This document shows positions 1 through 64,000 of a stretch of 64,000 nt of DNA, piece after piece. The translations under genes were made by a program, and so were the position numbers. Under the pieces are notes generated by a model. The model searched no databases. It worked only from the letters and a program-made list of their open reading frames with translations, and was not told the DNA's origin. Source of the stretch: an uncultured virus (IMG/VR IMGVR_UViG_3300032093_000081) (Duplodnaviria; Heunggongvirae; Uroviricota; Caudoviricetes); the IMG/VR virus record IMGVR_UViG_3300032093_000081, one strand, 5' to 3'. Every line of letters starts with the position of its first letter. Within the stretch, counting starts at the first letter, position 1.

Positions 1-1
1 A

Positions 2-538
2 AATAACCCTGACGTTTACAAACACATTAATCCAGAAAACGAAGAATATGAAATACATTTTCAAGTACCTCTTTATTTTCAGCTTAATGGGGTGAAATGT
101 AAAGGATTGTGTGATGCAATCAAGATTTATAAGCAAACAAGAGAAGCTACAGTCGTGGATGTTAAGACTACCCGATATTCAGTAAGTAACTTCCCTTTGT
201 CATTCTTTCAGTTCAGATATGATTTTCAGGGAGCGTGGTATTGTTATGGGCTTGATTACGATGTAGAAACCAGAACACGTTTAAACATCAAAGATGTAGC
301 TTCAAAAGTAATTTTTGTCGTAGGCAGTTCTAAGTTTCCTGACCAATCTCTTGCTTATCATATGGAGGCTAATCTTGTTCATGCTGCAATGATTGGATAT
401 CCCTATAACGGAAAGCCAAAAGAAGGAATATACCGAGCATTAGAAAGATTTAGGTATCATTCTAAGATAGATAAGTGGGATTATAAAATGGAAGAATATG
501 AAGAGGGGTTTAATTTACATTTGAAACTAAATGGATAA
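2..538 (+). CDS. PD-(D/E)xK nuclease, RecB/exonuclease VIII-like (5'-partial)
   Basis: Frame is open from base 2, upstream of the listed GTG at 92. Motif KGLCD-x13-VDVKTT followed by YDFQGAWY matches the D...DxK...QxxxY pattern. Confidence 0.75.
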   Translation, partial: NNPDVYKHINPENEEYEIHFQVPLYFQLNGVKCKGLCDAIKIYKQTREATVVDVKTTRYSVSNFPLSFFQFRYDFQGAWYCYGLDYDVETRTRLNIKDVASKVIFVVGSSKFPDQSLAYHMEANLVHAAMIGYPYNGKPKEGIYRALERFRYHSKIDKWDYKMEEYEEGFNLHLKLNG

Positions 539-986
539 TCTTTCAACTAAGTACCTAAGTAAATTCATATTCACTGCTGATTCCTTAGAAGAATTGTTTG
601 ATACCGGACTTAACAAAGTCTACGTAGACGACTACGGAACAAAAGTAAAGTATGAGAATTGTCTTTTGTTTCTATTTTCGCCAGTAAGGTATCAGGCGGA
701 ACGAGAGCGCACAAACAACTTTGATTCGTTAATGGCTAAAATGTCTGAGTTTGATTCTTTTTACGATTATTACGAAGTCAAAGACCCATTTGACAGTACT
801 ATGGTAGTCTTTAATGTTCCTCCTACATTGATTACTGACTTCTTTCGATTCAAGAAAAGTGCCTATCAATCTTTAAGTGAACCTTGTTTAGACTTGTTAG
901 GACTTAGTTCTATTGACACCTATACTGTTCCTACTTTTCATATTGAGGAAGAAGTATATAGGTTCTCTCTTTTAAGCACTAAATAA
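531..986 (+). CDS. Hypothetical phage protein (151 aa)
   Basis: ATG start overlapping the upstream stop; no motif recognised. Confidence 0.7.
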   Translation: MDNLSTKYLSKFIFTADSLEELFDTGLNKVYVDDYGTKVKYENCLLFLFSPVRYQAERERTNNFDSLMAKMSEFDSFYDYYEVKDPFDSTMVVFNVPPTLITDFFRFKKSAYQSLSEPCLDLLGLSSIDTYTVPTFHIEEEVYRFSLLSTK

Positions 987-1016
987 AGAAGGCTTCCTAA
1001 ATAAGGAAGCCTTCTT
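986..1016. terminator. Hairpin between convergent genes (probable terminator)
   Basis: Perfect 13-bp inverted repeat AAGAAGGCTTCCT-aaata-AGGAAGCCTTCTT where the + and - genes meet. Confidence 0.7.
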
Positions 1017-1533
1017 CATTTTCATCAATTTTGTTATGTAGGTTAGCCTCTTGCACTATTTCTGTTAAAGTAGGGCTTTCATGCTCAGGGATATCTCCAA
1101 GATAAGTAGGAGGCTCTGGAGTATCTGAAGATTCTGAAGATTCTTCAGTAATAGAAATTTCTCCAAACTCAGCTACAGCTTCAGCATAGTCAGGAGCTTC
1201 TTCAATAACTTTATCAACGTCATAGTCACCCCCCAATTTAGATACTGTTGGACTTTCTATCGGTTCTTCTTTAAGAGATTCTTGCATTACTGGAGAATCT
1301 ACTGAAGGCGAAACTGGAGCGTTAAAAATTTGATTTGTTTCTTGTAACCTTTTAAGTATTTGCCCTCGTGCTTCTTGAGCCATTGCTACCAGAGTCATCA
1401 TGTCTCCAAGAGAGTAGCTGCCCATAGGACTAAGCACTAAATCTAAAATCTGGCTAAAGGCGCCAAACTCTGCCCCACTGATGTTTATCTGCGCATCAGG
1501 ATTCCAATAAACTTGTTGTTGGGATTGTTCCAT
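997..1533 (-). CDS. Hypothetical protein with acidic, low-complexity C-terminal half
   Basis: ATG at 1533 (MEQSQQQ) lies 6 nt after a TACTTTTG element; the C-terminal half is E/S/P-rich. Confidence 0.7.
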   Translation of the reverse strand: MEQSQQQVYWNPDAQINISGAEFGAFSQILDLVLSPMGSYSLGDMMTLVAMAQEARGQILKRLQETNQIFNAPVSPSVDSPVMQESLKEEPIESPTVSKLGGDYDVDKVIEEAPDYAEAVAEFGEISITEESSESSDTPEPPTYLGDIPEHESPTLTEIVQEANLHNKIDENEEGFLI

Positions 1534-1539
1534 ATCGCA

Positions 1540-1547
1540 CAAAAGTA
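1540..1547 (-). promoter_or_regulatory. Bacteroidetes-type -7 promoter element (TAnnTTTG)
   Basis: TACTTTTG on the minus strand, 6 nt before ATG 1533. Confidence 0.6.
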
Positions 1548-1572
1548 AAAAAACAATCTGTAATATTGCCCC

Positions 1573-1953
1573 ATGAATTCAACCAATCACCCAAATTTGT
1601 TTTACTACACGGTAGTAGTAAAAAGCCAGCATGAAGACGAAGTTGACATTGATTACCTTAATGGTAACAGTTTCAATTTATCTGATGTGCTTATGACCAG
1701 TCGTCCAAAAAATGACCCTGAAAAACTTGAAGTAATTCTTCGACACAACTTTGAAGAAATTGTTCCAGTTGACTACAAATACGAACCTTATATCAATCCT
1801 CAAACTAAGAAAAAAGAAATGAGGCCTGTAAAAGCTACTAAGTTTGAAGTAGTAAGCCAACCGGTAACAGTAGTGCTTACCTTAAAAGAAGATATTGAGC
1901 GATTCTTTAAAGCAACCTCAGCTCATTTTCTTCCGAGAGAAAACGCTTTCTAA
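1573..1953 (+). CDS. Hypothetical phage protein (126 aa)
   Basis: ATG preceded by TAATATTG (near-consensus -7 element) and followed by a terminator. Confidence 0.7.
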   Translation: MNSTNHPNLFYYTVVVKSQHEDEVDIDYLNGNSFNLSDVLMTSRPKNDPEKLEVILRHNFEEIVPVDYKYEPYINPQTKKKEMRPVKATKFEVVSQPVTVVLTLKEDIERFFKATSAHFLPRENAF

Positions 1954-1970
1954 GCTCCCCCTACTTTCAT

Positions 1971-1997
1971 AAAAGCTCCTTCGGGAGCTTTTTTTTT
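1971..1997 (+). terminator. Rho-independent terminator
   Basis: AAAAGCTCC-TTCG-GGAGCTTTTTTTTT: cUUCGg tetraloop hairpin plus long U tract. Confidence 0.9.
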
Positions 1998-2027
1998 GTT
2001 GTTCGGCATAATTCTAATTTATCTTTG
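1995..2027 (+). promoter_or_regulatory. Bacteroidetes-type promoter (-33 TTTG / -7 TAnnTTTG)
   Basis: TTTG at 1995-1998, 21-nt spacer, TATCTTTG at 2020-2027, ATG at 2033. Confidence 0.65.
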
Positions 2028-2032
2028 AATAA

Positions 2033-2401
2033 ATGTCTGATTTTCTTACACAAGAAGAGCTGTTATATTGGGTGAGGTTTTATGCCAAAAAAGGCATGAC
2101 CCCTCAGCTTCCAGCCGGATATGTCTTGGCATCTCCTCATGATGTTCAAGGAGTAGTTGCTTGGAGAAAATTAGATGCCGGATACATTTCTACTGGCGTA
2201 ATAGACCCAGACCGTTTAGGAACTGGAGGAGATGGAAGTGGAGGATTAGTACTTCATGACGATGGAACATGGAGACCTGCTGTAGGATGTCTTGAAATTG
2301 ACTGGGGATTACGAAGTGATGCTACAGTTCAATATGACTTAGGAAATAGGTTTGGATGTCTGTACATGGATTTTTGCAATCGTCTAAGCGGGTGTCCTTA
2401 A
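2033..2401 (+). CDS. Small fibre-associated structural protein (putative)
   Basis: Contains RLGTG...LHDDGTW, resembling the phage fibre motif RLGSG...LRGDGTW, and three DxGxR-like repeats at the C-terminus. Confidence 0.5.
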   Translation: MSDFLTQEELLYWVRFYAKKGMTPQLPAGYVLASPHDVQGVVAWRKLDAGYISTGVIDPDRLGTGGDGSGGLVLHDDGTWRPAVGCLEIDWGLRSDATVQYDLGNRFGCLYMDFCNRLSGCP

Positions 2402-2409
2402 AATGGCTT

Positions 2410-2417
2410 TATATTTG
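2410..2417 (+). promoter_or_regulatory. Bacteroidetes-type -7 promoter element
   Basis: TATATTTG 21 nt upstream of ATG 2439. Confidence 0.5.
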
Positions 2418-2438
2418 AAAAACTTTTAATCTTTAAAG

Positions 2439-5312
2439 ATGGGTTATTTAAAAGCTCCTAAGATAAACACCTCAGCAAGGTTAACAAGTGCTTGGGCTGC
2501 AAGTGAGCTTTTGTACGATACCGACTTAAATGTCTTCTTTAAAGGAGACGGAGTTACAACAGGAGGAGTAAGACTAGCAGAAGGAGATTTAGCAAGTGTT
2601 TTAAGTATCATAAGTGCGTTGGAAGCCAGAGTGAGTGCATTAAGTGCCACTCCTGCAGGTGTTTCAGTTACTTCTAATGAGCTTTCTATTGTTGTAGCAA
2701 ATGCTTCATCTAATCTTAGGTCAGTAATTAACGTAGTTTCTAATGCTGTTAGCGCAAATAATGCGGCACGAGTATCAGCAGACAATGCATTATCTAATGC
2801 TATTAGTGTGGTATCTAACGCACTTAGCGTAGAAACACAAACTAGATCTGGACAAATTGCATCAATTAACTCTGTAGTTTCAAATCTTAAATCTATTGTA
2901 AGTTCATTAGCCGGAGCATCTGTTACTTCCGCAGAACTTGTTTCAGTTTTATCTATAGTAAATAATAATCAATCTGTTTTAGGAACTCAAGTAAGTCTTC
3001 TTTCTCTTCAAGTTGTTTCTGCGATTAATGTAGTTAGTAACGCTATCAGCGCAGAAACAGCCGCTAGAATATCTGCAGATAACAATCTTTCAAATCAAAT
3101 AAGTAATGCGCTTTCTATACTTAACGCTCTTAATCTTAGCAAAGTAGCAAGTGTTGGAGCATCAACAAGTTTAGAAATTCAAACAAGTGGAATAAAAACT
3201 CCACACGTTCAGTTTAACCCTGCAGTAAGTTCCCCAACAACTTCTATTTATAGTCTTACAAAAGACCCTGACTTTAATCTTTTAAACTACCAAGTACTTA
3301 GTGTATTAGGAGTAAAACTTGCGTTGGATGATGTTTGGACTGTAAAAAACCAAACTGGTGTAAATATTCCTAAAGGCACTCCTGTAATGTCAGTTGGTAC
3401 TTTAGGCTCATCAGGAAGAATCTTAATTGATAAAATGGTGGCAGATGGAAGCGTCAGCCCTATTTATCTTTTAGGAGTAACCGCAGAAGCTATTCCTAAT
3501 GGAGCAGATGGAATATGTTTACGAAAAGGTAAAATTATAAAACATAATACTTCTACTTGGCCAAATGGTACGGTATTGTATTGTGACCCAGCTACTCCAG
3601 GAGGATTTACTTCATCTGTTCCAACAGCCCCTAATCTTAAACTTCCTATTGCTTTTGTAGTTAATTCTGATACTACTAACGGAGTACTAGCAATTAGAAT
3701 TACAGAAGGAGCAAGATTAAGAGATGACCATGATGTTCAGTTTACTTCTACAATCTCAAATGGAGATTTAATTGCTTATAACCTATCAGCAAATAGGTGG
3801 GAAAATTTTAGTCCTAATTACGCCACTTCTAATCAATTAAGTGCTGTATCAGCTCAGGCAGCCTCAGCAATTAATGTAGTATCAAATGCATTAAGTGTAG
3901 AAACACAAGCTAGAATATCTAGTCATACTGCTCTTTCAAATACTGTATCTAATTTAGCCTCTGCAGTTAATGCTTTATCTGCGGCTGCAGGAAACTCAGT
4001 AACTTCTGCAGAAGTTGTTCAAGTACTAAGCAATGCGCTGTCTGCAGTAAATGTAGTTTCTAATGCTCTCTCTTTAGAGATTGCTAGCCGAATAAGCGCA
4101 GATAATGCAATATCTAATGCTGTTTCTGTAATAAGCGTAGCTCTTGCAAATGAAACATCTGCTCGAGCCGCTGCAGATACAAACATACTTAGTATCATTT
4201 CAGTACTAGAGGCAAGAGTAAGTGCAAACTCAGGAACCGGAGGATCTGGCTCAGTAACTTCTACTGAGTTAAGTGCTGTTAGTGCCCAAGCACAATCTGC
4301 CATTAACGTAGTTAGTAATGCAGTTTCAATTGTTAGTGTAGCTGCAGCAAATGCTTTATCTGTTGCTAACAATGCTTTAAATCAAACTAGTGTTTTATCT
4401 GATAGGATTTCTCAAGAAATTTTTAATAGAAATTCTGCTATAAACGCACTTAGTGTTCAAATTGCTAATACCCTTTCTATAGCCAATGCTGCTTCTAACG
4501 CAGCAAGTATTGTTAGTGTTGCTCTGGCTAATGAACTTTCAGTAAGAGCCGCTGCTGACAACAATATTCTTAGCATTATTTCGGTGCTTGAAGCTAGAGT
4601 AAGCGCAAACTCTGGGACTGGAGGAATAGCATCTGTTACCTCTAATGAGCTTTCAATCGCTTTAAATATTTCTGTATTTAATACAGCCGGAACATCAGTC
4701 CGAGGATTACAAAGTGTAATTAATGCGCTCTCTAATAAAATTTCTACTCTCTGTGCGCTAGCTAGTAACTCAGTTACTTCGGCAGAAGTAGCACAAGGAT
4801 TAAGTGTAGTATCTGCACAAGCAGCTAGTGCCATCAGCGTAGTAAATTCGAGACTTAATATTGTTTCCGCAAGAAATACTTCTGCAATTTCAGTAGAAGG
4901 ACTTCAAAGTGTCATTGATGCTCTTTCAAATAGAATTTCAGTAGTTTCTAGTTTAGGAGGCGGCGGTAACACCCAAATATACATTGACCAAACGCCAGAC
5001 AATGGGGCTTATGGGTTATTGAGCGGCTCAATAAATGGCACGAATACAGTATTTACTGTCTCGCAATCCGTGTATATTAGTGGCACATTAGTAGTGGCAT
5101 TAGATGGAATCGTTCTGACGCAAGGCACATCGCAGGATTTTACGGAAACCACGCCCGGATCCGGCACGTTCACTCTAAGTTTTGCCCCGCCTACCGGTTC
5201 AGTCCTTACGTGCTGGTATAATAAAACAATAGTGGTAGGGGCCAACTTCACAGCAGGCACAGCCGCACCGTCAGGCGGAAATGACGGAGACATATATCTT
5301 CAATACACATAA
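2439..5312 (+). CDS. Ser/Ala/Val/Asn-rich coiled-coil tail or head fibre protein (957 aa)
   Basis: N-terminal ELLYDTDLNVFFKGDGVTTGG resembles the Mtd_N/hyaluronidase N-terminal fibre motif. Repeated INVVSNALSxExxARISADN coils, a central beta domain (VKNQTG...KGTPV...LYCDP) and a C-terminal APSGGNDGDIYLQY motif. Confidence 0.8.
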   Translation: MGYLKAPKINTSARLTSAWAASELLYDTDLNVFFKGDGVTTGGVRLAEGDLASVLSIISALEARVSALSATPAGVSVTSNELSIVVANASSNLRSVINVVSNAVSANNAARVSADNALSNAISVVSNALSVETQTRSGQIASINSVVSNLKSIVSSLAGASVTSAELVSVLSIVNNNQSVLGTQVSLLSLQVVSAINVVSNAISAETAARISADNNLSNQISNALSILNALNLSKVASVGASTSLEIQTSGIKTPHVQFNPAVSSPTTSIYSLTKDPDFNLLNYQVLSVLGVKLALDDVWTVKNQTGVNIPKGTPVMSVGTLGSSGRILIDKMVADGSVSPIYLLGVTAEAIPNGADGICLRKGKIIKHNTSTWPNGTVLYCDPATPGGFTSSVPTAPNLKLPIAFVVNSDTTNGVLAIRITEGARLRDDHDVQFTSTISNGDLIAYNLSANRWENFSPNYATSNQLSAVSAQAASAINVVSNALSVETQARISSHTALSNTVSNLASAVNALSAAAGNSVTSAEVVQVLSNALSAVNVVSNALSLEIASRISADNAISNAVSVISVALANETSARAAADTNILSIISVLEARVSANSGTGGSGSVTSTELSAVSAQAQSAINVVSNAVSIVSVAAANALSVANNALNQTSVLSDRISQEIFNRNSAINALSVQIANTLSIANAASNAASIVSVALANELSVRAAADNNILSIISVLEARVSANSGTGGIASVTSNELSIALNISVFNTAGTSVRGLQSVINALSNKISTLCALASNSVTSAEVAQGLSVVSAQAASAISVVNSRLNIVSARNTSAISVEGLQSVIDALSNRISVVSSLGGGGNTQIYIDQTPDNGAYGLLSGSINGTNTVFTVSQSVYISGTLVVALDGIVLTQGTSQDFTETTPGSGTFTLSFAPPTGSVLTCWYNKTIVVGANFTAGTAAPSGGNDGDIYLQYT
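2598..4950 (+). repeat. Degenerate coding repeats within the fibre gene
   Basis: LSIISxLEARVSA occurs three times (~2600, ~4190, ~4570), followed by NSGTGG in the last two. SVTSxE, INVVSNA and GLQSVIxALSN also recur. Confidence 0.8.
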
Positions 5313-5315
5313 GCA

Positions 5316-6170
5316 ATGGCAGCAATAACAGATTTATCCGACTCGATTAACCGCTTAACCGGCGGCAATAGCGGTACGCCTGAAAGCCTATTTTTCCACA
5401 AGGTTCCCCGTGTGTCTGGAGCGGTTGCCACCGCTCCGATTGCGGGGCGGGCCGCATCACTATGGACATACGATGGCTATCCGGCGGGAGGTGCTGTGCC
5501 AACTTCTGCGGCTATCCCTACGCTATCAACACAGGGATCATTGCCATTTACAGCACCCGGCGGGAGCCGCGAGAAATTTATGCTGTCGGCTGGGATTGCT
5601 CCCAATGTGGGAGGCGTGTTCCTGCTATACGACCGGTTGTTTCATATAGGCGGGCTGAGTGGATCGCTTAACACAGCGCAGACGGTGCAGGGTACTACAC
5701 CTACACCAGCACTGACACGTAACACTGGCGGCGTAGGTAATTTCGCGTTTTACGAAATTTACACCATAATAGGTACGACAGCTGCAACCCTGACGATGAC
5801 CTATACTGACCAAGACGGAAACACGGGCCAAACCTCGACAATCAACATAGGCGCTACAGGCTTCCGCGAAGTTACGCGGGCACAACGCATTCCTTTGGCG
5901 GCTGGCGATAGCGGACTAAGGGCTGTTGCATCTGTTCAATTATCAGGAGCCTCAGGCACAGGCACAGCAGGAAATTTCGGAATAACAATCGCCCAGCCCA
6001 TTGCGTGGATTCCTATCGGAACAGGCGGTGCAGGTGGATGGCGAGATTATACGACCGGGTTGCCGGGTATTCCGTCAATAAATCCTGACGCCTGCCTTTC
6101 TCTGCTGTTTATCCCATCTACCGGAACCGCTCCTGAATTGTGGGGTGCTGCAACCTTTATCGAAAAGTAA
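5316..6170 (+). CDS. Gly/Thr/Ala-rich beta-structured virion protein, paralog 1
   Basis: Shares TYTDQxG...PLxAGDxGxR...GTAGNxGI with the next gene. Confidence 0.7.
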   Translation: MAAITDLSDSINRLTGGNSGTPESLFFHKVPRVSGAVATAPIAGRAASLWTYDGYPAGGAVPTSAAIPTLSTQGSLPFTAPGGSREKFMLSAGIAPNVGGVFLLYDRLFHIGGLSGSLNTAQTVQGTTPTPALTRNTGGVGNFAFYEIYTIIGTTAATLTMTYTDQDGNTGQTSTINIGATGFREVTRAQRIPLAAGDSGLRAVASVQLSGASGTGTAGNFGITIAQPIAWIPIGTGGAGGWRDYTTGLPGIPSINPDACLSLLFIPSTGTAPELWGAATFIEK

Positions 6171-6171
6171 C

Positions 6172-6978
6172 ATGGCATTCACGGACTTTGACGCATACCT
6201 TTCCGCGCTCAGTGCAAACCAAGGCGCAGACTTTCAGTCGGGGGCGATAGCCTCGCGTAACGCGCTTCGATATTCCGCGCTGCCACTGCTTCCAACTCCC
6301 ACCACTCCGACTACATCAGTGGCCTGCGATAAGACATCAACTTTCGCAATCAATGCATTCATTGCAGATGGGGGTAGCGGCAGGCTGTCTGTGCTGGGTG
6401 CGAGTATAAGCCCAAGCGGAGCATCCGGTGTGATGCTGATGCTTGTGGACATCCTTAATATCAGCGGCGGCATGAGCGGAACAGTTACCGGCTCACAAAC
6501 GACAGGTTTGCCGACCGCTGCTCTGACACGCTACACAGACGGTGTCGGTGTTCATGCGGCGATAATTGGACACGTAGGCGTTGGGGCGACAGCAACAACC
6601 GTCACGGCGACTTATACCAATCAGTCCGGTACTGGTTCTCGCATTACAACGGCCACGGAGATCGGAGCCAACTATCGAGACCCAGGCTTTTTGATTCGCC
6701 TTCCATTGCAGGCCGGCGATACAGGTATGAGGTCTGTTGAAAACATAAACATCGTAGCAACAACAGGCACTGCCGGAAATATCGGCATTGTCATGTACAA
6801 GCCACTGGCGATGTTCTTTGCAAACGATGTTGAAGGTGCCAATATAATTGACTGCATTTCAACAGGTCGCATGGTAGGTCAATTTAACGAGGTATTGGAC
6901 AATGCCTGCCTGTCATTGTTCGCTGTTACACCGAGCGTACAGGCCGTGTCCGGGGCTATAATTTTAGGAGAAGCGTAA
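6172..6978 (+). CDS. Gly/Thr/Ala-rich beta-structured virion protein, paralog 2
   Basis: ATG at 6172 directly after the upstream stop; contains TYTNQSG...PLQAGDTGMR...GTAGNIGI. Confidence 0.7.
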   Translation: MAFTDFDAYLSALSANQGADFQSGAIASRNALRYSALPLLPTPTTPTTSVACDKTSTFAINAFIADGGSGRLSVLGASISPSGASGVMLMLVDILNISGGMSGTVTGSQTTGLPTAALTRYTDGVGVHAAIIGHVGVGATATTVTATYTNQSGTGSRITTATEIGANYRDPGFLIRLPLQAGDTGMRSVENINIVATTGTAGNIGIVMYKPLAMFFANDVEGANIIDCISTGRMVGQFNEVLDNACLSLFAVTPSVQAVSGAIILGEA

Positions 6979-7176
6979 ATGGCGAGCAGGAGATTATTTG
7001 ACGGTGCGCAAATCGAGATAAAATCAATCCCGATTGTAGGTCAGGCCGCTGCACCATCCGCTGTATTTTACATCAAAGTATCAGGGGTGTGGAAACAAGC
7101 AATCACATGGATAAAAGTATCGGGTGTTTGGAAACAAGCAACACCTTACGTTAAAATTGGAGGACAATTCAGATGA
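6979..7176 (+). CDS. Small protein with [YW]IKVSGVWKQA repeats (fibre-associated)
   Basis: About 2.5 tandem 13-aa (39-nt) repeats; abuts both neighbouring genes. Confidence 0.7.
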   Translation: MASRRLFDGAQIEIKSIPIVGQAAAPSAVFYIKVSGVWKQAITWIKVSGVWKQATPYVKIGGQFR

Positions 7177-8348
7177 GCTTATTTTCACGCATAAAACCTT
7201 GGGCACTTTATCAAGTGCAAGAAGCCAGACTATTAGGACGAGGTGCAGGCTCAGGCACAGGCGATGCCGTGCCAATAGAGCTTGGCACAGGTCTGAGCAT
7301 GACTGGCAATACTTTGAATGCGAGTTCCGGCGGCGGTACGGTACTTTCACCTGCGCAGCTGACCGCTTGGCAGAATGACTACAACCCCTCGTCATGGGGC
7401 AGCGGTGTGCAGACACTTCGCATAGACAGCAACAGCAGTTATAACTTTCTAACAGGTTTGACCGCAACAACGGGCGGCCATCGTGTAAAGCTGCTGAACA
7501 TCGGTACGTATTCATTCGGATTGCAAGATGATGAGGATGCCAGCACAGCGGCTAACCGCTTCGCCTTCGGCGGACAGGATATTGTGGTATTGCCCGGTCG
7601 CATGGTGGAACTTGAATACGATGGAACTTCCTCACGATGGCGGCTGGCTTCAGCGTACCACATCAGCTTTGAGGAGCCGGAATATGTCACCAACATCGAA
7701 CTGCGTTACCCGCAGACAATGAGCGGTATTTCTAATGCCCTGAACGCATGGCCATTCTATGTGGACGGCGCGGGAACACGTACTATTCAAAGTGTTGAAA
7801 CAACAGGATTCCGCGGGCGGTGGGGTGTCATGGCCCTCGGAATATCCAATGCGGACAGGAGTGGGTATTATTCCGACAACACCTCATTCAGTTTTAACGA
7901 TGGCACGTCGTTCGGCTATCACTTTTACGAAACAACTGTACGATTTGAGGATTTAAGCACCTCAACAGAACGTTACATTGCGCTAATCGGCTTCCTCGAC
8001 AGCACGACAGGCACAATCGGTGACGGTGTGCATTTGGAATATTCCGACAACATAAACTCAGGACAATGGGCATTTTACGCGACCGATAACACCAGCGTAA
8101 CGACTGCCAACAGCACATCGGCGGTTGCGGCTGACACATGGTATCGGATACGCATTGTGGTGTACCCTAACGGCACGGCGAAGGCTTATGTGAACGGAAC
8201 TATGATTGCGGAAATCACATCAGGATTGCCCGGTGCAGGACGCGGATTCGCTGTGTACACAGGATTTCGCAAGACAGCGGGAACAACCGCTCGCATCATG
8301 TATTTGAATTACATTAAAGCCACTAATGTTGCATCATCTGGTAGATAA
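7173..8348 (+). CDS. Putative receptor-binding/fibre protein with C-terminal lectin-like beta-sandwich
   Basis: N-terminal RLLGRGAGSGTG...LGTGLSMTGNTLNA fibre motif; C-terminal TWYRIRIVVYPNGTAKAYVNG is typical of ConA-like jelly-rolls. Confidence 0.6.
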   Translation: MSLFSRIKPWALYQVQEARLLGRGAGSGTGDAVPIELGTGLSMTGNTLNASSGGGTVLSPAQLTAWQNDYNPSSWGSGVQTLRIDSNSSYNFLTGLTATTGGHRVKLLNIGTYSFGLQDDEDASTAANRFAFGGQDIVVLPGRMVELEYDGTSSRWRLASAYHISFEEPEYVTNIELRYPQTMSGISNALNAWPFYVDGAGTRTIQSVETTGFRGRWGVMALGISNADRSGYYSDNTSFSFNDGTSFGYHFYETTVRFEDLSTSTERYIALIGFLDSTTGTIGDGVHLEYSDNINSGQWAFYATDNTSVTTANSTSAVAADTWYRIRIVVYPNGTAKAYVNGTMIAEITSGLPGAGRGFAVYTGFRKTAGTTARIMYLNYIKATNVASSGR

Positions 8349-8353
8349 AAAAA

Positions 8354-8611
8354 ATGAGCAAAATCAATATAACTCCGGTAAAAATGGGCCTTTCGCTCGG
8401 CGAGGCCACATCGATTTCCATCAGCGTAAATTACACCCTGACCACGACCGATGTAACGCTGCAATGCCATGTGTATAATGCACACGGCGCGGTGTTGAAT
8501 GTGTCACCTATTCACCTCGATGTGCCTCCGGATGTGCTGGCAACATGGGGTATGGACTTCAGTCCGGTGATTGAGTGGGTTTTTGAAAAACTGAACTTGA
8601 CAAAGGCATGA
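8354..8611 (+). CDS. Small phage protein following fibre genes (possible assembly chaperone)
   Basis: 85 aa; position after the fibre genes; ATGA overlap with the holin. Confidence 0.5.
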   Translation: MSKINITPVKMGLSLGEATSISISVNYTLTTTDVTLQCHVYNAHGAVLNVSPIHLDVPPDVLATWGMDFSPVIEWVFEKLNLTKA

Positions 8612-9084
8612 CTAGCGAAAGCAAAGTACTGGCATACATTGCCCTGCCTCCGATCGCGGTGTACCTAACAGCGGCGGGAATTGAACTGAAGTTAGTGTAC
8701 GGATTGGCTGCGGTCATGTTCCTGGACATCCTCACGGCAATTATCATGTGGCTACGCATTGACCCTAGCAAGATTAAAAGCCGGGTATTGAAGAACGGAT
8801 TAACCGAAAAGTTTGCATCGCTGATACCTGCGATAATTTGTTTTATCGTGCTTTTGAGTATCGATCGGGACGCATCGGCCTTGGTTAATGGCTACCTTAC
8901 CATCCTATTAATTGCTGAAGGTTACAGCGCAATAAGCAACGCTCACAACGCCTACACGCGGGAACACAAAGAGGAATTTGATGCAGTCAGCGCGGTTCTT
9001 GCAGCGGCAAGGAAAAGGATATTTAATCTGCTTCAGAAATTAATACGTAGCTTTGTTGATGATGAGCAGCCTCCGAAAAAATAA
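8608..9084 (+). CDS. Phage holin (holin_4-like)
   Basis: Several hydrophobic segments with DILTA...IKSRVLKNGLTEK...EGYSAISN, immediately upstream of the endolysin. Confidence 0.75.
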   Translation: MTSESKVLAYIALPPIAVYLTAAGIELKLVYGLAAVMFLDILTAIIMWLRIDPSKIKSRVLKNGLTEKFASLIPAIICFIVLLSIDRDASALVNGYLTILLIAEGYSAISNAHNAYTREHKEEFDAVSAVLAAARKRIFNLLQKLIRSFVDDEQPPKK

Positions 9085-9171
9085 AAGCCACAAACGGGGC
9101 AGGCAGCGGGAGTATAGAATTAGGCTGCTGATGATGAAGAACAATCGTAAATTTATTGAACTTTTAAAGCG

Positions 9172-9609
9172 ATGGACAATATAACTCTTGAACGCATTAA
9201 AACTTTGCATCTTAAACTTCGTAGTGAGGCAGAAGAAATCTACAAAAAGATTTGCGAAGAAATGCCTACAGGGACTATCTGTAGGTTTACTCATACTCTT
9301 CGTACAAATGCAGAGCAAAATGAACTTTATGCTCTAGGAAGAACAAAGCCTGGCAAAATTGTGACTAATGCTAAAGGTGGAGATTCTTATCACAACTATG
9401 GATTAGCAATTGATTTTGTTCTCATTGTTAATGGAAAAGCTTCTTGGACAATAAATAAAGATTGGCTAAAAGTTATTGAGGTATTTCAATCTTATGGATG
9501 GGAAAGTGGGCATTATTGGAAATTTAAAGACAGCCCCCACGTGCAGAAAACCTTTGGAAAAACCATAAAACAACTTAAAGAACAAAAAACACAATACCCA
9601 GAACTATGA
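9172..9609 (+). CDS. Endolysin, M15-family L-alanyl-D-glutamate peptidase
   Basis: RTxxEQNELYALGRTKPGKIVTNAKGGDSYHNYGLAIDF...DSPHVQ, with SxHxxGxAxD and DxPH zinc motifs. Confidence 0.92.
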   Translation: MDNITLERIKTLHLKLRSEAEEIYKKICEEMPTGTICRFTHTLRTNAEQNELYALGRTKPGKIVTNAKGGDSYHNYGLAIDFVLIVNGKASWTINKDWLKVIEVFQSYGWESGHYWKFKDSPHVQKTFGKTIKQLKEQKTQYPEL

Positions 9610-9818
9610 GCAAATTTACCGATAGCACTGCAGATTCTCTGACTGCTGTAAGCGGGCTTAGCGCTGTTGCACATCTTGCAACCCAATGGCAACCCATTAT
9701 TTCTTTTTTAGCTGGATGTGTTGCTATCCTTAGTGGGTGCGTTGCAATCTGGTACTACCTTAAACAAGGTCAAAAAATTTCTCAAGAAGAAACTTGTGAT
9801 GGAAACGAAGATAAATAA
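9606..9818 (+). CDS. Small membrane protein (holin-like)
   Basis: Hydrophobic helix IISFLAGCVAILSGCVAIWYYL; ATGA overlap with the endolysin. Confidence 0.55.
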   Translation: MSKFTDSTADSLTAVSGLSAVAHLATQWQPIISFLAGCVAILSGCVAIWYYLKQGQKISQEETCDGNEDK

Positions 9819-9990
9819 CTACTGGCAACCTACTCCTAAAAAATGGAGAAGGTTAGGAGACAGTTTACTTGCTGCCGGTACAGCAGTAACAGGATGGGCA
9901 ATCCTTGATGAACACAAATACATCGCAGTTACTGCCCTGCTTATGACAGTAGTAGGAAAATTCCTTACTAACTTCTTTAAAGACGAATAA
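9799..9990 (+). CDS. Small two-TM membrane protein (holin-like)
   Basis: Likely ATG at 9799 (METKINNYWQPTPKKWRRLGDSLL); two hydrophobic segments. Confidence 0.55.
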   Translation: METKINNYWQPTPKKWRRLGDSLLAAGTAVTGWAILDEHKYIAVTALLMTVVGKFLTNFFKDE

Positions 9991-9991
9991 A

Positions 9992-10216
9992 ATGATTCCC
10001 AACATAAGATGGTTTCCAATTAATGCTCTAAAAGGACTAAAGTCCCAAGATGGATTAGTAGCAGTAGTCTTATGTTGTTATCCTACTAAAGTTGTAGAGT
10101 TAGGATATTGGACAGGAAAAAGATTCGTCAATCAAAACAAAAATCCTTTTAAAACTAAGTTTACTCATTTTGCTGTGTTAGAGCTTCCTTCGGAGCCTAG
10201 TCAGGATAATGAGTAA
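9992..10216 (+). CDS. Small DUF551-like protein
   Basis: Pattern W-x-P...VLCC...GYW...THFAVLELP resembles DUF551. Confidence 0.5.
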   Translation: MIPNIRWFPINALKGLKSQDGLVAVVLCCYPTKVVELGYWTGKRFVNQNKNPFKTKFTHFAVLELPSEPSQDNE

Positions 10217-10260
10217 ACTTTTTTTTGAGCATACGAGGTTGTGTAGTTACTTTGCCTTGT

Positions 10261-11574
10261 ATGTCAGAACCAATCTTAAACTTTGACGAGAAGTTAAAAG
10301 TGGACTATTGTATTCCACTTGAACTTAGAGATGCTCAAGTCCTTCATGCTATTTCTAAAATAAAAAACAGAGTAGCTCCAGATACTGCAAAAGGAGAATC
10401 TATTGCAGTAGTGTGTTACGGACCATCTTTAAAAGATAATTGGCCAGATGTACTAAGATACAACTCAATCATTACTTGCTCTGGAGCACACAAGTTTTTA
10501 ATCGAGAACGATATTAGCCCTACTTATCATTTGGATGTAGACCCAAGAGAGCATAAAATAGAACTTATGGGCACTCCTCATCCAAGAGTTGAGTACCTAA
10601 TGGCTTCTTGCTGTCATCCTAAAATGTGGGAGCATTTAGAGGGGATGGATGTAAAACTTTGGCATGTATTTTCAAATGAAGAAGAATCAAAACGCATTCT
10701 GCCTAAAAATGAATACGCTATTACAGGCGGCTCAAGTGCAGGACATAGAGCAATAATGATGGCTTACTTCTTAGGGTATAGAGACATTCATGTATTTGGA
10801 ATGGATGGGTGTGTAAAAGAAACCTCTCATGCCGGTAAACATCCTAATGCTATTGAGAAAACTAAAAGTATAACATACAACAGAAAGGAGTTCCAAACTA
10901 CTACTTCGTTGTTGTATTGCGCTAAAGAACTTCATAACGAACTTAATCAAATGCCCGGGGCTAAATTCCATTTTCATGGGCAAGGATTAACTCAAGAGAT
11001 ATTTAGGAATTGGAAACCTGAATACAAAAAAGTAAAAATAGCTTACGCCAAACCAGAAACTATTTCTCCTTTACATGTAGAGCGGAACGCTAAACTACAT
11101 TTAGAAAACCCTGCTTATGGAATTGGAGGAAAAAAACATGCAGAAACAGTAATACAAATTGCAGAAAAACTAATAAGCTCGACTAATAAGTTTGTAAGCA
11201 TTTTAGATTATGGATGCGGCAAAGGCACATTAGCTGCAGCTATTCCTTTTCCTATTTGGGAATATGACCCTGCTATTCCCGGTAAAGATAAAGACCCTCG
11301 TGCTGCAGATCTTGTAGTATGTACTGATGTTCTTGAACATATAGAACTTGAGTTGCTAGATAATGTAATGAAAGACTTACAAAGAGTAACTAAGTCTATT
11401 GGGTATTTTGTCATTTCAACCCGCTTGGCTGGGAAATCATATTTTGATGGTACAAACACTCACTTTATAGTAAAAGATAAAGCATGGTGGGAAGGAAGAC
11501 TTGCGAGATTTTTTACAGTTGCCAAAGTATTTGAAAAAAATTCTGAACTCCACGTAGTAGTATCGAAGAAATGA
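10261..11574 (+). CDS. DUF115/Maf-like domain fused to class I SAM-dependent methyltransferase
   Basis: N-half IAVVCYGPSL...ITCSGAH...VDPR...GGSSAG...LGYRDIHVFGMD; C-half ILDYGCGKG...YDPAI...DLVVCTDVLEHI. ATG at 10261 follows TTACTTTG by 6 nt. Confidence 0.8.
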   Translation: MSEPILNFDEKLKVDYCIPLELRDAQVLHAISKIKNRVAPDTAKGESIAVVCYGPSLKDNWPDVLRYNSIITCSGAHKFLIENDISPTYHLDVDPREHKIELMGTPHPRVEYLMASCCHPKMWEHLEGMDVKLWHVFSNEEESKRILPKNEYAITGGSSAGHRAIMMAYFLGYRDIHVFGMDGCVKETSHAGKHPNAIEKTKSITYNRKEFQTTTSLLYCAKELHNELNQMPGAKFHFHGQGLTQEIFRNWKPEYKKVKIAYAKPETISPLHVERNAKLHLENPAYGIGGKKHAETVIQIAEKLISSTNKFVSILDYGCGKGTLAAAIPFPIWEYDPAIPGKDKDPRAADLVVCTDVLEHIELELLDNVMKDLQRVTKSIGYFVISTRLAGKSYFDGTNTHFIVKDKAWWEGRLARFFTVAKVFEKNSELHVVVSKK

Positions 11575-12281
11575 AAAATCTAAAAATATTCATAGGATAT
11601 GACAGCAAAGAACCTGCTGCTTATCATACTTGTGTTCAATCTATTATTGAACATTCTTCTAAGCCTTTAAGCATTACTCCGCTTAAACTTAGCCAACTAA
11701 AAGAATACAAACGAACTGATGTAAAAAGCACTGTAGAGTTTTCTCTTACTCGCTTTTTAGTTCCATATCTTTCAGAATTCCAAGGATGGTCTTTGTTTAT
11801 GGACTGCGATATGATAGTTCAAACGGACTTATCAAAACTTTTAGATGAGATTCATGAACCCGGGTTAATATCTTGGAATATGCCACCTGTGTACATTTGC
11901 CCTCATGACTATGTAACTAAAGTAGAAACAAAAGCTACTGGAAAAAACGAACACTACCCTCGCAAAAACTGGTCTAGTTTTATGTTGTTTAACAATATGC
12001 AATGCGTAAGTTTATCCCCAGAGTATGTTAACTACGCAAGCCCTGCAGAACTACACCGGCTTCAATGGGCTAAAGAAATTGGAGAACTTCCTTTAGAATA
12101 CAACTGGCTAGTAGGGGAGTATAAAAAGAATGCCGATGCTAAAGTTTTGCATTATACTTTAGGAACTCCTTGCTTTAAAGGATATGAAGATGGGGCCCAT
12201 AGTGATATATGGTATAAATACTTTAAGAAGGCTATTCACCCTCTTACGCCAGAAACTATATCTAGGAAACTAGAAGATTAA
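11571..12281 (+). CDS. GT-A fold glycosyltransferase (GT8-like)
   Basis: IFIGYD...EFSLTRFLVP...FMDCDM (DxD)...YPRKNWSS...HYTLGTP. Confidence 0.85.
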   Translation: MKNLKIFIGYDSKEPAAYHTCVQSIIEHSSKPLSITPLKLSQLKEYKRTDVKSTVEFSLTRFLVPYLSEFQGWSLFMDCDMIVQTDLSKLLDEIHEPGLISWNMPPVYICPHDYVTKVETKATGKNEHYPRKNWSSFMLFNNMQCVSLSPEYVNYASPAELHRLQWAKEIGELPLEYNWLVGEYKKNADAKVLHYTLGTPCFKGYEDGAHSDIWYKYFKKAIHPLTPETISRKLED

Positions 12282-12595
12282 ATCCTTAGAACTTTTGGGG
12301 ACTCAAGGTGATTAGTAATAATCACTTTGAGTCCACAAATAAAGGTAACGCTATGAACCATTTCTTCGTATGCTTGCTTATCTAAGCCAGTAAGCTTAAA
12401 CATATTTTCAAGCAAGGTTTTATTTTGGTCTTCAGTAATCAATAAACTATTAGGATAATGACCTTCATCTCCATTTAGTTTAGAAGCTTCGTGGTAATCT
12501 TCAATAAGATTAACTATGTACGCGAGATTGAGTTCTTTTTCCATTAGAGAAGATATAGTATAACTCCAGTCAATATAGCAGAAATAGTCTGCCAC
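12278..12595 (-). CDS. Hypothetical protein (start may be ATG 12544)
   Basis: Last ORF of the minus-strand block; converges on the glycosyltransferase stop. Confidence 0.55.
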   Translation of the reverse strand: MADYFCYIDWSYTISSLMEKELNLAYIVNLIEDYHEASKLNGDEGHYPNSLLITEDQNKTLLENMFKLTGLDKQAYEEMVHSVTFICGLKVIITNHLESPKVLRI

Positions 12596-12909
12596 CGTTT
12601 CATTCTACGATGAGAAACGTAAGCAGTGTTACTCAAAATCACTGCGTTTTTTTGAAGTGACTCAATCTCCAAGTTTTTTAAAGGAATAATACTATCTCGA
12701 TAATAAGAGATAATCTGTTGGTCTTGTGCTTTTAACTGTTTTAATAGTTCTACTCGTTCTCTTGCTTGAATACCTTTAAGAAACTCATTATTCAATTCCT
12801 TTAACGGTAAGCTGTCTAGACTTTGAGAGTAAGAAATATAAGGCGTCAGTATCAGGCATACTGTCAATAATAAGACGGATGGTATCGTAGTGAAGCGTAG
12901 TAGTTTCAT
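12544..12909 (-). CDS. Signal peptide + coiled coil + C-terminal TM protein (spanin-like candidate)
   Basis: N-terminal hydrophobic signal, heptad-like middle and C-terminal ISAILTGVILYLL; overlaps the upstream gene by 122 nt. Confidence 0.5.
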   Translation of the reverse strand: MKLLRFTTIPSVLLLTVCLILTPYISYSQSLDSLPLKELNNEFLKGIQARERVELLKQLKAQDQQIISYYRDSIIPLKNLEIESLQKNAVILSNTAYVSHRRMKRWQTISAILTGVILYLL

Positions 12910-13114
12910 ATTTAGTAACTAAGCGAGTACGAATTACGCTCAAAGAATCTATTTTATGAAATAGTTTTTGTTCTTCTGCTTTAATAGAATCTAGTTTTTT
13001 TGCAATCAAGTCAGTATTGGTCTCTTTTACTACTACAGGCTCTTTAAAAAAAAGAAGAAGACCTAAAATAATAAAGACCAAACTTAACATAATATCTAAT
13101 CCTTTTTTTATCAT
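12788..13114 (-). CDS. N-terminal TM + coiled-coil protein (i-spanin/Rz-like candidate)
   Basis: IMLSLVFIILGLLLFF anchor followed by a helical segment. Confidence 0.5.
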   Translation of the reverse strand: MIKKGLDIMLSLVFIILGLLLFFKEPVVVKETNTDLIAKKLDSIKAEEQKLFHKIDSLSVIRTRLVTKYETTTLHYDTIRLIIDSMPDTDALYFLLSKSRQLTVKGIE

Positions 13115-13980
13115 AGCCCAAATCTTGCTTTGAAAAAGTTAAAGTTATCTGTCATTTCTTGAATAGTGAGAGAGTCTGTATACTGAGTGTATGCAGAGAT
13201 TCTTCCGTTAAAAAAGTTCCTTCCATTACCATTGTCGCCAAACAAAGCTCCTAATCCTAATTGTACTTGTGGCATAGTGTGTTGTTTTACGTGCCCTGAA
13301 TATGAACCAGTACTAGCTATATATCCAGAACACTCTACGTTATTCACAAAGATATTATACCTTGAATTCACTAAATCCCAATTTATTGAAATATTTACCC
13401 ATTGGTTTCCTGTCAATGCCCCTCCTGTGGTAACTCCAGTTCTACGATTAGTTCTTGGACCTCCTCCTCCTTCAGTCTCATAACCGGTGTCTACAATAGT
13501 AATGTATTCATCGGTAAGAAGTCCTGTGGCTGATCCTAATCCTAAATAAAGACATCCATCGTTGTTTGGGTTATACTCAAATAAAAGCGGGACTTGTAGA
13601 GTAGTTGTTTTGTCAATAGTAGAATAAGGCTTAATCCAAATAGAAGCATGCCCTAATACTACAGAAGTTAGACTTCCTTCTCCAAAATAGTAATACGGAG
13701 ATATTGCTTCAATACTTGCTCCGCCATCTGAATAATACTTAGTGGGTAAAGTATAAAGATTGAGACTGCCTGAAGGGCTTTCTGAAGGATATAAGGTTAA
13801 ATCATTTCCGGGGACAATACAGGGGTATTTTGAATCGGAAATATCTGTACCGCTAATATTCCCTCTATACCCATCTGGATGATATGGGTCAATATAAGTA
13901 CCTAAAGCACGTGTGACTATACCTAAGTCTTCTGGCTTTTTCTTAGGATAGATGCTATTTAGGTAATTAACAAAGAACAT
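13111..13980 (-). CDS. LamG/ConA-like jelly-roll domain virion protein
   Basis: SIWIKP...NQWVNISINWD...NIFVNN...FFNGRIS...LTIQEMTDNFN...RFGL, a typical phage LamG C-terminus. Confidence 0.8.
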   Translation of the reverse strand: MFFVNYLNSIYPKKKPEDLGIVTRALGTYIDPYHPDGYRGNISGTDISDSKYPCIVPGNDLTLYPSESPSGSLNLYTLPTKYYSDGGASIEAISPYYYFGEGSLTSVVLGHASIWIKPYSTIDKTTTLQVPLLFEYNPNNDGCLYLGLGSATGLLTDEYITIVDTGYETEGGGGPRTNRRTGVTTGGALTGNQWVNISINWDLVNSRYNIFVNNVECSGYIASTGSYSGHVKQHTMPQVQLGLGALFGDNGNGRNFFNGRISAYTQYTDSLTIQEMTDNFNFFKARFGL

Positions 13981-14282
13981 TACAAATAAGCTATTACAGA
14001 GCCAGTAGCTATAGTAATGTCAGTAATATCTCCCCCTCCCGGTAAATAAACAAATGAAGGGAATACTACTCCTGACATATTTCGAGCGGTAACTTGTTCA
14101 ACCCCCTCTACTTTAAATACACTAATAGTAGTATTTTCTAAAGGCACTACTGCTCGGTATTTAACATTTGTATATGTACCAGCGGCAAGAATTACAAACC
14201 CGCCATTACCTGAAATTAATCCTAGTGTCCGGGCAATTTTTTCTGTAAGGCCGTAGGATTTTTTTGTTACTTGGAAGCTCAT
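13980..14282 (-). CDS. Small beta-rich structural protein (100 aa)
   Basis: Ends ITDITIATGSVIAY; preceded by TAACTTTG. Confidence 0.6.
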   Translation of the reverse strand: MSFQVTKKSYGLTEKIARTLGLISGNGGFVILAAGTYTNVKYRAVVPLENTTISVFKVEGVEQVTARNMSGVVFPSFVYLPGGGDITDITIATGSVIAYL

Positions 14283-14287
14283 GTGTA

Positions 14288-14295
14288 CAAAGTTA
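14288..14295 (-). promoter_or_regulatory. Bacteroidetes-type -7 promoter element
   Basis: TAACTTTG 5 nt before ATG 14282. Confidence 0.6.
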
Positions 14296-14306
14296 ATGTC
14301 TTTTGA

Positions 14307-17300
14307 TTAAAAGTCAGATTTAAATCCAGAACTAAAGTCCGACTTAAAGTCAGAACTGAAGTCAGAACCTTCTATTTTTTTAGACTTTCCTTTTTTGGGT
14401 TTCGAGGGAGTTGGAACATAATTTGGGTCTTTAGTTCTTAAAGGAATCATAGCTTCGACTTTCAAAAATCTTTCTAATTCATCTACTACTTCTACTAAAT
14501 TTCTTTCCTTTCTAAATGTTTCTCTAAATTTAGAAAAGTCGTTTTTCAGTTTCATAGTGGACGCGTCAGTTGTTATTGCTTCTACAATATTCCGAATAGA
14601 TGAAGAAGCATAGCTTTGGTCGGAAAGAGAAGCTATTTGTTGTTGAATTGCTTTATTTCCTGAAATAATATCATAAAGTTCTTTATTAAGAGGTCTGGAT
14701 TTTTCTGCCAACTTTAATAAATCAGGAGTTATTTCTTTTACTTTTTCAGAGTTAAATACTAGTTGGTCTCCTTCTTGAGTAATTACTTTAGCTAAAGTTT
14801 TATTAAGTTCTTTTTTCAAATCATCTATTTCTCTAGTTACTCGGCGAACTTCTTGAAATTCGTTTGTAGCTAATATTTTTACATCTCCATACATTAATGC
14901 CATTTGGGATTGTCTTTCTGGATTAAAAATATGATCTACAGGAGCAAGATTAAAAAATGTTGTAAGGGCAACTAAAAGTTTTGGAGGAGCTTCATCTATT
15001 GATTTGCCTCTAAGAGTATTTAATCTTCTTGCTACCCCAAATTCTTTACCCCCAAACTTTGGTATAAAGCCTCTTTCTGAGTACTGAGAAGTGCCAGAAG
15101 TAGGATCTCCCCAAGTAGCAGAGTCAAAAAACATAGCAAATTTATTATAAGCTGCTCTGGCAGTAGCGTCAATAGTAGTATCTAAGATAAAATTGACCCC
15201 TCTTCGCCAAAGATCTGGAGAAGATTGCATTTTATAGTTAGCGTATTTTTGGTACGTGTAATAACTATCTGCTGCTTTTATAACTGGGTTTGTTATAGTA
15301 GTTACTTCAGTATCGGCTTGAAGTAAAGTAAGATAAAAACTAAATTTTAGATACTTTTGAAGAGCTTCATCCCATTCATCGTCTCCTGATGCAAGAGCAC
15401 CAGCATAATGAATTAGTAAAGCGTTTAGTTTAAACTGAGCAACATAAGCAAGAGCTCTGATACCTAAAGCAATAGTAGTATCTAAAACCATTGGATTTCC
15501 TGCAAGGTTTTTAGCGGCTCCCGCTACAGTGTTGGAATCCCCTACACTTCGGGAACTACTTAAAAACAAAGCTTTCCCTAATTTTTTTTCTTTGAGAAGA
15601 TTAAGGCGAATATTCCTGTCAGAAAAATAGATACTATGATGAACTTTACCTGAATTCATAGAAACGCGAGACCCTCCATAATGGTTAGCAACTGATGGCA
15701 TAAACCATTTTCCTTTTAAGAAAAATACTGTTTGAAGGAATTCACTTTCCATCCAACTAGCCTGACTTCGTTTATAGTATTGTCCTGAACCTGAATAGTT
15801 AATGTCGTATATCTGATTTCGTAAATTGAGAGTAAGTGCTCTGACTCTTTGTTCTTTTGGCCCTCCATCTCTGAATCTATCTACAATAACTAACTCTCCG
15901 TCTTTTACAGTATACAAATCATTAAAGCGAACCATTTCTCCATTTATATCATACTTGCGGTTAAACAATACTTCTGCAGTTGTTGCAGCCGGTACAAAGT
16001 CTGCGTAGCCTACTGTGGCAGCAGAAAGAGTATTTAAAGTAGCCCATTTTTCAAACTTGGACTTTAGCCCCTTAGAGGCTACGTTAGAATACTCAGACCC
16101 GGGAATAGCATTCATATGCATATACATAAGAGTAGTTTTAGACATAGAGTCTTTGTCTACTCCTAAGTGAAAATTAAAATTGGTTTGAAACTTAGTAAGG
16201 GCTTTAAAAAATCCTAAGAAGGCTTCTCTTCTAGATATTCCGTTTTGCCTTAGAACAAGATAAATTTTGCTGTTCTGAGAAATAAACTGTTTGAAAGCAC
16301 GTCTGTAGTTAAAAGATAAAACTGCGCTGGCAGTCATCTTTCTAACCCCACCTATCCACTTGTTGAATAGCCGTATAAATTGGTTTTTGGCGTCCTCACG
16401 GTAGTTCAAATTACCGCTTCCTAAAAATATTCTACTTATGAATCGGTCTAATTCTTGTCTTTCTGTTTTATTAAGTCTTCCTTTTTCGGCTTCTGTCTTT
16501 TTATCAATTTCTTTAAAGAAGGCTGTTTGAGGAATTATATCTATGAGGTTTTTTGTTGCAGAAGAATGTGCGGCAAATTCTAATAACAGTCTATTTAAGT
16601 TAAGAGACTGGTCAGCAATAGCCATGTTTCTGTTTTTGAAAAGGCGACGTGGAGCCATTTCTCCAGAAGATAAATCATATTGCTCTAATGCTGAGTATTC
16701 AGAATCCCGATCATAATCTTTATTAGATACAAACTCTCGAATGAATCTCATTATGGGGTTTGCTAAAATGCCTTTAAACCTATCCCATTTGCTTAAATCT
16801 TGCAAAGGAGTAGTTTGCTCCATATACGTTTTTTGCCGAGTAGGAATAGCATAATTTTCTAATTGATAGTAAGAAGGAAGCCCTTCATTTAATTCATCAA
16901 AAATCTTCTCATATTCTTTTGCTATGCTTTGCTCTTCTGCAGTTAGTTGAGAAAATCCTGTGTTTACATACAGAGATTTTTTAGGACTAAGCTTTTTATC
17001 TTGGTAATTAGGGTTTTTAAACCTTTCATCTATTTGCCCTCTTTTCCAAATTCCATTAGGAGATATATCTATATACTGAGGGTCAGTAGGCAAGGTATGT
17101 TCCCATATCATTAAAGGCGTACCTTTTGTTCTTTGTATATATACTTCTACTCCAAATATGTCTTCTTCTGCCATAGTAGGAGTATCTATAAAGTGATGCA
17201 GTTTATACCATGGGTCAGATTCATACATTGCTTCCATACCTAAGTGTTTTAGGTATGCTTCTATCATAATCTTTTTTGCTTGGTTTGGATTGTCTTCAAT

Positions 17301-20300
17301 ATCTAAGGCATCATATATGTCTACGTTTTGTGTGAATATTGGGTTATCTAAATGAATCCGTTGTTCTCCCGCTTTTACTCGTGCTATGTCTGCCCAAGCT
17401 TGGTCTACTATTTCATTTATTTCTTTTAATTTCCCGGGGGTGTTACGTATCTTTTCTTTGTATTCAGAGATTCGATTATCTAGTTCTGCATAGTAGTAAC
17501 TTGTTTTTGTTCTTTCTTGTACTTCGGATAGCCGAGAAAATAAATCAGAGAGTTGGTCTCTTTGGTCCTGTGTAAGGTCAAGGCTATCTTTTAATTGTTT
17601 AAGCTCTTCTATTTTTTCCTGTAATTCTCGAACTTTTTTTACTTCCGGTTCAGTAAAGTTTGTGCCTACTGGTATTCCGTCTTCATCTTTTTTTGGAGCG
17701 ATTATTCTTCGGAGAAGGTCATTTATCTCTTTTATGTTTTCATCTCTTTCCCCTAAAATACTCTGCATCTCTTCAAAGATGGGAGTAAGTACCTCAGTAT
17801 AAAATTCAGGCTTTATTTGAGTTTGAGTGTTTTGACGTATCCACTTTTTATATCTCTCTTCTGCTTGTTTTAATTCTTGTTTTGTCTCAGCTATTCTTTT
17901 GTCAAGATTTTGTCTGTTTAAATCAGTTCTATTAGGGTCGGATAAAAGCTGTAAATAGTCAGATTGGAGATTTGACAGATTAGTTCGTACTCTAGATATT
18001 TCTCCTTCGAATTTCTTTTTTACAAAATCGAATCGGTCTAAAGGCTCTTGCTCTGTTAACTGAGTATATACCTTAGCATCACTAATAGCCTGATAGTATT
18101 TATTGAGTCGTTTAGCCCATTCTAATTCTATTCCGGTTTTTAAGTTTCCTTCTCTGTCAAAAAAGTTTCTAAGCTCTTTTATTTCTGCTCTTTTGATTTT
18201 TGCTTCAGAATAAGCATAATCTTCAATTAAGTCGTCTTCTACTAAGCCTTTAAAAGATTCGAAAGTATCTGCTTCTCTGTTAAGGAAGTCTAATCTTTCT
18301 CTAAGTTGTTTTCCAATTTCATCTTTTACTCCGTTTTCATCTTTATCAATTATATCCTGAATAGCATAATACTCATCAGTAAACTGAAGTTCAGTATTGT
18401 TTTCTATGAAATTGTTATAAGCTTCTTCTGCTCCTTCAAGAGCCGTCTCTAAATCAGCTATTTGTGCAGGGTCAACTCCTTCAGAAAGTGCGATGCTTAA
18501 TTTCTTTTCCGCTTCTTGTTTTGCAAAAAGCAAATCTGTGTATTCATTATGGAACTTTACATAATCTACCTCAGTATTAAGAAATGCTTTTTTGATTGTT
18601 TTAAGTTCTCCATTATCTATGTAGTTGTATTCTCTGGAAACTATAATGTTTTTATAGTACTTAGCAGTAAGAGTAGTTCCAATTAAACTCTGTATAGGAC
18701 GTATTTTGTCTAATCTTCCTTTTAGGTCAGTTATTTGATTGACTACTTTTTGGAAATTCTGGTTTTCTAAAGAAGCATTCTCCAAATAAGCAGCAAACAA
18801 CTGAACTATCGGCCTTCCAGATTTAAATAAAGGCTCAAGTAAAGACAGCCCTGATGTCTGAGAAGTTCCGGTATATACGTTGTTAATGAATAAATCTCCA
18901 ATAACTTTTGCTTTGTTCTCTCCAGTAGTAGCTTGTTCTAAGGTATCTATTAATTTAGATAGATTTTTGTAGGTTGTATGTTTCCCTTCGTTTTCACCAT
19001 CATTTTGTAAAAGGTCTGCACGAGATTTTTTAAACTCCTTTTCTAAGTTTGCTTGCTGTATCTTTAAATTGTGGATTAAGTCATCTACAAGTTTTCCATC
19101 TTTTAACTGAGGAATAAGAGCATCGTAAACAGACTCTTTTATGTAATCGTATATCTTTTCTTCTGAGTCAGTAGTTAATCCTACAAAGTCTCCAATGCTT
19201 TTAACTTGATTGTTAAATATTTGAAGCGGAGTCTTTTCTCCTTTTTTTAGTTCTTCTTTTGCTTTTTCATTTATCTGAGCTACTTGGGGAACATTTTCAA
19301 AAGCCTTATCGAAAACTTCAGTAAAGACTTTTGCTAGTTCCTCTTTGTCTTGAGCAGTTAAAGTAGTATCACTATTTAAAACGTCTAGATAATCAGAAAA
19401 CCTTTTAAAGTCTTGTTTAAGTTTTGGCAGTATGTGGAACTTGATTTCAAATACAAGTTTGTATTTTTTTTCTGGGGTTAATCTGTCTATGGAATTGTCT
19501 GAGACAATAGTATTTAAGGTTTTAGAAAGTCCTATACCGGCAGCGTAGTATTGAGCAGCATTTAGAATAGTCTCACTCATTGTCCTTTGAGACAATAAGT
19601 CCATAGACATATTCATTAGGTTTTTATACTGAGCCGCGTAATCAGGGATAACATTCTTTAAAAATTCTCTATCTACAAACTTGGTTTTTTGTTGAACGGA
19701 AGAAGGTCTCAGTTGTAAACTTCTATCTTCTACTGGCTTGCTTAATAATGCATTGAATCGAAGATGAAACTCACTTACGTTATTCGGAATGTCTTGTTGA
19801 GTCTCTAAATAATCAAGATATTCTTGAATGGCGTTTTCAATATCTGTCTTAGTGTCTACTGCTTTAAATCCAAATATGGTTCGGAATAAACTGCTTAATG
19901 CCTGTAGGATAGATTGAATGAAGTTTTTGGGTTGGGCAAGTTCTAAGTCTAAATTTTCTAAATGCTCCCTAAAATAAGGGTTAGACATAAACTCCGCGAC
20001 AAACTCTTCTACGTTAGTAAATCCATACGAAAAGTCTGGATGAAGAACAGAACTTGTATAGTCTGAGAACGCCTTTTCCATTTTTGCTTTAAAGGCTCTT
20101 TCTTCTGCAGTCCTTGGATTGTTTAAAGCAGATAAGGTATAAGCATGAGCTAACTCATGGACTAAATCACGAATTAATCTTTCAGTAGACTGAGGTTCGT
20201 ATGCATCTTTAGAAATATAAATAGTGTTTGATTTAGGATCATAGAATGAATTATCAATAGGAGTATCTGTCTGGTCAGGCATTACTATCTGCAGTGTAGG

Positions 20301-20930
20301 ATTCTTTGCGCTTAAATCCCTAAATGCAGTAAGCATTGACCTTTGAAAATCTTTCAGTTCTTCTAACTCAAGAACATTGTCAATAAGAGAGTTTAAGAAT
20401 CCTTTTCCTTTGTTATCTACTGCGCCTATAACAACAGGATGGAACTTAAACTTGGATAGATGGTTTTTGTTAATGAGTCTTTCTTGAGTGCCTTTAGTAG
20501 CTTTCGCTTTAAGATAAAAGCGTCCCTCTCTTTCTTCTACTTCTAAAGAAACAAACTGTAAACGAGGATTAAGATTAGTAGCAGAGATAATAGTATCTGC
20601 CATTTGTCGGGTAGGCAAAGCTGCACCTACCTTTCCATCATTAACCATTTCTTCAATAAGAGAAAGCCCTTCTTTTAACTCTGGGTCTAACTCAATGTTA
20701 TTGATGTTAAGAATGCTTTTTATAGTAGGCTCTCCTAACTTATTGAGATACGGAGAGAACGAAGGTTTGTTTTCAGTCCAATCAAATCCTACTACGTTTT
20801 CATATCGTTCTGATAGTGTAGATTCATAGAGGGCTTTGCCACCTAAAGCACCAGCTAAGTTTGTAGCGGCATAGTACGCACCTGATACTTTAAACCCTTC
20901 AGCAGTCTGAAATTTAGTAATACAAGACAT
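14307..20930 (-). CDS. Giant putative ejected virion protein with zincin metallopeptidase domain (2207 aa)
   Basis: FYDPKSNTIYI...LVHELAH...EEFVAEFMSNPYF (HExxH plus downstream E); largely helical; last gene of the RNAP cargo cluster. Confidence 0.8.
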   Translation of the reverse strand: MSCITKFQTAEGFKVSGAYYAATNLAGALGGKALYESTLSERYENVVGFDWTENKPSFSPYLNKLGEPTIKSILNINNIELDPELKEGLSLIEEMVNDGKVGAALPTRQMADTIISATNLNPRLQFVSLEVEEREGRFYLKAKATKGTQERLINKNHLSKFKFHPVVIGAVDNKGKGFLNSLIDNVLELEELKDFQRSMLTAFRDLSAKNPTLQIVMPDQTDTPIDNSFYDPKSNTIYISKDAYEPQSTERLIRDLVHELAHAYTLSALNNPRTAEERAFKAKMEKAFSDYTSSVLHPDFSYGFTNVEEFVAEFMSNPYFREHLENLDLELAQPKNFIQSILQALSSLFRTIFGFKAVDTKTDIENAIQEYLDYLETQQDIPNNVSEFHLRFNALLSKPVEDRSLQLRPSSVQQKTKFVDREFLKNVIPDYAAQYKNLMNMSMDLLSQRTMSETILNAAQYYAAGIGLSKTLNTIVSDNSIDRLTPEKKYKLVFEIKFHILPKLKQDFKRFSDYLDVLNSDTTLTAQDKEELAKVFTEVFDKAFENVPQVAQINEKAKEELKKGEKTPLQIFNNQVKSIGDFVGLTTDSEEKIYDYIKESVYDALIPQLKDGKLVDDLIHNLKIQQANLEKEFKKSRADLLQNDGENEGKHTTYKNLSKLIDTLEQATTGENKAKVIGDLFINNVYTGTSQTSGLSLLEPLFKSGRPIVQLFAAYLENASLENQNFQKVVNQITDLKGRLDKIRPIQSLIGTTLTAKYYKNIIVSREYNYIDNGELKTIKKAFLNTEVDYVKFHNEYTDLLFAKQEAEKKLSIALSEGVDPAQIADLETALEGAEEAYNNFIENNTELQFTDEYYAIQDIIDKDENGVKDEIGKQLRERLDFLNREADTFESFKGLVEDDLIEDYAYSEAKIKRAEIKELRNFFDREGNLKTGIELEWAKRLNKYYQAISDAKVYTQLTEQEPLDRFDFVKKKFEGEISRVRTNLSNLQSDYLQLLSDPNRTDLNRQNLDKRIAETKQELKQAEERYKKWIRQNTQTQIKPEFYTEVLTPIFEEMQSILGERDENIKEINDLLRRIIAPKKDEDGIPVGTNFTEPEVKKVRELQEKIEELKQLKDSLDLTQDQRDQLSDLFSRLSEVQERTKTSYYYAELDNRISEYKEKIRNTPGKLKEINEIVDQAWADIARVKAGEQRIHLDNPIFTQNVDIYDALDIEDNPNQAKKIMIEAYLKHLGMEAMYESDPWYKLHHFIDTPTMAEEDIFGVEVYIQRTKGTPLMIWEHTLPTDPQYIDISPNGIWKRGQIDERFKNPNYQDKKLSPKKSLYVNTGFSQLTAEEQSIAKEYEKIFDELNEGLPSYYQLENYAIPTRQKTYMEQTTPLQDLSKWDRFKGILANPIMRFIREFVSNKDYDRDSEYSALEQYDLSSGEMAPRRLFKNRNMAIADQSLNLNRLLLEFAAHSSATKNLIDIIPQTAFFKEIDKKTEAEKGRLNKTERQELDRFISRIFLGSGNLNYREDAKNQFIRLFNKWIGGVRKMTASAVLSFNYRRAFKQFISQNSKIYLVLRQNGISRREAFLGFFKALTKFQTNFNFHLGVDKDSMSKTTLMYMHMNAIPGSEYSNVASKGLKSKFEKWATLNTLSAATVGYADFVPAATTAEVLFNRKYDINGEMVRFNDLYTVKDGELVIVDRFRDGGPKEQRVRALTLNLRNQIYDINYSGSGQYYKRSQASWMESEFLQTVFFLKGKWFMPSVANHYGGSRVSMNSGKVHHSIYFSDRNIRLNLLKEKKLGKALFLSSSRSVGDSNTVAGAAKNLAGNPMVLDTTIALGIRALAYVAQFKLNALLIHYAGALASGDDEWDEALQKYLKFSFYLTLLQADTEVTTITNPVIKAADSYYTYQKYANYKMQSSPDLWRRGVNFILDTTIDATARAAYNKFAMFFDSATWGDPTSGTSQYSERGFIPKFGGKEFGVARRLNTLRGKSIDEAPPKLLVALTTFFNLAPVDHIFNPERQSQMALMYGDVKILATNEFQEVRRVTREIDDLKKELNKTLAKVITQEGDQLVFNSEKVKEITPDLLKLAEKSRPLNKELYDIISGNKAIQQQIASLSDQSYASSSIRNIVEAITTDASTMKLKNDFSKFRETFRKERNLVEVVDELERFLKVEAMIPLRTKDPNYVPTPSKPKKGKSKKIEGSDFSSDFKSDFSSGFKSDF
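14310..14366 (-). repeat. 12-nt period coding repeat (SDFS/SDFK) at the protein C-terminus
   Basis: Encodes SDFSSDFKSDFSSGFKSDF-stop. Confidence 0.85.
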
Positions 20931-20936
20931 TACTCA

Positions 20937-20944
20937 CAAAAATA
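20937..20944 (-). promoter_or_regulatory. Bacteroidetes-type -7 element within an inverted repeat
   Basis: TATTTTTG 6 nt before ATG 20930; overlaps CTCACAAA-n9-TTTGTGAG. Confidence 0.55.
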
Positions 20945-20972
20945 CACCATTTGTGAGAATTAGGTACTCACA

Positions 20973-23900
20973 CTAGAGGTCGCACGCTTCTTCTATAAAT
21001 CCTAAGTCTTCAATGTCTTTTGTAAAAGGAGGTAAGTTATCAATGATGTCTTCCATTTCATTTATAGGAATGATAGGTTGAGCTTTTTGTACATTAGAAA
21101 CAGAACCGATAAACTCTTTAAATCCTTCTATATCTTGTTTACCTGTATCTAAGTATTGAGAGTATAGTTGTAGAGCTTGTTGTTTTTGTTGTGGGGGTAT
21201 TGTAGAGGTAACTTCAAAGTAATCCCCTTTATCTATAGCAATACCTTTATCTATTAAAGATTTCCAAACTCTACTTGCAGAATCATTTATATCTTGTTTG
21301 CCAAAAGCTTCTGATTTTAAAGTTTTGCCTTCTTCTGCTAATTTATTTGCAAGAGCTAAATAAACTTTTGTACCAAATCCTTTACCTTGAAATTCTTTTT
21401 CTAATTCTACTCCAGCTATTCCTATAGAAGATGATATATAGCCTTCATTATCTACAGAGATAATTCCTGCATATTTACCATTTATTTTAATAGGATAAGA
21501 TATTGCTTCTGGATTATCTGGATTAAATCTTGGTTTATCTAAAGTGACATTAGAAACACTTTGAAACCCTAAAGCTTCATACACTTGATTAGCTAATTCA
21601 GGATTAGAATCAAATAGTTCTTCTACTCCGGGTTTTATTTTAGAAACAGATTCAGTATAAATTTTAGTTCCATATTGAACAAATCCTCCTACAAGTTCAT
21701 CTACTTCCGGTTCTGTTAAATCTTTTCCTGTGAATTTTTTAATCCAATTTTTTATTGAATTTATGAGTTCTTTCCACCAAGAAGGTTTAGGTTTGTCTGT
21801 TAAAGTTTCTGCCCATCTTGCCGCAAGTTCCATTAACAATTTTGCTTTACCCTCTTGACTATCTAAAGTAAAGCCATAGTCAAACATTAACTTTTCTAAA
21901 GATTTATGCCCAGTACGCCCAAGTAACTCAGGCAGTTTTTTCATTAGTTGAGATTCTGCAGCAAAAAGAACATCTTTTAATTCTTGTAATCCTCCAAGTT
22001 CTTTAGCCATTCTAATCATTCCTCTGTGAGCAACTTCATGAATAGCTACTTTGCCAGCTTCTGGTATTGGAGTATTAGAAGAAACCACTACTACTTTATC
22101 TGTTCTTGGGTCATAATATCCTTGTATTAATGCTGTATTAGTTAAAGAAAAAGGCAAATCTGCAAGGTATGTTGGATTTTCATTAACCCATTGCTCATAA
22201 ATAAATTGGAGGTCTGGAAATTCTACTTGTACTAAATCGTCAAGATATTTAAAAACTCTTGGGTCTTTTGTTACTGCTTGTCTAATTAATTCATGATAGT
22301 AATCAGTTCCAAAAGGAGTAACTTCAGTTATATTGAAAGGTCTATGGTTAACAGCTAAAGTAAGTATTTGCTCATTTTGTTGCATTTCTAAAGGGAAATA
22401 TTCAAAAAAATTAAATACTTCATTTCCACTAAGATGTACTTCTTCTAAAACTTTTTCTACTGTATCAAGTGAGGTAATGCGGCGTTGTATATCATAATAA
22501 TAGTCTGGGGCATCCTCAAAATATAAGTCATTGTCTGGCCTCATACCTTCTAAGTAATCTAGATATCCTTCGTCTTCTATTTGATCTATATCAGTTTCAT
22601 TTCTACTTTTTGCCGCTATTGCTCTATCTAAACTAGGATTGTTTTTATCTAAATTGTGTTTTTCGAAGAAAGCAAGAGTGTCCTCTAAATGGTCAATAGA
22701 TGCCATTCCATTGTTTGCTCGAGAAGTTACTTCTTTTACTTTACGAGGTTTACCGGAAATTTCTTCTGGTTCTACTTCAATTCCAGCTACAGTTACCCCA
22801 TTAACAATAAGAAGATAGTTATCATAGTTTGCGACGTAATAATCTGACATAGCGCCAGATGTGCACCAAGTATGAGGAGAAAGTTTTTTAAGTAAGTCTA
22901 TATTCCTAGTATATTCTTCTGAATTTTCAAAAGAAGTTTTTGGAATATGTATCCAATAACCTGTATTACTTGCAGAAGGTTCATGTGTTACTGAATCTGA
23001 AACTGAAGCAACTGCTTCTAAATCATATAATTTTCCTAGTCTATTCGCCTCATGTGGCTTATTCATTAATATACCATAGGTATTTTCTAAAGCTAAAGGC
23101 GAAAGTTGTAATACATATTTTGATTTTCTATTAGGGTTTGTAAGATACTTAACAGCATGAGCTAACATAATATCTCGAAATACTATTGGGTATTTTTCTA
23201 AAGCAGACTTCCAATTACGAAAACTTTCTAATGCAAGTTTATTACTCTTAAATTCCACATATTTATTTTCATCTGCTTTCCTATCATAAGATTTTTTTAA
23301 AATCTGTTCTAATTGTTCGTTGCTTTTAATTCCTTTAATATTCGCTAATCGGTCTTTGTTAATACCTACCCAATTGACTAATAATAAATCAGTAATGCCG
23401 TTTTCTGCCAAAATATCCTTAATGGCAAAAAAGATATTTGTATTTCCTAATACATAACTAGGAACTTCTTCTACAATTTCAATGCTGTTATAAATTTCAA
23501 TGGGAAGTTTTTTAATTTCATTTCTGAATTGAGTATCTCTATTAGATTTTTCTTCATAAGAATCTTCTTTTTGGGCTGCTAATGCATCGGCATAACTAGG
23601 ATATACTTCTCCTCCGTAAATAAACTCTGAACTGCTCCTTTTTTCTATTCCCTGTTCTACATCAAATGTAGGCTGAGTTAGTTTTTTACTTGGACTAAGA
23701 GGAGGCAAAAAATCTTCAATAGCAATTTCAGATTTATCTGTTCTTTGAGAGAACATATCTAATTGAGTAGGAGCGTTAGGAAATGCTTGCTCTAAACTTT
23801 TTTCGTTGTTCTTTACTTGGTATGCCTTTAAGAGGCTAGGACTTACAGTCACTTGTATAGCTCCCCCATCATTATACCTTTGGTATCCAAACGTATCCCA

Positions 23901-24131
23901 AAACTTCTTTTTATTTATACCTAATTCTCGGTAGATAGCAGATATTGTTTTATCTATTATTCGTTTGAGTTTATAAGGTTCATTTTTAGATTCTACGGAA
24001 CTGTTTACCGGCAAAAAGATTTCACCTATCCTACTTATAGAAAAACTAGAATCAAAAGATTTAGCTATAGGGAGAGCTTTTTCTAGTAAAGCTTTTTTTA
24101 TTTCACCGGGGGTAATGTTACATCCAGACAT
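20973..24131 (-). CDS. Polyvalent cargo protein: WCT-motif domain, zincin peptidase, GNAT acetyltransferase (~1052 aa)
   Basis: Likely ATG at 24131 (MSGC). Motifs HTWCT; QGYYDPRTDKV...IHEVAH...ELAARWAE; ELEKEFQGKGFGTKVY...ASRVWKSL (GNAT motif A). Confidence 0.8.
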   Translation of the reverse strand: MSGCNITPGEIKKALLEKALPIAKSFDSSFSISRIGEIFLPVNSSVESKNEPYKLKRIIDKTISAIYRELGINKKKFWDTFGYQRYNDGGAIQVTVSPSLLKAYQVKNNEKSLEQAFPNAPTQLDMFSQRTDKSEIAIEDFLPPLSPSKKLTQPTFDVEQGIEKRSSSEFIYGGEVYPSYADALAAQKEDSYEEKSNRDTQFRNEIKKLPIEIYNSIEIVEEVPSYVLGNTNIFFAIKDILAENGITDLLLVNWVGINKDRLANIKGIKSNEQLEQILKKSYDRKADENKYVEFKSNKLALESFRNWKSALEKYPIVFRDIMLAHAVKYLTNPNRKSKYVLQLSPLALENTYGILMNKPHEANRLGKLYDLEAVASVSDSVTHEPSASNTGYWIHIPKTSFENSEEYTRNIDLLKKLSPHTWCTSGAMSDYYVANYDNYLLIVNGVTVAGIEVEPEEISGKPRKVKEVTSRANNGMASIDHLEDTLAFFEKHNLDKNNPSLDRAIAAKSRNETDIDQIEDEGYLDYLEGMRPDNDLYFEDAPDYYYDIQRRITSLDTVEKVLEEVHLSGNEVFNFFEYFPLEMQQNEQILTLAVNHRPFNITEVTPFGTDYYHELIRQAVTKDPRVFKYLDDLVQVEFPDLQFIYEQWVNENPTYLADLPFSLTNTALIQGYYDPRTDKVVVVSSNTPIPEAGKVAIHEVAHRGMIRMAKELGGLQELKDVLFAAESQLMKKLPELLGRTGHKSLEKLMFDYGFTLDSQEGKAKLLMELAARWAETLTDKPKPSWWKELINSIKNWIKKFTGKDLTEPEVDELVGGFVQYGTKIYTESVSKIKPGVEELFDSNPELANQVYEALGFQSVSNVTLDKPRFNPDNPEAISYPIKINGKYAGIISVDNEGYISSSIGIAGVELEKEFQGKGFGTKVYLALANKLAEEGKTLKSEAFGKQDINDSASRVWKSLIDKGIAIDKGDYFEVTSTIPPQQKQQALQLYSQYLDTGKQDIEGFKEFIGSVSNVQKAQPIIPINEMEDIIDNLPPFTKDIEDLGFIEEACDL

Positions 24132-24136
24132 AATGT

Positions 24137-27100
24137 TTATCCTTGACAATCAGGGTTAATATCAGTTAAGTTATCTACGTCGCCTTGAGTAGGAGGTTGA
24201 ATTTTGGGATTAACAAATTTAGCAACCTGTTCTATAATAGTTTCAAGAGTTACTAAGTTTTTTTCATCTGAGGGCATTCCTGCAAATCCTACACTAACAG
24301 CAAACTGTTTTTGTAATTCTCTTAAAATATTTTCAACAGTTTCTTGAGTTGGAACTGAACTTAAATAACTTGTTGGGCCGTTAGGGTAAGAGTTAATAAA
24401 TTCTTCTATTTGTTCTGCAGTTACTGTCGTCCTGTATTCGTTTGTTATTTGTTCTGCAGCCAATTCTAAATCAGTGCCTTTTTTATCTTCTGTTGCTTGG
24501 TAAAAACGAACTCCGGGAAAATCAGCTATCCTACTTGCGCCAACAATTCTACTTATTTCTTTTTTGGAAATCTTACCTCCTTCTTTAAAAAATCTAGCTA
24601 TTACATCGTTAGTTCCCTCTAAGTAAATTTCGTCTATCGGGAATCCCTCTTTGCTCTCTTTTAAACCTATGTATGCATTAGCTATTAAACCGGGTTTTTG
24701 AGAGTTACTTAAAAGAAGGCTCTCTGCATATTCAAGATAAGATTCTGCACTATATCCAGATTCTTTTAAAAACGCTTCCATGTCTTCAAAGTCTGCTTTT
24801 GAGTTTTCGTAAAAGACAGTGTGAAGATTGTTATCATAAGTAAAATAGCCTTTAATCACAGCTATCTTTCTTTCAAATGTTTTAGCTTTTGTTCCAGATA
24901 CTTCAGATTGTAATTTAGACAAATTGAATACTGTGCCGCTTCTTTCTATCTCGTAAGCATATTTGTATTCATCAGTAATAACTGGAGGAGAAGTAGGCTT
25001 ACTTGTAGATTCAGACGAAACAATGGGCTCAGAAGATTCAAAAGTCTTTTTATAAACATCTCGAATTGCTTGCATAGCTTTTTGAGACTTAATATCTCCT
25101 ACGTATTGTTTCCTAGGTTCCCATTGTTTAGTCTCTTTATTTTGTACGTTATAGAGTTCAATATCTCGTGTTCCTACTCCGGCAAAATTCTTTGTTAGTA
25201 CAGGGATATCTATAGGGTCAAACCATCCGTCATTATACTTAGTCCACCTTTCGTTCTTTGTGTCCCAAACATATACAGGTTTTCCTAACTTTATTCCTAA
25301 TTGAACTGCTGTATTTGTCCCGCCTTTTACTACCCATTTGTAAGAGTTTACTGATTTAGTACTATCAGTGAGATTTTTAGGAGCATCCTTATCTACTACT
25401 TGAACAAGTTCTCCAATGGCAAATACAGCATCTGCATTAGCTACTTGATAATAATTACGAACCTGAAGATTGCCTTCTAGAGTGTCTGAATATTCTATGC
25501 CAAGTATGTTTTTTATTTCTGCTCGGGCAGCATCCATTTGCTCTTTAGATAGAACAGTTGCTGTAACTCCTTTATCTCGTAGTTTTTTAGAGAGAGATTG
25601 ATTTTTCTCTTCTCTATAATGACGATGTTGAGTTACTCCAAATTCTCTTCCAATTAAATCCCAAAAAGTATCTCCGCCATAAGCACCTCCAGAATGATTT
25701 ACATACTCTTTAGGATTCCTAATAGGCTCATAAACTACACTAGGAGCAGTAGGTGCTTGTGGAGGTTGTTGGGGAGTAGGTTGAGCAGGGGGAGCAGACT
25801 GAGTACGTTGAGAAGAACCCTTTTCTATATAGCCGTGTACAAAAAGTCTCTTATCTGCATCAGTAGTAACATATAGTTGATTTCCTATTGCCGTTAAATA
25901 AGATTCTCCGGTATATTTTCCCGGAGTAGGTTTTCTTTCAAATGTGGTTTTTACTCTTTCATATGCAAGTTGAGAGTTTTCCGCCCATAGGTCTACCGGA
26001 ACAAGGTCAGCTCCTTTCAAACTAAACGGAGAAAAAGGAGCTCCCAAGTTAAAATAATGCGACGCCAATAAAATGTCTTCTACTATTCCTTTTATTCTTG
26101 AATCTCCAGAGTTTCTTAATTCTTCTATAGCTATTTTGATAGCAGACTTTGTTTCATCCTCTACTTTATCAGTAAGACGAAATTCTGTAAACCTTGATTT
26201 TTTATCTGGATTAAATGGGTCTAAAGGGTCTGATAGTTCTACAGAAGTAGGCTTAATCATAGAGATAAAAAGATTGTTCCTCAATAAATCAGAGAATTCG
26301 TCTTTTAATTCTTCTAGGTCTTTTACTATCTGAGATTGTCCGTTGACTTCAAAAAACGTCCCAACTTTATTAAGATTAGTAGAGAAAAAATACCTTTGGT
26401 GATTCCCTCTAAAACTATCTTCATTTAAAAGTTGAGCATAAGAAATCATTATCTCTTGGTTTTTCTTGTTGAGATAGTTTTTTCTTTTTGTTGAAATGTC
26501 GGGTATTGCCCTTCTCTGATAAACTGTTTTTGCAAATTCTGGGCTAAAAGTTATTGGGAACATAAACCTAAACAAAGAGTTTATATACTCAACTTGATTG
26601 AATTTATTCAGTACATTGTCTTCCCTTGGATTTATTAGCTTGTTAACATTTGTAAAGGCTTGGCTTAATTCCTGTAGTTCTTCTTGGATTGAAATTACCT
26701 CAATAGGGTCAGGATATCTAGCTGTGTTAAAATCTGTTCTACTTGTCAGTTTTCTAATTGAGTCTTGAAAATCTAATACTACGGCAAGTTGATGCATAGC
26801 TAACAACTGTTTAATTGGGTTTATAAACTGTTGGTTTTCATTAAAAAGATTTTTTAAATCAGAAAAAACTTCTTCCGTATTTAGATTAGGGCTATTGTTT
26901 AAAGCATTACGTACAATAGCATTCAATTCATTTAGAGTTCTAACAGGTCTTATTTTTGAAAAGAACTCAATAGTTTCTGCATCTTTTATTTCTCCCGCTG
27001 TTATAGCTCCTTTTATTGTAGATATAAAATCTGAAACTTGGTTAATTATCTTTACTCTGTCTCTTCCGAATAGTCTTCCTTCTGTAGTTCTGGTAATCAT

Positions 27101-30100
27101 TGATACTACCAAAGGATTATTTAAAAACTTAAAGACTATCTCATGATTTGTCCCCTTAAGAAGCATAGCATGAGCAGTCGGAGTAAGCAAGTCAGACATA
27201 CCTAATCTTAAAAGGTAGTCTTCATTTCCAGCATCTACGTGACCATTGATAAACTGATTTAGTATTTCAGAGATGGTAACTTCTTTTCCATCTTTGAAAT
27301 GAATCATTCCAATAGGGATATTTCCATTTTCTTTCTTATTTGACGGGAACAGATAAGCATCTCCTAGTACAGTTTGTTCGTCGCCAGTGTATCCTCTTAT
27401 TTCTATACCGGCTTGTTGGAACATTTTATGCATAGTATTCATTTTTGCATCAATGCCCAAGGCAGAACGTGCTAATATGTTTTCACTGAATATCCGGTAA
27501 GATGTAGTAGGACTGAATACATCCATTGCAGATATTGGAGCAGACTTAGTTTCTTTAGCTAGGTCTTTTAAATTGGGGCTGTCATTAGGCTTAACAAGAT
27601 TTAAATAGTTTTCTTGTAAAGAAAGCATAGTATGCATTACTTCCATAATCTGGTTTTCGTAATGCAACGGAAGATTATTATTTGCGATATAACTATCTAA
27701 AGCTCGTGGGGTCAAACTAAGAATCTGGTCTGCAGTTTCAGATATAATATCTTTACCTGATGCTGATTTTTTTGGAAGCTCTCCTAACTTTGGATTAGCA
27801 AGAGTACCATTAATAAGTGACAGACTCTCGTATAAGTCTTGAAGCTTTTTCTTTTTTTCCTCTGGATAACTTTCAGGAAGTATGATAAGAATCTTTTTGA
27901 GTTTCTCTCTATCCGCTAACAAAGTATTCTTTTTAACTTCTCCTTCTTTTTTTAACAGAGAAAGATAATCTTTTGTAGTAGCGGTAGACTTAATTACTTT
28001 TCCATTTTTATCTAAGTTAGGATAGTAGACAGTAAGTTTATCAATGTCGTAATCTCCCCCAGACTTAGTTACAATCTGAGGAGGAAGCACAATCAAGTTA
28101 CCGGCAGAAGAAGGTAAGAATTTTTTTACCCTCATACTTTCCATACTTGGAGCTCCTTGTACTGGAATCCTTACGCCGGTATAAGATAACTGAGCATCAT
28201 GTTCTTCTACCCATTCAATATCTTGGGGGTTCTTGCTAGATAAGATTCTATTTAAAAGAGTAATTGGGTTTTCGTAATCGCCTAGTTTCTTTTCTCCATA
28301 TTTAAGATTCAAAAGAGGCCCGTGTTTTTTTGGATCCCACGCAACCATTATTTCCATTTTCTGTACTTTCCCATTTACAAGTTTGTAAAACTGTAACGTA
28401 GGGTCATACTTTATTCCCTTTCCTTCTTTTGTAAATTCCTTTACGTTTCTTTTTCCTAAATACGGAGTGTTTGCCGCTTGAATAAAAGAATCTCCACGAA
28501 TAGAAAGAGAGATTATATTTTTGGTGACAGCATTAAGTACTGCTTGATATACTCTTGCTTTGTTAGGATACGCCTCAAGATTGTAAATAAGTTTTCCGTT
28601 TTCTGCTCTAAGGTATTGTCGAAGGTCAGATTCTTCGTCAAACTTTTCAGCAATAAAAGCAGCTAACTTTACTTCATCAAAAGAAACAAAGTTGTTTTCG
28701 TTGTCTCTTTTTATTCCTAATTTTTCTTCAAGTTCTGCTTTCTTTATTTCTTCAAGACCTTCTGTTGCTTTGGCAAGTTTTTTCTTTTGTTCTTCTAGTG
28801 TTTGCTCAAATTGTTTATCTCGAGCATCCTCATAGTAAGGTTTGAACTTTCCGTCTTCATAAAAGTCTTTGAAAAGGAGTTTTACTCCTTGAGTAGTAAG
28901 AACTGCTCGCTCTTTAAACTTAGGCGCTTGGTATTGAAGTTCTCTAAGGTTAGCTACGAATATAGGGCTGGCATTTTCCGAAGTAAAATCTGTATTTACT
29001 TTTCCGTTATCATCATAAAAAGGAATAGGCTTTTTACTGTTTTTTTCTTTTGAACCGGATGCAAACACATAATAGTCTATCCCGTTTTGATACATAGCCT
29101 CTATCATAGGATACATAGTTCCCGATGATATACTACTAGGCAACAAAGGAAGTACAGACATCTTGTGGTAAATAGTCTGTGAAGGGTCTAAAGCGCTTCT
29201 TCCGTAATGTCCTAACTTCAAAGGAGGTAAAGGAGCAGCTTCCTTCTTTTTGATTTTATTGGCTATCTCTTCTTTAAGGGAAGCGATTTCTCTTCCAAGT
29301 CTGTTTTTTGTCTCAGAGTCATTAGTAGAAAAAAACTCTTTTAGTCGCTCCGCTATTTTAAATTCTAATTCATAAGTAACAGATTGTTCTGCAGTCCAAG
29401 TTCCGGTAGAGGTAAGATAGTTACGATAGAATTCTAAGCTAGCTACTGCTTGAGCATCTGCTTCTTTTGGGCCTTTTACATATGCTTTATATTCTTCAGT
29501 ATCAGGAAGACTATATTCTTTTCGATAAGTTTCCCATATTTCATCTATAGTTTCTGGAGTACCAAAAAAAGTATCTACATCTGTAAATACTAAAGTTCGG
29601 GCAATACCCCAGTTTTGGGCACTGCTCATGCCTCTTTTTCCGTACAGTGCTGAAAATTTATTTGCCTCTAATGACTCAGAAAATACTTGAGATATTTGAC
29701 TGTCTACTTGAGGTATCTTCCCGGGGGAAGACATATTAACCACTCTCTTATATACTTCTCGAAACCCATCTTTAGTTTTGCCGGGACTAAAGTTACTTAA
29801 AGACCCATGGAAAACTTTCATAAATTCAATGTTGTTTATCATAACATTGACAATGAAGTTATCTAATACAGAATTTAAGTTTTTTTCTAAGTCAGCTATG
29901 TTTTCAAAAGCAAAAGTTCCCTTCTTTTTTACGTTTAAGATATTGTTGTAAAGACGTTGTGCAATTTGAAAATTGGGATTAAACCTATCTTGAAATCCTA
30001 ATAGGTAGTTGTTCTTTAACTCGTTTCTTTTTGTAGCAAGATACTTAGGAAACTCTGACAACACGTGAGCCTGATAAAGACTGAGTATTCTGTTTTTCTC

Positions 30101-32755
30101 TTTAGAAAGATTTTCAAGATTGCCAGTATTTTCATATTCTCCTTTAGCAGCATTAACCGCCTCCTGAAGTTCTTTTAACTTATTTTGGGATTCTTGGTCT
30201 CTATTTAAATCCCCATAAAAAAGCCGGTAGTCGTTAGCATCAAATGAGTTGTCAGGGTTAGCTATGTTTCTAAATATTCGCTCCAAATCAGAAGCAGCGT
30301 ACCTTTGGAAAGTACTAATAAACTCTAAGTTATTTTGGACAAGTTCTCCTTTAGTATATTGAATATAATAAGGATTAGCTTCTCTACCCGGGTAAGTTAA
30401 GTTAGTAAAATAGCTTGAAGTCTTTTCCCCAAATCGAATGTTTTCTACGATGTTCTTATCAAAGAATCCGATAAAATCTTGCTCTATCTTTTCTGATATA
30501 TCTAAGTTTGAAGTAGTTGCATTTGCATCATCTACTACATTTGTTTGAGTTCCATTATAATCGCCAATAGAAATCTTTGCCCCAGACACTTTTTTGAAAG
30601 TAGCATAGTAAGCAAGACGATCTTCTCTTTTTTGAAAGTCAAGCCCAAGGGCGGTCATACCTTCTATTATTTCAGGCTTAGTAGTAGGGAAGTTTCTTGC
30701 TCCATTAGAAAAGAATTTAGAAATCCATATAGACCCCAATATATCTGGGTTATCAAATACATCAAAAGCAGATTTATTTATTCCTTGAGCTGATGAACGA
30801 GTTACCAAATCTCCTACACTAGATGAAGAGTTAATAAGCCCCGTCACTTGAATCAAGTGGTTTTTTTGCCCTACTGCATATTTTAATTTTCCTTCTGCAT
30901 TAAAGTAAGAAGGACTGTATTCAAATGTTTTTACTTTGTTTATAAGAATGAATAGTTTCTTGAACTCGGTCTTTTTAATATCGAGAAAGCTTGCTTTGTT
31001 CGAAGGCAATCCATATTTATCTAATGCTTCTTCTTTTTCTGTAGTATCATACAAATAGTTTAAAGGCTTATCTAACAAGAAATTACCTGCATCTCCTTTT
31101 CTAGCTTCTAACAAATATTTAGATTCTAGTTTTTGAACTATTGGCGTAAGTACATTAAATAAATTAGCAGACCCTCCGTTGCTGTTTTTTTGAGAATCAA
31201 CAAAAAGAAATTTAACAAAGTCAGAATGGAATCTTCCATCTGACTTAAATTCTAAAGCCGTATCTATACCGGCATAAAAAAGGATTTCTGCTAAAAAATC
31301 TAAAGAAGTTTTAAGAGTCCAATCTTTAATACTATATTTTCCATTTTCATCTTGTGTGTAATATTCTTCAAAATTAGTCTTTTTATTATACTTGAATAAT
31401 TTCCCTAATGAAGCAAATGTTTGAGTTCTACCATTTATTCTTGGGACATCAGTTCCTTCAAAAAAAAGCTTTTTTAAGTCTAACTTTCCATTGGTAAGAA
31501 CCTGTTGTCTCCTTGAATCTTTAGTTAGGTCCCTATCAAATTTCTCTATCCCAAATATTTCGCTCCCAGACATCAAAGAGTAAACTCGAGAAGTAACTAG
31601 GTTACTATTCCCCTTTAGTCTGCTCATGTATGCAACGTATGGAGTTACCTCTACAAGAGCAAAAGTGTTCATAAAGTCTCCAACTATACGAACATGCTTT
31701 TCTCTTTCAAACATATTTTCTCCCTTTTCGTAGTTCTTAGGAGGAAGTGCCTGTAAGAGTTTTTCTAATTGTGGGTAGCTATCAAGTTCTCGTTCTAATC
31801 GGGTAATAGCTTCTGTGTATGACTCTGAGCCTGAAACAATAGTGAGTATAAGGTTGTAAACCTGTTTGTTTTTTTCTCGTGCCATAGGCGCACGAAACAA
31901 CTTGCTCATCTTAATCTGATGAACTTGTTTAGTAACTCCATCAAGTGTTTTTGTCCATACAGACTCAACTACCGGAATGGAGTCTAATATTCTGGATAAA
32001 TCTTGACCAGCAAGTTCAGAGATATGGCTTATTGCTCTGTCAAAAATAACTTTAGCTGTTTCTTCTTTAACAGCAATATCTTGAGAATCTGTAGAGTCTA
32101 AATCAGATTCTTCATTAGTATTAGCTTCTTGCTTTCCTTCTTCTAATTCAGACTTTGTTCCTCTTAAATCATTGTACCACTTTTCTACTGCAGCGAAGTG
32201 TACATATACCCCTTTAGTAAACTGATATACAGTTTTGTCTTCTTCTGATTGAAGTTCTTCTATTTTCTGTAAAGGGTCAAGTTCTACTGCTAGTTTTTGA
32301 AAATGCTCTTGTTTATTTGTTCCTTCTAAAGCCAATAAGACTTTGTAAAGTTCTTGGCCTTGGGCATCATTTAAAACAAGTTTGTTTTCTCCTTCTCCAA
32401 ATTCTGTTTTATAGACAGGTCTTACATTTACTCGCTGTTCAAGCTGTTTCTTTTTTTCCTCATTCTCTTTTTCAATTGTCCCTCTATATTTACGTAGGTT
32501 TTCTAAAGTAGGGTTGTTGCTATAAAGAACCTTAAACCTATTAGTTAAAGAATAAATAGTAAGCAATAAAGCCTCATTAAAAGTTGATTTTGTAGGCTCT
32601 TGATTTATTTCTTCAGTTAACCTTGTGTAAATAGGAGCATCAATAAATGCTTTTTCGTTATTGGCTTTATAGGCTTCAAATATTAAAGCTCTCTCAGTAA
32701 TACCTACGTTATTAGCAGATTGTTCTACGGGAGGAGAAATTCGGCAAGAACTCAT
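24137..32755 (-). CDS. crAss-like single-chain virion RNA polymerase with C-terminal SLOG domain (2872 aa)
   Basis: RIPVQGAPSM...GNLIVLP...SGGDYDIDKL (catalytic DxDxD at ~28040-28054) and EADAQ...FYR...GTW, as in the phi14:2 gp66-type RNAP. HSGGAYGGD...RN...GGT...KPVYVWD...FAGVGTR near the C-terminus. Confidence 0.9.
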   Translation of the reverse strand: MSSCRISPPVEQSANNVGITERALIFEAYKANNEKAFIDAPIYTRLTEEINQEPTKSTFNEALLLTIYSLTNRFKVLYSNNPTLENLRKYRGTIEKENEEKKKQLEQRVNVRPVYKTEFGEGENKLVLNDAQGQELYKVLLALEGTNKQEHFQKLAVELDPLQKIEELQSEEDKTVYQFTKGVYVHFAAVEKWYNDLRGTKSELEEGKQEANTNEESDLDSTDSQDIAVKEETAKVIFDRAISHISELAGQDLSRILDSIPVVESVWTKTLDGVTKQVHQIKMSKLFRAPMAREKNKQVYNLILTIVSGSESYTEAITRLERELDSYPQLEKLLQALPPKNYEKGENMFEREKHVRIVGDFMNTFALVEVTPYVAYMSRLKGNSNLVTSRVYSLMSGSEIFGIEKFDRDLTKDSRRQQVLTNGKLDLKKLFFEGTDVPRINGRTQTFASLGKLFKYNKKTNFEEYYTQDENGKYSIKDWTLKTSLDFLAEILFYAGIDTALEFKSDGRFHSDFVKFLFVDSQKNSNGGSANLFNVLTPIVQKLESKYLLEARKGDAGNFLLDKPLNYLYDTTEKEEALDKYGLPSNKASFLDIKKTEFKKLFILINKVKTFEYSPSYFNAEGKLKYAVGQKNHLIQVTGLINSSSSVGDLVTRSSAQGINKSAFDVFDNPDILGSIWISKFFSNGARNFPTTKPEIIEGMTALGLDFQKREDRLAYYATFKKVSGAKISIGDYNGTQTNVVDDANATTSNLDISEKIEQDFIGFFDKNIVENIRFGEKTSSYFTNLTYPGREANPYYIQYTKGELVQNNLEFISTFQRYAASDLERIFRNIANPDNSFDANDYRLFYGDLNRDQESQNKLKELQEAVNAAKGEYENTGNLENLSKEKNRILSLYQAHVLSEFPKYLATKRNELKNNYLLGFQDRFNPNFQIAQRLYNNILNVKKKGTFAFENIADLEKNLNSVLDNFIVNVMINNIEFMKVFHGSLSNFSPGKTKDGFREVYKRVVNMSSPGKIPQVDSQISQVFSESLEANKFSALYGKRGMSSAQNWGIARTLVFTDVDTFFGTPETIDEIWETYRKEYSLPDTEEYKAYVKGPKEADAQAVASLEFYRNYLTSTGTWTAEQSVTYELEFKIAERLKEFFSTNDSETKNRLGREIASLKEEIANKIKKKEAAPLPPLKLGHYGRSALDPSQTIYHKMSVLPLLPSSISSGTMYPMIEAMYQNGIDYYVFASGSKEKNSKKPIPFYDDNGKVNTDFTSENASPIFVANLRELQYQAPKFKERAVLTTQGVKLLFKDFYEDGKFKPYYEDARDKQFEQTLEEQKKKLAKATEGLEEIKKAELEEKLGIKRDNENNFVSFDEVKLAAFIAEKFDEESDLRQYLRAENGKLIYNLEAYPNKARVYQAVLNAVTKNIISLSIRGDSFIQAANTPYLGKRNVKEFTKEGKGIKYDPTLQFYKLVNGKVQKMEIMVAWDPKKHGPLLNLKYGEKKLGDYENPITLLNRILSSKNPQDIEWVEEHDAQLSYTGVRIPVQGAPSMESMRVKKFLPSSAGNLIVLPPQIVTKSGGDYDIDKLTVYYPNLDKNGKVIKSTATTKDYLSLLKKEGEVKKNTLLADREKLKKILIILPESYPEEKKKKLQDLYESLSLINGTLANPKLGELPKKSASGKDIISETADQILSLTPRALDSYIANNNLPLHYENQIMEVMHTMLSLQENYLNLVKPNDSPNLKDLAKETKSAPISAMDVFSPTTSYRIFSENILARSALGIDAKMNTMHKMFQQAGIEIRGYTGDEQTVLGDAYLFPSNKKENGNIPIGMIHFKDGKEVTISEILNQFINGHVDAGNEDYLLRLGMSDLLTPTAHAMLLKGTNHEIVFKFLNNPLVVSMITRTTEGRLFGRDRVKIINQVSDFISTIKGAITAGEIKDAETIEFFSKIRPVRTLNELNAIVRNALNNSPNLNTEEVFSDLKNLFNENQQFINPIKQLLAMHQLAVVLDFQDSIRKLTSRTDFNTARYPDPIEVISIQEELQELSQAFTNVNKLINPREDNVLNKFNQVEYINSLFRFMFPITFSPEFAKTVYQRRAIPDISTKRKNYLNKKNQEIMISYAQLLNEDSFRGNHQRYFFSTNLNKVGTFFEVNGQSQIVKDLEELKDEFSDLLRNNLFISMIKPTSVELSDPLDPFNPDKKSRFTEFRLTDKVEDETKSAIKIAIEELRNSGDSRIKGIVEDILLASHYFNLGAPFSPFSLKGADLVPVDLWAENSQLAYERVKTTFERKPTPGKYTGESYLTAIGNQLYVTTDADKRLFVHGYIEKGSSQRTQSAPPAQPTPQQPPQAPTAPSVVYEPIRNPKEYVNHSGGAYGGDTFWDLIGREFGVTQHRHYREEKNQSLSKKLRDKGVTATVLSKEQMDAARAEIKNILGIEYSDTLEGNLQVRNYYQVANADAVFAIGELVQVVDKDAPKNLTDSTKSVNSYKWVVKGGTNTAVQLGIKLGKPVYVWDTKNERWTKYNDGWFDPIDIPVLTKNFAGVGTRDIELYNVQNKETKQWEPRKQYVGDIKSQKAMQAIRDVYKKTFESSEPIVSSESTSKPTSPPVITDEYKYAYEIERSGTVFNLSKLQSEVSGTKAKTFERKIAVIKGYFTYDNNLHTVFYENSKADFEDMEAFLKESGYSAESYLEYAESLLLSNSQKPGLIANAYIGLKESKEGFPIDEIYLEGTNDVIARFFKEGGKISKKEISRIVGASRIADFPGVRFYQATEDKKGTDLELAAEQITNEYRTTVTAEQIEEFINSYPNGPTSYLSSVPTQETVENILRELQKQFAVSVGFAGMPSDEKNLVTLETIIEQVAKFVNPKIQPPTQGDVDNLTDINPDCQG

Positions 32756-32757
32756 TA

Positions 32758-35700
32758 TTAGCAGTTATTGGAGTTATTAGTTGGATTAGAATTGTTTTCT
32801 ACAAATATAACGTTAGGTCTGCTAACAAACGGAGATGGGGCAAAATTGGTACCTAATCTTCCAACCATAGAAATAGAAGTATCTTGTGCTTTTACTCCGT
32901 AGGGCTGTAAGTCTAAAAGACCTATATTTTTTAGTGTTTTTCCTTCATAAGAAGTTTTTGCGCCTAGAATTCCAATACTTAAAATCTTCGGCAATATTCC
33001 TTGAGCAAGATGAATATAAGTTCTTTGTTGAGTTTCCCAACCGTTTCTTTTTTCGTTAAACTTGGGCTTTATATCGTCTCGTGCGGAACCAAATTTGATG
33101 TTTTTCATATCTACAATATGAACACTTCCTGAGTCATGAACAAGAATAATATCAGGAACACCGGCTACTCCTTCAAAGGTTTCGCCTTTAGATTCAAAAG
33201 ACTCTTGTAAGTCAGCGTATAAAACTACTTTATCTGTAAAGATTGTGTATCCATTCATTTGCCATTCGTTTTTCAATGCAGTTAACTCTTCAATGTACTT
33301 AATTATTTGTTCATTATCTACTTTTGGAAGCTCAGGGAGATTTTGTTTTGCTTTTACTTGTTCTAATACACTAGGTATATACTTTTCAATTTCCCCAAGA
33401 GACACTCCGCCTAAAACATCTCTTCCAATAATATCGTTAATATCCCCCATTACTACTGCATCTTCTAAAAGAGCAGTTTTTTCTATATCTCCTTTTTTGT
33501 TGTAGGCAGATTGGCTTATATAGTTTTTACCTCCTATTACATATACCCTGTTACCTGCTGGAGTTAGTTCTGGCTCTCCAACTTTTTCAGAAAACTTGAT
33601 TAAATTTTTTACGCTACTTATTGCAAATTCAAATGCACTATTTCCTTGTGCTTTGTCTGGCATTGGGCCTTCTCGTCTAACAGGAGGTTGGGGGCTAGGT
33701 TGAGGAGGTGGAGCTGTGGGAGCTGCGGGAGCTGTTGGAGTTTTTGCAGAAGGCTGACTTTTTTGTTGAGGAGCAGAATCACCTTTAGGTTTTTCTTTGG
33801 ATTCTTTTTCAAGACTTTCTAGCGTTTTTATCCATTGATTTAAACTGCCTAATCCAATATTTTTCTTTGCACGAGTAATAGCAACATATGCCAAATTAAA
33901 TTCTTGAGTTCCAGGCCACTTAGTTTTACTTAGTGGCTTAAAATCATCTGCTATTTGAACGTTATCCCATTCTCCTCCTTTAGATTTATGAGCCGTAGTA
34001 ACTAAAATATCATAAGGTTCGGCAGAATAAGGATTTTCTTCTGGGATGTTAATGGTTTTTTTAAGTAATTCTTCTAATTCTTCTGTCTGTCCATTATTAG
34101 TAAGTTTAAGTATTTTTGTTAATGCTGGGTCGTTTTCTTTAGATTCTAGTACTTCATCCCAAGTATTGTAAATATCAAAAGGGCTATCTTCAACAGGCGG
34201 CCTGTTTTTGCCTTTTTTGTCTTTTAGCCATTTTATCTCTGCTATTAAGTTAAAAAGCTGCTCTCTTTGTTTAGAATATATTCCAACTCTTTTTCCTTGC
34301 TCTACATAAGCAGAAATAAAATCAATTGCCCCAGAATTAGTTCGACTGATAATTACATTTGGGTCTGATATTTTACTTTGAGATATTTTACTTTCTCCCC
34401 CTTTTCCTTTAAGTCTTAAATTGCTTCCTAAGTAGTTAAGAATAATATTTCCTAATTCAGCTATTTCTGGCCCAAATCTCCAAGAAGTACTTAAAGGCAA
34501 ATCATTTTCGGCGACTATATTTTCAAGTTGATTTGTCGCGCCTATAAATTCATAGATAGCTTGATTCTCATCCCCCACATAGATAAGCTGAGTAGGTTGA
34601 TTGTTAAATATTTCTCCTGTAACAGGGTTAATATCCTGAGCTTCATCCATCATAATAACTGAATATTCCGAACTTAAATCGTGAGGAAGGCTAGACCAAA
34701 CTTTCATATAATGTGATATCCTAAATGGAATCTCTGAGTTCGTACTAAGTGACAATTGCCAATATTTTTGGGCTAATTCTAAAATATAAGTATACTCATC
34801 TGCGGTAACATAATTGTTCTCAACCTCCTTAGAAAAAGTTTTATTTTGTAACATAACTTTTTCTACAAGCTCCATCTTTATACTCGTATCAGAACCAATA
34901 GCGTATTCATCTACTATTTGTTTTATGAGTTTTAAAATAGAATGCTTTGCCTTAACTCTACTTCCTATTTTTTTATCTTTTAAATCCAATATTCTTAATT
35001 CATCTTTAAAATGTACCTTAGTCTCTGCTTTGAGTTGACGTCCTGCTTTTTCGGGTAAATGAGAAGTTCTTAAATCATTTAATAAAGCTTGGCGTGCTAA
35101 TGAATCTCTGGTTCTTACCTCTACTTTGTTTCCAAATCGAGCCATTTTAGCTTTTGCTTCTTCTTTTGCAGATCTATTAAATACTACATATAGTATTCTT
35201 TTTCCTTCTGGTAGATTTGGAGCAAGAGCCTCCATAGTTTGAATCAAAGTAGTGGTCTTACCTGTTCCGGCTAAAGCACGGACTACAACATTTCCCCCTT
35301 TTTTTGCCGCGTCGATAACAGCTTGTTGTTCTGCAGTAGGAGTGAACTTTTTTGCTCCAGCAACAGGTGCTTCTTCTTGAACACTTGCTGCTCCACTTAT
35401 TATATCTAAAGGGCTAACATTAGAATCAACTTCTTCTTGACTAGTAATATTTTCTTCTACTTGAGGGGCAGAAGATTCTAAAGCAGCTAGTTCTGCATCA
35501 TATTTAGCATTAATTTTATCTCTTAGTTTATTATTAAATTCAAAGAAAGGTGTGGTAATAGCTCCACTAATCCTGTCTTCTAAATAATTCATTAAAGTTG
35601 TAGTTTCATTTCCAAAAAGTACAGTATATCCGGCTTGATTTAATATTTCAACAATTTGGGCGGGTGTTTTTCCATCTTTAATATTCCCATCAATAACTCT

Positions 35701-38700
35701 CTCAATAGTTGCTTTTTGCTTATCTGTAACTTCTGTATTTTCACCATCAGGATTTATCTTTTTAAAAGTAGTTTCTCCAGAAGGGAATCTATTATTTTCT
35801 CCTTGTCTTCTTCTTTCTATGTCAGCTTTTTTAGCTTCTAAATCAGCTTTAGCATCTGTAGGAGCAGTAGGTTTTTGTTCTTCTATTTTAGGTTCAACAG
35901 GAGTCTCTACAACAGGAACAACTGCAGGTTTTACTTTAACTATTGGAAGAGTGTTAACTTCTTCTAATGCCTGTAATGCAGTATCAACATCTGGAATAGA
36001 TGCAGTAAACCCTACGCTTTCCTCGTTGGTTGTATAATCATACCCAAAATCAATACTTAAGTCACTAATAGACACTTCCCCTCTGTCTCTTACATGTTTT
36101 CTAATGGCGTTTCCTAATCTAGCCGATTTGTATTTTTCATCTCGAGAAATAGTCAAAGTGTACAGATTTGGCCCACTATCATTTACATTTCCCTCGTCGT
36201 CAAACCTTACTATGTTACCGTCTTTTGTAACATAGCCAAGAATAACATTTAGGTCTTTAAAGCCTTGCTTTTCCGAAGTTGTCTTTTCTCCTATTCCATT
36301 GTAATTTCCAAAGAAAATCTTGTTTAAATGATAGTCTAGTTCTTTGGGCGGGAGTATGCCAGAAAAAGTAGTTTCAAAGAATTTAGTTACTTCTTGTCTA
36401 AATTCTTTTAGTTTAGACGAATCTCCTTCTTGTTTGAGATTTAAATATTCATTGTAGTATTTTTCTAATTGAGTTACTGCCTGAGCTTTCTTGTTGTTTT
36501 TAAGAAAACTAAATAAATCGGTAACTTGAATCTTGTACAGTGGACGATTATTTAGAATTTGGATTGTAACTTTTTGTGCAGCTTTTGCAAAAATGTGATT
36601 TTTTGATTTTGGGTCTTTTCTGTCTCGATTGCTATAAGAAATAAAATAGGAAAACTTATAATTCTCAGAATCTTCAAACTTAGAAGTGTCTTCTGATTCT
36701 GTTGGTTCTTCCGGAGTCTCTTCTACTTTTTCTTTTTCCTCTACTTTTTCTTCTTCTATTTGTTCTTCTTTTGGCTCAACAACTTCTTCGACAATAACTG
36801 AGTTAGTAAAAGCCGGGATGTCATTTTTTTTACTGCTTAAAAGTTTTCCTACTTCAAAGTTATTTAGAAGGTCGTTGTTTGTTTCTTCAGCAAAGAATTC
36901 AGCTGGAGCACTAAAAAGCCTGTTTAGTAATGCTTCTAGTTCAGGAGTATCTTCATTTTTAAGAGAGGCAACAAACATAGCCCGAGCAATAGCTTGCTCT
37001 TTATTTAGAGCGCCTAGTATATAACTTCTAAGTTTTCTTTTTGATGTTTTTTTGTTCTTAGAAGAAGAGTTAGGATCAGTATAATAGTCTGCCTGAGTTT
37101 TTAGATTTCGATTAAAATCAGTGATAGCTGCTACTCTGTCTACTTTGAGGTCTGTCTCTTGAGGAGGGGTAGAATCATCTTCTAGTTCTTCAGGTGTTTT
37201 TTCTTCTTCTCTTTCTTTTGCCTCTAAAGCGTCTTGAGCTCTTTTTGCTTCTTCTTTTCTTTGAGCTTCTCTTGCTTCTTCTTGTTGTTTCTTTTGGTCT
37301 TCAATAAATCCTTCTCTGAAATCAGTGGTTCTATTCCAGAGTTCATTAAAAGATTCAAAGTCTACAAACTCTTTTTGTGATATTTCAGCATTCTTTAAAA
37401 ACAACAAAGAGTAGTACATCTCAGGGGAAAGAAGTCTGTTAAAAATTTCTTCTCCTGTAATCTTATTCGCCCTAATCATTGGCTCAAACTTTTTAATAAG
37501 AGCCTCTATAAAAGAATTACCTTTTTGGACTATTCTGTCAAATATGTCTTCTGCTTTTTGTTTTTGTTCTATTAGATACTCTATTTCTTCTGGGGTTAAG
37601 TCGGTTTCTGTAAGTTGAGCTGTTGGAGTTCCTCTTCTCTTAGCTATCTCTTTTAAAACTTGTTTTTCTACTTCATTTTTAGTTTCTTCTGCTTCTTGAT
37701 ACATCCCTAATATCTGAAAGGCTTCGTCTAAGATGCCTTCAGTATCAGGATTAAGACTTGCTTGAATAAGAAGTTTTTCAACTTCGTTCAAGTCCATAGC
37801 ATCTATACCGGCTTGTTTTTCTTGGCCTTCTTCAGCATACGCATCTTCTAATAAAGGATTAAGTGTTCCGTTATCTTTAGCTTCTTGAATAGCTTGTACT
37901 CTTTCTTGGTATACTCTGTCAACTTCTGAAATAACAAAATCTAATGGCTCTTTTACTTTATCAAAAGACTCTTTATAGTTTATTTGAGCAACGGCTCTTT
38001 CTCTTTCATGTTCTTCTTTCTTTTTTTCTAACTCCCTAAGACTAGTTACAGGAAAATAAGCAGTAACATTCTTTTTTGCTATGTCTATCAAACGAGTCTT
38101 TTTTTCTTGCTCTGTTAGTTTTTCAAATGCAGAACTCCTTCTTTCGTAGTTTTCAATGTCTTTAGATATCTCTTCTGCGTTCTTGATATAAGCTTCTTTG
38201 TCTTCATCAGAAAGTTTTGCAAAGTCTTTACTGTCTAAAGTAAATGCATCATTTCCTACTTTATTTAATACCGCTCTAAAGTAGTCATACTGAGCCTCTT
38301 CATCTTCCATAAATGTAGACTCATCTACAAGATTACGGAAAGGTTTGCTCTTTACTATTTTAGTATAGTTATCTATTTGAGCAAGTGCTTTGATTGCTTG
38401 TTCTTGGGATATCTTACCTTTTTGGAGTGACTTGTTTATTTTGTCTTTATAGAACTCTGGACTATTTGCCATTCTATAAGCACTCTGTATATCGTTTTCT
38501 CTGTAGAAACTTCCGGCTCGTACTGCGCCCATAGGTGCGGTCATAAACGCGCCTCCGGCAAAAGCATTTATCAAAGACTCTGGGCTTAACTCTTCTGCGT
38601 CTGCCCCTCTCTCTGTAGCATAAACGGAATTTAAAAAATGGTTTCCTAACTCAGCTACTACTTCTTCAAATCCTTCTCCGGGATTAAAACCTATTTTGTA

Positions 38701-41175
38701 TCCTGTCTTTGCAACTTTGCCGCTAACTATAAGCCCCTTTTTAACTTTATAAGCTGTTTGAGCTAATAATTTTTTAGAGGCTGGGGACAAATCAGGAATA
38801 ATACTTACCAAGTCCATATAGTCTTGTAAGTTTTTAAAAGGCCTTCCTGCAAATCTTAAAAAGGCACTTTCTTTTGGAAGATACCTTTGGGCGCTAATTA
38901 TATCAATATCAGGAAAGAATCCTTCAGTTAATCCTTCTATTGCAGAACTCCACCATGCTAATACTTTGGCTTTCTTTTCAACGTCATCTACTTTGTTTGC
39001 ATATAACTCTTTAACAGTTTGACGATAAATGCTGGGATAAGTACTTGCAGTTACTGCTAAGAAAGTAGGAACACGAGATTCTAAAAGCCCAATGCCGAAT
39101 TTTGCCAGCCCCGTATTGTTAGAAGCAGTGGCACGTATAGTGGTTCTCCATATTTGCTGTGCAGTCTTACCGGCAGTTAACTCTGCATACTTAGCAAGAC
39201 GTGCTGTCTTTAATACAGAGTCTGCTGTTTTAGCAGCCCTAGCAGCTAAAATGCCTTTAACAGTTAATCCGCCTATTGACATTAAACCCCCACTAAGAAG
39301 CATAGAAGGAAGCTGTTGAGCAAGTACAGGCCCCATATTTCGGCCAATGCCTCTACCCATTTTAAATCCTAAGAAAGCATTGTCGTCAAAGTAAAAGAAT
39401 TGGTCTGCGCTAATAATTCTTCCTACTTGAGCACTTGCTATTTTGTCAATAACTGGATAATCGTCACTTTGAATGTATTCTTTTAAACTAGACTTGATTT
39501 CGTTTTGATAGTCTTGGACTGTCTTTCCTCCTTCAGCAGGAAGTTCTACTCCTCCAGCAGTAAGCTTTGCCCGCTTAATTGCCATATCATATGCAGAACT
39601 TACTTGCCAGTTTCTAATCCCTCTAGGAATAGTCTCAACAATACCAGAAACTAAATCATTTAAAAAAGTAATATTTCGGATGTCATAAGGAGCCCTTTCT
39701 AGTCCAGCATTTAAATCTGCTGCAGCTTGTTGTTTGGCTTGAGCCGCAATGCCTTCTTTTGCGTTGTTTAATCTCCAATCTGTTTTATTGTCTATTTGTA
39801 AATCAGTTTCAATAAGCGCTTTTCCTATTTCAGAGTTCTCTTTTAGTTTAGAGGCGACTGCATTAATCTGAGTATTATAACCATCTACTATTTTTTGTTT
39901 TTCCGGGTTAGTTAAATTTTCAAAATTAGGAAAATTCTCTACTTCTTGTAAAAGCTCTTCTACTTTTTTTGTTCCTTTTATTTGTTGGTTTACTATTTCA
40001 TTGCCTATAGCATTCATCAATTTTGCATTGATGCTTACTAAATCTTCAGAGATAGCTCGTTGTTGTTGGACAGCTACTCCATTAATTGCCGATTCTGATT
40101 CGTCTTTTGAATTAAGATAAGTCAGGAACGCTTGCCCATAATCTGTACGAGTAGGAGGCTTATTAGGGTCATCTAACCTATGATTACTAAGATATGTTAA
40201 TGAAGATAATATATCATTTTCAGACTGGCCTAAAACCGAAGAGATTCTTCCTAAAATATTTTTTTGAACATCTGCTGGTACTGGCTGCCCACTAAGAATA
40301 GGCTGAATAAGTTCTTTTGCTTTTGGATTATTTAAAACAGCCTGTGCTACTAGTTGTAGATTTTGTCCCTCAATGATTTGGTCAATCTGCTGTAAAGCTA
40401 ATTGATACTTCTCTTTGTTTTTATTTTTTTGTACTTCTTCTTTTTGTAAATCTACTTTATAACGCCCTGTTACTACTTCAGGTTCTATCACTATGCCTTT
40501 TAATTCATTTTCTAATTTATATTTTAAAGCAAAGGCTTTATCGATTTTTTCCGATTGAGGAATTTGAGGGTCAAATAAACTAGAAAAATCTTCTGAAGAA
40601 GTACGGTTGGTTTGAACTCTCTCTTCAAATAAATTCTTTTGATAATTTAATTGTCGAGAGTTTGGATTCACCCAATCTGTAATAGGGTCAGGTAAAGGCG
40701 CCTCCATTTCTCTTAAATAATTTCCTCTAGTAGAAGGAATAAAAAATGGAGAATCAGAACTAACTGTTTTATTGGTTCTAGGGGGTATTGTGCCTCCCGG
40801 TAAAACTACTGGCTTTGAAGTATTTGTAATCTTAAAAGCATTTTGCGCTTCTTCTGGAGTATTTACTTTAATAGGTACGTTACTTTTTTGAGGAGAAACT
40901 AAACTTGATGTATTAACTTCAGAACTACTGTTTGTACTTGGCGCGGGCTGAGAAGATATTAATCCTTCTGTTGAAGCAACACTTGAAGTCGAACTAACAT
41001 TAGTCCCAGCATTAGAAAAAAGAGAGGAATAGTATTTTCGATAAGAATCTCTTATTTCTGTACTTTCATTTTGAAATTTTCGGATTATTTCATTTTCAAC
41101 TATGTCTCCTGCTTCACTAGGAGTATACCCTTTTTTGATTAAGGAAAGTTGACGTAGATAATCTATGTTTGGCAT
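32758..41175 (-). CDS. Giant putative ejected protein with UvrD-like SF1 helicase and PD-(D/E)xK nuclease (2805 aa)
   Basis: Helicase motifs PTAEQ, ALAGTGKT, VFN, DEAQD, VGDENQAIY, SWRF, TAHKSKGGEWDNV, YVAITRA; then GVPDII...IVDMK...QQRTY. Gly/Ala hydrophobic segments in the N-terminal third. Confidence 0.88.
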   Translation of the reverse strand: MPNIDYLRQLSLIKKGYTPSEAGDIVENEIIRKFQNESTEIRDSYRKYYSSLFSNAGTNVSSTSSVASTEGLISSQPAPSTNSSSEVNTSSLVSPQKSNVPIKVNTPEEAQNAFKITNTSKPVVLPGGTIPPRTNKTVSSDSPFFIPSTRGNYLREMEAPLPDPITDWVNPNSRQLNYQKNLFEERVQTNRTSSEDFSSLFDPQIPQSEKIDKAFALKYKLENELKGIVIEPEVVTGRYKVDLQKEEVQKNKNKEKYQLALQQIDQIIEGQNLQLVAQAVLNNPKAKELIQPILSGQPVPADVQKNILGRISSVLGQSENDILSSLTYLSNHRLDDPNKPPTRTDYGQAFLTYLNSKDESESAINGVAVQQQRAISEDLVSINAKLMNAIGNEIVNQQIKGTKKVEELLQEVENFPNFENLTNPEKQKIVDGYNTQINAVASKLKENSEIGKALIETDLQIDNKTDWRLNNAKEGIAAQAKQQAAADLNAGLERAPYDIRNITFLNDLVSGIVETIPRGIRNWQVSSAYDMAIKRAKLTAGGVELPAEGGKTVQDYQNEIKSSLKEYIQSDDYPVIDKIASAQVGRIISADQFFYFDDNAFLGFKMGRGIGRNMGPVLAQQLPSMLLSGGLMSIGGLTVKGILAARAAKTADSVLKTARLAKYAELTAGKTAQQIWRTTIRATASNNTGLAKFGIGLLESRVPTFLAVTASTYPSIYRQTVKELYANKVDDVEKKAKVLAWWSSAIEGLTEGFFPDIDIISAQRYLPKESAFLRFAGRPFKNLQDYMDLVSIIPDLSPASKKLLAQTAYKVKKGLIVSGKVAKTGYKIGFNPGEGFEEVVAELGNHFLNSVYATERGADAEELSPESLINAFAGGAFMTAPMGAVRAGSFYRENDIQSAYRMANSPEFYKDKINKSLQKGKISQEQAIKALAQIDNYTKIVKSKPFRNLVDESTFMEDEEAQYDYFRAVLNKVGNDAFTLDSKDFAKLSDEDKEAYIKNAEEISKDIENYERRSSAFEKLTEQEKKTRLIDIAKKNVTAYFPVTSLRELEKKKEEHERERAVAQINYKESFDKVKEPLDFVISEVDRVYQERVQAIQEAKDNGTLNPLLEDAYAEEGQEKQAGIDAMDLNEVEKLLIQASLNPDTEGILDEAFQILGMYQEAEETKNEVEKQVLKEIAKRRGTPTAQLTETDLTPEEIEYLIEQKQKAEDIFDRIVQKGNSFIEALIKKFEPMIRANKITGEEIFNRLLSPEMYYSLLFLKNAEISQKEFVDFESFNELWNRTTDFREGFIEDQKKQQEEAREAQRKEEAKRAQDALEAKEREEEKTPEELEDDSTPPQETDLKVDRVAAITDFNRNLKTQADYYTDPNSSSKNKKTSKRKLRSYILGALNKEQAIARAMFVASLKNEDTPELEALLNRLFSAPAEFFAEETNNDLLNNFEVGKLLSSKKNDIPAFTNSVIVEEVVEPKEEQIEEEKVEEKEKVEETPEEPTESEDTSKFEDSENYKFSYFISYSNRDRKDPKSKNHIFAKAAQKVTIQILNNRPLYKIQVTDLFSFLKNNKKAQAVTQLEKYYNEYLNLKQEGDSSKLKEFRQEVTKFFETTFSGILPPKELDYHLNKIFFGNYNGIGEKTTSEKQGFKDLNVILGYVTKDGNIVRFDDEGNVNDSGPNLYTLTISRDEKYKSARLGNAIRKHVRDRGEVSISDLSIDFGYDYTTNEESVGFTASIPDVDTALQALEEVNTLPIVKVKPAVVPVVETPVEPKIEEQKPTAPTDAKADLEAKKADIERRRQGENNRFPSGETTFKKINPDGENTEVTDKQKATIERVIDGNIKDGKTPAQIVEILNQAGYTVLFGNETTTLMNYLEDRISGAITTPFFEFNNKLRDKINAKYDAELAALESSAPQVEENITSQEEVDSNVSPLDIISGAASVQEEAPVAGAKKFTPTAEQQAVIDAAKKGGNVVVRALAGTGKTTTLIQTMEALAPNLPEGKRILYVVFNRSAKEEAKAKMARFGNKVEVRTRDSLARQALLNDLRTSHLPEKAGRQLKAETKVHFKDELRILDLKDKKIGSRVKAKHSILKLIKQIVDEYAIGSDTSIKMELVEKVMLQNKTFSKEVENNYVTADEYTYILELAQKYWQLSLSTNSEIPFRISHYMKVWSSLPHDLSSEYSVIMMDEAQDINPVTGEIFNNQPTQLIYVGDENQAIYEFIGATNQLENIVAENDLPLSTSWRFGPEIAELGNIILNYLGSNLRLKGKGGESKISQSKISDPNVIISRTNSGAIDFISAYVEQGKRVGIYSKQREQLFNLIAEIKWLKDKKGKNRPPVEDSPFDIYNTWDEVLESKENDPALTKILKLTNNGQTEELEELLKKTINIPEENPYSAEPYDILVTTAHKSKGGEWDNVQIADDFKPLSKTKWPGTQEFNLAYVAITRAKKNIGLGSLNQWIKTLESLEKESKEKPKGDSAPQQKSQPSAKTPTAPAAPTAPPPQPSPQPPVRREGPMPDKAQGNSAFEFAISSVKNLIKFSEKVGEPELTPAGNRVYVIGGKNYISQSAYNKKGDIEKTALLEDAVVMGDINDIIGRDVLGGVSLGEIEKYIPSVLEQVKAKQNLPELPKVDNEQIIKYIEELTALKNEWQMNGYTIFTDKVVLYADLQESFESKGETFEGVAGVPDIILVHDSGSVHIVDMKNIKFGSARDDIKPKFNEKRNGWETQQRTYIHLAQGILPKILSIGILGAKTSYEGKTLKNIGLLDLQPYGVKAQDTSISMVGRLGTNFAPSPFVSRPNVIFVENNSNPTNNSNNC

Positions 41176-41184
41176 AATTACCTA

Positions 41185-41192
41185 CAAATATA
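41185..41192 (-). promoter_or_regulatory. Bacteroidetes-type -7 promoter element
   Basis: TATATTTG 9 nt before ATG 41175. Confidence 0.6.
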
Positions 41193-41212
41193 AAGGGTAA
41201 GAATCTTTTTTA

Positions 41213-42934
41213 TTAATCCTCTTCTGGAGCAGGCTGTTTTAAATTAGTGTTGTACTTCTGATTATAAGCTTTTACTCCGGGATTGTTTGCCCAAGCCGTT
41301 GAATCTAACATTCCTGATTCCGATAATGACATAGCATTTGCAAGTTCTTTATTCATAGCTGCGGTTTCTGGGTCACTTCCTCCTTTTTTTGGCCTTCTTA
41401 TTTGGTATGCACGTAAATCTAATAATTGCCCAACAGTCATTCTTGATAATTGAGCTTTATTAGTAATAAAAGTAGAAATAGGTTGACCAGCTTGTGCGAA
41501 TCTTTCTACTCCAAAATCAATAATGTCAGAGTCAGAAGTATTAGTTATTTGGGTCTCTAAGTTATTCAACTTATTCCATAATGCTCCATAATAACGTTGT
41601 TCTTTAGAATTATTTGTTTTATTGTATCTTTCTTTTATAAGAACTTTTAACTGTCCGATATTATTATAAATAGGTTTGTTATTTTCGTCTAATTCAATAA
41701 CTGGCTTTTCAAGTAAATTTTCTCCTGAACTATTTATTGCTAAATTTTCTAAACTTTTAGCACTAAAATCCCAAGCAGCTGCGTTACCTGTTACCTCAGT
41801 GGCTTCCATCAGTTGTTTTAATTGAGCGCTAGCAATATCAAAACTTGCTTGCTCCCTCATTTTGCTCATTTCAAGATTATAATCCATTTGTTTAAGGAAC
41901 ACTTTATCATCTCTTACTTCCTGAGTGGTTTTTGTGTATGCGGCTTTTTCTGCTAATTGTCCAATAAACCTATTGCGGAAAATAGTCAAATAGTAATCAG
42001 GATTGTATTGGTCTGCGGGTAGCTTTATTTCGTCTTCTAGAACTTTTTTGGTTCTAGTAGACTCTTTAATAATTTCATTTGCTCTAATAAAGTCTGCTTC
42101 GTATTTTTTCTTATCAGCGGCAGATAATGAATTATAATCAGCTAAAAATTGTTGACTTCTGACAAGAAGCATCTCAGTCTGTTCTAACTGAGCAAGCTGC
42201 GTTTCTTTTACTACTTTATAAGTATTCTCTTTGCCCATTCTTATCATTTCTGCTTTAGCATGAATGTTTACTTGTTGTTGATGCTCAGGAGAAAGATTTT
42301 GTATTCTTCTTCTTACTTCTTCGGCAGTTTTCTCTTCTATTTGTTTTACGTTTAAAAGGCCATTTCCCATTTTGGAAACTTCTGCTCTTACAGATGCTTC
42401 TACTTCTTTTTCTATTTTTAGAATTTCTTCCGATACATCTGTGTATGGACTGTAAGTAACGCCACTATTTACTTTAGAATCTAACCCTCCTTCTTTTTCA
42501 TACTCATAGATATCATTCATAAACACAAGGTCATTATCGGCATTACGAAACTTTTCATCCATAGATTGGAGTTCTTTAGCTCTGCGTTCTTTTTCTTTTC
42601 CCCACTTTAGTCCGTTTACAATGTATTTGTCGTTTTCAAACGTTTTTCCAATATTGAGTACACTGGCAAGGTTTGCTTTATTAGAAAAGTCTAAGCCAGC
42701 ATTTTCTTTTATTGCGCCTGTAAGCTTTTTGAGTTCTTGGTCAAAATAATTACGGGCGTTGTCATTAATAAGATAACTACGTAATCTTCCATAAGTATCT
42801 ACTGCATCTTTAACTGCAGCTAAGTTTTGGTCGGCTAAGTCTTGGCGTACTTGTGCATTTTTGAGAATATCCTCAGATTGCAGTATAGGCTTATACTCAC
42901 CAAAATCTATTTGTTGTTTTTGATGACTAATCAT
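41213..42934 (-). CDS. Helical internal virion/cargo protein (573 aa)
   Basis: Lies between the cargo-1-like gene and the giant genes; coiled-coil character; no Cys seen. Confidence 0.65.
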   Translation of the reverse strand: MISHQKQQIDFGEYKPILQSEDILKNAQVRQDLADQNLAAVKDAVDTYGRLRSYLINDNARNYFDQELKKLTGAIKENAGLDFSNKANLASVLNIGKTFENDKYIVNGLKWGKEKERRAKELQSMDEKFRNADNDLVFMNDIYEYEKEGGLDSKVNSGVTYSPYTDVSEEILKIEKEVEASVRAEVSKMGNGLLNVKQIEEKTAEEVRRRIQNLSPEHQQQVNIHAKAEMIRMGKENTYKVVKETQLAQLEQTEMLLVRSQQFLADYNSLSAADKKKYEADFIRANEIIKESTRTKKVLEDEIKLPADQYNPDYYLTIFRNRFIGQLAEKAAYTKTTQEVRDDKVFLKQMDYNLEMSKMREQASFDIASAQLKQLMEATEVTGNAAAWDFSAKSLENLAINSSGENLLEKPVIELDENNKPIYNNIGQLKVLIKERYNKTNNSKEQRYYGALWNKLNNLETQITNTSDSDIIDFGVERFAQAGQPISTFITNKAQLSRMTVGQLLDLRAYQIRRPKKGGSDPETAAMNKELANAMSLSESGMLDSTAWANNPGVKAYNQKYNTNLKQPAPEED

Positions 42935-45900
42935 TATTCTGGCTCATTAGAGTTTTTAGAAGAAGATTTTTTCTTTTTTTCTTCTTGGGGTCGTAAAGCT
43001 AGATATTGCTGTTCGTTAGGAATCAAGAATCCTTCTTGGTTCATAAGAGTAGAATTTAAGTTTCCCATCATGGCTTCATTGTACCCGGGCACAAGAGTAG
43101 ATTCCATTGTTCTTGCGTCAAAATCATATCCTCGGCTAACTAAAGGGAAGTTCATAGCTGTTCTTGCTTCATTAGCTTGATAAGTTTGGTATTTTTCTAC
43201 CATGCTCTGCAATGCCCTAATATCATTTTCTGCCTTGTTAGATTTGGCTAAGTTTAAAAATTCATTATTTACTTTGGATAATCCATTAGTATTGAATTCA
43301 TCTGCTTGTCTTTCAAACTCAGCATTTTTCATCCGAGTTTGATAATCAATGTTTGCATCTTGATTTCGTTTATCGGCCTGTAGTTTGAGTACGTTTGCCG
43401 TAGCATTGATAAACATTGCATTAGGGTCTGCACCATACGAGCTACCGGCCATAGCAGCAGTATATTGGTCTTGTACAGCAGGGTCAATATAAGTCTCGTA
43501 TGGCGTTACTCGGATGTCTTGTATTTCAGGGATAGCATACGGAGCTACGTTCTGACTCATAGCAAGTACGTTTGAAAGAATTTGCTTGTTGTCAAAAGGA
43601 CGCGGAGTATACTTAGCAGGCCTTACAGGAGCAGCTGGGGTGTATTCATTCCCCGGCGCTTCTACTTTTACTGGCTCTTTAGGAACTTGTTCTGTATAAG
43701 CAGGGGCTACAACATATTCTTTACCTAATTGACCAATAGTTGTATTTCCCAACCAGCCGTCTACAGGGCTAATAGGAGCCCCTTCATACATTTGGTCTTC
43801 TTTTCCTACAGGCCCAAAATTAAACTTAAAGTTATCGTCCTCTCCATAAACTTTGTTAAATCTGTATAAGCCGCGATAGACTTTTTGAAAGTCTTTTACT
43901 CCTTCCTCATCAAACAATTGTTTTGCCCCTGATATTTTCGAGTTTATAAAATAATTACCGTTATTATCCTTTGACAATGAACCGCTGGTAAAAATCCCTA
44001 ATTCTTCAGGATTAATTCCTAGGGATTTGAAAGATTCGCTCTGTAAATACTTTTCTATTACTTCTTTTCTTTTTACATCCCCGACTTTTTTATCCATTGT
44101 TTTGTCAAGGTGGTCTGTATTACCTAATACTCTGAAGTAATAATCGTTAAGACCAGTAAGAAATTGATTTACTTTGTCCGATTTTTCGATTGCTGATTTT
44201 ATTTTTTCCGGACTCGAAATATCAAACCCTTGGGCCTTTAAAATATCTAACATTTCAACCCTTGTTTTTTCGTTTTTAGGGTCAGTTGCTCTTGTAAAAA
44301 TCTCAGTATAGTTTTTTGGGGGAGTAATTTGAGGAGTTTTTTTTGGTGTTTGTCCTGTCCCTCCTCCGTTTTGATATTTAATCATACCGTTTCCTGCTAT
44401 TGCCATTTCTCCTGATTCTCCTGTATCTGGGTCTACTGTGTCTACGTAATCTTCTCCGTGGTTGCCGTTAACAGATTGCTGTAGTTCAAAAAGCTCATTA
44501 AGCGATTTTACTGTTTTGGTAAACATTAACTGAGCAGTGTCTTTGTCTACTTTGGCAAGACCTACCTTGTTCATTTTTTCCATATAGTCTTCTATCTTTC
44601 CCGATAGAGACTTAGCCATATTGGCAAAAGATTTTTTAGTTCCGGGTACTTTTAGTTTTTCAGAAAATACCATTGTGCCTTCAGGCAGAATAGTTTCTGT
44701 TCCTCCTACTTCTTGTCCATTGACAATACGAGAGTTGTGTTTTTCTCCTCCTACTTCACGAAACTTACCGTCAGGGTAAACTAGGTATTCTCCTTTTTCT
44801 ACAAGTGCGTTTTCTAAGCCTGTAGCTGTAGAGGGAATGCGAGCACCATGGCTTGCTGTAATAAGACCTTGGTTTCTTCCAATAGTTGTTCTGTTCATGT
44901 TGTCGTAGTATCCGGCGTAATAAGTAGGTCTCTGTCCTACTTCTCTCATTAAGTTAGCTTGAGCTTGTTCTTGCTGTAATCCTCTGGCTCTTCCTGATAT
45001 AACGGAAGCCCCTTCTAATCCTGCAATAACCCAATCGTTTTTGCTGTATAAAGGGTTCTTTTTTTCTTTTGCTTCAGGAACATCATATTGTTCTCGAGTA
45101 GTATATAAATCAGGTACTCCTCTTACTGGGGTTAAATTAGGATTTTCTAAATCATATATGTCCCACCTATCCTCCTGAGTTTGAGGAATTTGATAATTAG
45201 GGTCTCTAGAAAAAACATATGGTTGTTGTGGGTCTTTAGATTGAGGGCTTGAAGAAACATTATTATTTTCTGAAGATTCTAATTTGTCGGGCATTAGTGG
45301 CCCTACACTTATTTGAGGCTTTAATCTTTTTTGGTTTAGATTAACAACTTCATTATTTGTTGGAGAAATTACAGGGCTATTATTTTGAGGCTTTGGAGCT
45401 AAAGAGAAAGTAGGAGGATTATTAACTAAATTTTGTTCTGGAGATTTATCAAGTGTTTCAGGTAAAGGCGTGATAGGATTAATAGGAGATTCTATATTAT
45501 TCTGAACTAGATTTTCATTAGCCATAACTTTCGGACTTTGATAATCCAAAGAATTAGGCCTATTTAACGAAAAAGGAAGTGATTCTACTTCTTTAATATC
45601 TTGAGAATTTAACTTTGGTTTTCGACCAACTTTTGGGGAAGATAAATCTACAGGCTTTTCTACAGGTAAAGGCGTAGAAGGATTAGAAGGAGATTGAGGA
45701 GCGGTAGGAGAAGAGGGTAAACTACTATTACTTTTATTAGATACAGTTGTAGGAATATAAGATATTGGAGATGAAGGTAAATCCCCGGGCATGAAATTTT
45801 TTAGAGAATTGAAATAAGAAGGCTCGTAGTATGCGTCTTTAGATAGAGGAGGAGAAGGGGGAGTAGAATTATCTTGAAAAAGAATAGATTCTCCCCCTTC

Positions 45901-46899
45901 AGGTAAAGGAACTTGTCTACGATATTTTTCAGGTTTAAGTACAGGAGTTCTAGAAGGAAAATCTGCTAAATCCCCCATTTGTTCATTTGTCCATCCCCAA
46001 GAAATTGCATTATTGTATCTTTTTTTATCTGACTCGTAAACTTTCCATCTATCTAAATCCTCTTCATATTTATTAAGACCGCCTGGATATTCTTCATCTC
46101 TATCTCTAATAAGTTTATCAATTAGTTCAAAAGTTGGAGTTTTATTTATTAGATATCTATTAAAGTTATTTATGTAAACTTTAGGAGGAAGATAAGCCGG
46201 GCTATTTGCATAAGGAGAAGTTGGGTCCCATCTAACTGTTCCATTAAAAGCATCAATTGGATCAGTTTGAGGGTCATATACATTACGAGTATATCTAGGA
46301 TTATCGGTTCTGGGACCACACAAGTTTGGATACTGTGCACATAAATCTAAATCTCCCGAATTAGTAAAATAGACTTGACTTGTACTTGATAAAGAAGTTG
46401 GGTCATTTGCTGGCGGCTTATTGTTATAAAACATATTAAGCCTTCCTAAATCATGATACATATCATAATTAGGTATATCAGCAAATCTCGGAATTATTGA
46501 TTTTTGTATTCCTTCTTGTGGCATTCTGCCTTTTGCACGAAGAAGAAGTTCACCTAATTGTTTATAATCGTCTTCTGTTAATTTATCAACATTTTTTAAT
46601 CTGGATACAAGGTCTTTTACATCAGAGGTGTATCCCCCCTTATCTTGAACTTCCCCCCATTCTTTAGGATGGCCTAAAAGAGAAACTGCTTGTTTACCTA
46701 ACTCTAGAGGAGATTTGACAGCAGAAGGTCTTGAAGCCCATTGAATATTATCTTTTTTAGGAGGGTCAGTAACAAGTCCTGCATTTTGGTACATAGCCAT
46801 TCTTTCATCTTCCAATGCAGGGTAAGAAGTAAACATATACAACTCCTCCTTGGGAATTGGTTTAAGTTTAGATTTCGGGAAAGAAGACTTTTTAGCCAT
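42934..46899 (-). CDS. crAss cargo-protein-1-like internal protein with Pro/Ser/Asn-rich linker (1321 aa)
   Basis: VEKGEYL...GEKH...GGT...VFSEKLK motif recalled from crAss-like genes downstream of the muzzle; low-complexity region ~45240-45870. Confidence 0.65.
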   Translation of the reverse strand: MAKKSSFPKSKLKPIPKEELYMFTSYPALEDERMAMYQNAGLVTDPPKKDNIQWASRPSAVKSPLELGKQAVSLLGHPKEWGEVQDKGGYTSDVKDLVSRLKNVDKLTEDDYKQLGELLLRAKGRMPQEGIQKSIIPRFADIPNYDMYHDLGRLNMFYNNKPPANDPTSLSSTSQVYFTNSGDLDLCAQYPNLCGPRTDNPRYTRNVYDPQTDPIDAFNGTVRWDPTSPYANSPAYLPPKVYINNFNRYLINKTPTFELIDKLIRDRDEEYPGGLNKYEEDLDRWKVYESDKKRYNNAISWGWTNEQMGDLADFPSRTPVLKPEKYRRQVPLPEGGESILFQDNSTPPSPPLSKDAYYEPSYFNSLKNFMPGDLPSSPISYIPTTVSNKSNSSLPSSPTAPQSPSNPSTPLPVEKPVDLSSPKVGRKPKLNSQDIKEVESLPFSLNRPNSLDYQSPKVMANENLVQNNIESPINPITPLPETLDKSPEQNLVNNPPTFSLAPKPQNNSPVISPTNNEVVNLNQKRLKPQISVGPLMPDKLESSENNNVSSSPQSKDPQQPYVFSRDPNYQIPQTQEDRWDIYDLENPNLTPVRGVPDLYTTREQYDVPEAKEKKNPLYSKNDWVIAGLEGASVISGRARGLQQEQAQANLMREVGQRPTYYAGYYDNMNRTTIGRNQGLITASHGARIPSTATGLENALVEKGEYLVYPDGKFREVGGEKHNSRIVNGQEVGGTETILPEGTMVFSEKLKVPGTKKSFANMAKSLSGKIEDYMEKMNKVGLAKVDKDTAQLMFTKTVKSLNELFELQQSVNGNHGEDYVDTVDPDTGESGEMAIAGNGMIKYQNGGGTGQTPKKTPQITPPKNYTEIFTRATDPKNEKTRVEMLDILKAQGFDISSPEKIKSAIEKSDKVNQFLTGLNDYYFRVLGNTDHLDKTMDKKVGDVKRKEVIEKYLQSESFKSLGINPEELGIFTSGSLSKDNNGNYFINSKISGAKQLFDEEGVKDFQKVYRGLYRFNKVYGEDDNFKFNFGPVGKEDQMYEGAPISPVDGWLGNTTIGQLGKEYVVAPAYTEQVPKEPVKVEAPGNEYTPAAPVRPAKYTPRPFDNKQILSNVLAMSQNVAPYAIPEIQDIRVTPYETYIDPAVQDQYTAAMAGSSYGADPNAMFINATANVLKLQADKRNQDANIDYQTRMKNAEFERQADEFNTNGLSKVNNEFLNLAKSNKAENDIRALQSMVEKYQTYQANEARTAMNFPLVSRGYDFDARTMESTLVPGYNEAMMGNLNSTLMNQEGFLIPNEQQYLALRPQEEKKKKSSSKNSNEPE

Positions 46900-47387
46900 T
46901 ACTTTTTCTTCATTTTAGAAAGAGTTTTAGCTAAGTTAGCTTGGCGCTTTGTAGTAGTGCTTGCTTTTGACCCGGGCTTAGTTACTTTGTTAGCATAAGC
47001 AGATGTGCTCATCCCTGCAGATTTAGCTTTCTTAGTAAATGCTCCGGGGTTTTTGATTGCGTCTTTAATCCATTTTTTGCCACCTTTAGCAAAAGTAGAC
47101 ATAGGATTTCCAGCCGCGTCTACTGAAGGAGCATATTTACTGCTCATAGTTTTTTTTACTGGAGTAGTAGGAGCCATGTTACGAGAGTAAGTCATAGAAG
47201 GAGCTTCCTTCTTTATTTGTTCCATACTCTTTTTTACTTTTACTGGTTTAGGAGCCATACTTCCTCCATCAGCGTAAGTCATTTTCATGCCTTTTTTAGC
47301 ATATCCCATTTTGTTACGCACTTCAGTAGGGAGTTTAGAGAGTCCGGGATTCTTTTTAGAATCTACAGGTTTAAGGGATTTTTTCAT
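46899..47387 (-). CDS. Small very basic protein with [YF]xxGG motifs (162 aa)
   Basis: Likely ATG at 47387 (MKKSLKP); Lys-rich; YADGG, FAKGG, KWIKDAIKNPGAF...RQANLAKTL. Confidence 0.7.
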   Translation of the reverse strand: MKKSLKPVDSKKNPGLSKLPTEVRNKMGYAKKGMKMTYADGGSMAPKPVKVKKSMEQIKKEAPSMTYSRNMAPTTPVKKTMSSKYAPSVDAAGNPMSTFAKGGKKWIKDAIKNPGAFTKKAKSAGMSTSAYANKVTKPGSKASTTTKRQANLAKTLSKMKKK

Positions 47388-47412
47388 AGTTGTATGAAGT
47401 AGTAGGTTTAAA

Positions 47413-49359
47413 TTAGTACGAAGATAAGTTAAAAGGCTCCACATCGCGAATAATTCCGCCATCTTCCCAAGTTGCTTTTGCATAAGCACGGAAGTAGGGG
47501 TTCTTTTTTAAACTCTTTGCATGTCTTTTATAGAATGCATCTTTACCATATTTAGATTTACTTCTTTCTCCCATAGATGGGTCTCCAAAGTATTTCTTAG
47601 TTCCGTCTGGACCAGTTACTACATGAGTCTTGCCTTTACGCTCACTAGTCTTACGGACAGTATAACCTCCTTTTCCAAACAAAGGATATTCAGTTACTTT
47701 ATTTCCGGCAAATTGATACTCACCGTTGGGCATCATCATTTGAGTATCTCCTGCATCAGATACGCCCAAGACAGGGTAAGGTACTCCTTTCATTGTAATG
47801 TTAGGAGAGTTTATTTGAGTGACTTTTCCGGGATGCGCCCATTGGCCTCTATCGTCTTTTATTGGACCTCCTTGAGAAAATCTTCCTTTAGTTTTCAAAT
47901 TTGATTTTATTAATGTTGATTTATTTGGACTGCTTTCTTCTTCTGGCAATTGTTTAATAGGTTGAGAGGGCATACGTAGTTTTTCATACATTGGCCCAAG
48001 TTGTTTTTCTAATGCTTCTTTTTCTGGGGCATATTTATCTAACTCTGATTTTAATTTTTTAGTATTTCCTATGTATCGGTAATAATCAATTCTATCGTTA
48101 GGATCTTTATTTGTATTTAACATACTTACATCATACATAAGTCTTTGTCCATCAATCACGTTATAAAAAAATCCTTTTTTATTATTGTCTGGCTCATCAT
48201 TATCGGGTTGCATATAAACGCCAGTATGGTGAGGTCTCCGGACTAATTGATTTGGGTTATTAATATAATCTGCAGGAGAAAGCTCTACCATAAGGCCTAT
48301 ATCTCCCGGCTCTCTTTTTGAGGGGTCAATTTTTTCAAAAGGTATTTGTTTAGCTGCTGCTTTAGCTGCAAATCCCTGATTACCTGGGATAATAGGAACA
48401 TCATTTGCTCCCGCTTTTTGATACGTAAAACATCCGTAAGGAGTACAATAAAGTTCTCTGTGAGGTTCTGCTCCTTTTCTCCAAGTATTAGTAGAAGGAT
48501 CCCATTGGGCTACAGAATATTTACCATCGTTAGGAAGCATCTTTTGTATTTCTTCTGGAAGATTTTTTCTGGCTTTTTCTAACTCTGTGGGATTAGCAGC
48601 ATTAATGAATTCTGCATATCCTTTAGGCAACCTTGCTACATCCCAATTAATAAGCGCATCTCGGTAAACATCATCCCCAGCATTTAACTTATCTGCCTCA
48701 ACTAGAACATTTTTTCTCACTTGATTTACTCTGTCTACTTCCTTTTGGTAGTTAGATTGAGCAGATGAGTAACTAGGCAAAATTTGATTTAGTCTGGTCT
48801 GCTTAGAAACAAGTTCATTTTCATTTATTTCTTCTGAAATTTCTCCTCCTCTTTGGTATTTTCCTTTAATCTTTTTCTCCTGTTTAAGCATTTCTTTAGT
48901 AGGCTTTTTACCTGACCCACGATTAGCTCTTATATTATCCCATAAGCCTCTACGAGAATAGGAGCCGTCAGCTCGTTTAATCATACCTCCTTTTTCTATT
49001 ACAGGTAAAGTAGGCTGTATAATATTCCCCTGCATATCTCTTACTTCGTTAGGTTTACCTACTTGTGGGGCTTTTCGCAAGTTTAGGTTTCCTGTAGAAG
49101 GAATAACTGGGGCCATATTTCTAGGAAACACATATTCTTTTTTTAATTGTTCTTGTGCTTTGTCAAAGGGGGTATATACGCTTCCATACATCATTTCTAC
49201 TGGGTTAGTGTGGGCGCGAATATCATAAACCGGTGGTACAGGAGTAGGGACAGGAAATTCTTCATTTCTTGCCCCCTTTGCAAACTTTTTAAGACCCCCT
49301 GATTTATAAGAAGCACTTCTTGCTTCTGCTAGTTCTGAAGAAAGATTAAAGTAATCCAT
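47413..49359 (-). CDS. Modular cargo protein with NlpC/P60-like peptidase domain and xxGG-delimited modules (648 aa)
   Basis: YCTPYGCFTYQKAG...PGDI...HHTGVY (Cys...His); seven xxG[GA] motifs. Confidence 0.7.
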   Translation of the reverse strand: MDYFNLSSELAEARSASYKSGGLKKFAKGARNEEFPVPTPVPPVYDIRAHTNPVEMMYGSVYTPFDKAQEQLKKEYVFPRNMAPVIPSTGNLNLRKAPQVGKPNEVRDMQGNIIQPTLPVIEKGGMIKRADGSYSRRGLWDNIRANRGSGKKPTKEMLKQEKKIKGKYQRGGEISEEINENELVSKQTRLNQILPSYSSAQSNYQKEVDRVNQVRKNVLVEADKLNAGDDVYRDALINWDVARLPKGYAEFINAANPTELEKARKNLPEEIQKMLPNDGKYSVAQWDPSTNTWRKGAEPHRELYCTPYGCFTYQKAGANDVPIIPGNQGFAAKAAAKQIPFEKIDPSKREPGDIGLMVELSPADYINNPNQLVRRPHHTGVYMQPDNDEPDNNKKGFFYNVIDGQRLMYDVSMLNTNKDPNDRIDYYRYIGNTKKLKSELDKYAPEKEALEKQLGPMYEKLRMPSQPIKQLPEEESSPNKSTLIKSNLKTKGRFSQGGPIKDDRGQWAHPGKVTQINSPNITMKGVPYPVLGVSDAGDTQMMMPNGEYQFAGNKVTEYPLFGKGGYTVRKTSERKGKTHVVTGPDGTKKYFGDPSMGERSKSKYGKDAFYKRHAKSLKKNPYFRAYAKATWEDGGIIRDVEPFNLSSY

Positions 49360-49360
49360 T

Positions 49361-49756
49361 TTAACTGAGAGTTAGTAAGTAAAGTGTCTTGGTTATCAAA
49401 GTAAGAACTTCATCAATTTGGTTTTGAATGTGTGATTCAGAACTTACTTCGTCTCGAGTAGCTTCTATGTATCCTTTCATTTGAGTTAAATGAGAGTTCA
49501 TAGGCATATACTCACACGCGGGTATTTTTAGATTCATAACCATGCCGGTAGTTCCCATATGGGATTCTGCAATGGCGTCAGCTAAGTCTACTACTGCGTC
49601 GTAATAACCATTTAATGCCACGTGTTCAGCATAGCTTTTAGTACGAAGGTGTGCAATGTGGGCAATGTTCCGGCTGTAAAGAAGCTTTGAAACAAATTCT
49701 TCGCACATCGCGCTGCCCATAGCTGGGGGAGTACTTCCTAAGATTTTGGGGATCAT
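49361..49756 (-). CDS. Ferritin/Dps-like protein (DUF5856-like)
   Basis: HIAHLRTKSYAEHVALNGYYD...DAIAE...QNQIDE...TLYLL four-helix pattern. Confidence 0.8.
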   Translation of the reverse strand: MIPKILGSTPPAMGSAMCEEFVSKLLYSRNIAHIAHLRTKSYAEHVALNGYYDAVVDLADAIAESHMGTTGMVMNLKIPACEYMPMNSHLTQMKGYIEATRDEVSSESHIQNQIDEVLTLITKTLYLLTLS

Positions 49757-52700
49757 ATGATGGAGTTATTAGTTTGAGTGATATTAAAATGGTTTACAAA
49801 TTTAAACCGATTATACTTGTCTTGTATTAGTCGTACCCGACAGTAAGTTGAACGCATCTTTACTTTAGTGCGATACATACTTATTGAGACAGCATCTGGG
49901 TTTATTACTTTGTCTATTGGGAATCTATCTTTTATGTCTTCCCATTTAGTAGAGAATATAGGCTGTTGAGTTTGTTTATTTGCCGATAAGTCAAAGAAGC
50001 CGTTAAAGGTATTTCTGTGCTCTCTTTTTGAAATAAGCGCAAAATATCTTCCTCCGGATACTGTCGGATATTGAAGTTTTTGCTGTGCATTATTCAACAT
50101 CTGAGGCACTAAATTTATTTCTCCCGTTACTTGTTCTTTATTGTAAAGAATTGCCTTAGTAAAGTTTACTAAGTTTTCTCTGTTATTAGAACCTAACGAA
50201 TAGTAATCATGCTCATTATAGTACTTAAGAATGTCATGGATAGAAGTAACTGAGTTAAGAGTGGAGATATTTGCTCCTGTATTTACAGAGTATTCTAAGA
50301 TGTAAGGATAGAACTTGCCGTAATAAGTCTGGTAGCTTAGTAAGGAGAGGTTATGATTCCATATTCCTGTTTGAGTAGCAGACTGAAAATGGTTTACAAA
50401 AGGCACATAATGATTTGGAAGAAAAGAATAGAAAGAGACCCATCCTCCTTTGCCTTCATTAGCTATAGGCGAATAGCCCATAGTCCAAGAGTGATTCTCA
50501 AAATAAGTATCGTCTGTAAGACTTATTTCTCTTCCTTGATAGAAGTATGAGTTGTTAGAGTATGTTATCTGACCTCTGTATGCCGGCAATACTCTATAGT
50601 CTAATTTGGTAACAAGCAGTTTTTTAAGCCTGTCATCCCAAGTCATTACTATACCTATTCCTTTTGCAGGGTTATCTACATCTGCATCTGGAAAGTCTTT
50701 GAGAATCTTAAAGGGGAGATTTTGATTAAACCAAGCTGCAGAGTTTCTATTTGAGATTTCATCAAATCCTTGGCCTACAAAATAGATGTCTCCGCGTTTA
50801 GCGTCTGTCCAATATGCTCCTTGAGGAGTTTTTACAAATGCTTTGTGCTGAGTTCCTACATATCCAATATCTGAAGTAGCAAGGTCTATAGGCTTTTGAT
50901 TAAACATAGAAGCATTACCAATCTCCATCATTAAAGGACTGGTATTCTCTAATGTAATAATAGCATTGTAAACCTTGGTAGTATTTTCAAACCTTGCGTA
51001 AACCTTACCGTTATCTACTGCGTTTAATGCTATTAACTTTCCTCCTGTTTTAGGGAAGTCATAATAGTTGCCTCTACGATAGTTTAGCCAAGGGTCTGTC
51101 TGAGCCCTCATTATCTGGGAGTCTGCATTTTGACTTCCTCCTCTGTTTTTGTTTAGAGGGTCAGAATAGATTACTCGGTTGAATAAATCTGTTTCGCAGT
51201 AAAGCTGAGGGTATCTTGGATTATAAGAAGGGTTATAGTTGATTACGTTTTGACGAGAAAAAGTAGAATCGTAATTGTAGGTATTATCTAATTCATACGG
51301 AGTGTTAATATGCTGCAACCACTTATCGGGAATTAAACCTTCTACATTAGGATAATAATTTCCTTCGTTAGGATTAGTTCCATGTCTAAAATGAGTGTTT
51401 ACATCAGACTCTACGTAAAACACAGGAATACCTATAGAGGCAAGATACATCATGCCTTTCTTAACAAACCCTAATTTTCCTTCTTCTTTATCTAAAACTA
51501 CTTGTCCATTAAAATCGCCCATTAAAGAATCTAAAGCTGCTAGTATTGCTACTTGTCCAAAAAAAGCCAGACTTAAAGTAGCAGACCCTCCTAGTATAGC
51601 AGCCGCACCAGCTACTGCCATAAGCCCCCCAAAAATTCCTAAAAACGTAACTAAACTCCCTAAATCTATTAATCGAGTATCATACCCAGTATAGTAAGTA
51701 GGGTATCCAATGTTTGGAACAAAATGATAGTTAAAAACAAAATCATCCGGCTTGCCTACTAAGTTCTGAGTAAAGAATATCATCTTTCTTTTCAGAGCAA
51801 AAGGAGTAATAAAAGTGTCCCCTCCAAAAGCAGGGTAATACCTATCTTCCATTACCATTACTTCTGAATTAGTAGTAGAGACTATGTTAACATGATAATT
51901 AGTTGATACGTATCTAATGTCTGAGATTTGGCCGTATTGTGCTTCCCTTGGTTGTTTTATGGAACAATAGTAAGCACGAGTAGTGCGACTTGTATCTATT
52001 TGAGTAGGGTCGTCTTTTCCTGTTTCTCCAAATACATATCTCGAGTTGTCTATTTTGTTTGGGTAATGTTCGTTAAAAAGTTTACCCGGGCTTACTTTTA
52101 AATAGACTGCGCTTTCTCTAAACCTATTAGAGAAACTATGGTCAGAGTTAGCAAAACTTACATTTGCAGACGGAAGATAGGCAGCGTAATCTAAACTTCT
52201 TCGTTTATGTCCAGAGTTAGGAATTGCAAGAAACTCATTGTATTTGGCTACTGCGTTGTATTGCCATGCAAGATTATACCGAGGAATGTTTTGTTCAATT
52301 AATTCAAGTATTAATTTTTTAATTGGAAGATATTCAGGTATGTTTATTTTTGATTTATTAGTAGCCCCTCCAGTAGGCCCAACAAGAAATCCAGATTCTC
52401 CATCGTATATCAATGACCCTGCAACAATACTAGCAATAACAGAATTAAGATTTGTCAAAAATCTTAACTTACTATGGAGTTCTGCTTCTACGAAGTGGCC
52501 TTTAACTTGCCCCATTTCAAGGGTTTCAAGCTTCAATTCAGAGCCAAGTCTGGGGGCTTGAAAGTGAGTATCAGGAGAATGGAACGTAAACCTTTCATGC
52601 TTGTACTGAGAGTTTACAGCAAAGCCTTTAAAAGAATACTTTGTAATGTTATTGTTCCTGTCGGGTACGTCTGAGTTTGCCTTATATCTTACGTTCCTGT

Positions 52701-55700
52701 CTTGTTTGTACCAAGCAGGGTCTTTCATAAGATATGGATCATCTACATAAGTAAAGCCAGCCGCATTAATTCTCCTTCCTATGTCGTTGAAAGGATAGTT
52801 TGCGTAATAGACTTTATCTTTGTTTGTATATTCTAAAGTGCCTACATCATATACAAGTCCTTTTGCGACTACACTTTTGTGGCCTACTCGTGAAGCATAC
52901 ACTAGTTCAAACCCACAAATAAGTTCCTTGGCTTTGACTTTATATCCTAAAGTAGGATGAAAAATCTCAAAGTTATTAAGGAGGTTATTAAAAATGTCCT
53001 TGTCTATTCGTATCCCGATGGGGTATATATTTACCTGACGGTCGAAATTTGCTTCGATACCGCCATTGGTAAAACTCGTCGTATTGTGAATATGAGTAAT
53101 AAGACTATCAGGGAACTTGTGAAACCGTATAGGCGTATCAGCTAAAATTTTACCTTCTGCATCTGCATCCCATATCTCCTCATTGCAAGGATATTTTTCT
53201 GCAGATTCGTAAACACCAAACTCGCCACGTAAACTGTTTTTAATTTCACACGCATACTGTTTTTCAATAGGTGTTTGATTTTGAGAAACAATAGCTTTGC
53301 CCGCCCCTGCAGTGTTGTAAACTTTCCATTTTGGTTGTTGAGGAGCAGATATACAATCTCCTTCTGGTCGGAATACGTCAAAGTTTTCTTCTGTTAAAGG
53401 CGCACGTTCTGAAGAATTAGGCGCTCTGCCCGGTATATGGAATGCTTCTGTGTATTTTCCAGTCTTTAGTTTGAACTTGATGCCAAAAGCATATACTTCA
53501 TCACGTTGATAGCCTCTAAAGAAATACGCAATTTCAGGGTTAGAATAATCCCATTTACCTCCTGCAGGCATTTGAACTGTTTCCCACATGAGTTTCATTT
53601 TGTTAGCAAAAGGCTGGAAGTTGTAGTCTGCTTCTTTTTCTAAGTCAGCCAACATCAGCATATCATTTTGCTTTTCAATTATTCCTACTTTGTCGTAGTA
53701 AGGAGTACGTATTAAAGGCAGATTATCAGTAATCTTTTTCTTTACTTCTCCAGTATAGATAACTACGTTTTCAGAAGTCTTTCTATAGTTTCCAACTAAG
53801 CTGTAAGTAGTTGTGTTTTCTACGCTTTCGCATACTACTAGATTAAAAAAGTCAAAGATGTTAGACTTGTGCCGGATATTTACTTTAATTGCAGTTCCTG
53901 TTTCGTACCCTAAACTATCGTGTATGCCCGGAGTAACTACTGAGATTCCATGAGTAAAATCAAAGTAATCAGTTATTTCTTCTCCGTATTCATCAGTATA
54001 TGCAATAGCAAACTGATACATACCTGACCTTAGATTGCCCCCTGAAGTAGATTCAACTATGTCTACGTTTGGATGACAAGTATCAGGTATAATGTTTAGC
54101 TCTTTACAGGTCTTTTTTGTTACATAGCCTCTGCCTCCGCAATCGTTTCTTTTACCGCAAGCATCCCTATTTAAAGGGTTTTCTAAAGAAAGAAACCTTG
54201 GAGGATTGTTTTTAGAAACAAAGTATATCCTTGTTTCACATTGGTCTATTTTGTAAGTAGCAAAAAGAGCGTAGTTGATGTCAAAGTTTAAGCAACAGTT
54301 TTGTTTAGACGGGTTGAGGCAGCCTTCGCATTCATTTAGAAGAGTTTCTCCAATTAAAACTACATTAAGATTTTTATCATTTCTGGTAATACGAGCACTT
54401 CCTTTTCTTGCTCCTACAGTAATTCCATCGTTAGTTCCAAAAATAGGAGAATTAGGAGTTAGTTTTTTTGGAACTCCATTGCAATCAATCCACTCTAAAT
54501 CAACGTCAAACTGTGATTCATTTGTATCTATTTGGTAAACATAATTAATGCATTCTTTACAACAGTCTTCACAACAATCGTCAATTAAGATAGGACGATA
54601 AGTACAGCAGTTGTTCCCTTTTTCTTCTATTGTAGGAGGTTCAGTAGTGACTCTCACGCACGCAGGAGCGCACGAACCGTCAAACTTGGCTACCGGAACA
54701 TAACCAAAAGGACAAGAAACATCTAATTCGGTTAAAATTTTAGTTTGGTCTTTCGTAGACCAAACTACATTTAAATCAGAAGGACTTGCGGCTGACTGTA
54801 ACTCTGAAGCAGTATTGTTATAAATCTCTGCTGCAATCATTTCTGGGCCGTCAACGTTATAGTATTCTAACTTTATACTATGTGGCCCTCTATCTAGCCG
54901 AATAGGATAAATATGTAAATACCTATATCCAATTTGATCTGCATTTGTTGCTCCCGGCCCTCCAAATTGATTAGTTTGCCATTGTTGAAACCCAGCTCCA
55001 CTACCGGGGATTAAAATATTATCTCCAGCAGATGGGTCTAAAATCACTTGCCCATCTAAAGAAACCCTAAAATAGTTATCTGCAGCAATGGCTAAATAAT
55101 AAACTTTACTTTGTTCTACACAAATAGTAGTTAAAAAAGATAACCACTCTTTTTCTGAATTACCCTCTAATTTTTTTGATATTTGATTTATTCTGCCGTT
55201 AAAACTCCCGGCACTAACAGTATACCACCAAGAATTAGTCAGTTTAACAAATCCATTATTATGAGTTCCGTCCCCACCCCATCCTAGAATGTTCCATCCT
55301 TCATTGTACAAAGAAGGGGAAGCTGAACCAAATACAGCATTTTTAGAATTTTCTAAATCTTTAGATGTAGTATTTATTGTAACAGGCTGATATTCATACT
55401 TCTCACAGACATAACTTCCATCAGGATTACTTACTAAAGTGTAGCCTTCTGGGCAAGTGTATTCATCTATTTTGTCTTTGTAGTCTGCCTTTACGGTAGT
55501 TTTAATATGCTTACCTCCTGCACATCCACAATCAGTTTCTACTTCATCAAGCGTAAGACAGTCATCTTCGTTATTAGTTACTTCTCCAATCTCTGATTTT
55601 CCATCTGGGCCTTGAAGAAAAACAATAGTTCGGCTCTGTTCTTGAATAGGAAGTATTCTCAGGATTTTATACCCCGGCTTTATTTTTTCAAAATCAATGC

Positions 55701-55857
55701 AAGATTGATTAGAGGGGTCGTTTGTATAAGTATAAGTATCTCCGTCTAAAGACTGAAGATTAGCATTAAGTGCATAGGTGACTTGATTGGCATCTATTTG
55801 CCAATCAACTGAGTCTAAATTTAAACCAGAAACGTTCCTGTTCAGTTTGTTCTCCAT
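49753..55857 (-). CDS. Tail stabilisation / muzzle protein with Cys-rich PA14-like insertion (2034 aa)
   Basis: GLNLD...YALNA start; GYQRDEVYAFGI; PIRFHKFPD; FTFHSPD; FGGDTFI; SWTMGYS...WVSFYSFLP; position after the ring protein. Confidence 0.85.
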   Translation of the reverse strand: MENKLNRNVSGLNLDSVDWQIDANQVTYALNANLQSLDGDTYTYTNDPSNQSCIDFEKIKPGYKILRILPIQEQSRTIVFLQGPDGKSEIGEVTNNEDDCLTLDEVETDCGCAGGKHIKTTVKADYKDKIDEYTCPEGYTLVSNPDGSYVCEKYEYQPVTINTTSKDLENSKNAVFGSASPSLYNEGWNILGWGGDGTHNNGFVKLTNSWWYTVSAGSFNGRINQISKKLEGNSEKEWLSFLTTICVEQSKVYYLAIAADNYFRVSLDGQVILDPSAGDNILIPGSGAGFQQWQTNQFGGPGATNADQIGYRYLHIYPIRLDRGPHSIKLEYYNVDGPEMIAAEIYNNTASELQSAASPSDLNVVWSTKDQTKILTELDVSCPFGYVPVAKFDGSCAPACVRVTTEPPTIEEKGNNCCTYRPILIDDCCEDCCKECINYVYQIDTNESQFDVDLEWIDCNGVPKKLTPNSPIFGTNDGITVGARKGSARITRNDKNLNVVLIGETLLNECEGCLNPSKQNCCLNFDINYALFATYKIDQCETRIYFVSKNNPPRFLSLENPLNRDACGKRNDCGGRGYVTKKTCKELNIIPDTCHPNVDIVESTSGGNLRSGMYQFAIAYTDEYGEEITDYFDFTHGISVVTPGIHDSLGYETGTAIKVNIRHKSNIFDFFNLVVCESVENTTTYSLVGNYRKTSENVVIYTGEVKKKITDNLPLIRTPYYDKVGIIEKQNDMLMLADLEKEADYNFQPFANKMKLMWETVQMPAGGKWDYSNPEIAYFFRGYQRDEVYAFGIKFKLKTGKYTEAFHIPGRAPNSSERAPLTEENFDVFRPEGDCISAPQQPKWKVYNTAGAGKAIVSQNQTPIEKQYACEIKNSLRGEFGVYESAEKYPCNEEIWDADAEGKILADTPIRFHKFPDSLITHIHNTTSFTNGGIEANFDRQVNIYPIGIRIDKDIFNNLLNNFEIFHPTLGYKVKAKELICGFELVYASRVGHKSVVAKGLVYDVGTLEYTNKDKVYYANYPFNDIGRRINAAGFTYVDDPYLMKDPAWYKQDRNVRYKANSDVPDRNNNITKYSFKGFAVNSQYKHERFTFHSPDTHFQAPRLGSELKLETLEMGQVKGHFVEAELHSKLRFLTNLNSVIASIVAGSLIYDGESGFLVGPTGGATNKSKINIPEYLPIKKLILELIEQNIPRYNLAWQYNAVAKYNEFLAIPNSGHKRRSLDYAAYLPSANVSFANSDHSFSNRFRESAVYLKVSPGKLFNEHYPNKIDNSRYVFGETGKDDPTQIDTSRTTRAYYCSIKQPREAQYGQISDIRYVSTNYHVNIVSTTNSEVMVMEDRYYPAFGGDTFITPFALKRKMIFFTQNLVGKPDDFVFNYHFVPNIGYPTYYTGYDTRLIDLGSLVTFLGIFGGLMAVAGAAAILGGSATLSLAFFGQVAILAALDSLMGDFNGQVVLDKEEGKLGFVKKGMMYLASIGIPVFYVESDVNTHFRHGTNPNEGNYYPNVEGLIPDKWLQHINTPYELDNTYNYDSTFSRQNVINYNPSYNPRYPQLYCETDLFNRVIYSDPLNKNRGGSQNADSQIMRAQTDPWLNYRRGNYYDFPKTGGKLIALNAVDNGKVYARFENTTKVYNAIITLENTSPLMMEIGNASMFNQKPIDLATSDIGYVGTQHKAFVKTPQGAYWTDAKRGDIYFVGQGFDEISNRNSAAWFNQNLPFKILKDFPDADVDNPAKGIGIVMTWDDRLKKLLVTKLDYRVLPAYRGQITYSNNSYFYQGREISLTDDTYFENHSWTMGYSPIANEGKGGWVSFYSFLPNHYVPFVNHFQSATQTGIWNHNLSLLSYQTYYGKFYPYILEYSVNTGANISTLNSVTSIHDILKYYNEHDYYSLGSNNRENLVNFTKAILYNKEQVTGEINLVPQMLNNAQQKLQYPTVSGGRYFALISKREHRNTFNGFFDLSANKQTQQPIFSTKWEDIKDRFPIDKVINPDAVSISMYRTKVKMRSTYCRVRLIQDKYNRFKFVNHFNITQTNNSII

Positions 55858-55872
55858 CTGAGAAACTTCGTT

Positions 55873-56706
55873 TTATCGAATGTGAAATTTGAAAAACTTA
55901 CGTTTTCTTCTTACTACGTTATCTACGTCTTGTTGGACAGTAGTACGCATTAAAGTGTTACGAGCAGCTTCAAATTTTTGAGACTGCTCTTGCCGGTAAA
56001 ACTGAAACTTAGATTGTATTTGATTGTATGTTTCATCTACTACAGAATGAAACAACTGCTCAAAAAACTTGTACTTTAAAAACGATTTAATGTATTCTTC
56101 TACCTGAATAATATCAGGAACCTTTCTTAGTCCTTTTTCATCTGTAGGAATGCTTCGATACTTCATGTAAACGTTGCCTTCTCCAAAACTAGATTCAATA
56201 GACCCGTTAAGTTTTATCCTTAAAGAGTCCATAGCTTGGACTCTTAGGTTTTCACAATTATCTACGCACATATTACTAGATTCAAAATACACTCGTAACC
56301 AACGTGGTCGGTCTAATTTGATTCTGTATCCCGGGTGCAAAGAGGTAATCTGTTCGTGAATAATGTATTCTTTGTTGTCTTGACAATGACCAGTAGAAGT
56401 AATTTGTTTAGTCCAAGTGCCGATAAGGCTTGTTGGCCCTGCAATCCATTCTACTTCAGTAGCATAACTTAAAGCATATTCTAAACGATGAAAATCTGGG
56501 GGGAGTTCTGACCTGTAATCAACAAAAGTTAAAACTGCTTCTTCTTGTTTAAGGGCTTTAAACTCAAGCTTTCTTAAAGCAATATCTACATAAGTAGGAA
56601 TAAGAATTTCACTTATAGCCCCTGCTTCAAAATAAGACTCAAGCTCTATTTTGACTTCAGATATTAAAGAATCTGCGCTATGAAAATGTATGTCTTGGTA
56701 TTTCAT
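55873..56706 (-). CDS. Tail tubular/ring protein
   Basis: ELPPDF...IESSFGEGNVYMKYRSIPTDEKG...VPD; sits between the IHF-like and muzzle genes as in crAss-like phages. Confidence 0.75.
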   Translation of the reverse strand: MKYQDIHFHSADSLISEVKIELESYFEAGAISEILIPTYVDIALRKLEFKALKQEEAVLTFVDYRSELPPDFHRLEYALSYATEVEWIAGPTSLIGTWTKQITSTGHCQDNKEYIIHEQITSLHPGYRIKLDRPRWLRVYFESSNMCVDNCENLRVQAMDSLRIKLNGSIESSFGEGNVYMKYRSIPTDEKGLRKVPDIIQVEEYIKSFLKYKFFEQLFHSVVDETYNQIQSKFQFYRQEQSQKFEAARNTLMRTTVQQDVDNVVRRKRKFFKFHIR

Positions 56707-57209
56707 TTTGCCATCTTATTAGAAAGGGCGTTTTTTGTTATAAGCTGTCTTAGTTCTAATCCTGTTTTAAAGGTAAAAAACCCTAAAACAGGAAACTGTC
56801 GATAATAAGGATAGAAATATGCCCGATAGACTTTTCCGTCCATATCCCCTACAGGAACACGTCTCATCTCTTTTGTTTTGTTGTAGTGTGCCCAATCTGG
56901 CCTAGTCTTTATTCTCCCGGGTTTATCCGATTGAGAACTGTAAGGAACAGTTCCAATTACTTTAAGAAGGCCAAACTTTGGAAACCTTACTGCATAAAGT
57001 CCTGAAGCAATCTTTTCTCGGATACTTTTATTTACTGCTCTAGGAATAGCTATAAACTCTTTATAAGTAATATCTGTTCTTCCAGTCTCTCGAATAAACC
57101 GTCCATAAGCAGCTTTATTTGAAAAAGAAAAAAAGTCTGTAAACTTTGGTAGTTTAATCTTTTGATTCTTCTTTTTTTCTTCGGTGAGTGTGTGGTTAAG
57201 GTTGGTCAT
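56703..57209 (-). CDS. IHF/HU-like basic DNA-binding protein (crAss type)
   Basis: VRFPKFGLLKV...PDW...FTFK...LRQLI; basic; conserved location. Confidence 0.65.
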   Translation of the reverse strand: MTNLNHTLTEEKKKNQKIKLPKFTDFFSFSNKAAYGRFIRETGRTDITYKEFIAIPRAVNKSIREKIASGLYAVRFPKFGLLKVIGTVPYSSQSDKPGRIKTRPDWAHYNKTKEMRRVPVGDMDGKVYRAYFYPYYRQFPVLGFFTFKTGLELRQLITKNALSNKMAK

Positions 57210-57831
57210 CTCTGTTGTTTACAGTAGGTTCAGTAGGAATCTTATGATAGTTAATCAAAGACTGATTGATTAATTCAAACAAAGTATCTTCTAAATATCC
57301 GGGAAATTTGAACGGATACTCATAAAAAGAAGCACAAGGGTCTGGATTTAACGGCTCAGGGAAATAGGCATAAATGTTTACTTCCTCAATATCTGGGTTA
57401 AATACAAACAAATGTCTGTTTTTAATTATGTAGTACAGTTTGTGCTTATCTGTTACTCTAAGTTTTTTAGCGTTTAGGTATTCTCGTACTGAAGTAGGAA
57501 ATACTTCTTCGTTATTAGCTACTGCAAAAATTCCCTGAATCATGTATCCATAAATAGATTCTTCGACTTGAGGCAGCTCTATGACAGAAGTTCGTACTTT
57601 TTCAGAAAGACCAAACTCAGTGTAGGTGGTTTCTTTTAACTGAAGCCTTTCATAAAACTGGTAAATAGTATCAGAAATTAAAAGTTTTCGTTGCCCCATT
57701 TCTCTCTTGATTAAAAGAGAGGCTTTAGATTTTAAGACACTATAAAGAAACCTATCTGAAAAGAAATCATCTTCAGAGGCAAACTTATTAAAAGTCTTTA
57801 TCCTAGATAAATACTCAGCAACTGTCTTCAT
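57196..57831 (-). CDS. Tail ring protein (putative)
   Basis: SDRFLYS...YYIIKNRHLFV...AYFPEP...C...FPGYL...NNRD pattern; synteny. Confidence 0.65.
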   Translation of the reverse strand: MKTVAEYLSRIKTFNKFASEDDFFSDRFLYSVLKSKASLLIKREMGQRKLLISDTIYQFYERLQLKETTYTEFGLSEKVRTSVIELPQVEESIYGYMIQGIFAVANNEEVFPTSVREYLNAKKLRVTDKHKLYYIIKNRHLFVFNPDIEEVNIYAYFPEPLNPDPCASFYEYPFKFPGYLEDTLFELINQSLINYHKIPTEPTVNNRDDQP

Positions 57832-57844
57832 GATGTATTATTTA

Positions 57845-57852
57845 CAAATATA
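57845..57852 (-). promoter_or_regulatory. Bacteroidetes-type -7 promoter element
   Basis: TATATTTG 13 nt before ATG 57831, just downstream of a terminator. Confidence 0.6.
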
Positions 57853-57882
57853 GTTCAATTTGAAACCAAATGGGTTTAAACC

Positions 57883-57910
57883 AAAAGAGCACGGTTTCCC
57901 GTGCCCCTTT
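57883..57910 (-). terminator. Rho-independent terminator
   Basis: Minus strand AAAGGGGCACGG-GAAA-CCGTGCTCTTTT: GNRA loop plus U tract. Confidence 0.85.
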
Positions 57911-57944
57911 GAATCTAACAGAGACCAACCCTTACTCTGCAAGG

Positions 57945-60143
57945 TCATATTAAGTGATAAGAAATACCTCCTATCATTACTTCTAGTTCTTGGTTTGCAG
58001 GAATAGTTGTAGATACGCCAGTAGGCTCAATAATCCTCAACTTAACATCGCCTGCAGGCGTAACAGTAATCACTCCCGCGTATACGTGCGTAGGAACAGA
58101 TAAGTTATCTTTTCTAATTACTTGGCATCCAAAATATTGAATTTTCTGAGGTCGTACTGCAGTAGGAATAGCAGTGGAAAGAGTAATGTCTGCGTTACTT
58201 ACTGAAATATATCCTCCAACTGTAGCCACTAAAAAAGAAGTTCCTTCAAACACGCATAAGCTTCCTTGTTTTACTACTCGTACATAAGTAGCCCCCGGAA
58301 TAACATATTCAGCAGAAGGAAGATTATTTAAGTTAATTCCGCTTAAATTATTTGGAACAAGTTGGTAAGCTACTGGTACTGCAGAAAGATTGCTCAGACT
58401 ATAAGTAACTACTCCCGGGGCAACTGTCTTGGTTACGCCAATAGTTCCATCAGGACTATCTACTACTAACCCAACATCTAATTCTTGGTCAATCCACTCT
58501 GTGCCATTCCACATTAAAACCGAGTGGTCAGTAGGGGTAGTAATGTTTACATCTCCTAAGTTATTCAGACTGCAACTTGAAAGCATTGAACAACTAAAGA
58601 TAACCGCAGGGTCTAATGAAACAGAAGCGCCACAAGAACTTGAAGTAACTACAAAGTGACTTGCGTTAAACGAAAAGTTTACTTGTTTAAGAGCAGATAC
58701 TATCCAACCTAGTTGAGTTTCTAAAGTAACTGCAGAAGTAGAAGCACCTACTCCTGAAAAACAAGCAGCCCATTGAGAAACCGCAAAGCTATTTGCTCTA
58801 AGATTTGCGCCCATCGCTGTAAAGTAGCCGTTAAACGTAATAAGTACGTTTTTCAGCACTCCAACAGTAACCCGCATATCTTGATTGATTGCTCCTCCAT
58901 GAGCCCCGCTTGAAAAAGGAACAGCAGAGTTATCAAACTTGGTATAGTTTGTTCCAATCAACAGGTCAATATCATCTAGTCTTCCTTCGTGAGCGGCTAC
59001 ATCCGCAGCCAATACTGACTTAATAGAACAGATATTAGTAAGAAGCCAGTTAATCCATTGAGTAGCAGTAGCTGTTCCGGAACCGGGCTGTGCACTAAAA
59101 TCAGAAGCACACGCACTAGGAGTAGTGATTCCGGTAATAACTGCACTTTGATTATAAGAACTGCACAGTTTACTAGCCATCTCAGTCAAAATCTGGCTCA
59201 AAGTAGAAGTACCCGAAGTCAGACTTAAACAGGCCGGAACTACCATTGTAGGTACTTCAGTAGCAACAAGCCTAGTATTTACAGAACATACAGCAGCAGA
59301 AGCAGCTTCTACAAACTGTTGTTCATTTTGAATAGATGTACCAGAACCTAACCCTCCACCTACACGTAAACAACTAAAGTTAAAAGCAGAGTAATCCGAG
59401 AAACTTCCAAAGAGAGAACATAGACGAGTATTAATGTTTTTTATTACTGTATCTAAATTATCCAAAGTATTAATTTGCTCTTTGATTGAGAGAACAGTAA
59501 TAGTTAAGTCGTTAGTTCCATCTACAGCTCCTCCCCCAATAGCACTTCCTTTGATAAGAATAGTTTCCCCAATCAAGTAGTTATTGGACGCATCTACAAT
59601 TTCTACAGTGTATTGATTAGACCCCGCAGTACGAGTAATCTTAAAAGTAGCTTTTTTAGATACACTATTAACTGTAATTGTCAGGTTATCTCCAGAACTA
59701 CCTCCGGGGAAAAGAGTGCCGGGCAGACTAAGGACATCTCCTACGTTATACTCAGAGCCTGCAAGAGCAAGGGCTACCCCAGTAGAGTTATTGATTGACC
59801 CTCCGGAGATAACTACAGTAAACGCCGCACCACTTCCATTGGTAGAAGTAGGAAAATAAGGGCCAAAGTTTCCGTCGGGGGTAAGCCCACTTGCCGTACC
59901 AGTTACAGTATAACTTAAAACTCCTCCTCTGTTTTCTTGCCCGCTTAAAGGATTAGTGGATACAGTTGATGTAGGCACAGGAGCAACTCCAGATACACTA
60001 ACAGTTCCTATCGGGCCTCTTCCACAATAAAGAGGGTCTCCAGAGTATTTTATGCACTTGGTATAGTTGGTTTCAATACATCCAATCTTATCACAAGGAT
60101 TTGGAGTTTGAACTTGGTAACAATCTTGACAAGTAGAGCTCAT
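57945..60143 (-). CDS. Cys-rich fibre protein with beta-sandwich repeats (~732 aa)
   Basis: Likely ATG at 60143 (ATGA overlap). CIKYSG motif, GSxYxxGDxLxxxG repeats, LNNLGDVNITTP...LMWNGTEW fibre motif and a C-terminal IPTAVRP tip. Confidence 0.75.
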   Translation of the reverse strand: MSSTCQDCYQVQTPNPCDKIGCIETNYTKCIKYSGDPLYCGRGPIGTVSVSGVAPVPTSTVSTNPLSGQENRGGVLSYTVTGTASGLTPDGNFGPYFPTSTNGSGAAFTVVISGGSINNSTGVALALAGSEYNVGDVLSLPGTLFPGGSSGDNLTITVNSVSKKATFKITRTAGSNQYTVEIVDASNNYLIGETILIKGSAIGGGAVDGTNDLTITVLSIKEQINTLDNLDTVIKNINTRLCSLFGSFSDYSAFNFSCLRVGGGLGSGTSIQNEQQFVEAASAAVCSVNTRLVATEVPTMVVPACLSLTSGTSTLSQILTEMASKLCSSYNQSAVITGITTPSACASDFSAQPGSGTATATQWINWLLTNICSIKSVLAADVAAHEGRLDDIDLLIGTNYTKFDNSAVPFSSGAHGGAINQDMRVTVGVLKNVLITFNGYFTAMGANLRANSFAVSQWAACFSGVGASTSAVTLETQLGWIVSALKQVNFSFNASHFVVTSSSCGASVSLDPAVIFSCSMLSSCSLNNLGDVNITTPTDHSVLMWNGTEWIDQELDVGLVVDSPDGTIGVTKTVAPGVVTYSLSNLSAVPVAYQLVPNNLSGINLNNLPSAEYVIPGATYVRVVKQGSLCVFEGTSFLVATVGGYISVSNADITLSTAIPTAVRPQKIQYFGCQVIRKDNLSVPTHVYAGVITVTPAGDVKLRIIEPTGVSTTIPANQELEVMIGGISYHLI

Positions 60144-60661
60144 GGCGGACAAATCTTTTTAATTATTGCTTGTAGCAAGTCTTTCAATGTTTTTGGTCCT
60201 TCTGGAGAAAAACATGAATCTTCTGCTAGACACTTCACATCTAACTTACCATTCAAAGGAAGGTCAAGCCAAAAGACGTTAGTCTTAGTAGTGTTAGACT
60301 CATTCATTAAATAATTGAGCCTCTTTGATACTTCACAAAGAGCCCCAATTAACTGAATTACTACTTCTCCTTCTACGTATCGTTTATCATTATAATGATA
60401 CGTAGAAACATTAGCCAAATTAAGAAGATTTAATCCGCATACGTCATTAGCTGCCTTTAGGTCAGCTACGCTTATGCCTCCTTTAGCTAAGAGATCTGTA
60501 ATGTGATTACTGTACAAAAGAGTAACCTCTTGCATATTAGGGTTACATCCTTCGTATTCTTTATGAAGCACACTATCGGCAGGCTGAGTGCCTGTGTACT
60601 TAATGCATTTGGCCGGAGTTATTTCAGGGCAGCTATAGTCTTCGCAACAACGTGTAGTCAT
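60140..60661 (-). CDS. Cys-rich fibre-associated protein (173 aa)
   Basis: CPEITPAKCIKYTG resembles the start of the next gene; ends TLKDLLQAIIKKIC. Confidence 0.7.
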   Translation of the reverse strand: MTTRCCEDYSCPEITPAKCIKYTGTQPADSVLHKEYEGCNPNMQEVTLLYSNHITDLLAKGGISVADLKAANDVCGLNLLNLANVSTYHYNDKRYVEGEVVIQLIGALCEVSKRLNYLMNESNTTKTNVFWLDLPLNGKLDVKCLAEDSCFSPEGPKTLKDLLQAIIKKICPP

Positions 60662-60855
60662 ATTTTTCGAATGAAAGTAATAAGGTTAGATGCCTCTTCA
60701 CAGGTAGGACAATGCTCCCTGCCAAAAAAATAATTAAGAACTATAGAACGATTCTGATTAGTTCCTAAACGAAACTTTTGATGCAAAAGCTCTTTCTTGC
60801 TTTGCTCTGCTAATTTCTTAGCAACAAGAGTCTTCAATTCTTTTGAGCAACTCAT
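60658..60855 (-). CDS. Small structural protein (65 aa)
   Basis: ATGA overlap with the next gene; CPTC motif. Confidence 0.55.
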   Translation of the reverse strand: MSCSKELKTLVAKKLAEQSKKELLHQKFRLGTNQNRSIVLNYFFGREHCPTCEEASNLITFIRKI

Positions 60856-61336
60856 TTGCTTTATTGTAAAGTTCTTTTGCGAGTTCAGGATTACACAAAT
60901 ATGCGTGTGCTTGAGCCCCTTTAAGGTAAAATTCCACCTTTTCTAATTCTGTAAACGGCTGTCCTTCAAGTCGGCAGTAACTATGAACATATTTAGCCCA
61001 CTGTTCCATTAACCTACAATCAATCCTTGAAGTCCTCAAATAATACTGAGGATGAGACCCTGTGTCTGGACAAGTAATCAAATCAAGCTTATAAAGCCCG
61101 TCAGGAAGAGGGGCAAAGTCCTGAGTTGCATTTGTAGTGTACCCAAAAGAGTACGAGTTAAAAATGTTTACGTTACCTAGTCCAAAAGAGAACTCGTAAG
61201 CCGTATCATATCCCGGAACATAAATGTGAATAGTTGCTGTGTCGGGAGGCTCAGGATAATAAGAAGTATCTAAAATAGAAAGATAAGCAGGGTCTTCTGC
61301 TTTTAGTACTTCGAGGTTTCTTTGTAATCTAGGCAT
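60818..61336 (-). CDS. Conserved crAss-like structural protein (tail-hub-like)
   Basis: LSILDTSYY...VPGY...LPDGLY...LRT...A..LY..A pattern; synteny after the auxiliary capsid gene. Confidence 0.6.
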   Translation of the reverse strand: MPRLQRNLEVLKAEDPAYLSILDTSYYPEPPDTATIHIYVPGYDTAYEFSFGLGNVNIFNSYSFGYTTNATQDFAPLPDGLYKLDLITCPDTGSHPQYYLRTSRIDCRLMEQWAKYVHSYCRLEGQPFTELEKVEFYLKGAQAHAYLCNPELAKELYNKANELLKRIEDSCC

Positions 61337-61343
61337 AGTAATT

Positions 61344-61376
61344 AAAAGGAGAGGGTGTTACCCCTCTCCTCTTTTT
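61344..61376 (-). terminator. Rho-independent terminator
   Basis: AGGAGAGGG-n6-CCCTCTCCT hairpin with A and T tracts on the two sides. Confidence 0.75.
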
Positions 61377-61864
61377 TAGATGACAACAAATCCAATTTTC
61401 AAGATTCCGTTAAGAGCGCCAGTTCCTCCGTTGCTGATTGCAATCTTAAAAGAACCTGCTACAATCTCTTCTACTAAAATTGATGGATTACCAGTAGTGC
61501 CCGAGTAATCTACAATACTTGCAAGTACAATGCTCCCAAGTGCTACTGCAGAATTATTTACAGTAAACACAGTTAAGGTATGAGCTGCTGCAGTAGTAGA
61601 TACAGTAGTAATGACTCCGCTTGCTGCATTTAAGTCTACAGGCGTAGTAATGCTAGTCTGTTGAGTAGCTGCTCCTTTACTAGAAAGAGTCAAAGTGCTA
61701 ACAGTAGCACTCGTTCCTACAAAGTTTTTGGCGCAACATACTGCAGACGCAGCCAAGTATTCAGATAAATACTTCTGTAACGACTGACCATTACCTTTTA
61801 AGAAATCAGTCTTAGAAGGAATGACTGCCGAATAAGTTCCGGGTTTTAAGAAAATGTCTTTCAT
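61376..61864 (-). CDS. Head fibre/decoration-like protein (162 aa)
   Basis: TQQTSITTPVDLNAASGVITT...FTVNNSAV...GSFKI beta-rich domain. Confidence 0.6.
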   Translation of the reverse strand: MKDIFLKPGTYSAVIPSKTDFLKGNGQSLQKYLSEYLAASAVCCAKNFVGTSATVSTLTLSSKGAATQQTSITTPVDLNAASGVITTVSTTAAAHTLTVFTVNNSAVALGSIVLASIVDYSGTTGNPSILVEEIVAGSFKIAISNGGTGALNGILKIGFVVI

Positions 61865-61877
61865 AAGTTTTTACTTA

Positions 61878-61913
61878 AATAGGTTGGGAGAGATAATTCC
61901 CTCCCAACCTATT
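61878..61913 (-). terminator. Hairpin after capsid-associated gene (weak terminator or stabiliser)
   Basis: 13-bp inverted repeat AATAGGTTGGGAG-n10-CTCCCAACCTATT with a short U tract. Confidence 0.6.
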
Positions 61914-61918
61914 AAGGA

Positions 61919-63505
61919 TTAAAGAGTGAGTCCGGAGAAAGCTTGAACTGCGGTTTCAAAAGCAGAGATAGCACCAGAGTTAGTGCTGTCAATAAGCACA
62001 ACCAGCGAATGCTCGTTCTCTGTTTTCTTTTCATAACCGATACTAGAAGCCTCAATGTAGTTAAGTTCATACATGTTGTAAGTTTTAGTCTTATCAACAT
62101 AGAACTTAACGTCCTCATTGTAAATAGGATTCCAGTAATATCGAGCCTCCATTACGTTAGGAAGGTTGTAAGTGAAGTGGTTACGCTCAAACTCTGCAAG
62201 AGCTTTACCATCTCCAATTGCATACTGAATCTCTTGAGTGGTAGTGATACTCCAAGGAGAAAGAGCATCTTCCAAATCAAAGTCCTGAGAAGTGAAAGGA
62301 GCAGGGTGAACAGCTACTTTAAACCTCACTGCGTTGAACACGTAAGGTACAGCATCCGGCACACAAGCATTTCCAAACTCATCCAAAGTGTTACCTACCA
62401 ACTTGACACCGCAAGTGGTTACACTTCCTGCAGTTACTTGTACTTTTTCCCAAGCAAGACCTTTGTACACAGGCATCTGTTTGATGTCCACTAAAGGTGA
62501 AACGATTTCAAACATGATGTTACCAGTGCTGTTAGTGTCAGGGTCGCCATCAGTATCAGCAGTGATAGTGATTGCTCCATAAGTAGCAGAAGGGTAGTAC
62601 GCTTTCAAATCATCCAACAAAAGACCTTCTGCACCGGTAGTAGACACTACGGTTACTACAATGTCGTCTAAAGGGCTAGTACCTCCAGTCATTGCAGTAC
62701 CGGCAATAGTCAGGGTATCCCCGATAGTGTAACCAGAACCTGCAGCATTCAGAGCAACTGAAGTTACAGTTCCACCTCCACCTACTACTACGTTAAAAGT
62801 AGCACTAGAACCAGTACCGCCTGTTACAGCTACACCAGTGTAAGTACCAGCAGTAACACCTGCAGCAGAAGTAGTGTGAGTAATGGTTTTAACTCCACCT
62901 ACACTAGTACCGGGGTCTTGAATAGTCAAGATGTACTTGTAAGTAGGAGCACTTCCTTTAAACACATGAGAAGCAGTAACATACTTAGAAAGCAACGGGT
63001 TAGCGTTAACTTTAGTTACGATTTCCTGCATGAAAGAATAGCAGTTCAGAGAATCACAACCCCCGCCGCATTCGCTGCAGAGAGTAGTGTTTACCCGAAC
63101 ACTTTCCTGAATCATCGGCTGATACACACCTTTAGTCCAGTATTCTTGGATTTTCAAGGTAACTACGTACTCTTCGCCACAAGAGAAAGTAGGTACTTTT
63201 CCATCATTTACTTCGTCAAAGCCCAAGTAGGTGATTTGCTGCTTTACGGTAGAATCAGCTACAGTCTTGCGAAGTGCAGTGATGTTGGACTTCTTGATTA
63301 CACCAGACTTGAACGTACCGAATTTAGACTGTCCGCTTTGCAGAACAATCATGCCTTCAGTCGCAACGTAAGGTGAACCGAGAGTACCAAGGTTAGTGGT
63401 CAGGGCACTGTTGTAAAAACCCAGTGCTTGGGTAGCCAATGCGCTATGAGCGCTAGAGGCATTTACGGAGGTAGGTACAAAGACCTGTGTTACTTTGTAG
63501 TTCAT
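61919..63505 (-). CDS. Auxiliary capsid protein-like (crAss gene 74/gp36-like) with inserted beta domain (528 aa)
   Basis: Follows the ring gene; high-expression codon bias (C-ending codons); VKQQITYLG...CGEEY...; internal Gly/Thr-rich insert. Confidence 0.6.
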   Translation of the reverse strand: MNYKVTQVFVPTSVNASSAHSALATQALGFYNSALTTNLGTLGSPYVATEGMIVLQSGQSKFGTFKSGVIKKSNITALRKTVADSTVKQQITYLGFDEVNDGKVPTFSCGEEYVVTLKIQEYWTKGVYQPMIQESVRVNTTLCSECGGGCDSLNCYSFMQEIVTKVNANPLLSKYVTASHVFKGSAPTYKYILTIQDPGTSVGGVKTITHTTSAAGVTAGTYTGVAVTGGTGSSATFNVVVGGGGTVTSVALNAAGSGYTIGDTLTIAGTAMTGGTSPLDDIVVTVVSTTGAEGLLLDDLKAYYPSATYGAITITADTDGDPDTNSTGNIMFEIVSPLVDIKQMPVYKGLAWEKVQVTAGSVTTCGVKLVGNTLDEFGNACVPDAVPYVFNAVRFKVAVHPAPFTSQDFDLEDALSPWSITTTQEIQYAIGDGKALAEFERNHFTYNLPNVMEARYYWNPIYNEDVKFYVDKTKTYNMYELNYIEASSIGYEKKTENEHSLVVLIDSTNSGAISAFETAVQAFSGLTL

Positions 63506-63511
63506 GGTTTA

Positions 63512-64000
63512 TTATTCTTGGTTTGTTTGAATCCTGTTCTCTGCAGCTTGAGATTGAAGTTGATTTTCGGTTGAATGAGAAGCGAATTTGACAGCTAAAT
63601 CAACTAAGTCTGATTTAGCATAATAAGGAAGTTCACAATCTTGTCTTACTGATGCCTGTCCGTTTACTTTAACGTAGCCTTCTATGTCTATGGCTTTAGG
63701 ATATCGTAAGTAAGTAAGATAAAGAACTTCCGGCACAAATTTGCCGTCTGTGTAAACTGTAAGTTTGTCGTTACCTAGCGTAGCTAAAGTTTTTCTCCAT
63801 TCAAAAGATGGCGCAAAGTTCGTATCAAAATACAGCGTACTCAAGTCATTCTGTCGAACTAAATCGACTACCAACTCTGCGGCACAGTCACCCTTTTTAG
63901 CTCGTATGTACGATGAAATGTATTTCATGTACTTTAACGAGCTGTCCAAAGCAGCGCTATACCCTTTATACAAAGAATCAGTGATTCCAACTAGTGTGAT
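63512..64000 (-). CDS. Ring protein (crAss gene 75-like), 5'-partial
   Basis: Frame is open to the window edge; PSFEW...LTYLRYP...CELP...DLVDLAV motif. Confidence 0.75.
   Translation of the reverse strand: MTLVGITDSLYKGYSAALDSSLKYMKYISSYIRAKKGDCAAELVVDLVRQNDLSTLYFDTNFAPSFEWRKTLATLGNDKLTVYTDGKFVPEVLYLTYLRYPKAIDIEGYVKVNGQASVRQDCELPYYAKSDLVDLAVKFASHSTENQLQSQAAENRIQTNQE

Follow-up and report, generated by a model that had tools for sequence, protein, structure and literature searches.

The window analysed here is a 64,000-nucleotide stretch of DNA from an uncultured virus (IMG/VR record IMGVR_UViG_3300032093_000081). It carries four closely spaced genes (gaps of 2, 5 and 42 nt) for giant proteins, named A to D in gene order, and two cysteine-poor open reading frames (ORFs) upstream of A:

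41213..46899, minus strand: two Cys-poor ORFs, of 573 aa (no Cys) and 1321 aa (Cys187 and Cys194)
32758..41175, minus strand: protein A, 2805 aa, 314 kDa, first member of the proposed chain
24137..32755, minus strand: protein B, the virion RNA polymerase (RNAP), 2872 aa, 327 kDa
20973..24131 (from the first ATG), minus strand: protein C, the extra middle member, 1052 aa, 119 kDa
14307..20930, minus strand: protein D, the last member, 2207 aa, 254 kDa

The block comes after the muzzle and ring genes (Pfam crAss_MUZ at 49753–55857, E 1e-22; CrAss_Ring_1 at 55873–56706, E 5e-12), the same position as in cultured crassviruses, with which it also shares the terminal cysteine rule set out below. B, an RNAP of the two-barrel type with the catalytic DxDxD motif, is homologous to gp66 of phi14:2 and gp50 of crAss001: its residues 1162–1599 align with gp66 987–1391 (BLASTP, E 1e-10), the catalytic Asp motif GGDYDIDK at 1568 being aligned to DFDID, with GSDFDIDK (gp66) and GSDFDVDK (gp50) as its counterparts, and tblastn matches fall on annotated crAss RNAPs. 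D is homologous to phi14:2 gp65 (256–401 against 243–374; BLASTP, E 3e-17) and, as the last protein of the Crassvirales RNAP block, bears a HExxH motif (zincin) at 258–262, with H258, E259 and H262 invariant in 7 sequences. The arrangement is like crAss001 gp47/gp50/gp49 and phi14:2 gp67/gp66/gp65, from which the window differs in having C as a fourth member, placed after the polymerase and before the last protein, and a UvrD-like helicase domain in A (residues ~1919–2455); B also has a DprA-like domain at 2350–2572. The RNAP-block proteins of crAss001 are present in virions by mass spectrometry (PMC10172136), and the phi14:2 record also notes virion presence. The best explanation of A, B, C and D is that they are cargo which a crAss-like phage carries inside its particle and injects. 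The ORF pair upstream of A corresponds, by position, to the crAss001 cargo proteins gp46 and gp45, and as neither ORF has a terminal Cys, the pair would lie outside the chain.

Protein C consists of a conserved core (~200–830) with an invariant Cys423 and an invariant HExxH at 698–702, and a GNAT-like region at ~870–950. Pfam found no domain in its residues 200–560, sequence searches of B and C against solved structures gave no match for either, and a related-loci search with C alone returned as its sole match a contig 100% identical. The multidomain AlphaFold2 model of C (mean pLDDT 66.8, pTM 0.35; residues 1–5 and 1011–1052 below 50) had no Foldseek match in the PDB at E ≤ 0.001. At the nucleotide level, a megablast search of the phage collection with this region gave no match, and promoter and terminator sites in a scan of 13900–33000 were no more numerous than in shuffles. 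The C ORF covers 20973–24149 from a TTG start and 20973–24131 from its first ATG; the former would place its first Cys at residue 10, whereas the latter gives MSGC, parallel to the MSSC of B, and ATG numbering is used here.

The four proteins contain 7 Cys in 8,936 residues (0.08%), encoded as follows:

32761..32763, minus strand, TGC: A Cys2805, last residue and sole Cys of A, facing B Cys4
32744..32746, minus strand, TGC: B Cys4 (MSSC)
24146..24148, minus strand, TGT: B Cys2870 (DCQG, stop), third from the end, facing C Cys4
24120..24122, minus strand, TGT: C Cys4 (MSGC)
22863..22865, minus strand, TGC: C Cys423, in the motif SPxTWCT
20982..20984, minus strand, TGC: C Cys1050 (EACDL, stop), facing D Cys3
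20922..20924, minus strand, TGT: D Cys3 (MSC), sole Cys of D

B has no Cys other than residues 4 and 2870. Six of the seven lie no more than 4 residues from the three inner junctions, and none is found at the two outer ends, the N-terminus of A and the C-terminus of D; by chance, at least 6 of 7 Cys would land among the 57 inner-terminal positions with P = 4.7e-13. An earlier note on this DNA had reported seven Cys, facing one another at each junction and missing from the outer ends, and a recount over all 8,936 residues agreed with it in every position, the first ATG of the third gene preserving the MSGC. Depletion is specific to the A–D block: the window's muzzle protein has 35 Cys in 2034 aa (1.72%), and the internal Cys density of ordinary ORFs of 150–999 aa in related loci is 1.16%. 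The seventh residue, Cys423 of C, is invariant in 21 of 21 aligned homologues, and the 6121-aa fused protein P0153 has no Cys except its equivalent; Cys423 is a conserved domain residue and not a linker.

Terminal cysteines recur in homologues of all four proteins. All four close homologues of A (P0282–P0284 and P0286) have a single Cys, which lies no more than 2 residues from the C-terminus, and none at the N-terminus. Those of B (P0001–P0014) have an N-terminal Cys in 13 of 14, a C-terminal Cys in 14 of 14, and no internal Cys in 39,380 residues, and those of D (P0121–P0131) have an N-terminal Cys in all 11 and a C-terminal Cys in none. Among 120 proteins obtained from a search with B, each of the 86 with any Cys has a terminal one, the remaining 34 being Cys-free, and the internal Cys density is 0.062% over 459,908 residues. 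The N-terminal Cys falls at residues 2–7 in 73 of 73 distinct termini and the C-terminal Cys in the last 0–9 residues in 78 of 78, these, like the other totals, being counts over related sequences of shared ancestry and not independent events. The pattern is kept at 20–50% protein identity.

The rule holds in crAss001, cr128_1, phi14:2, four Suoliviridae genomes and 26 IMG/VR loci. In phi14:2, gp67 ends in its sole Cys, the RNAP gp66 contains no Cys besides Cys3 and Cys2179, and gp65 has a single one, at residue 3. In crAss001, gp47 has its sole Cys at 2339 of 2341, gp50 (2412 residues) has Cys5, Cys1334 and Cys2404, and the sole Cys of gp49 is residue 5; cr128_1 is arranged similarly. The Suoliviridae genomes (cr130_1, cr4_1, cr10_1 and cr50_1) encode a giant with a C-terminal Cys, then a protein with Cys at residue 3–5. 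In every chain seen whole, the first and last members have no outer Cys. Of the sequence findings that the earlier note said would count against it (terminal Cys not kept in homologues, Cys just as frequent at the outer ends, a start of the third gene that removes MSGC), none was observed. Judged from protein sequences, the terminal Cys rule is a real feature across the Crassvirales.

Junctions involving an ORF of at least 1000 aa were tabulated for the window and the 26 IMG/VR loci after de-duplication: 31 had both Cys, 9 had neither, and 5 had one only, all five of the discordant junctions flanking a small inserted ORF of 160–283 aa between two partners (L012, L028, L036). The tight gene packing, together with the ambiguous start of C, made it conceivable that the pattern is a product of chance, composition, gene calling, or a nucleotide signal at gene junctions. 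Against this stand the probability of about 5e-13 in the window, the persistence of the pattern at 20–50% protein identity, and the scarcity of an N-terminal Cys among ordinary ORFs of the same loci (7 of 52). The variable distance from the Cys to the start or stop codon, and the partners parted by the inserted genes mentioned above, also count against it. The proteins that carry the C-terminal Cys (gp47) and its N-terminal counterpart (gp50) are encoded by convergent genes in crAss001 and cr128_1; in crAss001 these genes are not adjacent, yet the N- and C-terminal Cys ends still balance. Because of this convergence, the rule belongs to the proteins and not to the junction DNA, and a junction-DNA signal was rejected; overall, such explanations can be considered extremely improbable.

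Split genes show the Cys pair, and fused ones lack it. In cr50_1 and cr10_1 the parts resembling gp47 and gp50 form one protein whose fusion point is free of Cys; cr4_1, which counts against the rule, retains one lone Cys there. In L013 a single giant corresponds, collinearly, to what L014 divides between its giant and a 308-aa neighbour, and it has no Cys where L014, L015, L016 and L039 have the pair. C-family proteins likewise carry both terminal Cys when standing alone and miss the pair when fused: P0138 joins the C core to a D-like region with no Cys pair at the joint, and the giants P0142 and P0153, with the C core inside, have no terminal Cys. Middle proteins of 261–318 aa with both Cys occur in L014, L015, L016, L018, L033 and L039, the L033 series comprising up to four proteins and three junctions. 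Partnerless giants have no terminal Cys, as in the N4-like Pylas vRNAP (3819 aa, 0 Cys) and L037 (4048 aa, 0 Cys). The earlier idea that a cargo gene could join by carrying both terminal Cys fits the small middle proteins and the contrast between lone and fused members of the C family.

It is probable that terminal disulfides join A to B, B to C and C to D into one unbranched chain of ~1.0 MDa. Selection would have removed almost all Cys from A–D, sparing a single one wherever an end faces a neighbouring chain member; within the virion, each C-terminal Cys would be bonded to the Cys at residue 3–4 of its successor, and the four polypeptides would act as a single chain, the disulfide replacing the peptide bond lost when a giant gene was split. 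As the bonds would lie at the extreme ends, the joined chain would be topologically linear and could pass the tail channel partly unfolded, and its links would open in the reducing cytoplasm, freeing the separate enzymes. We infer the crassvirus disulfide itself, an unbroken chain, the timing of oxidation and reduction, and any role in packaging stoichiometry or ejection order. Against the chain, the cargo is made in a reducing cytoplasm, and many of the hosts are gut anaerobes. The crassvirus bonds among gp47, gp50 and gp49 or their homologues are so far predicted, which also counts against it. The N-terminal motifs of B and C are nearly alike, as are their C-terminal motifs, so that the order A-B-C-D is not evidently specified by the termini alone; the balance of ends, taken by itself, would fit other pairings as well as a chain, for example the two ends of B together and A with D. 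A co-fold of D 1–650 with C 900–1052, run on single sequences and without controls, had a score of 0.00 (mark 0.34) and weighs on neither side.

A bond of exactly this kind has been solved by cryo-EM in the pre-ejectosome of cyanophage A4 (Anabaena phage A-4L), where a disulfide between gp27 Cys1715 and gp26 Cys5 stabilises the gp27 C-terminal helix inserted into gp26, inside a pentameric ring (PNAS 2025, PMC12002296). Both are internal ejection proteins. The A-4L record places their genes side by side on the same strand, and gp27 (1717 aa) and gp26 (1114 aa) contain no Cys but Cys1715, 3 residues from the C-terminus, and Cys5. The pair is like each window junction in having an upstream C-terminal Cys and a downstream Cys at about residue 3–5, in partners that are otherwise Cys-free with the exception of the internal Cys423 of C. 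It differs in being a single pair that includes no RNA polymerase, in a different phage family (Saffermanviridae), whereas the window has three consecutive junctions. Comparison of A4 gp26–gp29 with the chain proteins of the window, crAss001, phi14:2, Suoliviridae and IMG/VR gave a best BLASTP E of 0.03 (in a small database), and phmmer found no match in the same set at E up to 10. The A4 ejection proteins were rejected as homologues of A–D on this basis, and the precedent is therefore one of analogy, not homology: A–D appear to lie outside the gp26 and gp27 families, and any A4-like working would be analogous. A literature search found no description of a terminal Cys rule for the Crassvirales, and the available text of the A4 paper gives the bond as a structural detail with no general rule (PMC12002296). 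The claim of the earlier note that this had not been described therefore stands for the crassvirus rule in the literature searched, and falls for the link itself. The terminal Cys feature is a new, multi-protein form of a link known from one structure, that of A4.

The facing Cys might instead mark a real contact between consecutive proteins that is held by a shared metal ion or by non-covalent docking, the thiol then having some other function. The end balance, the facing arrangement and the split/fusion rule need pairwise contact but no particular chemistry, the host cytoplasm is reducing, and acidic, Asn and His residues are common directly before the C-terminal Cys. We nevertheless think this unlikely: each terminus has one conserved Cys within flanks that are diverse across all the distinct N- and C-termini, and therefore no recognisable metal site, and the sole solved case of the signature, as given for A4 in the available text of PMC12002296, is a disulfide. 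Disulfides could also be formed and merely lock pairwise contacts in an ordered, A4-like body near the portal, with no thread or role in ejection order, and with pairings that may depart from gene order through self-closure of B or links between copies. The A4 bond does sit in a contact between the gp27 helix and gp26 in a pentameric ring (PMC12002296), the crAss001 capsid could have room for about 6 copies of every RNAP-associated protein (PMC10172136), and the termini of B and C are similar. A mere lock, however, could sit anywhere, whereas the Cys are confined to the first and last few residues and are always missing from the outer ends of the first and last members, making this account, too, an improbable one.

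Returning to the disulfide chain, a broader proposal can be made tentatively, at somewhat less than an even chance: that the Crassvirales and, independently, at least one cyanopodophage may use terminal disulfides to build a linear pseudo-polyprotein of up to ~1 MDa, which would be threaded through the tail as one strand and dismantled by the reducing cytoplasm, with the Cys pair as a portable coupler. If true, this coupler would let giant cargo genes split, fuse or gain enzymes (C, or the 261–318 aa inserts) without losing delivery, and the rule would thereby explain how freely such genes split and fuse. For the packing of about 0.7–1 MDa of polymerase-associated protein and its passage through a narrow tail, the rule offers a concrete hypothesis on stoichiometry, order and release. 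It may also provide a metagenome signature for injected cargo, namely Cys-free giants with Cys at residue 3–7 and/or in the last ~13 residues.

In favour of the chain, inter-protein disulfides do exist in crAss001 virions, in the tail and gp57; the available text of the crAss001 atlas gives disulfides for these alone, the cargo proteins having been left unresolved (PMC10172136). The word 'cysteine' has no match, and no RNAP-block disulfide is mentioned, in the available texts of PMC10172136 and bioRxiv 10.1101/2020.03.07.982082. The single-chain ejected proteins of other phages, the N4-like vRNAP and T7 gp15 and gp16, are also Cys-free or nearly so (no Cys in the 747 aa of gp15 or in the first 1135 aa of gp16) but, unlike A–D, they lack both a partner chain and facing terminal Cys. 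A–D further resemble the polyvalent proteins of phages and conjugative elements (Iyer et al. 2017, PMC5512222) in being giant, multidomain and delivered with DNA. Their domain mix is of the polyvalent type (UvrD helicase in A, RNAP and DprA-like domains in B, HExxH and a GNAT region in C, HExxH in D), the helicase, DprA-like, metallopeptidase and acetyltransferase modules being common to both groups, and fused and split forms occur. Cleavage by its own zincin protease has been proposed for the fused crAss polyprotein (bioRxiv 10.1101/2020.03.07.982082), and the release mechanism proposed in print, in the available texts, is autoproteolysis (bioRxiv 10.1101/2020.03.07.982082; PMC5512222), with no match for cysteine or disulfide in PMC5512222. 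Beside this proteolytic release, the terminal Cys rule suggests a redox-based alternative, a second route by which the modules of giant cargo proteins may be coupled and uncoupled.

The window derives from a distant crAss-like phage. Pfam recognises crassvirus muzzle and ring genes, and downstream of them four very large minus-strand ORFs encode the giant cargo proteins A to D (named in gene order), with a computed combined mass of 1,013 kDa:

49753–55857, crassvirus muzzle protein (Pfam)
55873–56706, crassvirus ring protein 1 (Pfam)
32758–41175, minus strand, A: 2805 aa, UvrD-like helicase domain
24137–32755, minus strand, B: 2872 aa, RNA polymerase and DprA-like domain
20973–24131 (first ATG), minus strand, C: 1052 aa, GNAT-like region at ~870–950
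14307–20930, minus strand, D: 2207 aa, HExxH at 258–262

B is assigned by homology as the virion RNA polymerase: residues 1162–1599 match phi14:2 gp66 (E 1e-10), tblastn matches are to annotated crAss RNAPs, and GGDYDIDK at 1568 is the counterpart of the catalytic Asp motif in gp66 and in crAss001 gp50. D is likewise assigned as the homologue of phi14:2 gp65 (E 3e-17). The HExxH is invariant in both D and C (698–702 in the latter), so a chain of the four proteins would deliver two zincin-like domains. Elsewhere, GC content is 0.485 at 4001–8000, against about 0.35 in the rest of the window; within it lie ORFs of 957 aa and of 391 aa, the latter ending in a laminin-G/SO2946-like domain, and a 144-aa antisense ORF at 7081–7515, with 17 cysteines, is probably spurious.

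Across 8,936 residues A to D contain seven cysteines, every one at the coordinates given in the earlier note, which proposed that the four proteins are joined head-to-tail by disulfides (or a shared metal) between their termini. A has a single cysteine, its final residue (Cys2805); B has Cys4 and Cys2870, the latter third from the end; C has Cys4, Cys423 and Cys1050, again third from the end; and D has Cys3 alone. The outer ends, the N-terminus of A and the C-terminus of D, are indeed free of cysteine. The chance of at least six of seven cysteines falling within the 57 inner-terminal positions is ~5e-13. The start of C had been named as a weak point: a TTG start would put the cysteine at residue 10, whereas the ATG start retains MSGC, parallel to the MSSC of B. 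Depletion is specific to the A–D block, the muzzle protein in the same window having 35 cysteines in 2034 aa. In contrast to the cargo, the tail genes (49753–61336) are cysteine-rich, with 19 in a 732-aa ORF (57945–60143), ten, including both ends, in a 173-aa ORF (60140–60661), and two as the last residues of a 172-aa ORF (60818–61336), which is consistent with a disulfide-stabilised tail as in crAss001.

A search with B returned 120 proteins, many matching only through the DprA-like domain. With terminal windows of residues 2–8 and the last 13, cysteine was present at both ends in 55, at the C-end only in 20 and at the N-end only in 11, while 34 had none; all 86 cysteine-containing proteins had a terminal one, and internal cysteine density was 0.062% across 459,908 residues. 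Among the 14 best B homologues, whose matches span 54–100% of its length, N-terminal cysteine occurs in 13 and C-terminal cysteine in all 14, and internal cysteine is absent across 39,380 residues. The homologue lacking the N-terminal cysteine, P0008, is probably a short gene call, as it begins 12 residues downstream of where its close relatives do. Homologues of D have cysteine at residue 3–5 (11/11), never at the C-terminus (0/11), and exactly one cysteine in 10/11. In close homologues of A the sole cysteine is C-terminal (4/4) and none is N-terminal (0/4); the remaining six matches of the A search share only the helicase domain and lack terminal cysteines. Conservation in homologues, on which the earlier proposal had been made to hinge, was thus borne out for A, B and D and, in its stand-alone relatives, for C. 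Over 73 distinct N-termini the cysteine lies at residue 3 in 32, 4 in 22, 5 in 11, 6 in four, 7 in three and 2 in one; in 75 of 78 distinct C-termini it lies within 0–4 residues of the end, and in the other three the distance is 7–9. The flanks are variable, except that I/L/V tends to occur two positions beyond the N-terminal cysteine. A 3361-aa homologue 97% identical to B (P0002), whose only two cysteines are terminal, includes an additional domain of the 2OG-Fe(II) oxygenase type (PF13532), which at such near-identity shows rapid domain gain inside the chain.

The same arrangement is seen in named phages. In phi14:2, gp67 (1797 aa) ends in its sole cysteine, the polymerase gp66 (2180 aa) contains Cys3 and Cys2179 and no others, and gp65 (1421 aa) has only Cys3. 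In crAss001, gp47 (2341 aa) has only Cys2339, gp50 (2412 aa) has Cys5, Cys1334 and Cys2404, and gp49 has only Cys5; cr128_1 is identical in arrangement. In these two phages gp47 is encoded on the other strand and converges on gp50–gp49, so that no gene start adjoins its C-terminal cysteine, and still the numbers of N- and C-terminal cysteines balance; a nucleotide signal at gene junctions is therefore ruled out. Four Suoliviridae genomes encode a giant with C-terminal cysteine, then a protein with Cys3–5 and no C-terminal cysteine (the last protein of cr10_1 runs off the locus, leaving its C-terminus out of view).

Junctions were tabulated for the window and 26 IMG/VR loci retrieved via the DprA-like domain, leaving out L005, a 100%-identical copy of the window sequence. 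ORFs of at least 150 aa were taken from the first ATG, nested ORFs were removed, and identical terminal strings were counted once.

Cysteines at the facing termini of junctions where one ORF or both reach 1000 aa. The sequences are related, and the counts are not independent events.
Both cysteines present: 31
Neither cysteine present: 9
Only one cysteine present: 5

All five discordant junctions border a small inserted ORF (160–283 aa) that separates two partners, in L012, L028 and L036; an ORF with Cys5 about 3.4 kb further on is the likely partner in L028. The inserted ORFs themselves have ordinary cysteine content. Small middle proteins of 261–318 aa carry both terminal cysteines in L014, L015, L016, L018, L033 and L039, L033 having three junctions across four consecutive proteins. 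The facing of cysteines was upheld in these loci as in phi14:2, crAss001 and cr128_1, and wherever a chain could be followed in full its outer ends lacked cysteine.

Comparisons of split and fused cargo (n=4) all run in the same direction. In cr50_1 and cr10_1, gp47-like and gp50-like parts form one polypeptide with no cysteine near the fusion point. The fused gp47–gp50-like giant of cr4_1 (L004) has a lone cysteine at the inferred fusion point, residue 2180, in a context resembling the C-termini of gp47-type proteins, and this may be a relic of recent fusion. The giant of L013 spans 3681 aa, has no cysteines besides Cys5 and Cys3681, and is collinear with the giant of L014 taken together with that giant's 308-aa neighbour; it lacks cysteine at the site where L014, L015, L016 and L039 carry a pair. 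The core of C (residues ~200–830) is found in stand-alone proteins of ~880–1100 aa with cysteine at both termini; as the first part of last proteins of 2300–2780 aa, with N-terminal cysteine only, as in P0138, where it runs into a D-like region with no cysteine pair at the joint; and within giants of 5690–6121 aa that lack terminal cysteines. Partnerless giants are cysteine-free (L037, 4048 aa; L032; the N4-like Pylas vRNAP, 3819 aa), as are T7 gp15 and the first 1135 residues of T7 gp16. Taken together, cysteine avoidance looks general for injected proteins, and may typify proteins that are translocated unfolded, with facing pairs seen only in cargo that is divided into several pieces. T7 gp14 has its sole cysteine at residue 2. 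Wholly cysteine-free giants are widespread (P0053 with about 30 relatives; P0288; L024; L041), examples besides the Pylas and T7 proteins being a 4885-aa Moraxella bovis protein (named in the source as an M15 metallopeptidase) and a 4566-aa Streptomyces helicase-domain protein.

The ends of B and C are alike. Their N-termini, MSSCRISP (32732–32755) and MSGCNITP (24108–24131), share the form MS[SG]C[RN]I[ST]P, and their C-termini, DVDNLTDINPDC (24137–24175) and DIEDLGFIEEAC (20973–21011), share D[VI][DE][ND]LxxIxxxC. This fits gene C having joined the chain by acquiring copies of both B ends; given this similarity, the termini alone give no obvious chain order.

The only internal cysteine of the block, Cys423 of C (22863–22865), lies in a motif, SPxTWCT, in which it is invariant in 21/21 aligned homologues, and its equivalent is the sole cysteine of the 6121-aa P0153. 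By this conservation it is assigned to a domain and not to the linker, and is perhaps catalytic in an injected enzyme. A Pfam search of the domain (C residues ~200–520) gave no match, and PcfJ-like (PF14284) clusters in the ESM Atlas (score 0.94) are a lead only.

The terminal-cysteine pattern is confirmed and general. The way the cysteines face one another, the matching numbers of N- and C-terminal cysteines and the dependence of pairs on splitting or fusion together give strong support to a contact between each protein and the next. The best reading of this contact is a disulfide, given the A4 structure, other disulfides in crAss001 virions and the lack of a conserved metal site. The C-terminal cysteine of each protein would be bonded to the N-terminal cysteine of the next, giving A-B-C-D. 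That the cysteines keep strictly to the very ends points to topology as the reason: a chain linked end-to-end would stay unbranched, while an internal link would create a loop or branch unable to pass a channel narrower than 50 Å, a figure from the crAss001 structural atlas (PMC10172136). Such links would be released by reduction in the cytoplasm, fix stoichiometry at 1:1:1:1 and impose entry in order. The proposed disulfide chain is partly supported: every sequence-level prediction was borne out, with one structural precedent, while for crassviruses we infer its chemistry and function; it is directly testable in crAss001 and phi14:2.

The available atlas text has no match for 'cysteine', and its seven matches for 'disulfide' all concern the tail and gp57; it describes the cargo proteins as unresolved, and a capsid with room for about six copies of each RNAP-associated protein (PMC10172136). 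Neither term is matched in the accessible part of the phi14:2 preprint (bioRxiv 10.1101/2020.03.07.982082) or in the polyvalent-protein paper (PMC5512222), sources in which fused forms are proposed to be proteolytically processed. A full-text literature search, covering few subscription journals, yielded no publication that treats cysteine and disulfide together with RNA polymerase in Crassvirales, and further searches gave nothing of relevance besides the papers cited here. As far as these searches reach, the terminal-cysteine rule for Crassvirales is not in print, and the earlier suggestion of novelty holds for the rule but not for the link itself, which is known from cyanopodophage A4 (Anabaena phage A-4L). 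There, a disulfide joins Cys1715 of the ejection protein gp27 to Cys5 of gp26 and, within the pre-ejectosome's outer layer, stabilises the C-terminal helix that gp27 inserts into gp26 (PMC12002296). In the A-4L record these are the sole cysteines of gp27 (1717 aa) and gp26 (1114 aa), whose genes adjoin on one strand. No sequence similarity was found between the A4 proteins and A–D, and the precedent is therefore one of analogy; A–D would represent a new, multi-protein form of a link seen in a single structure. The cysteine signature of gp27 and gp26 is nonetheless the same as that of each A–D junction, and in A4 the bond is a real disulfide.
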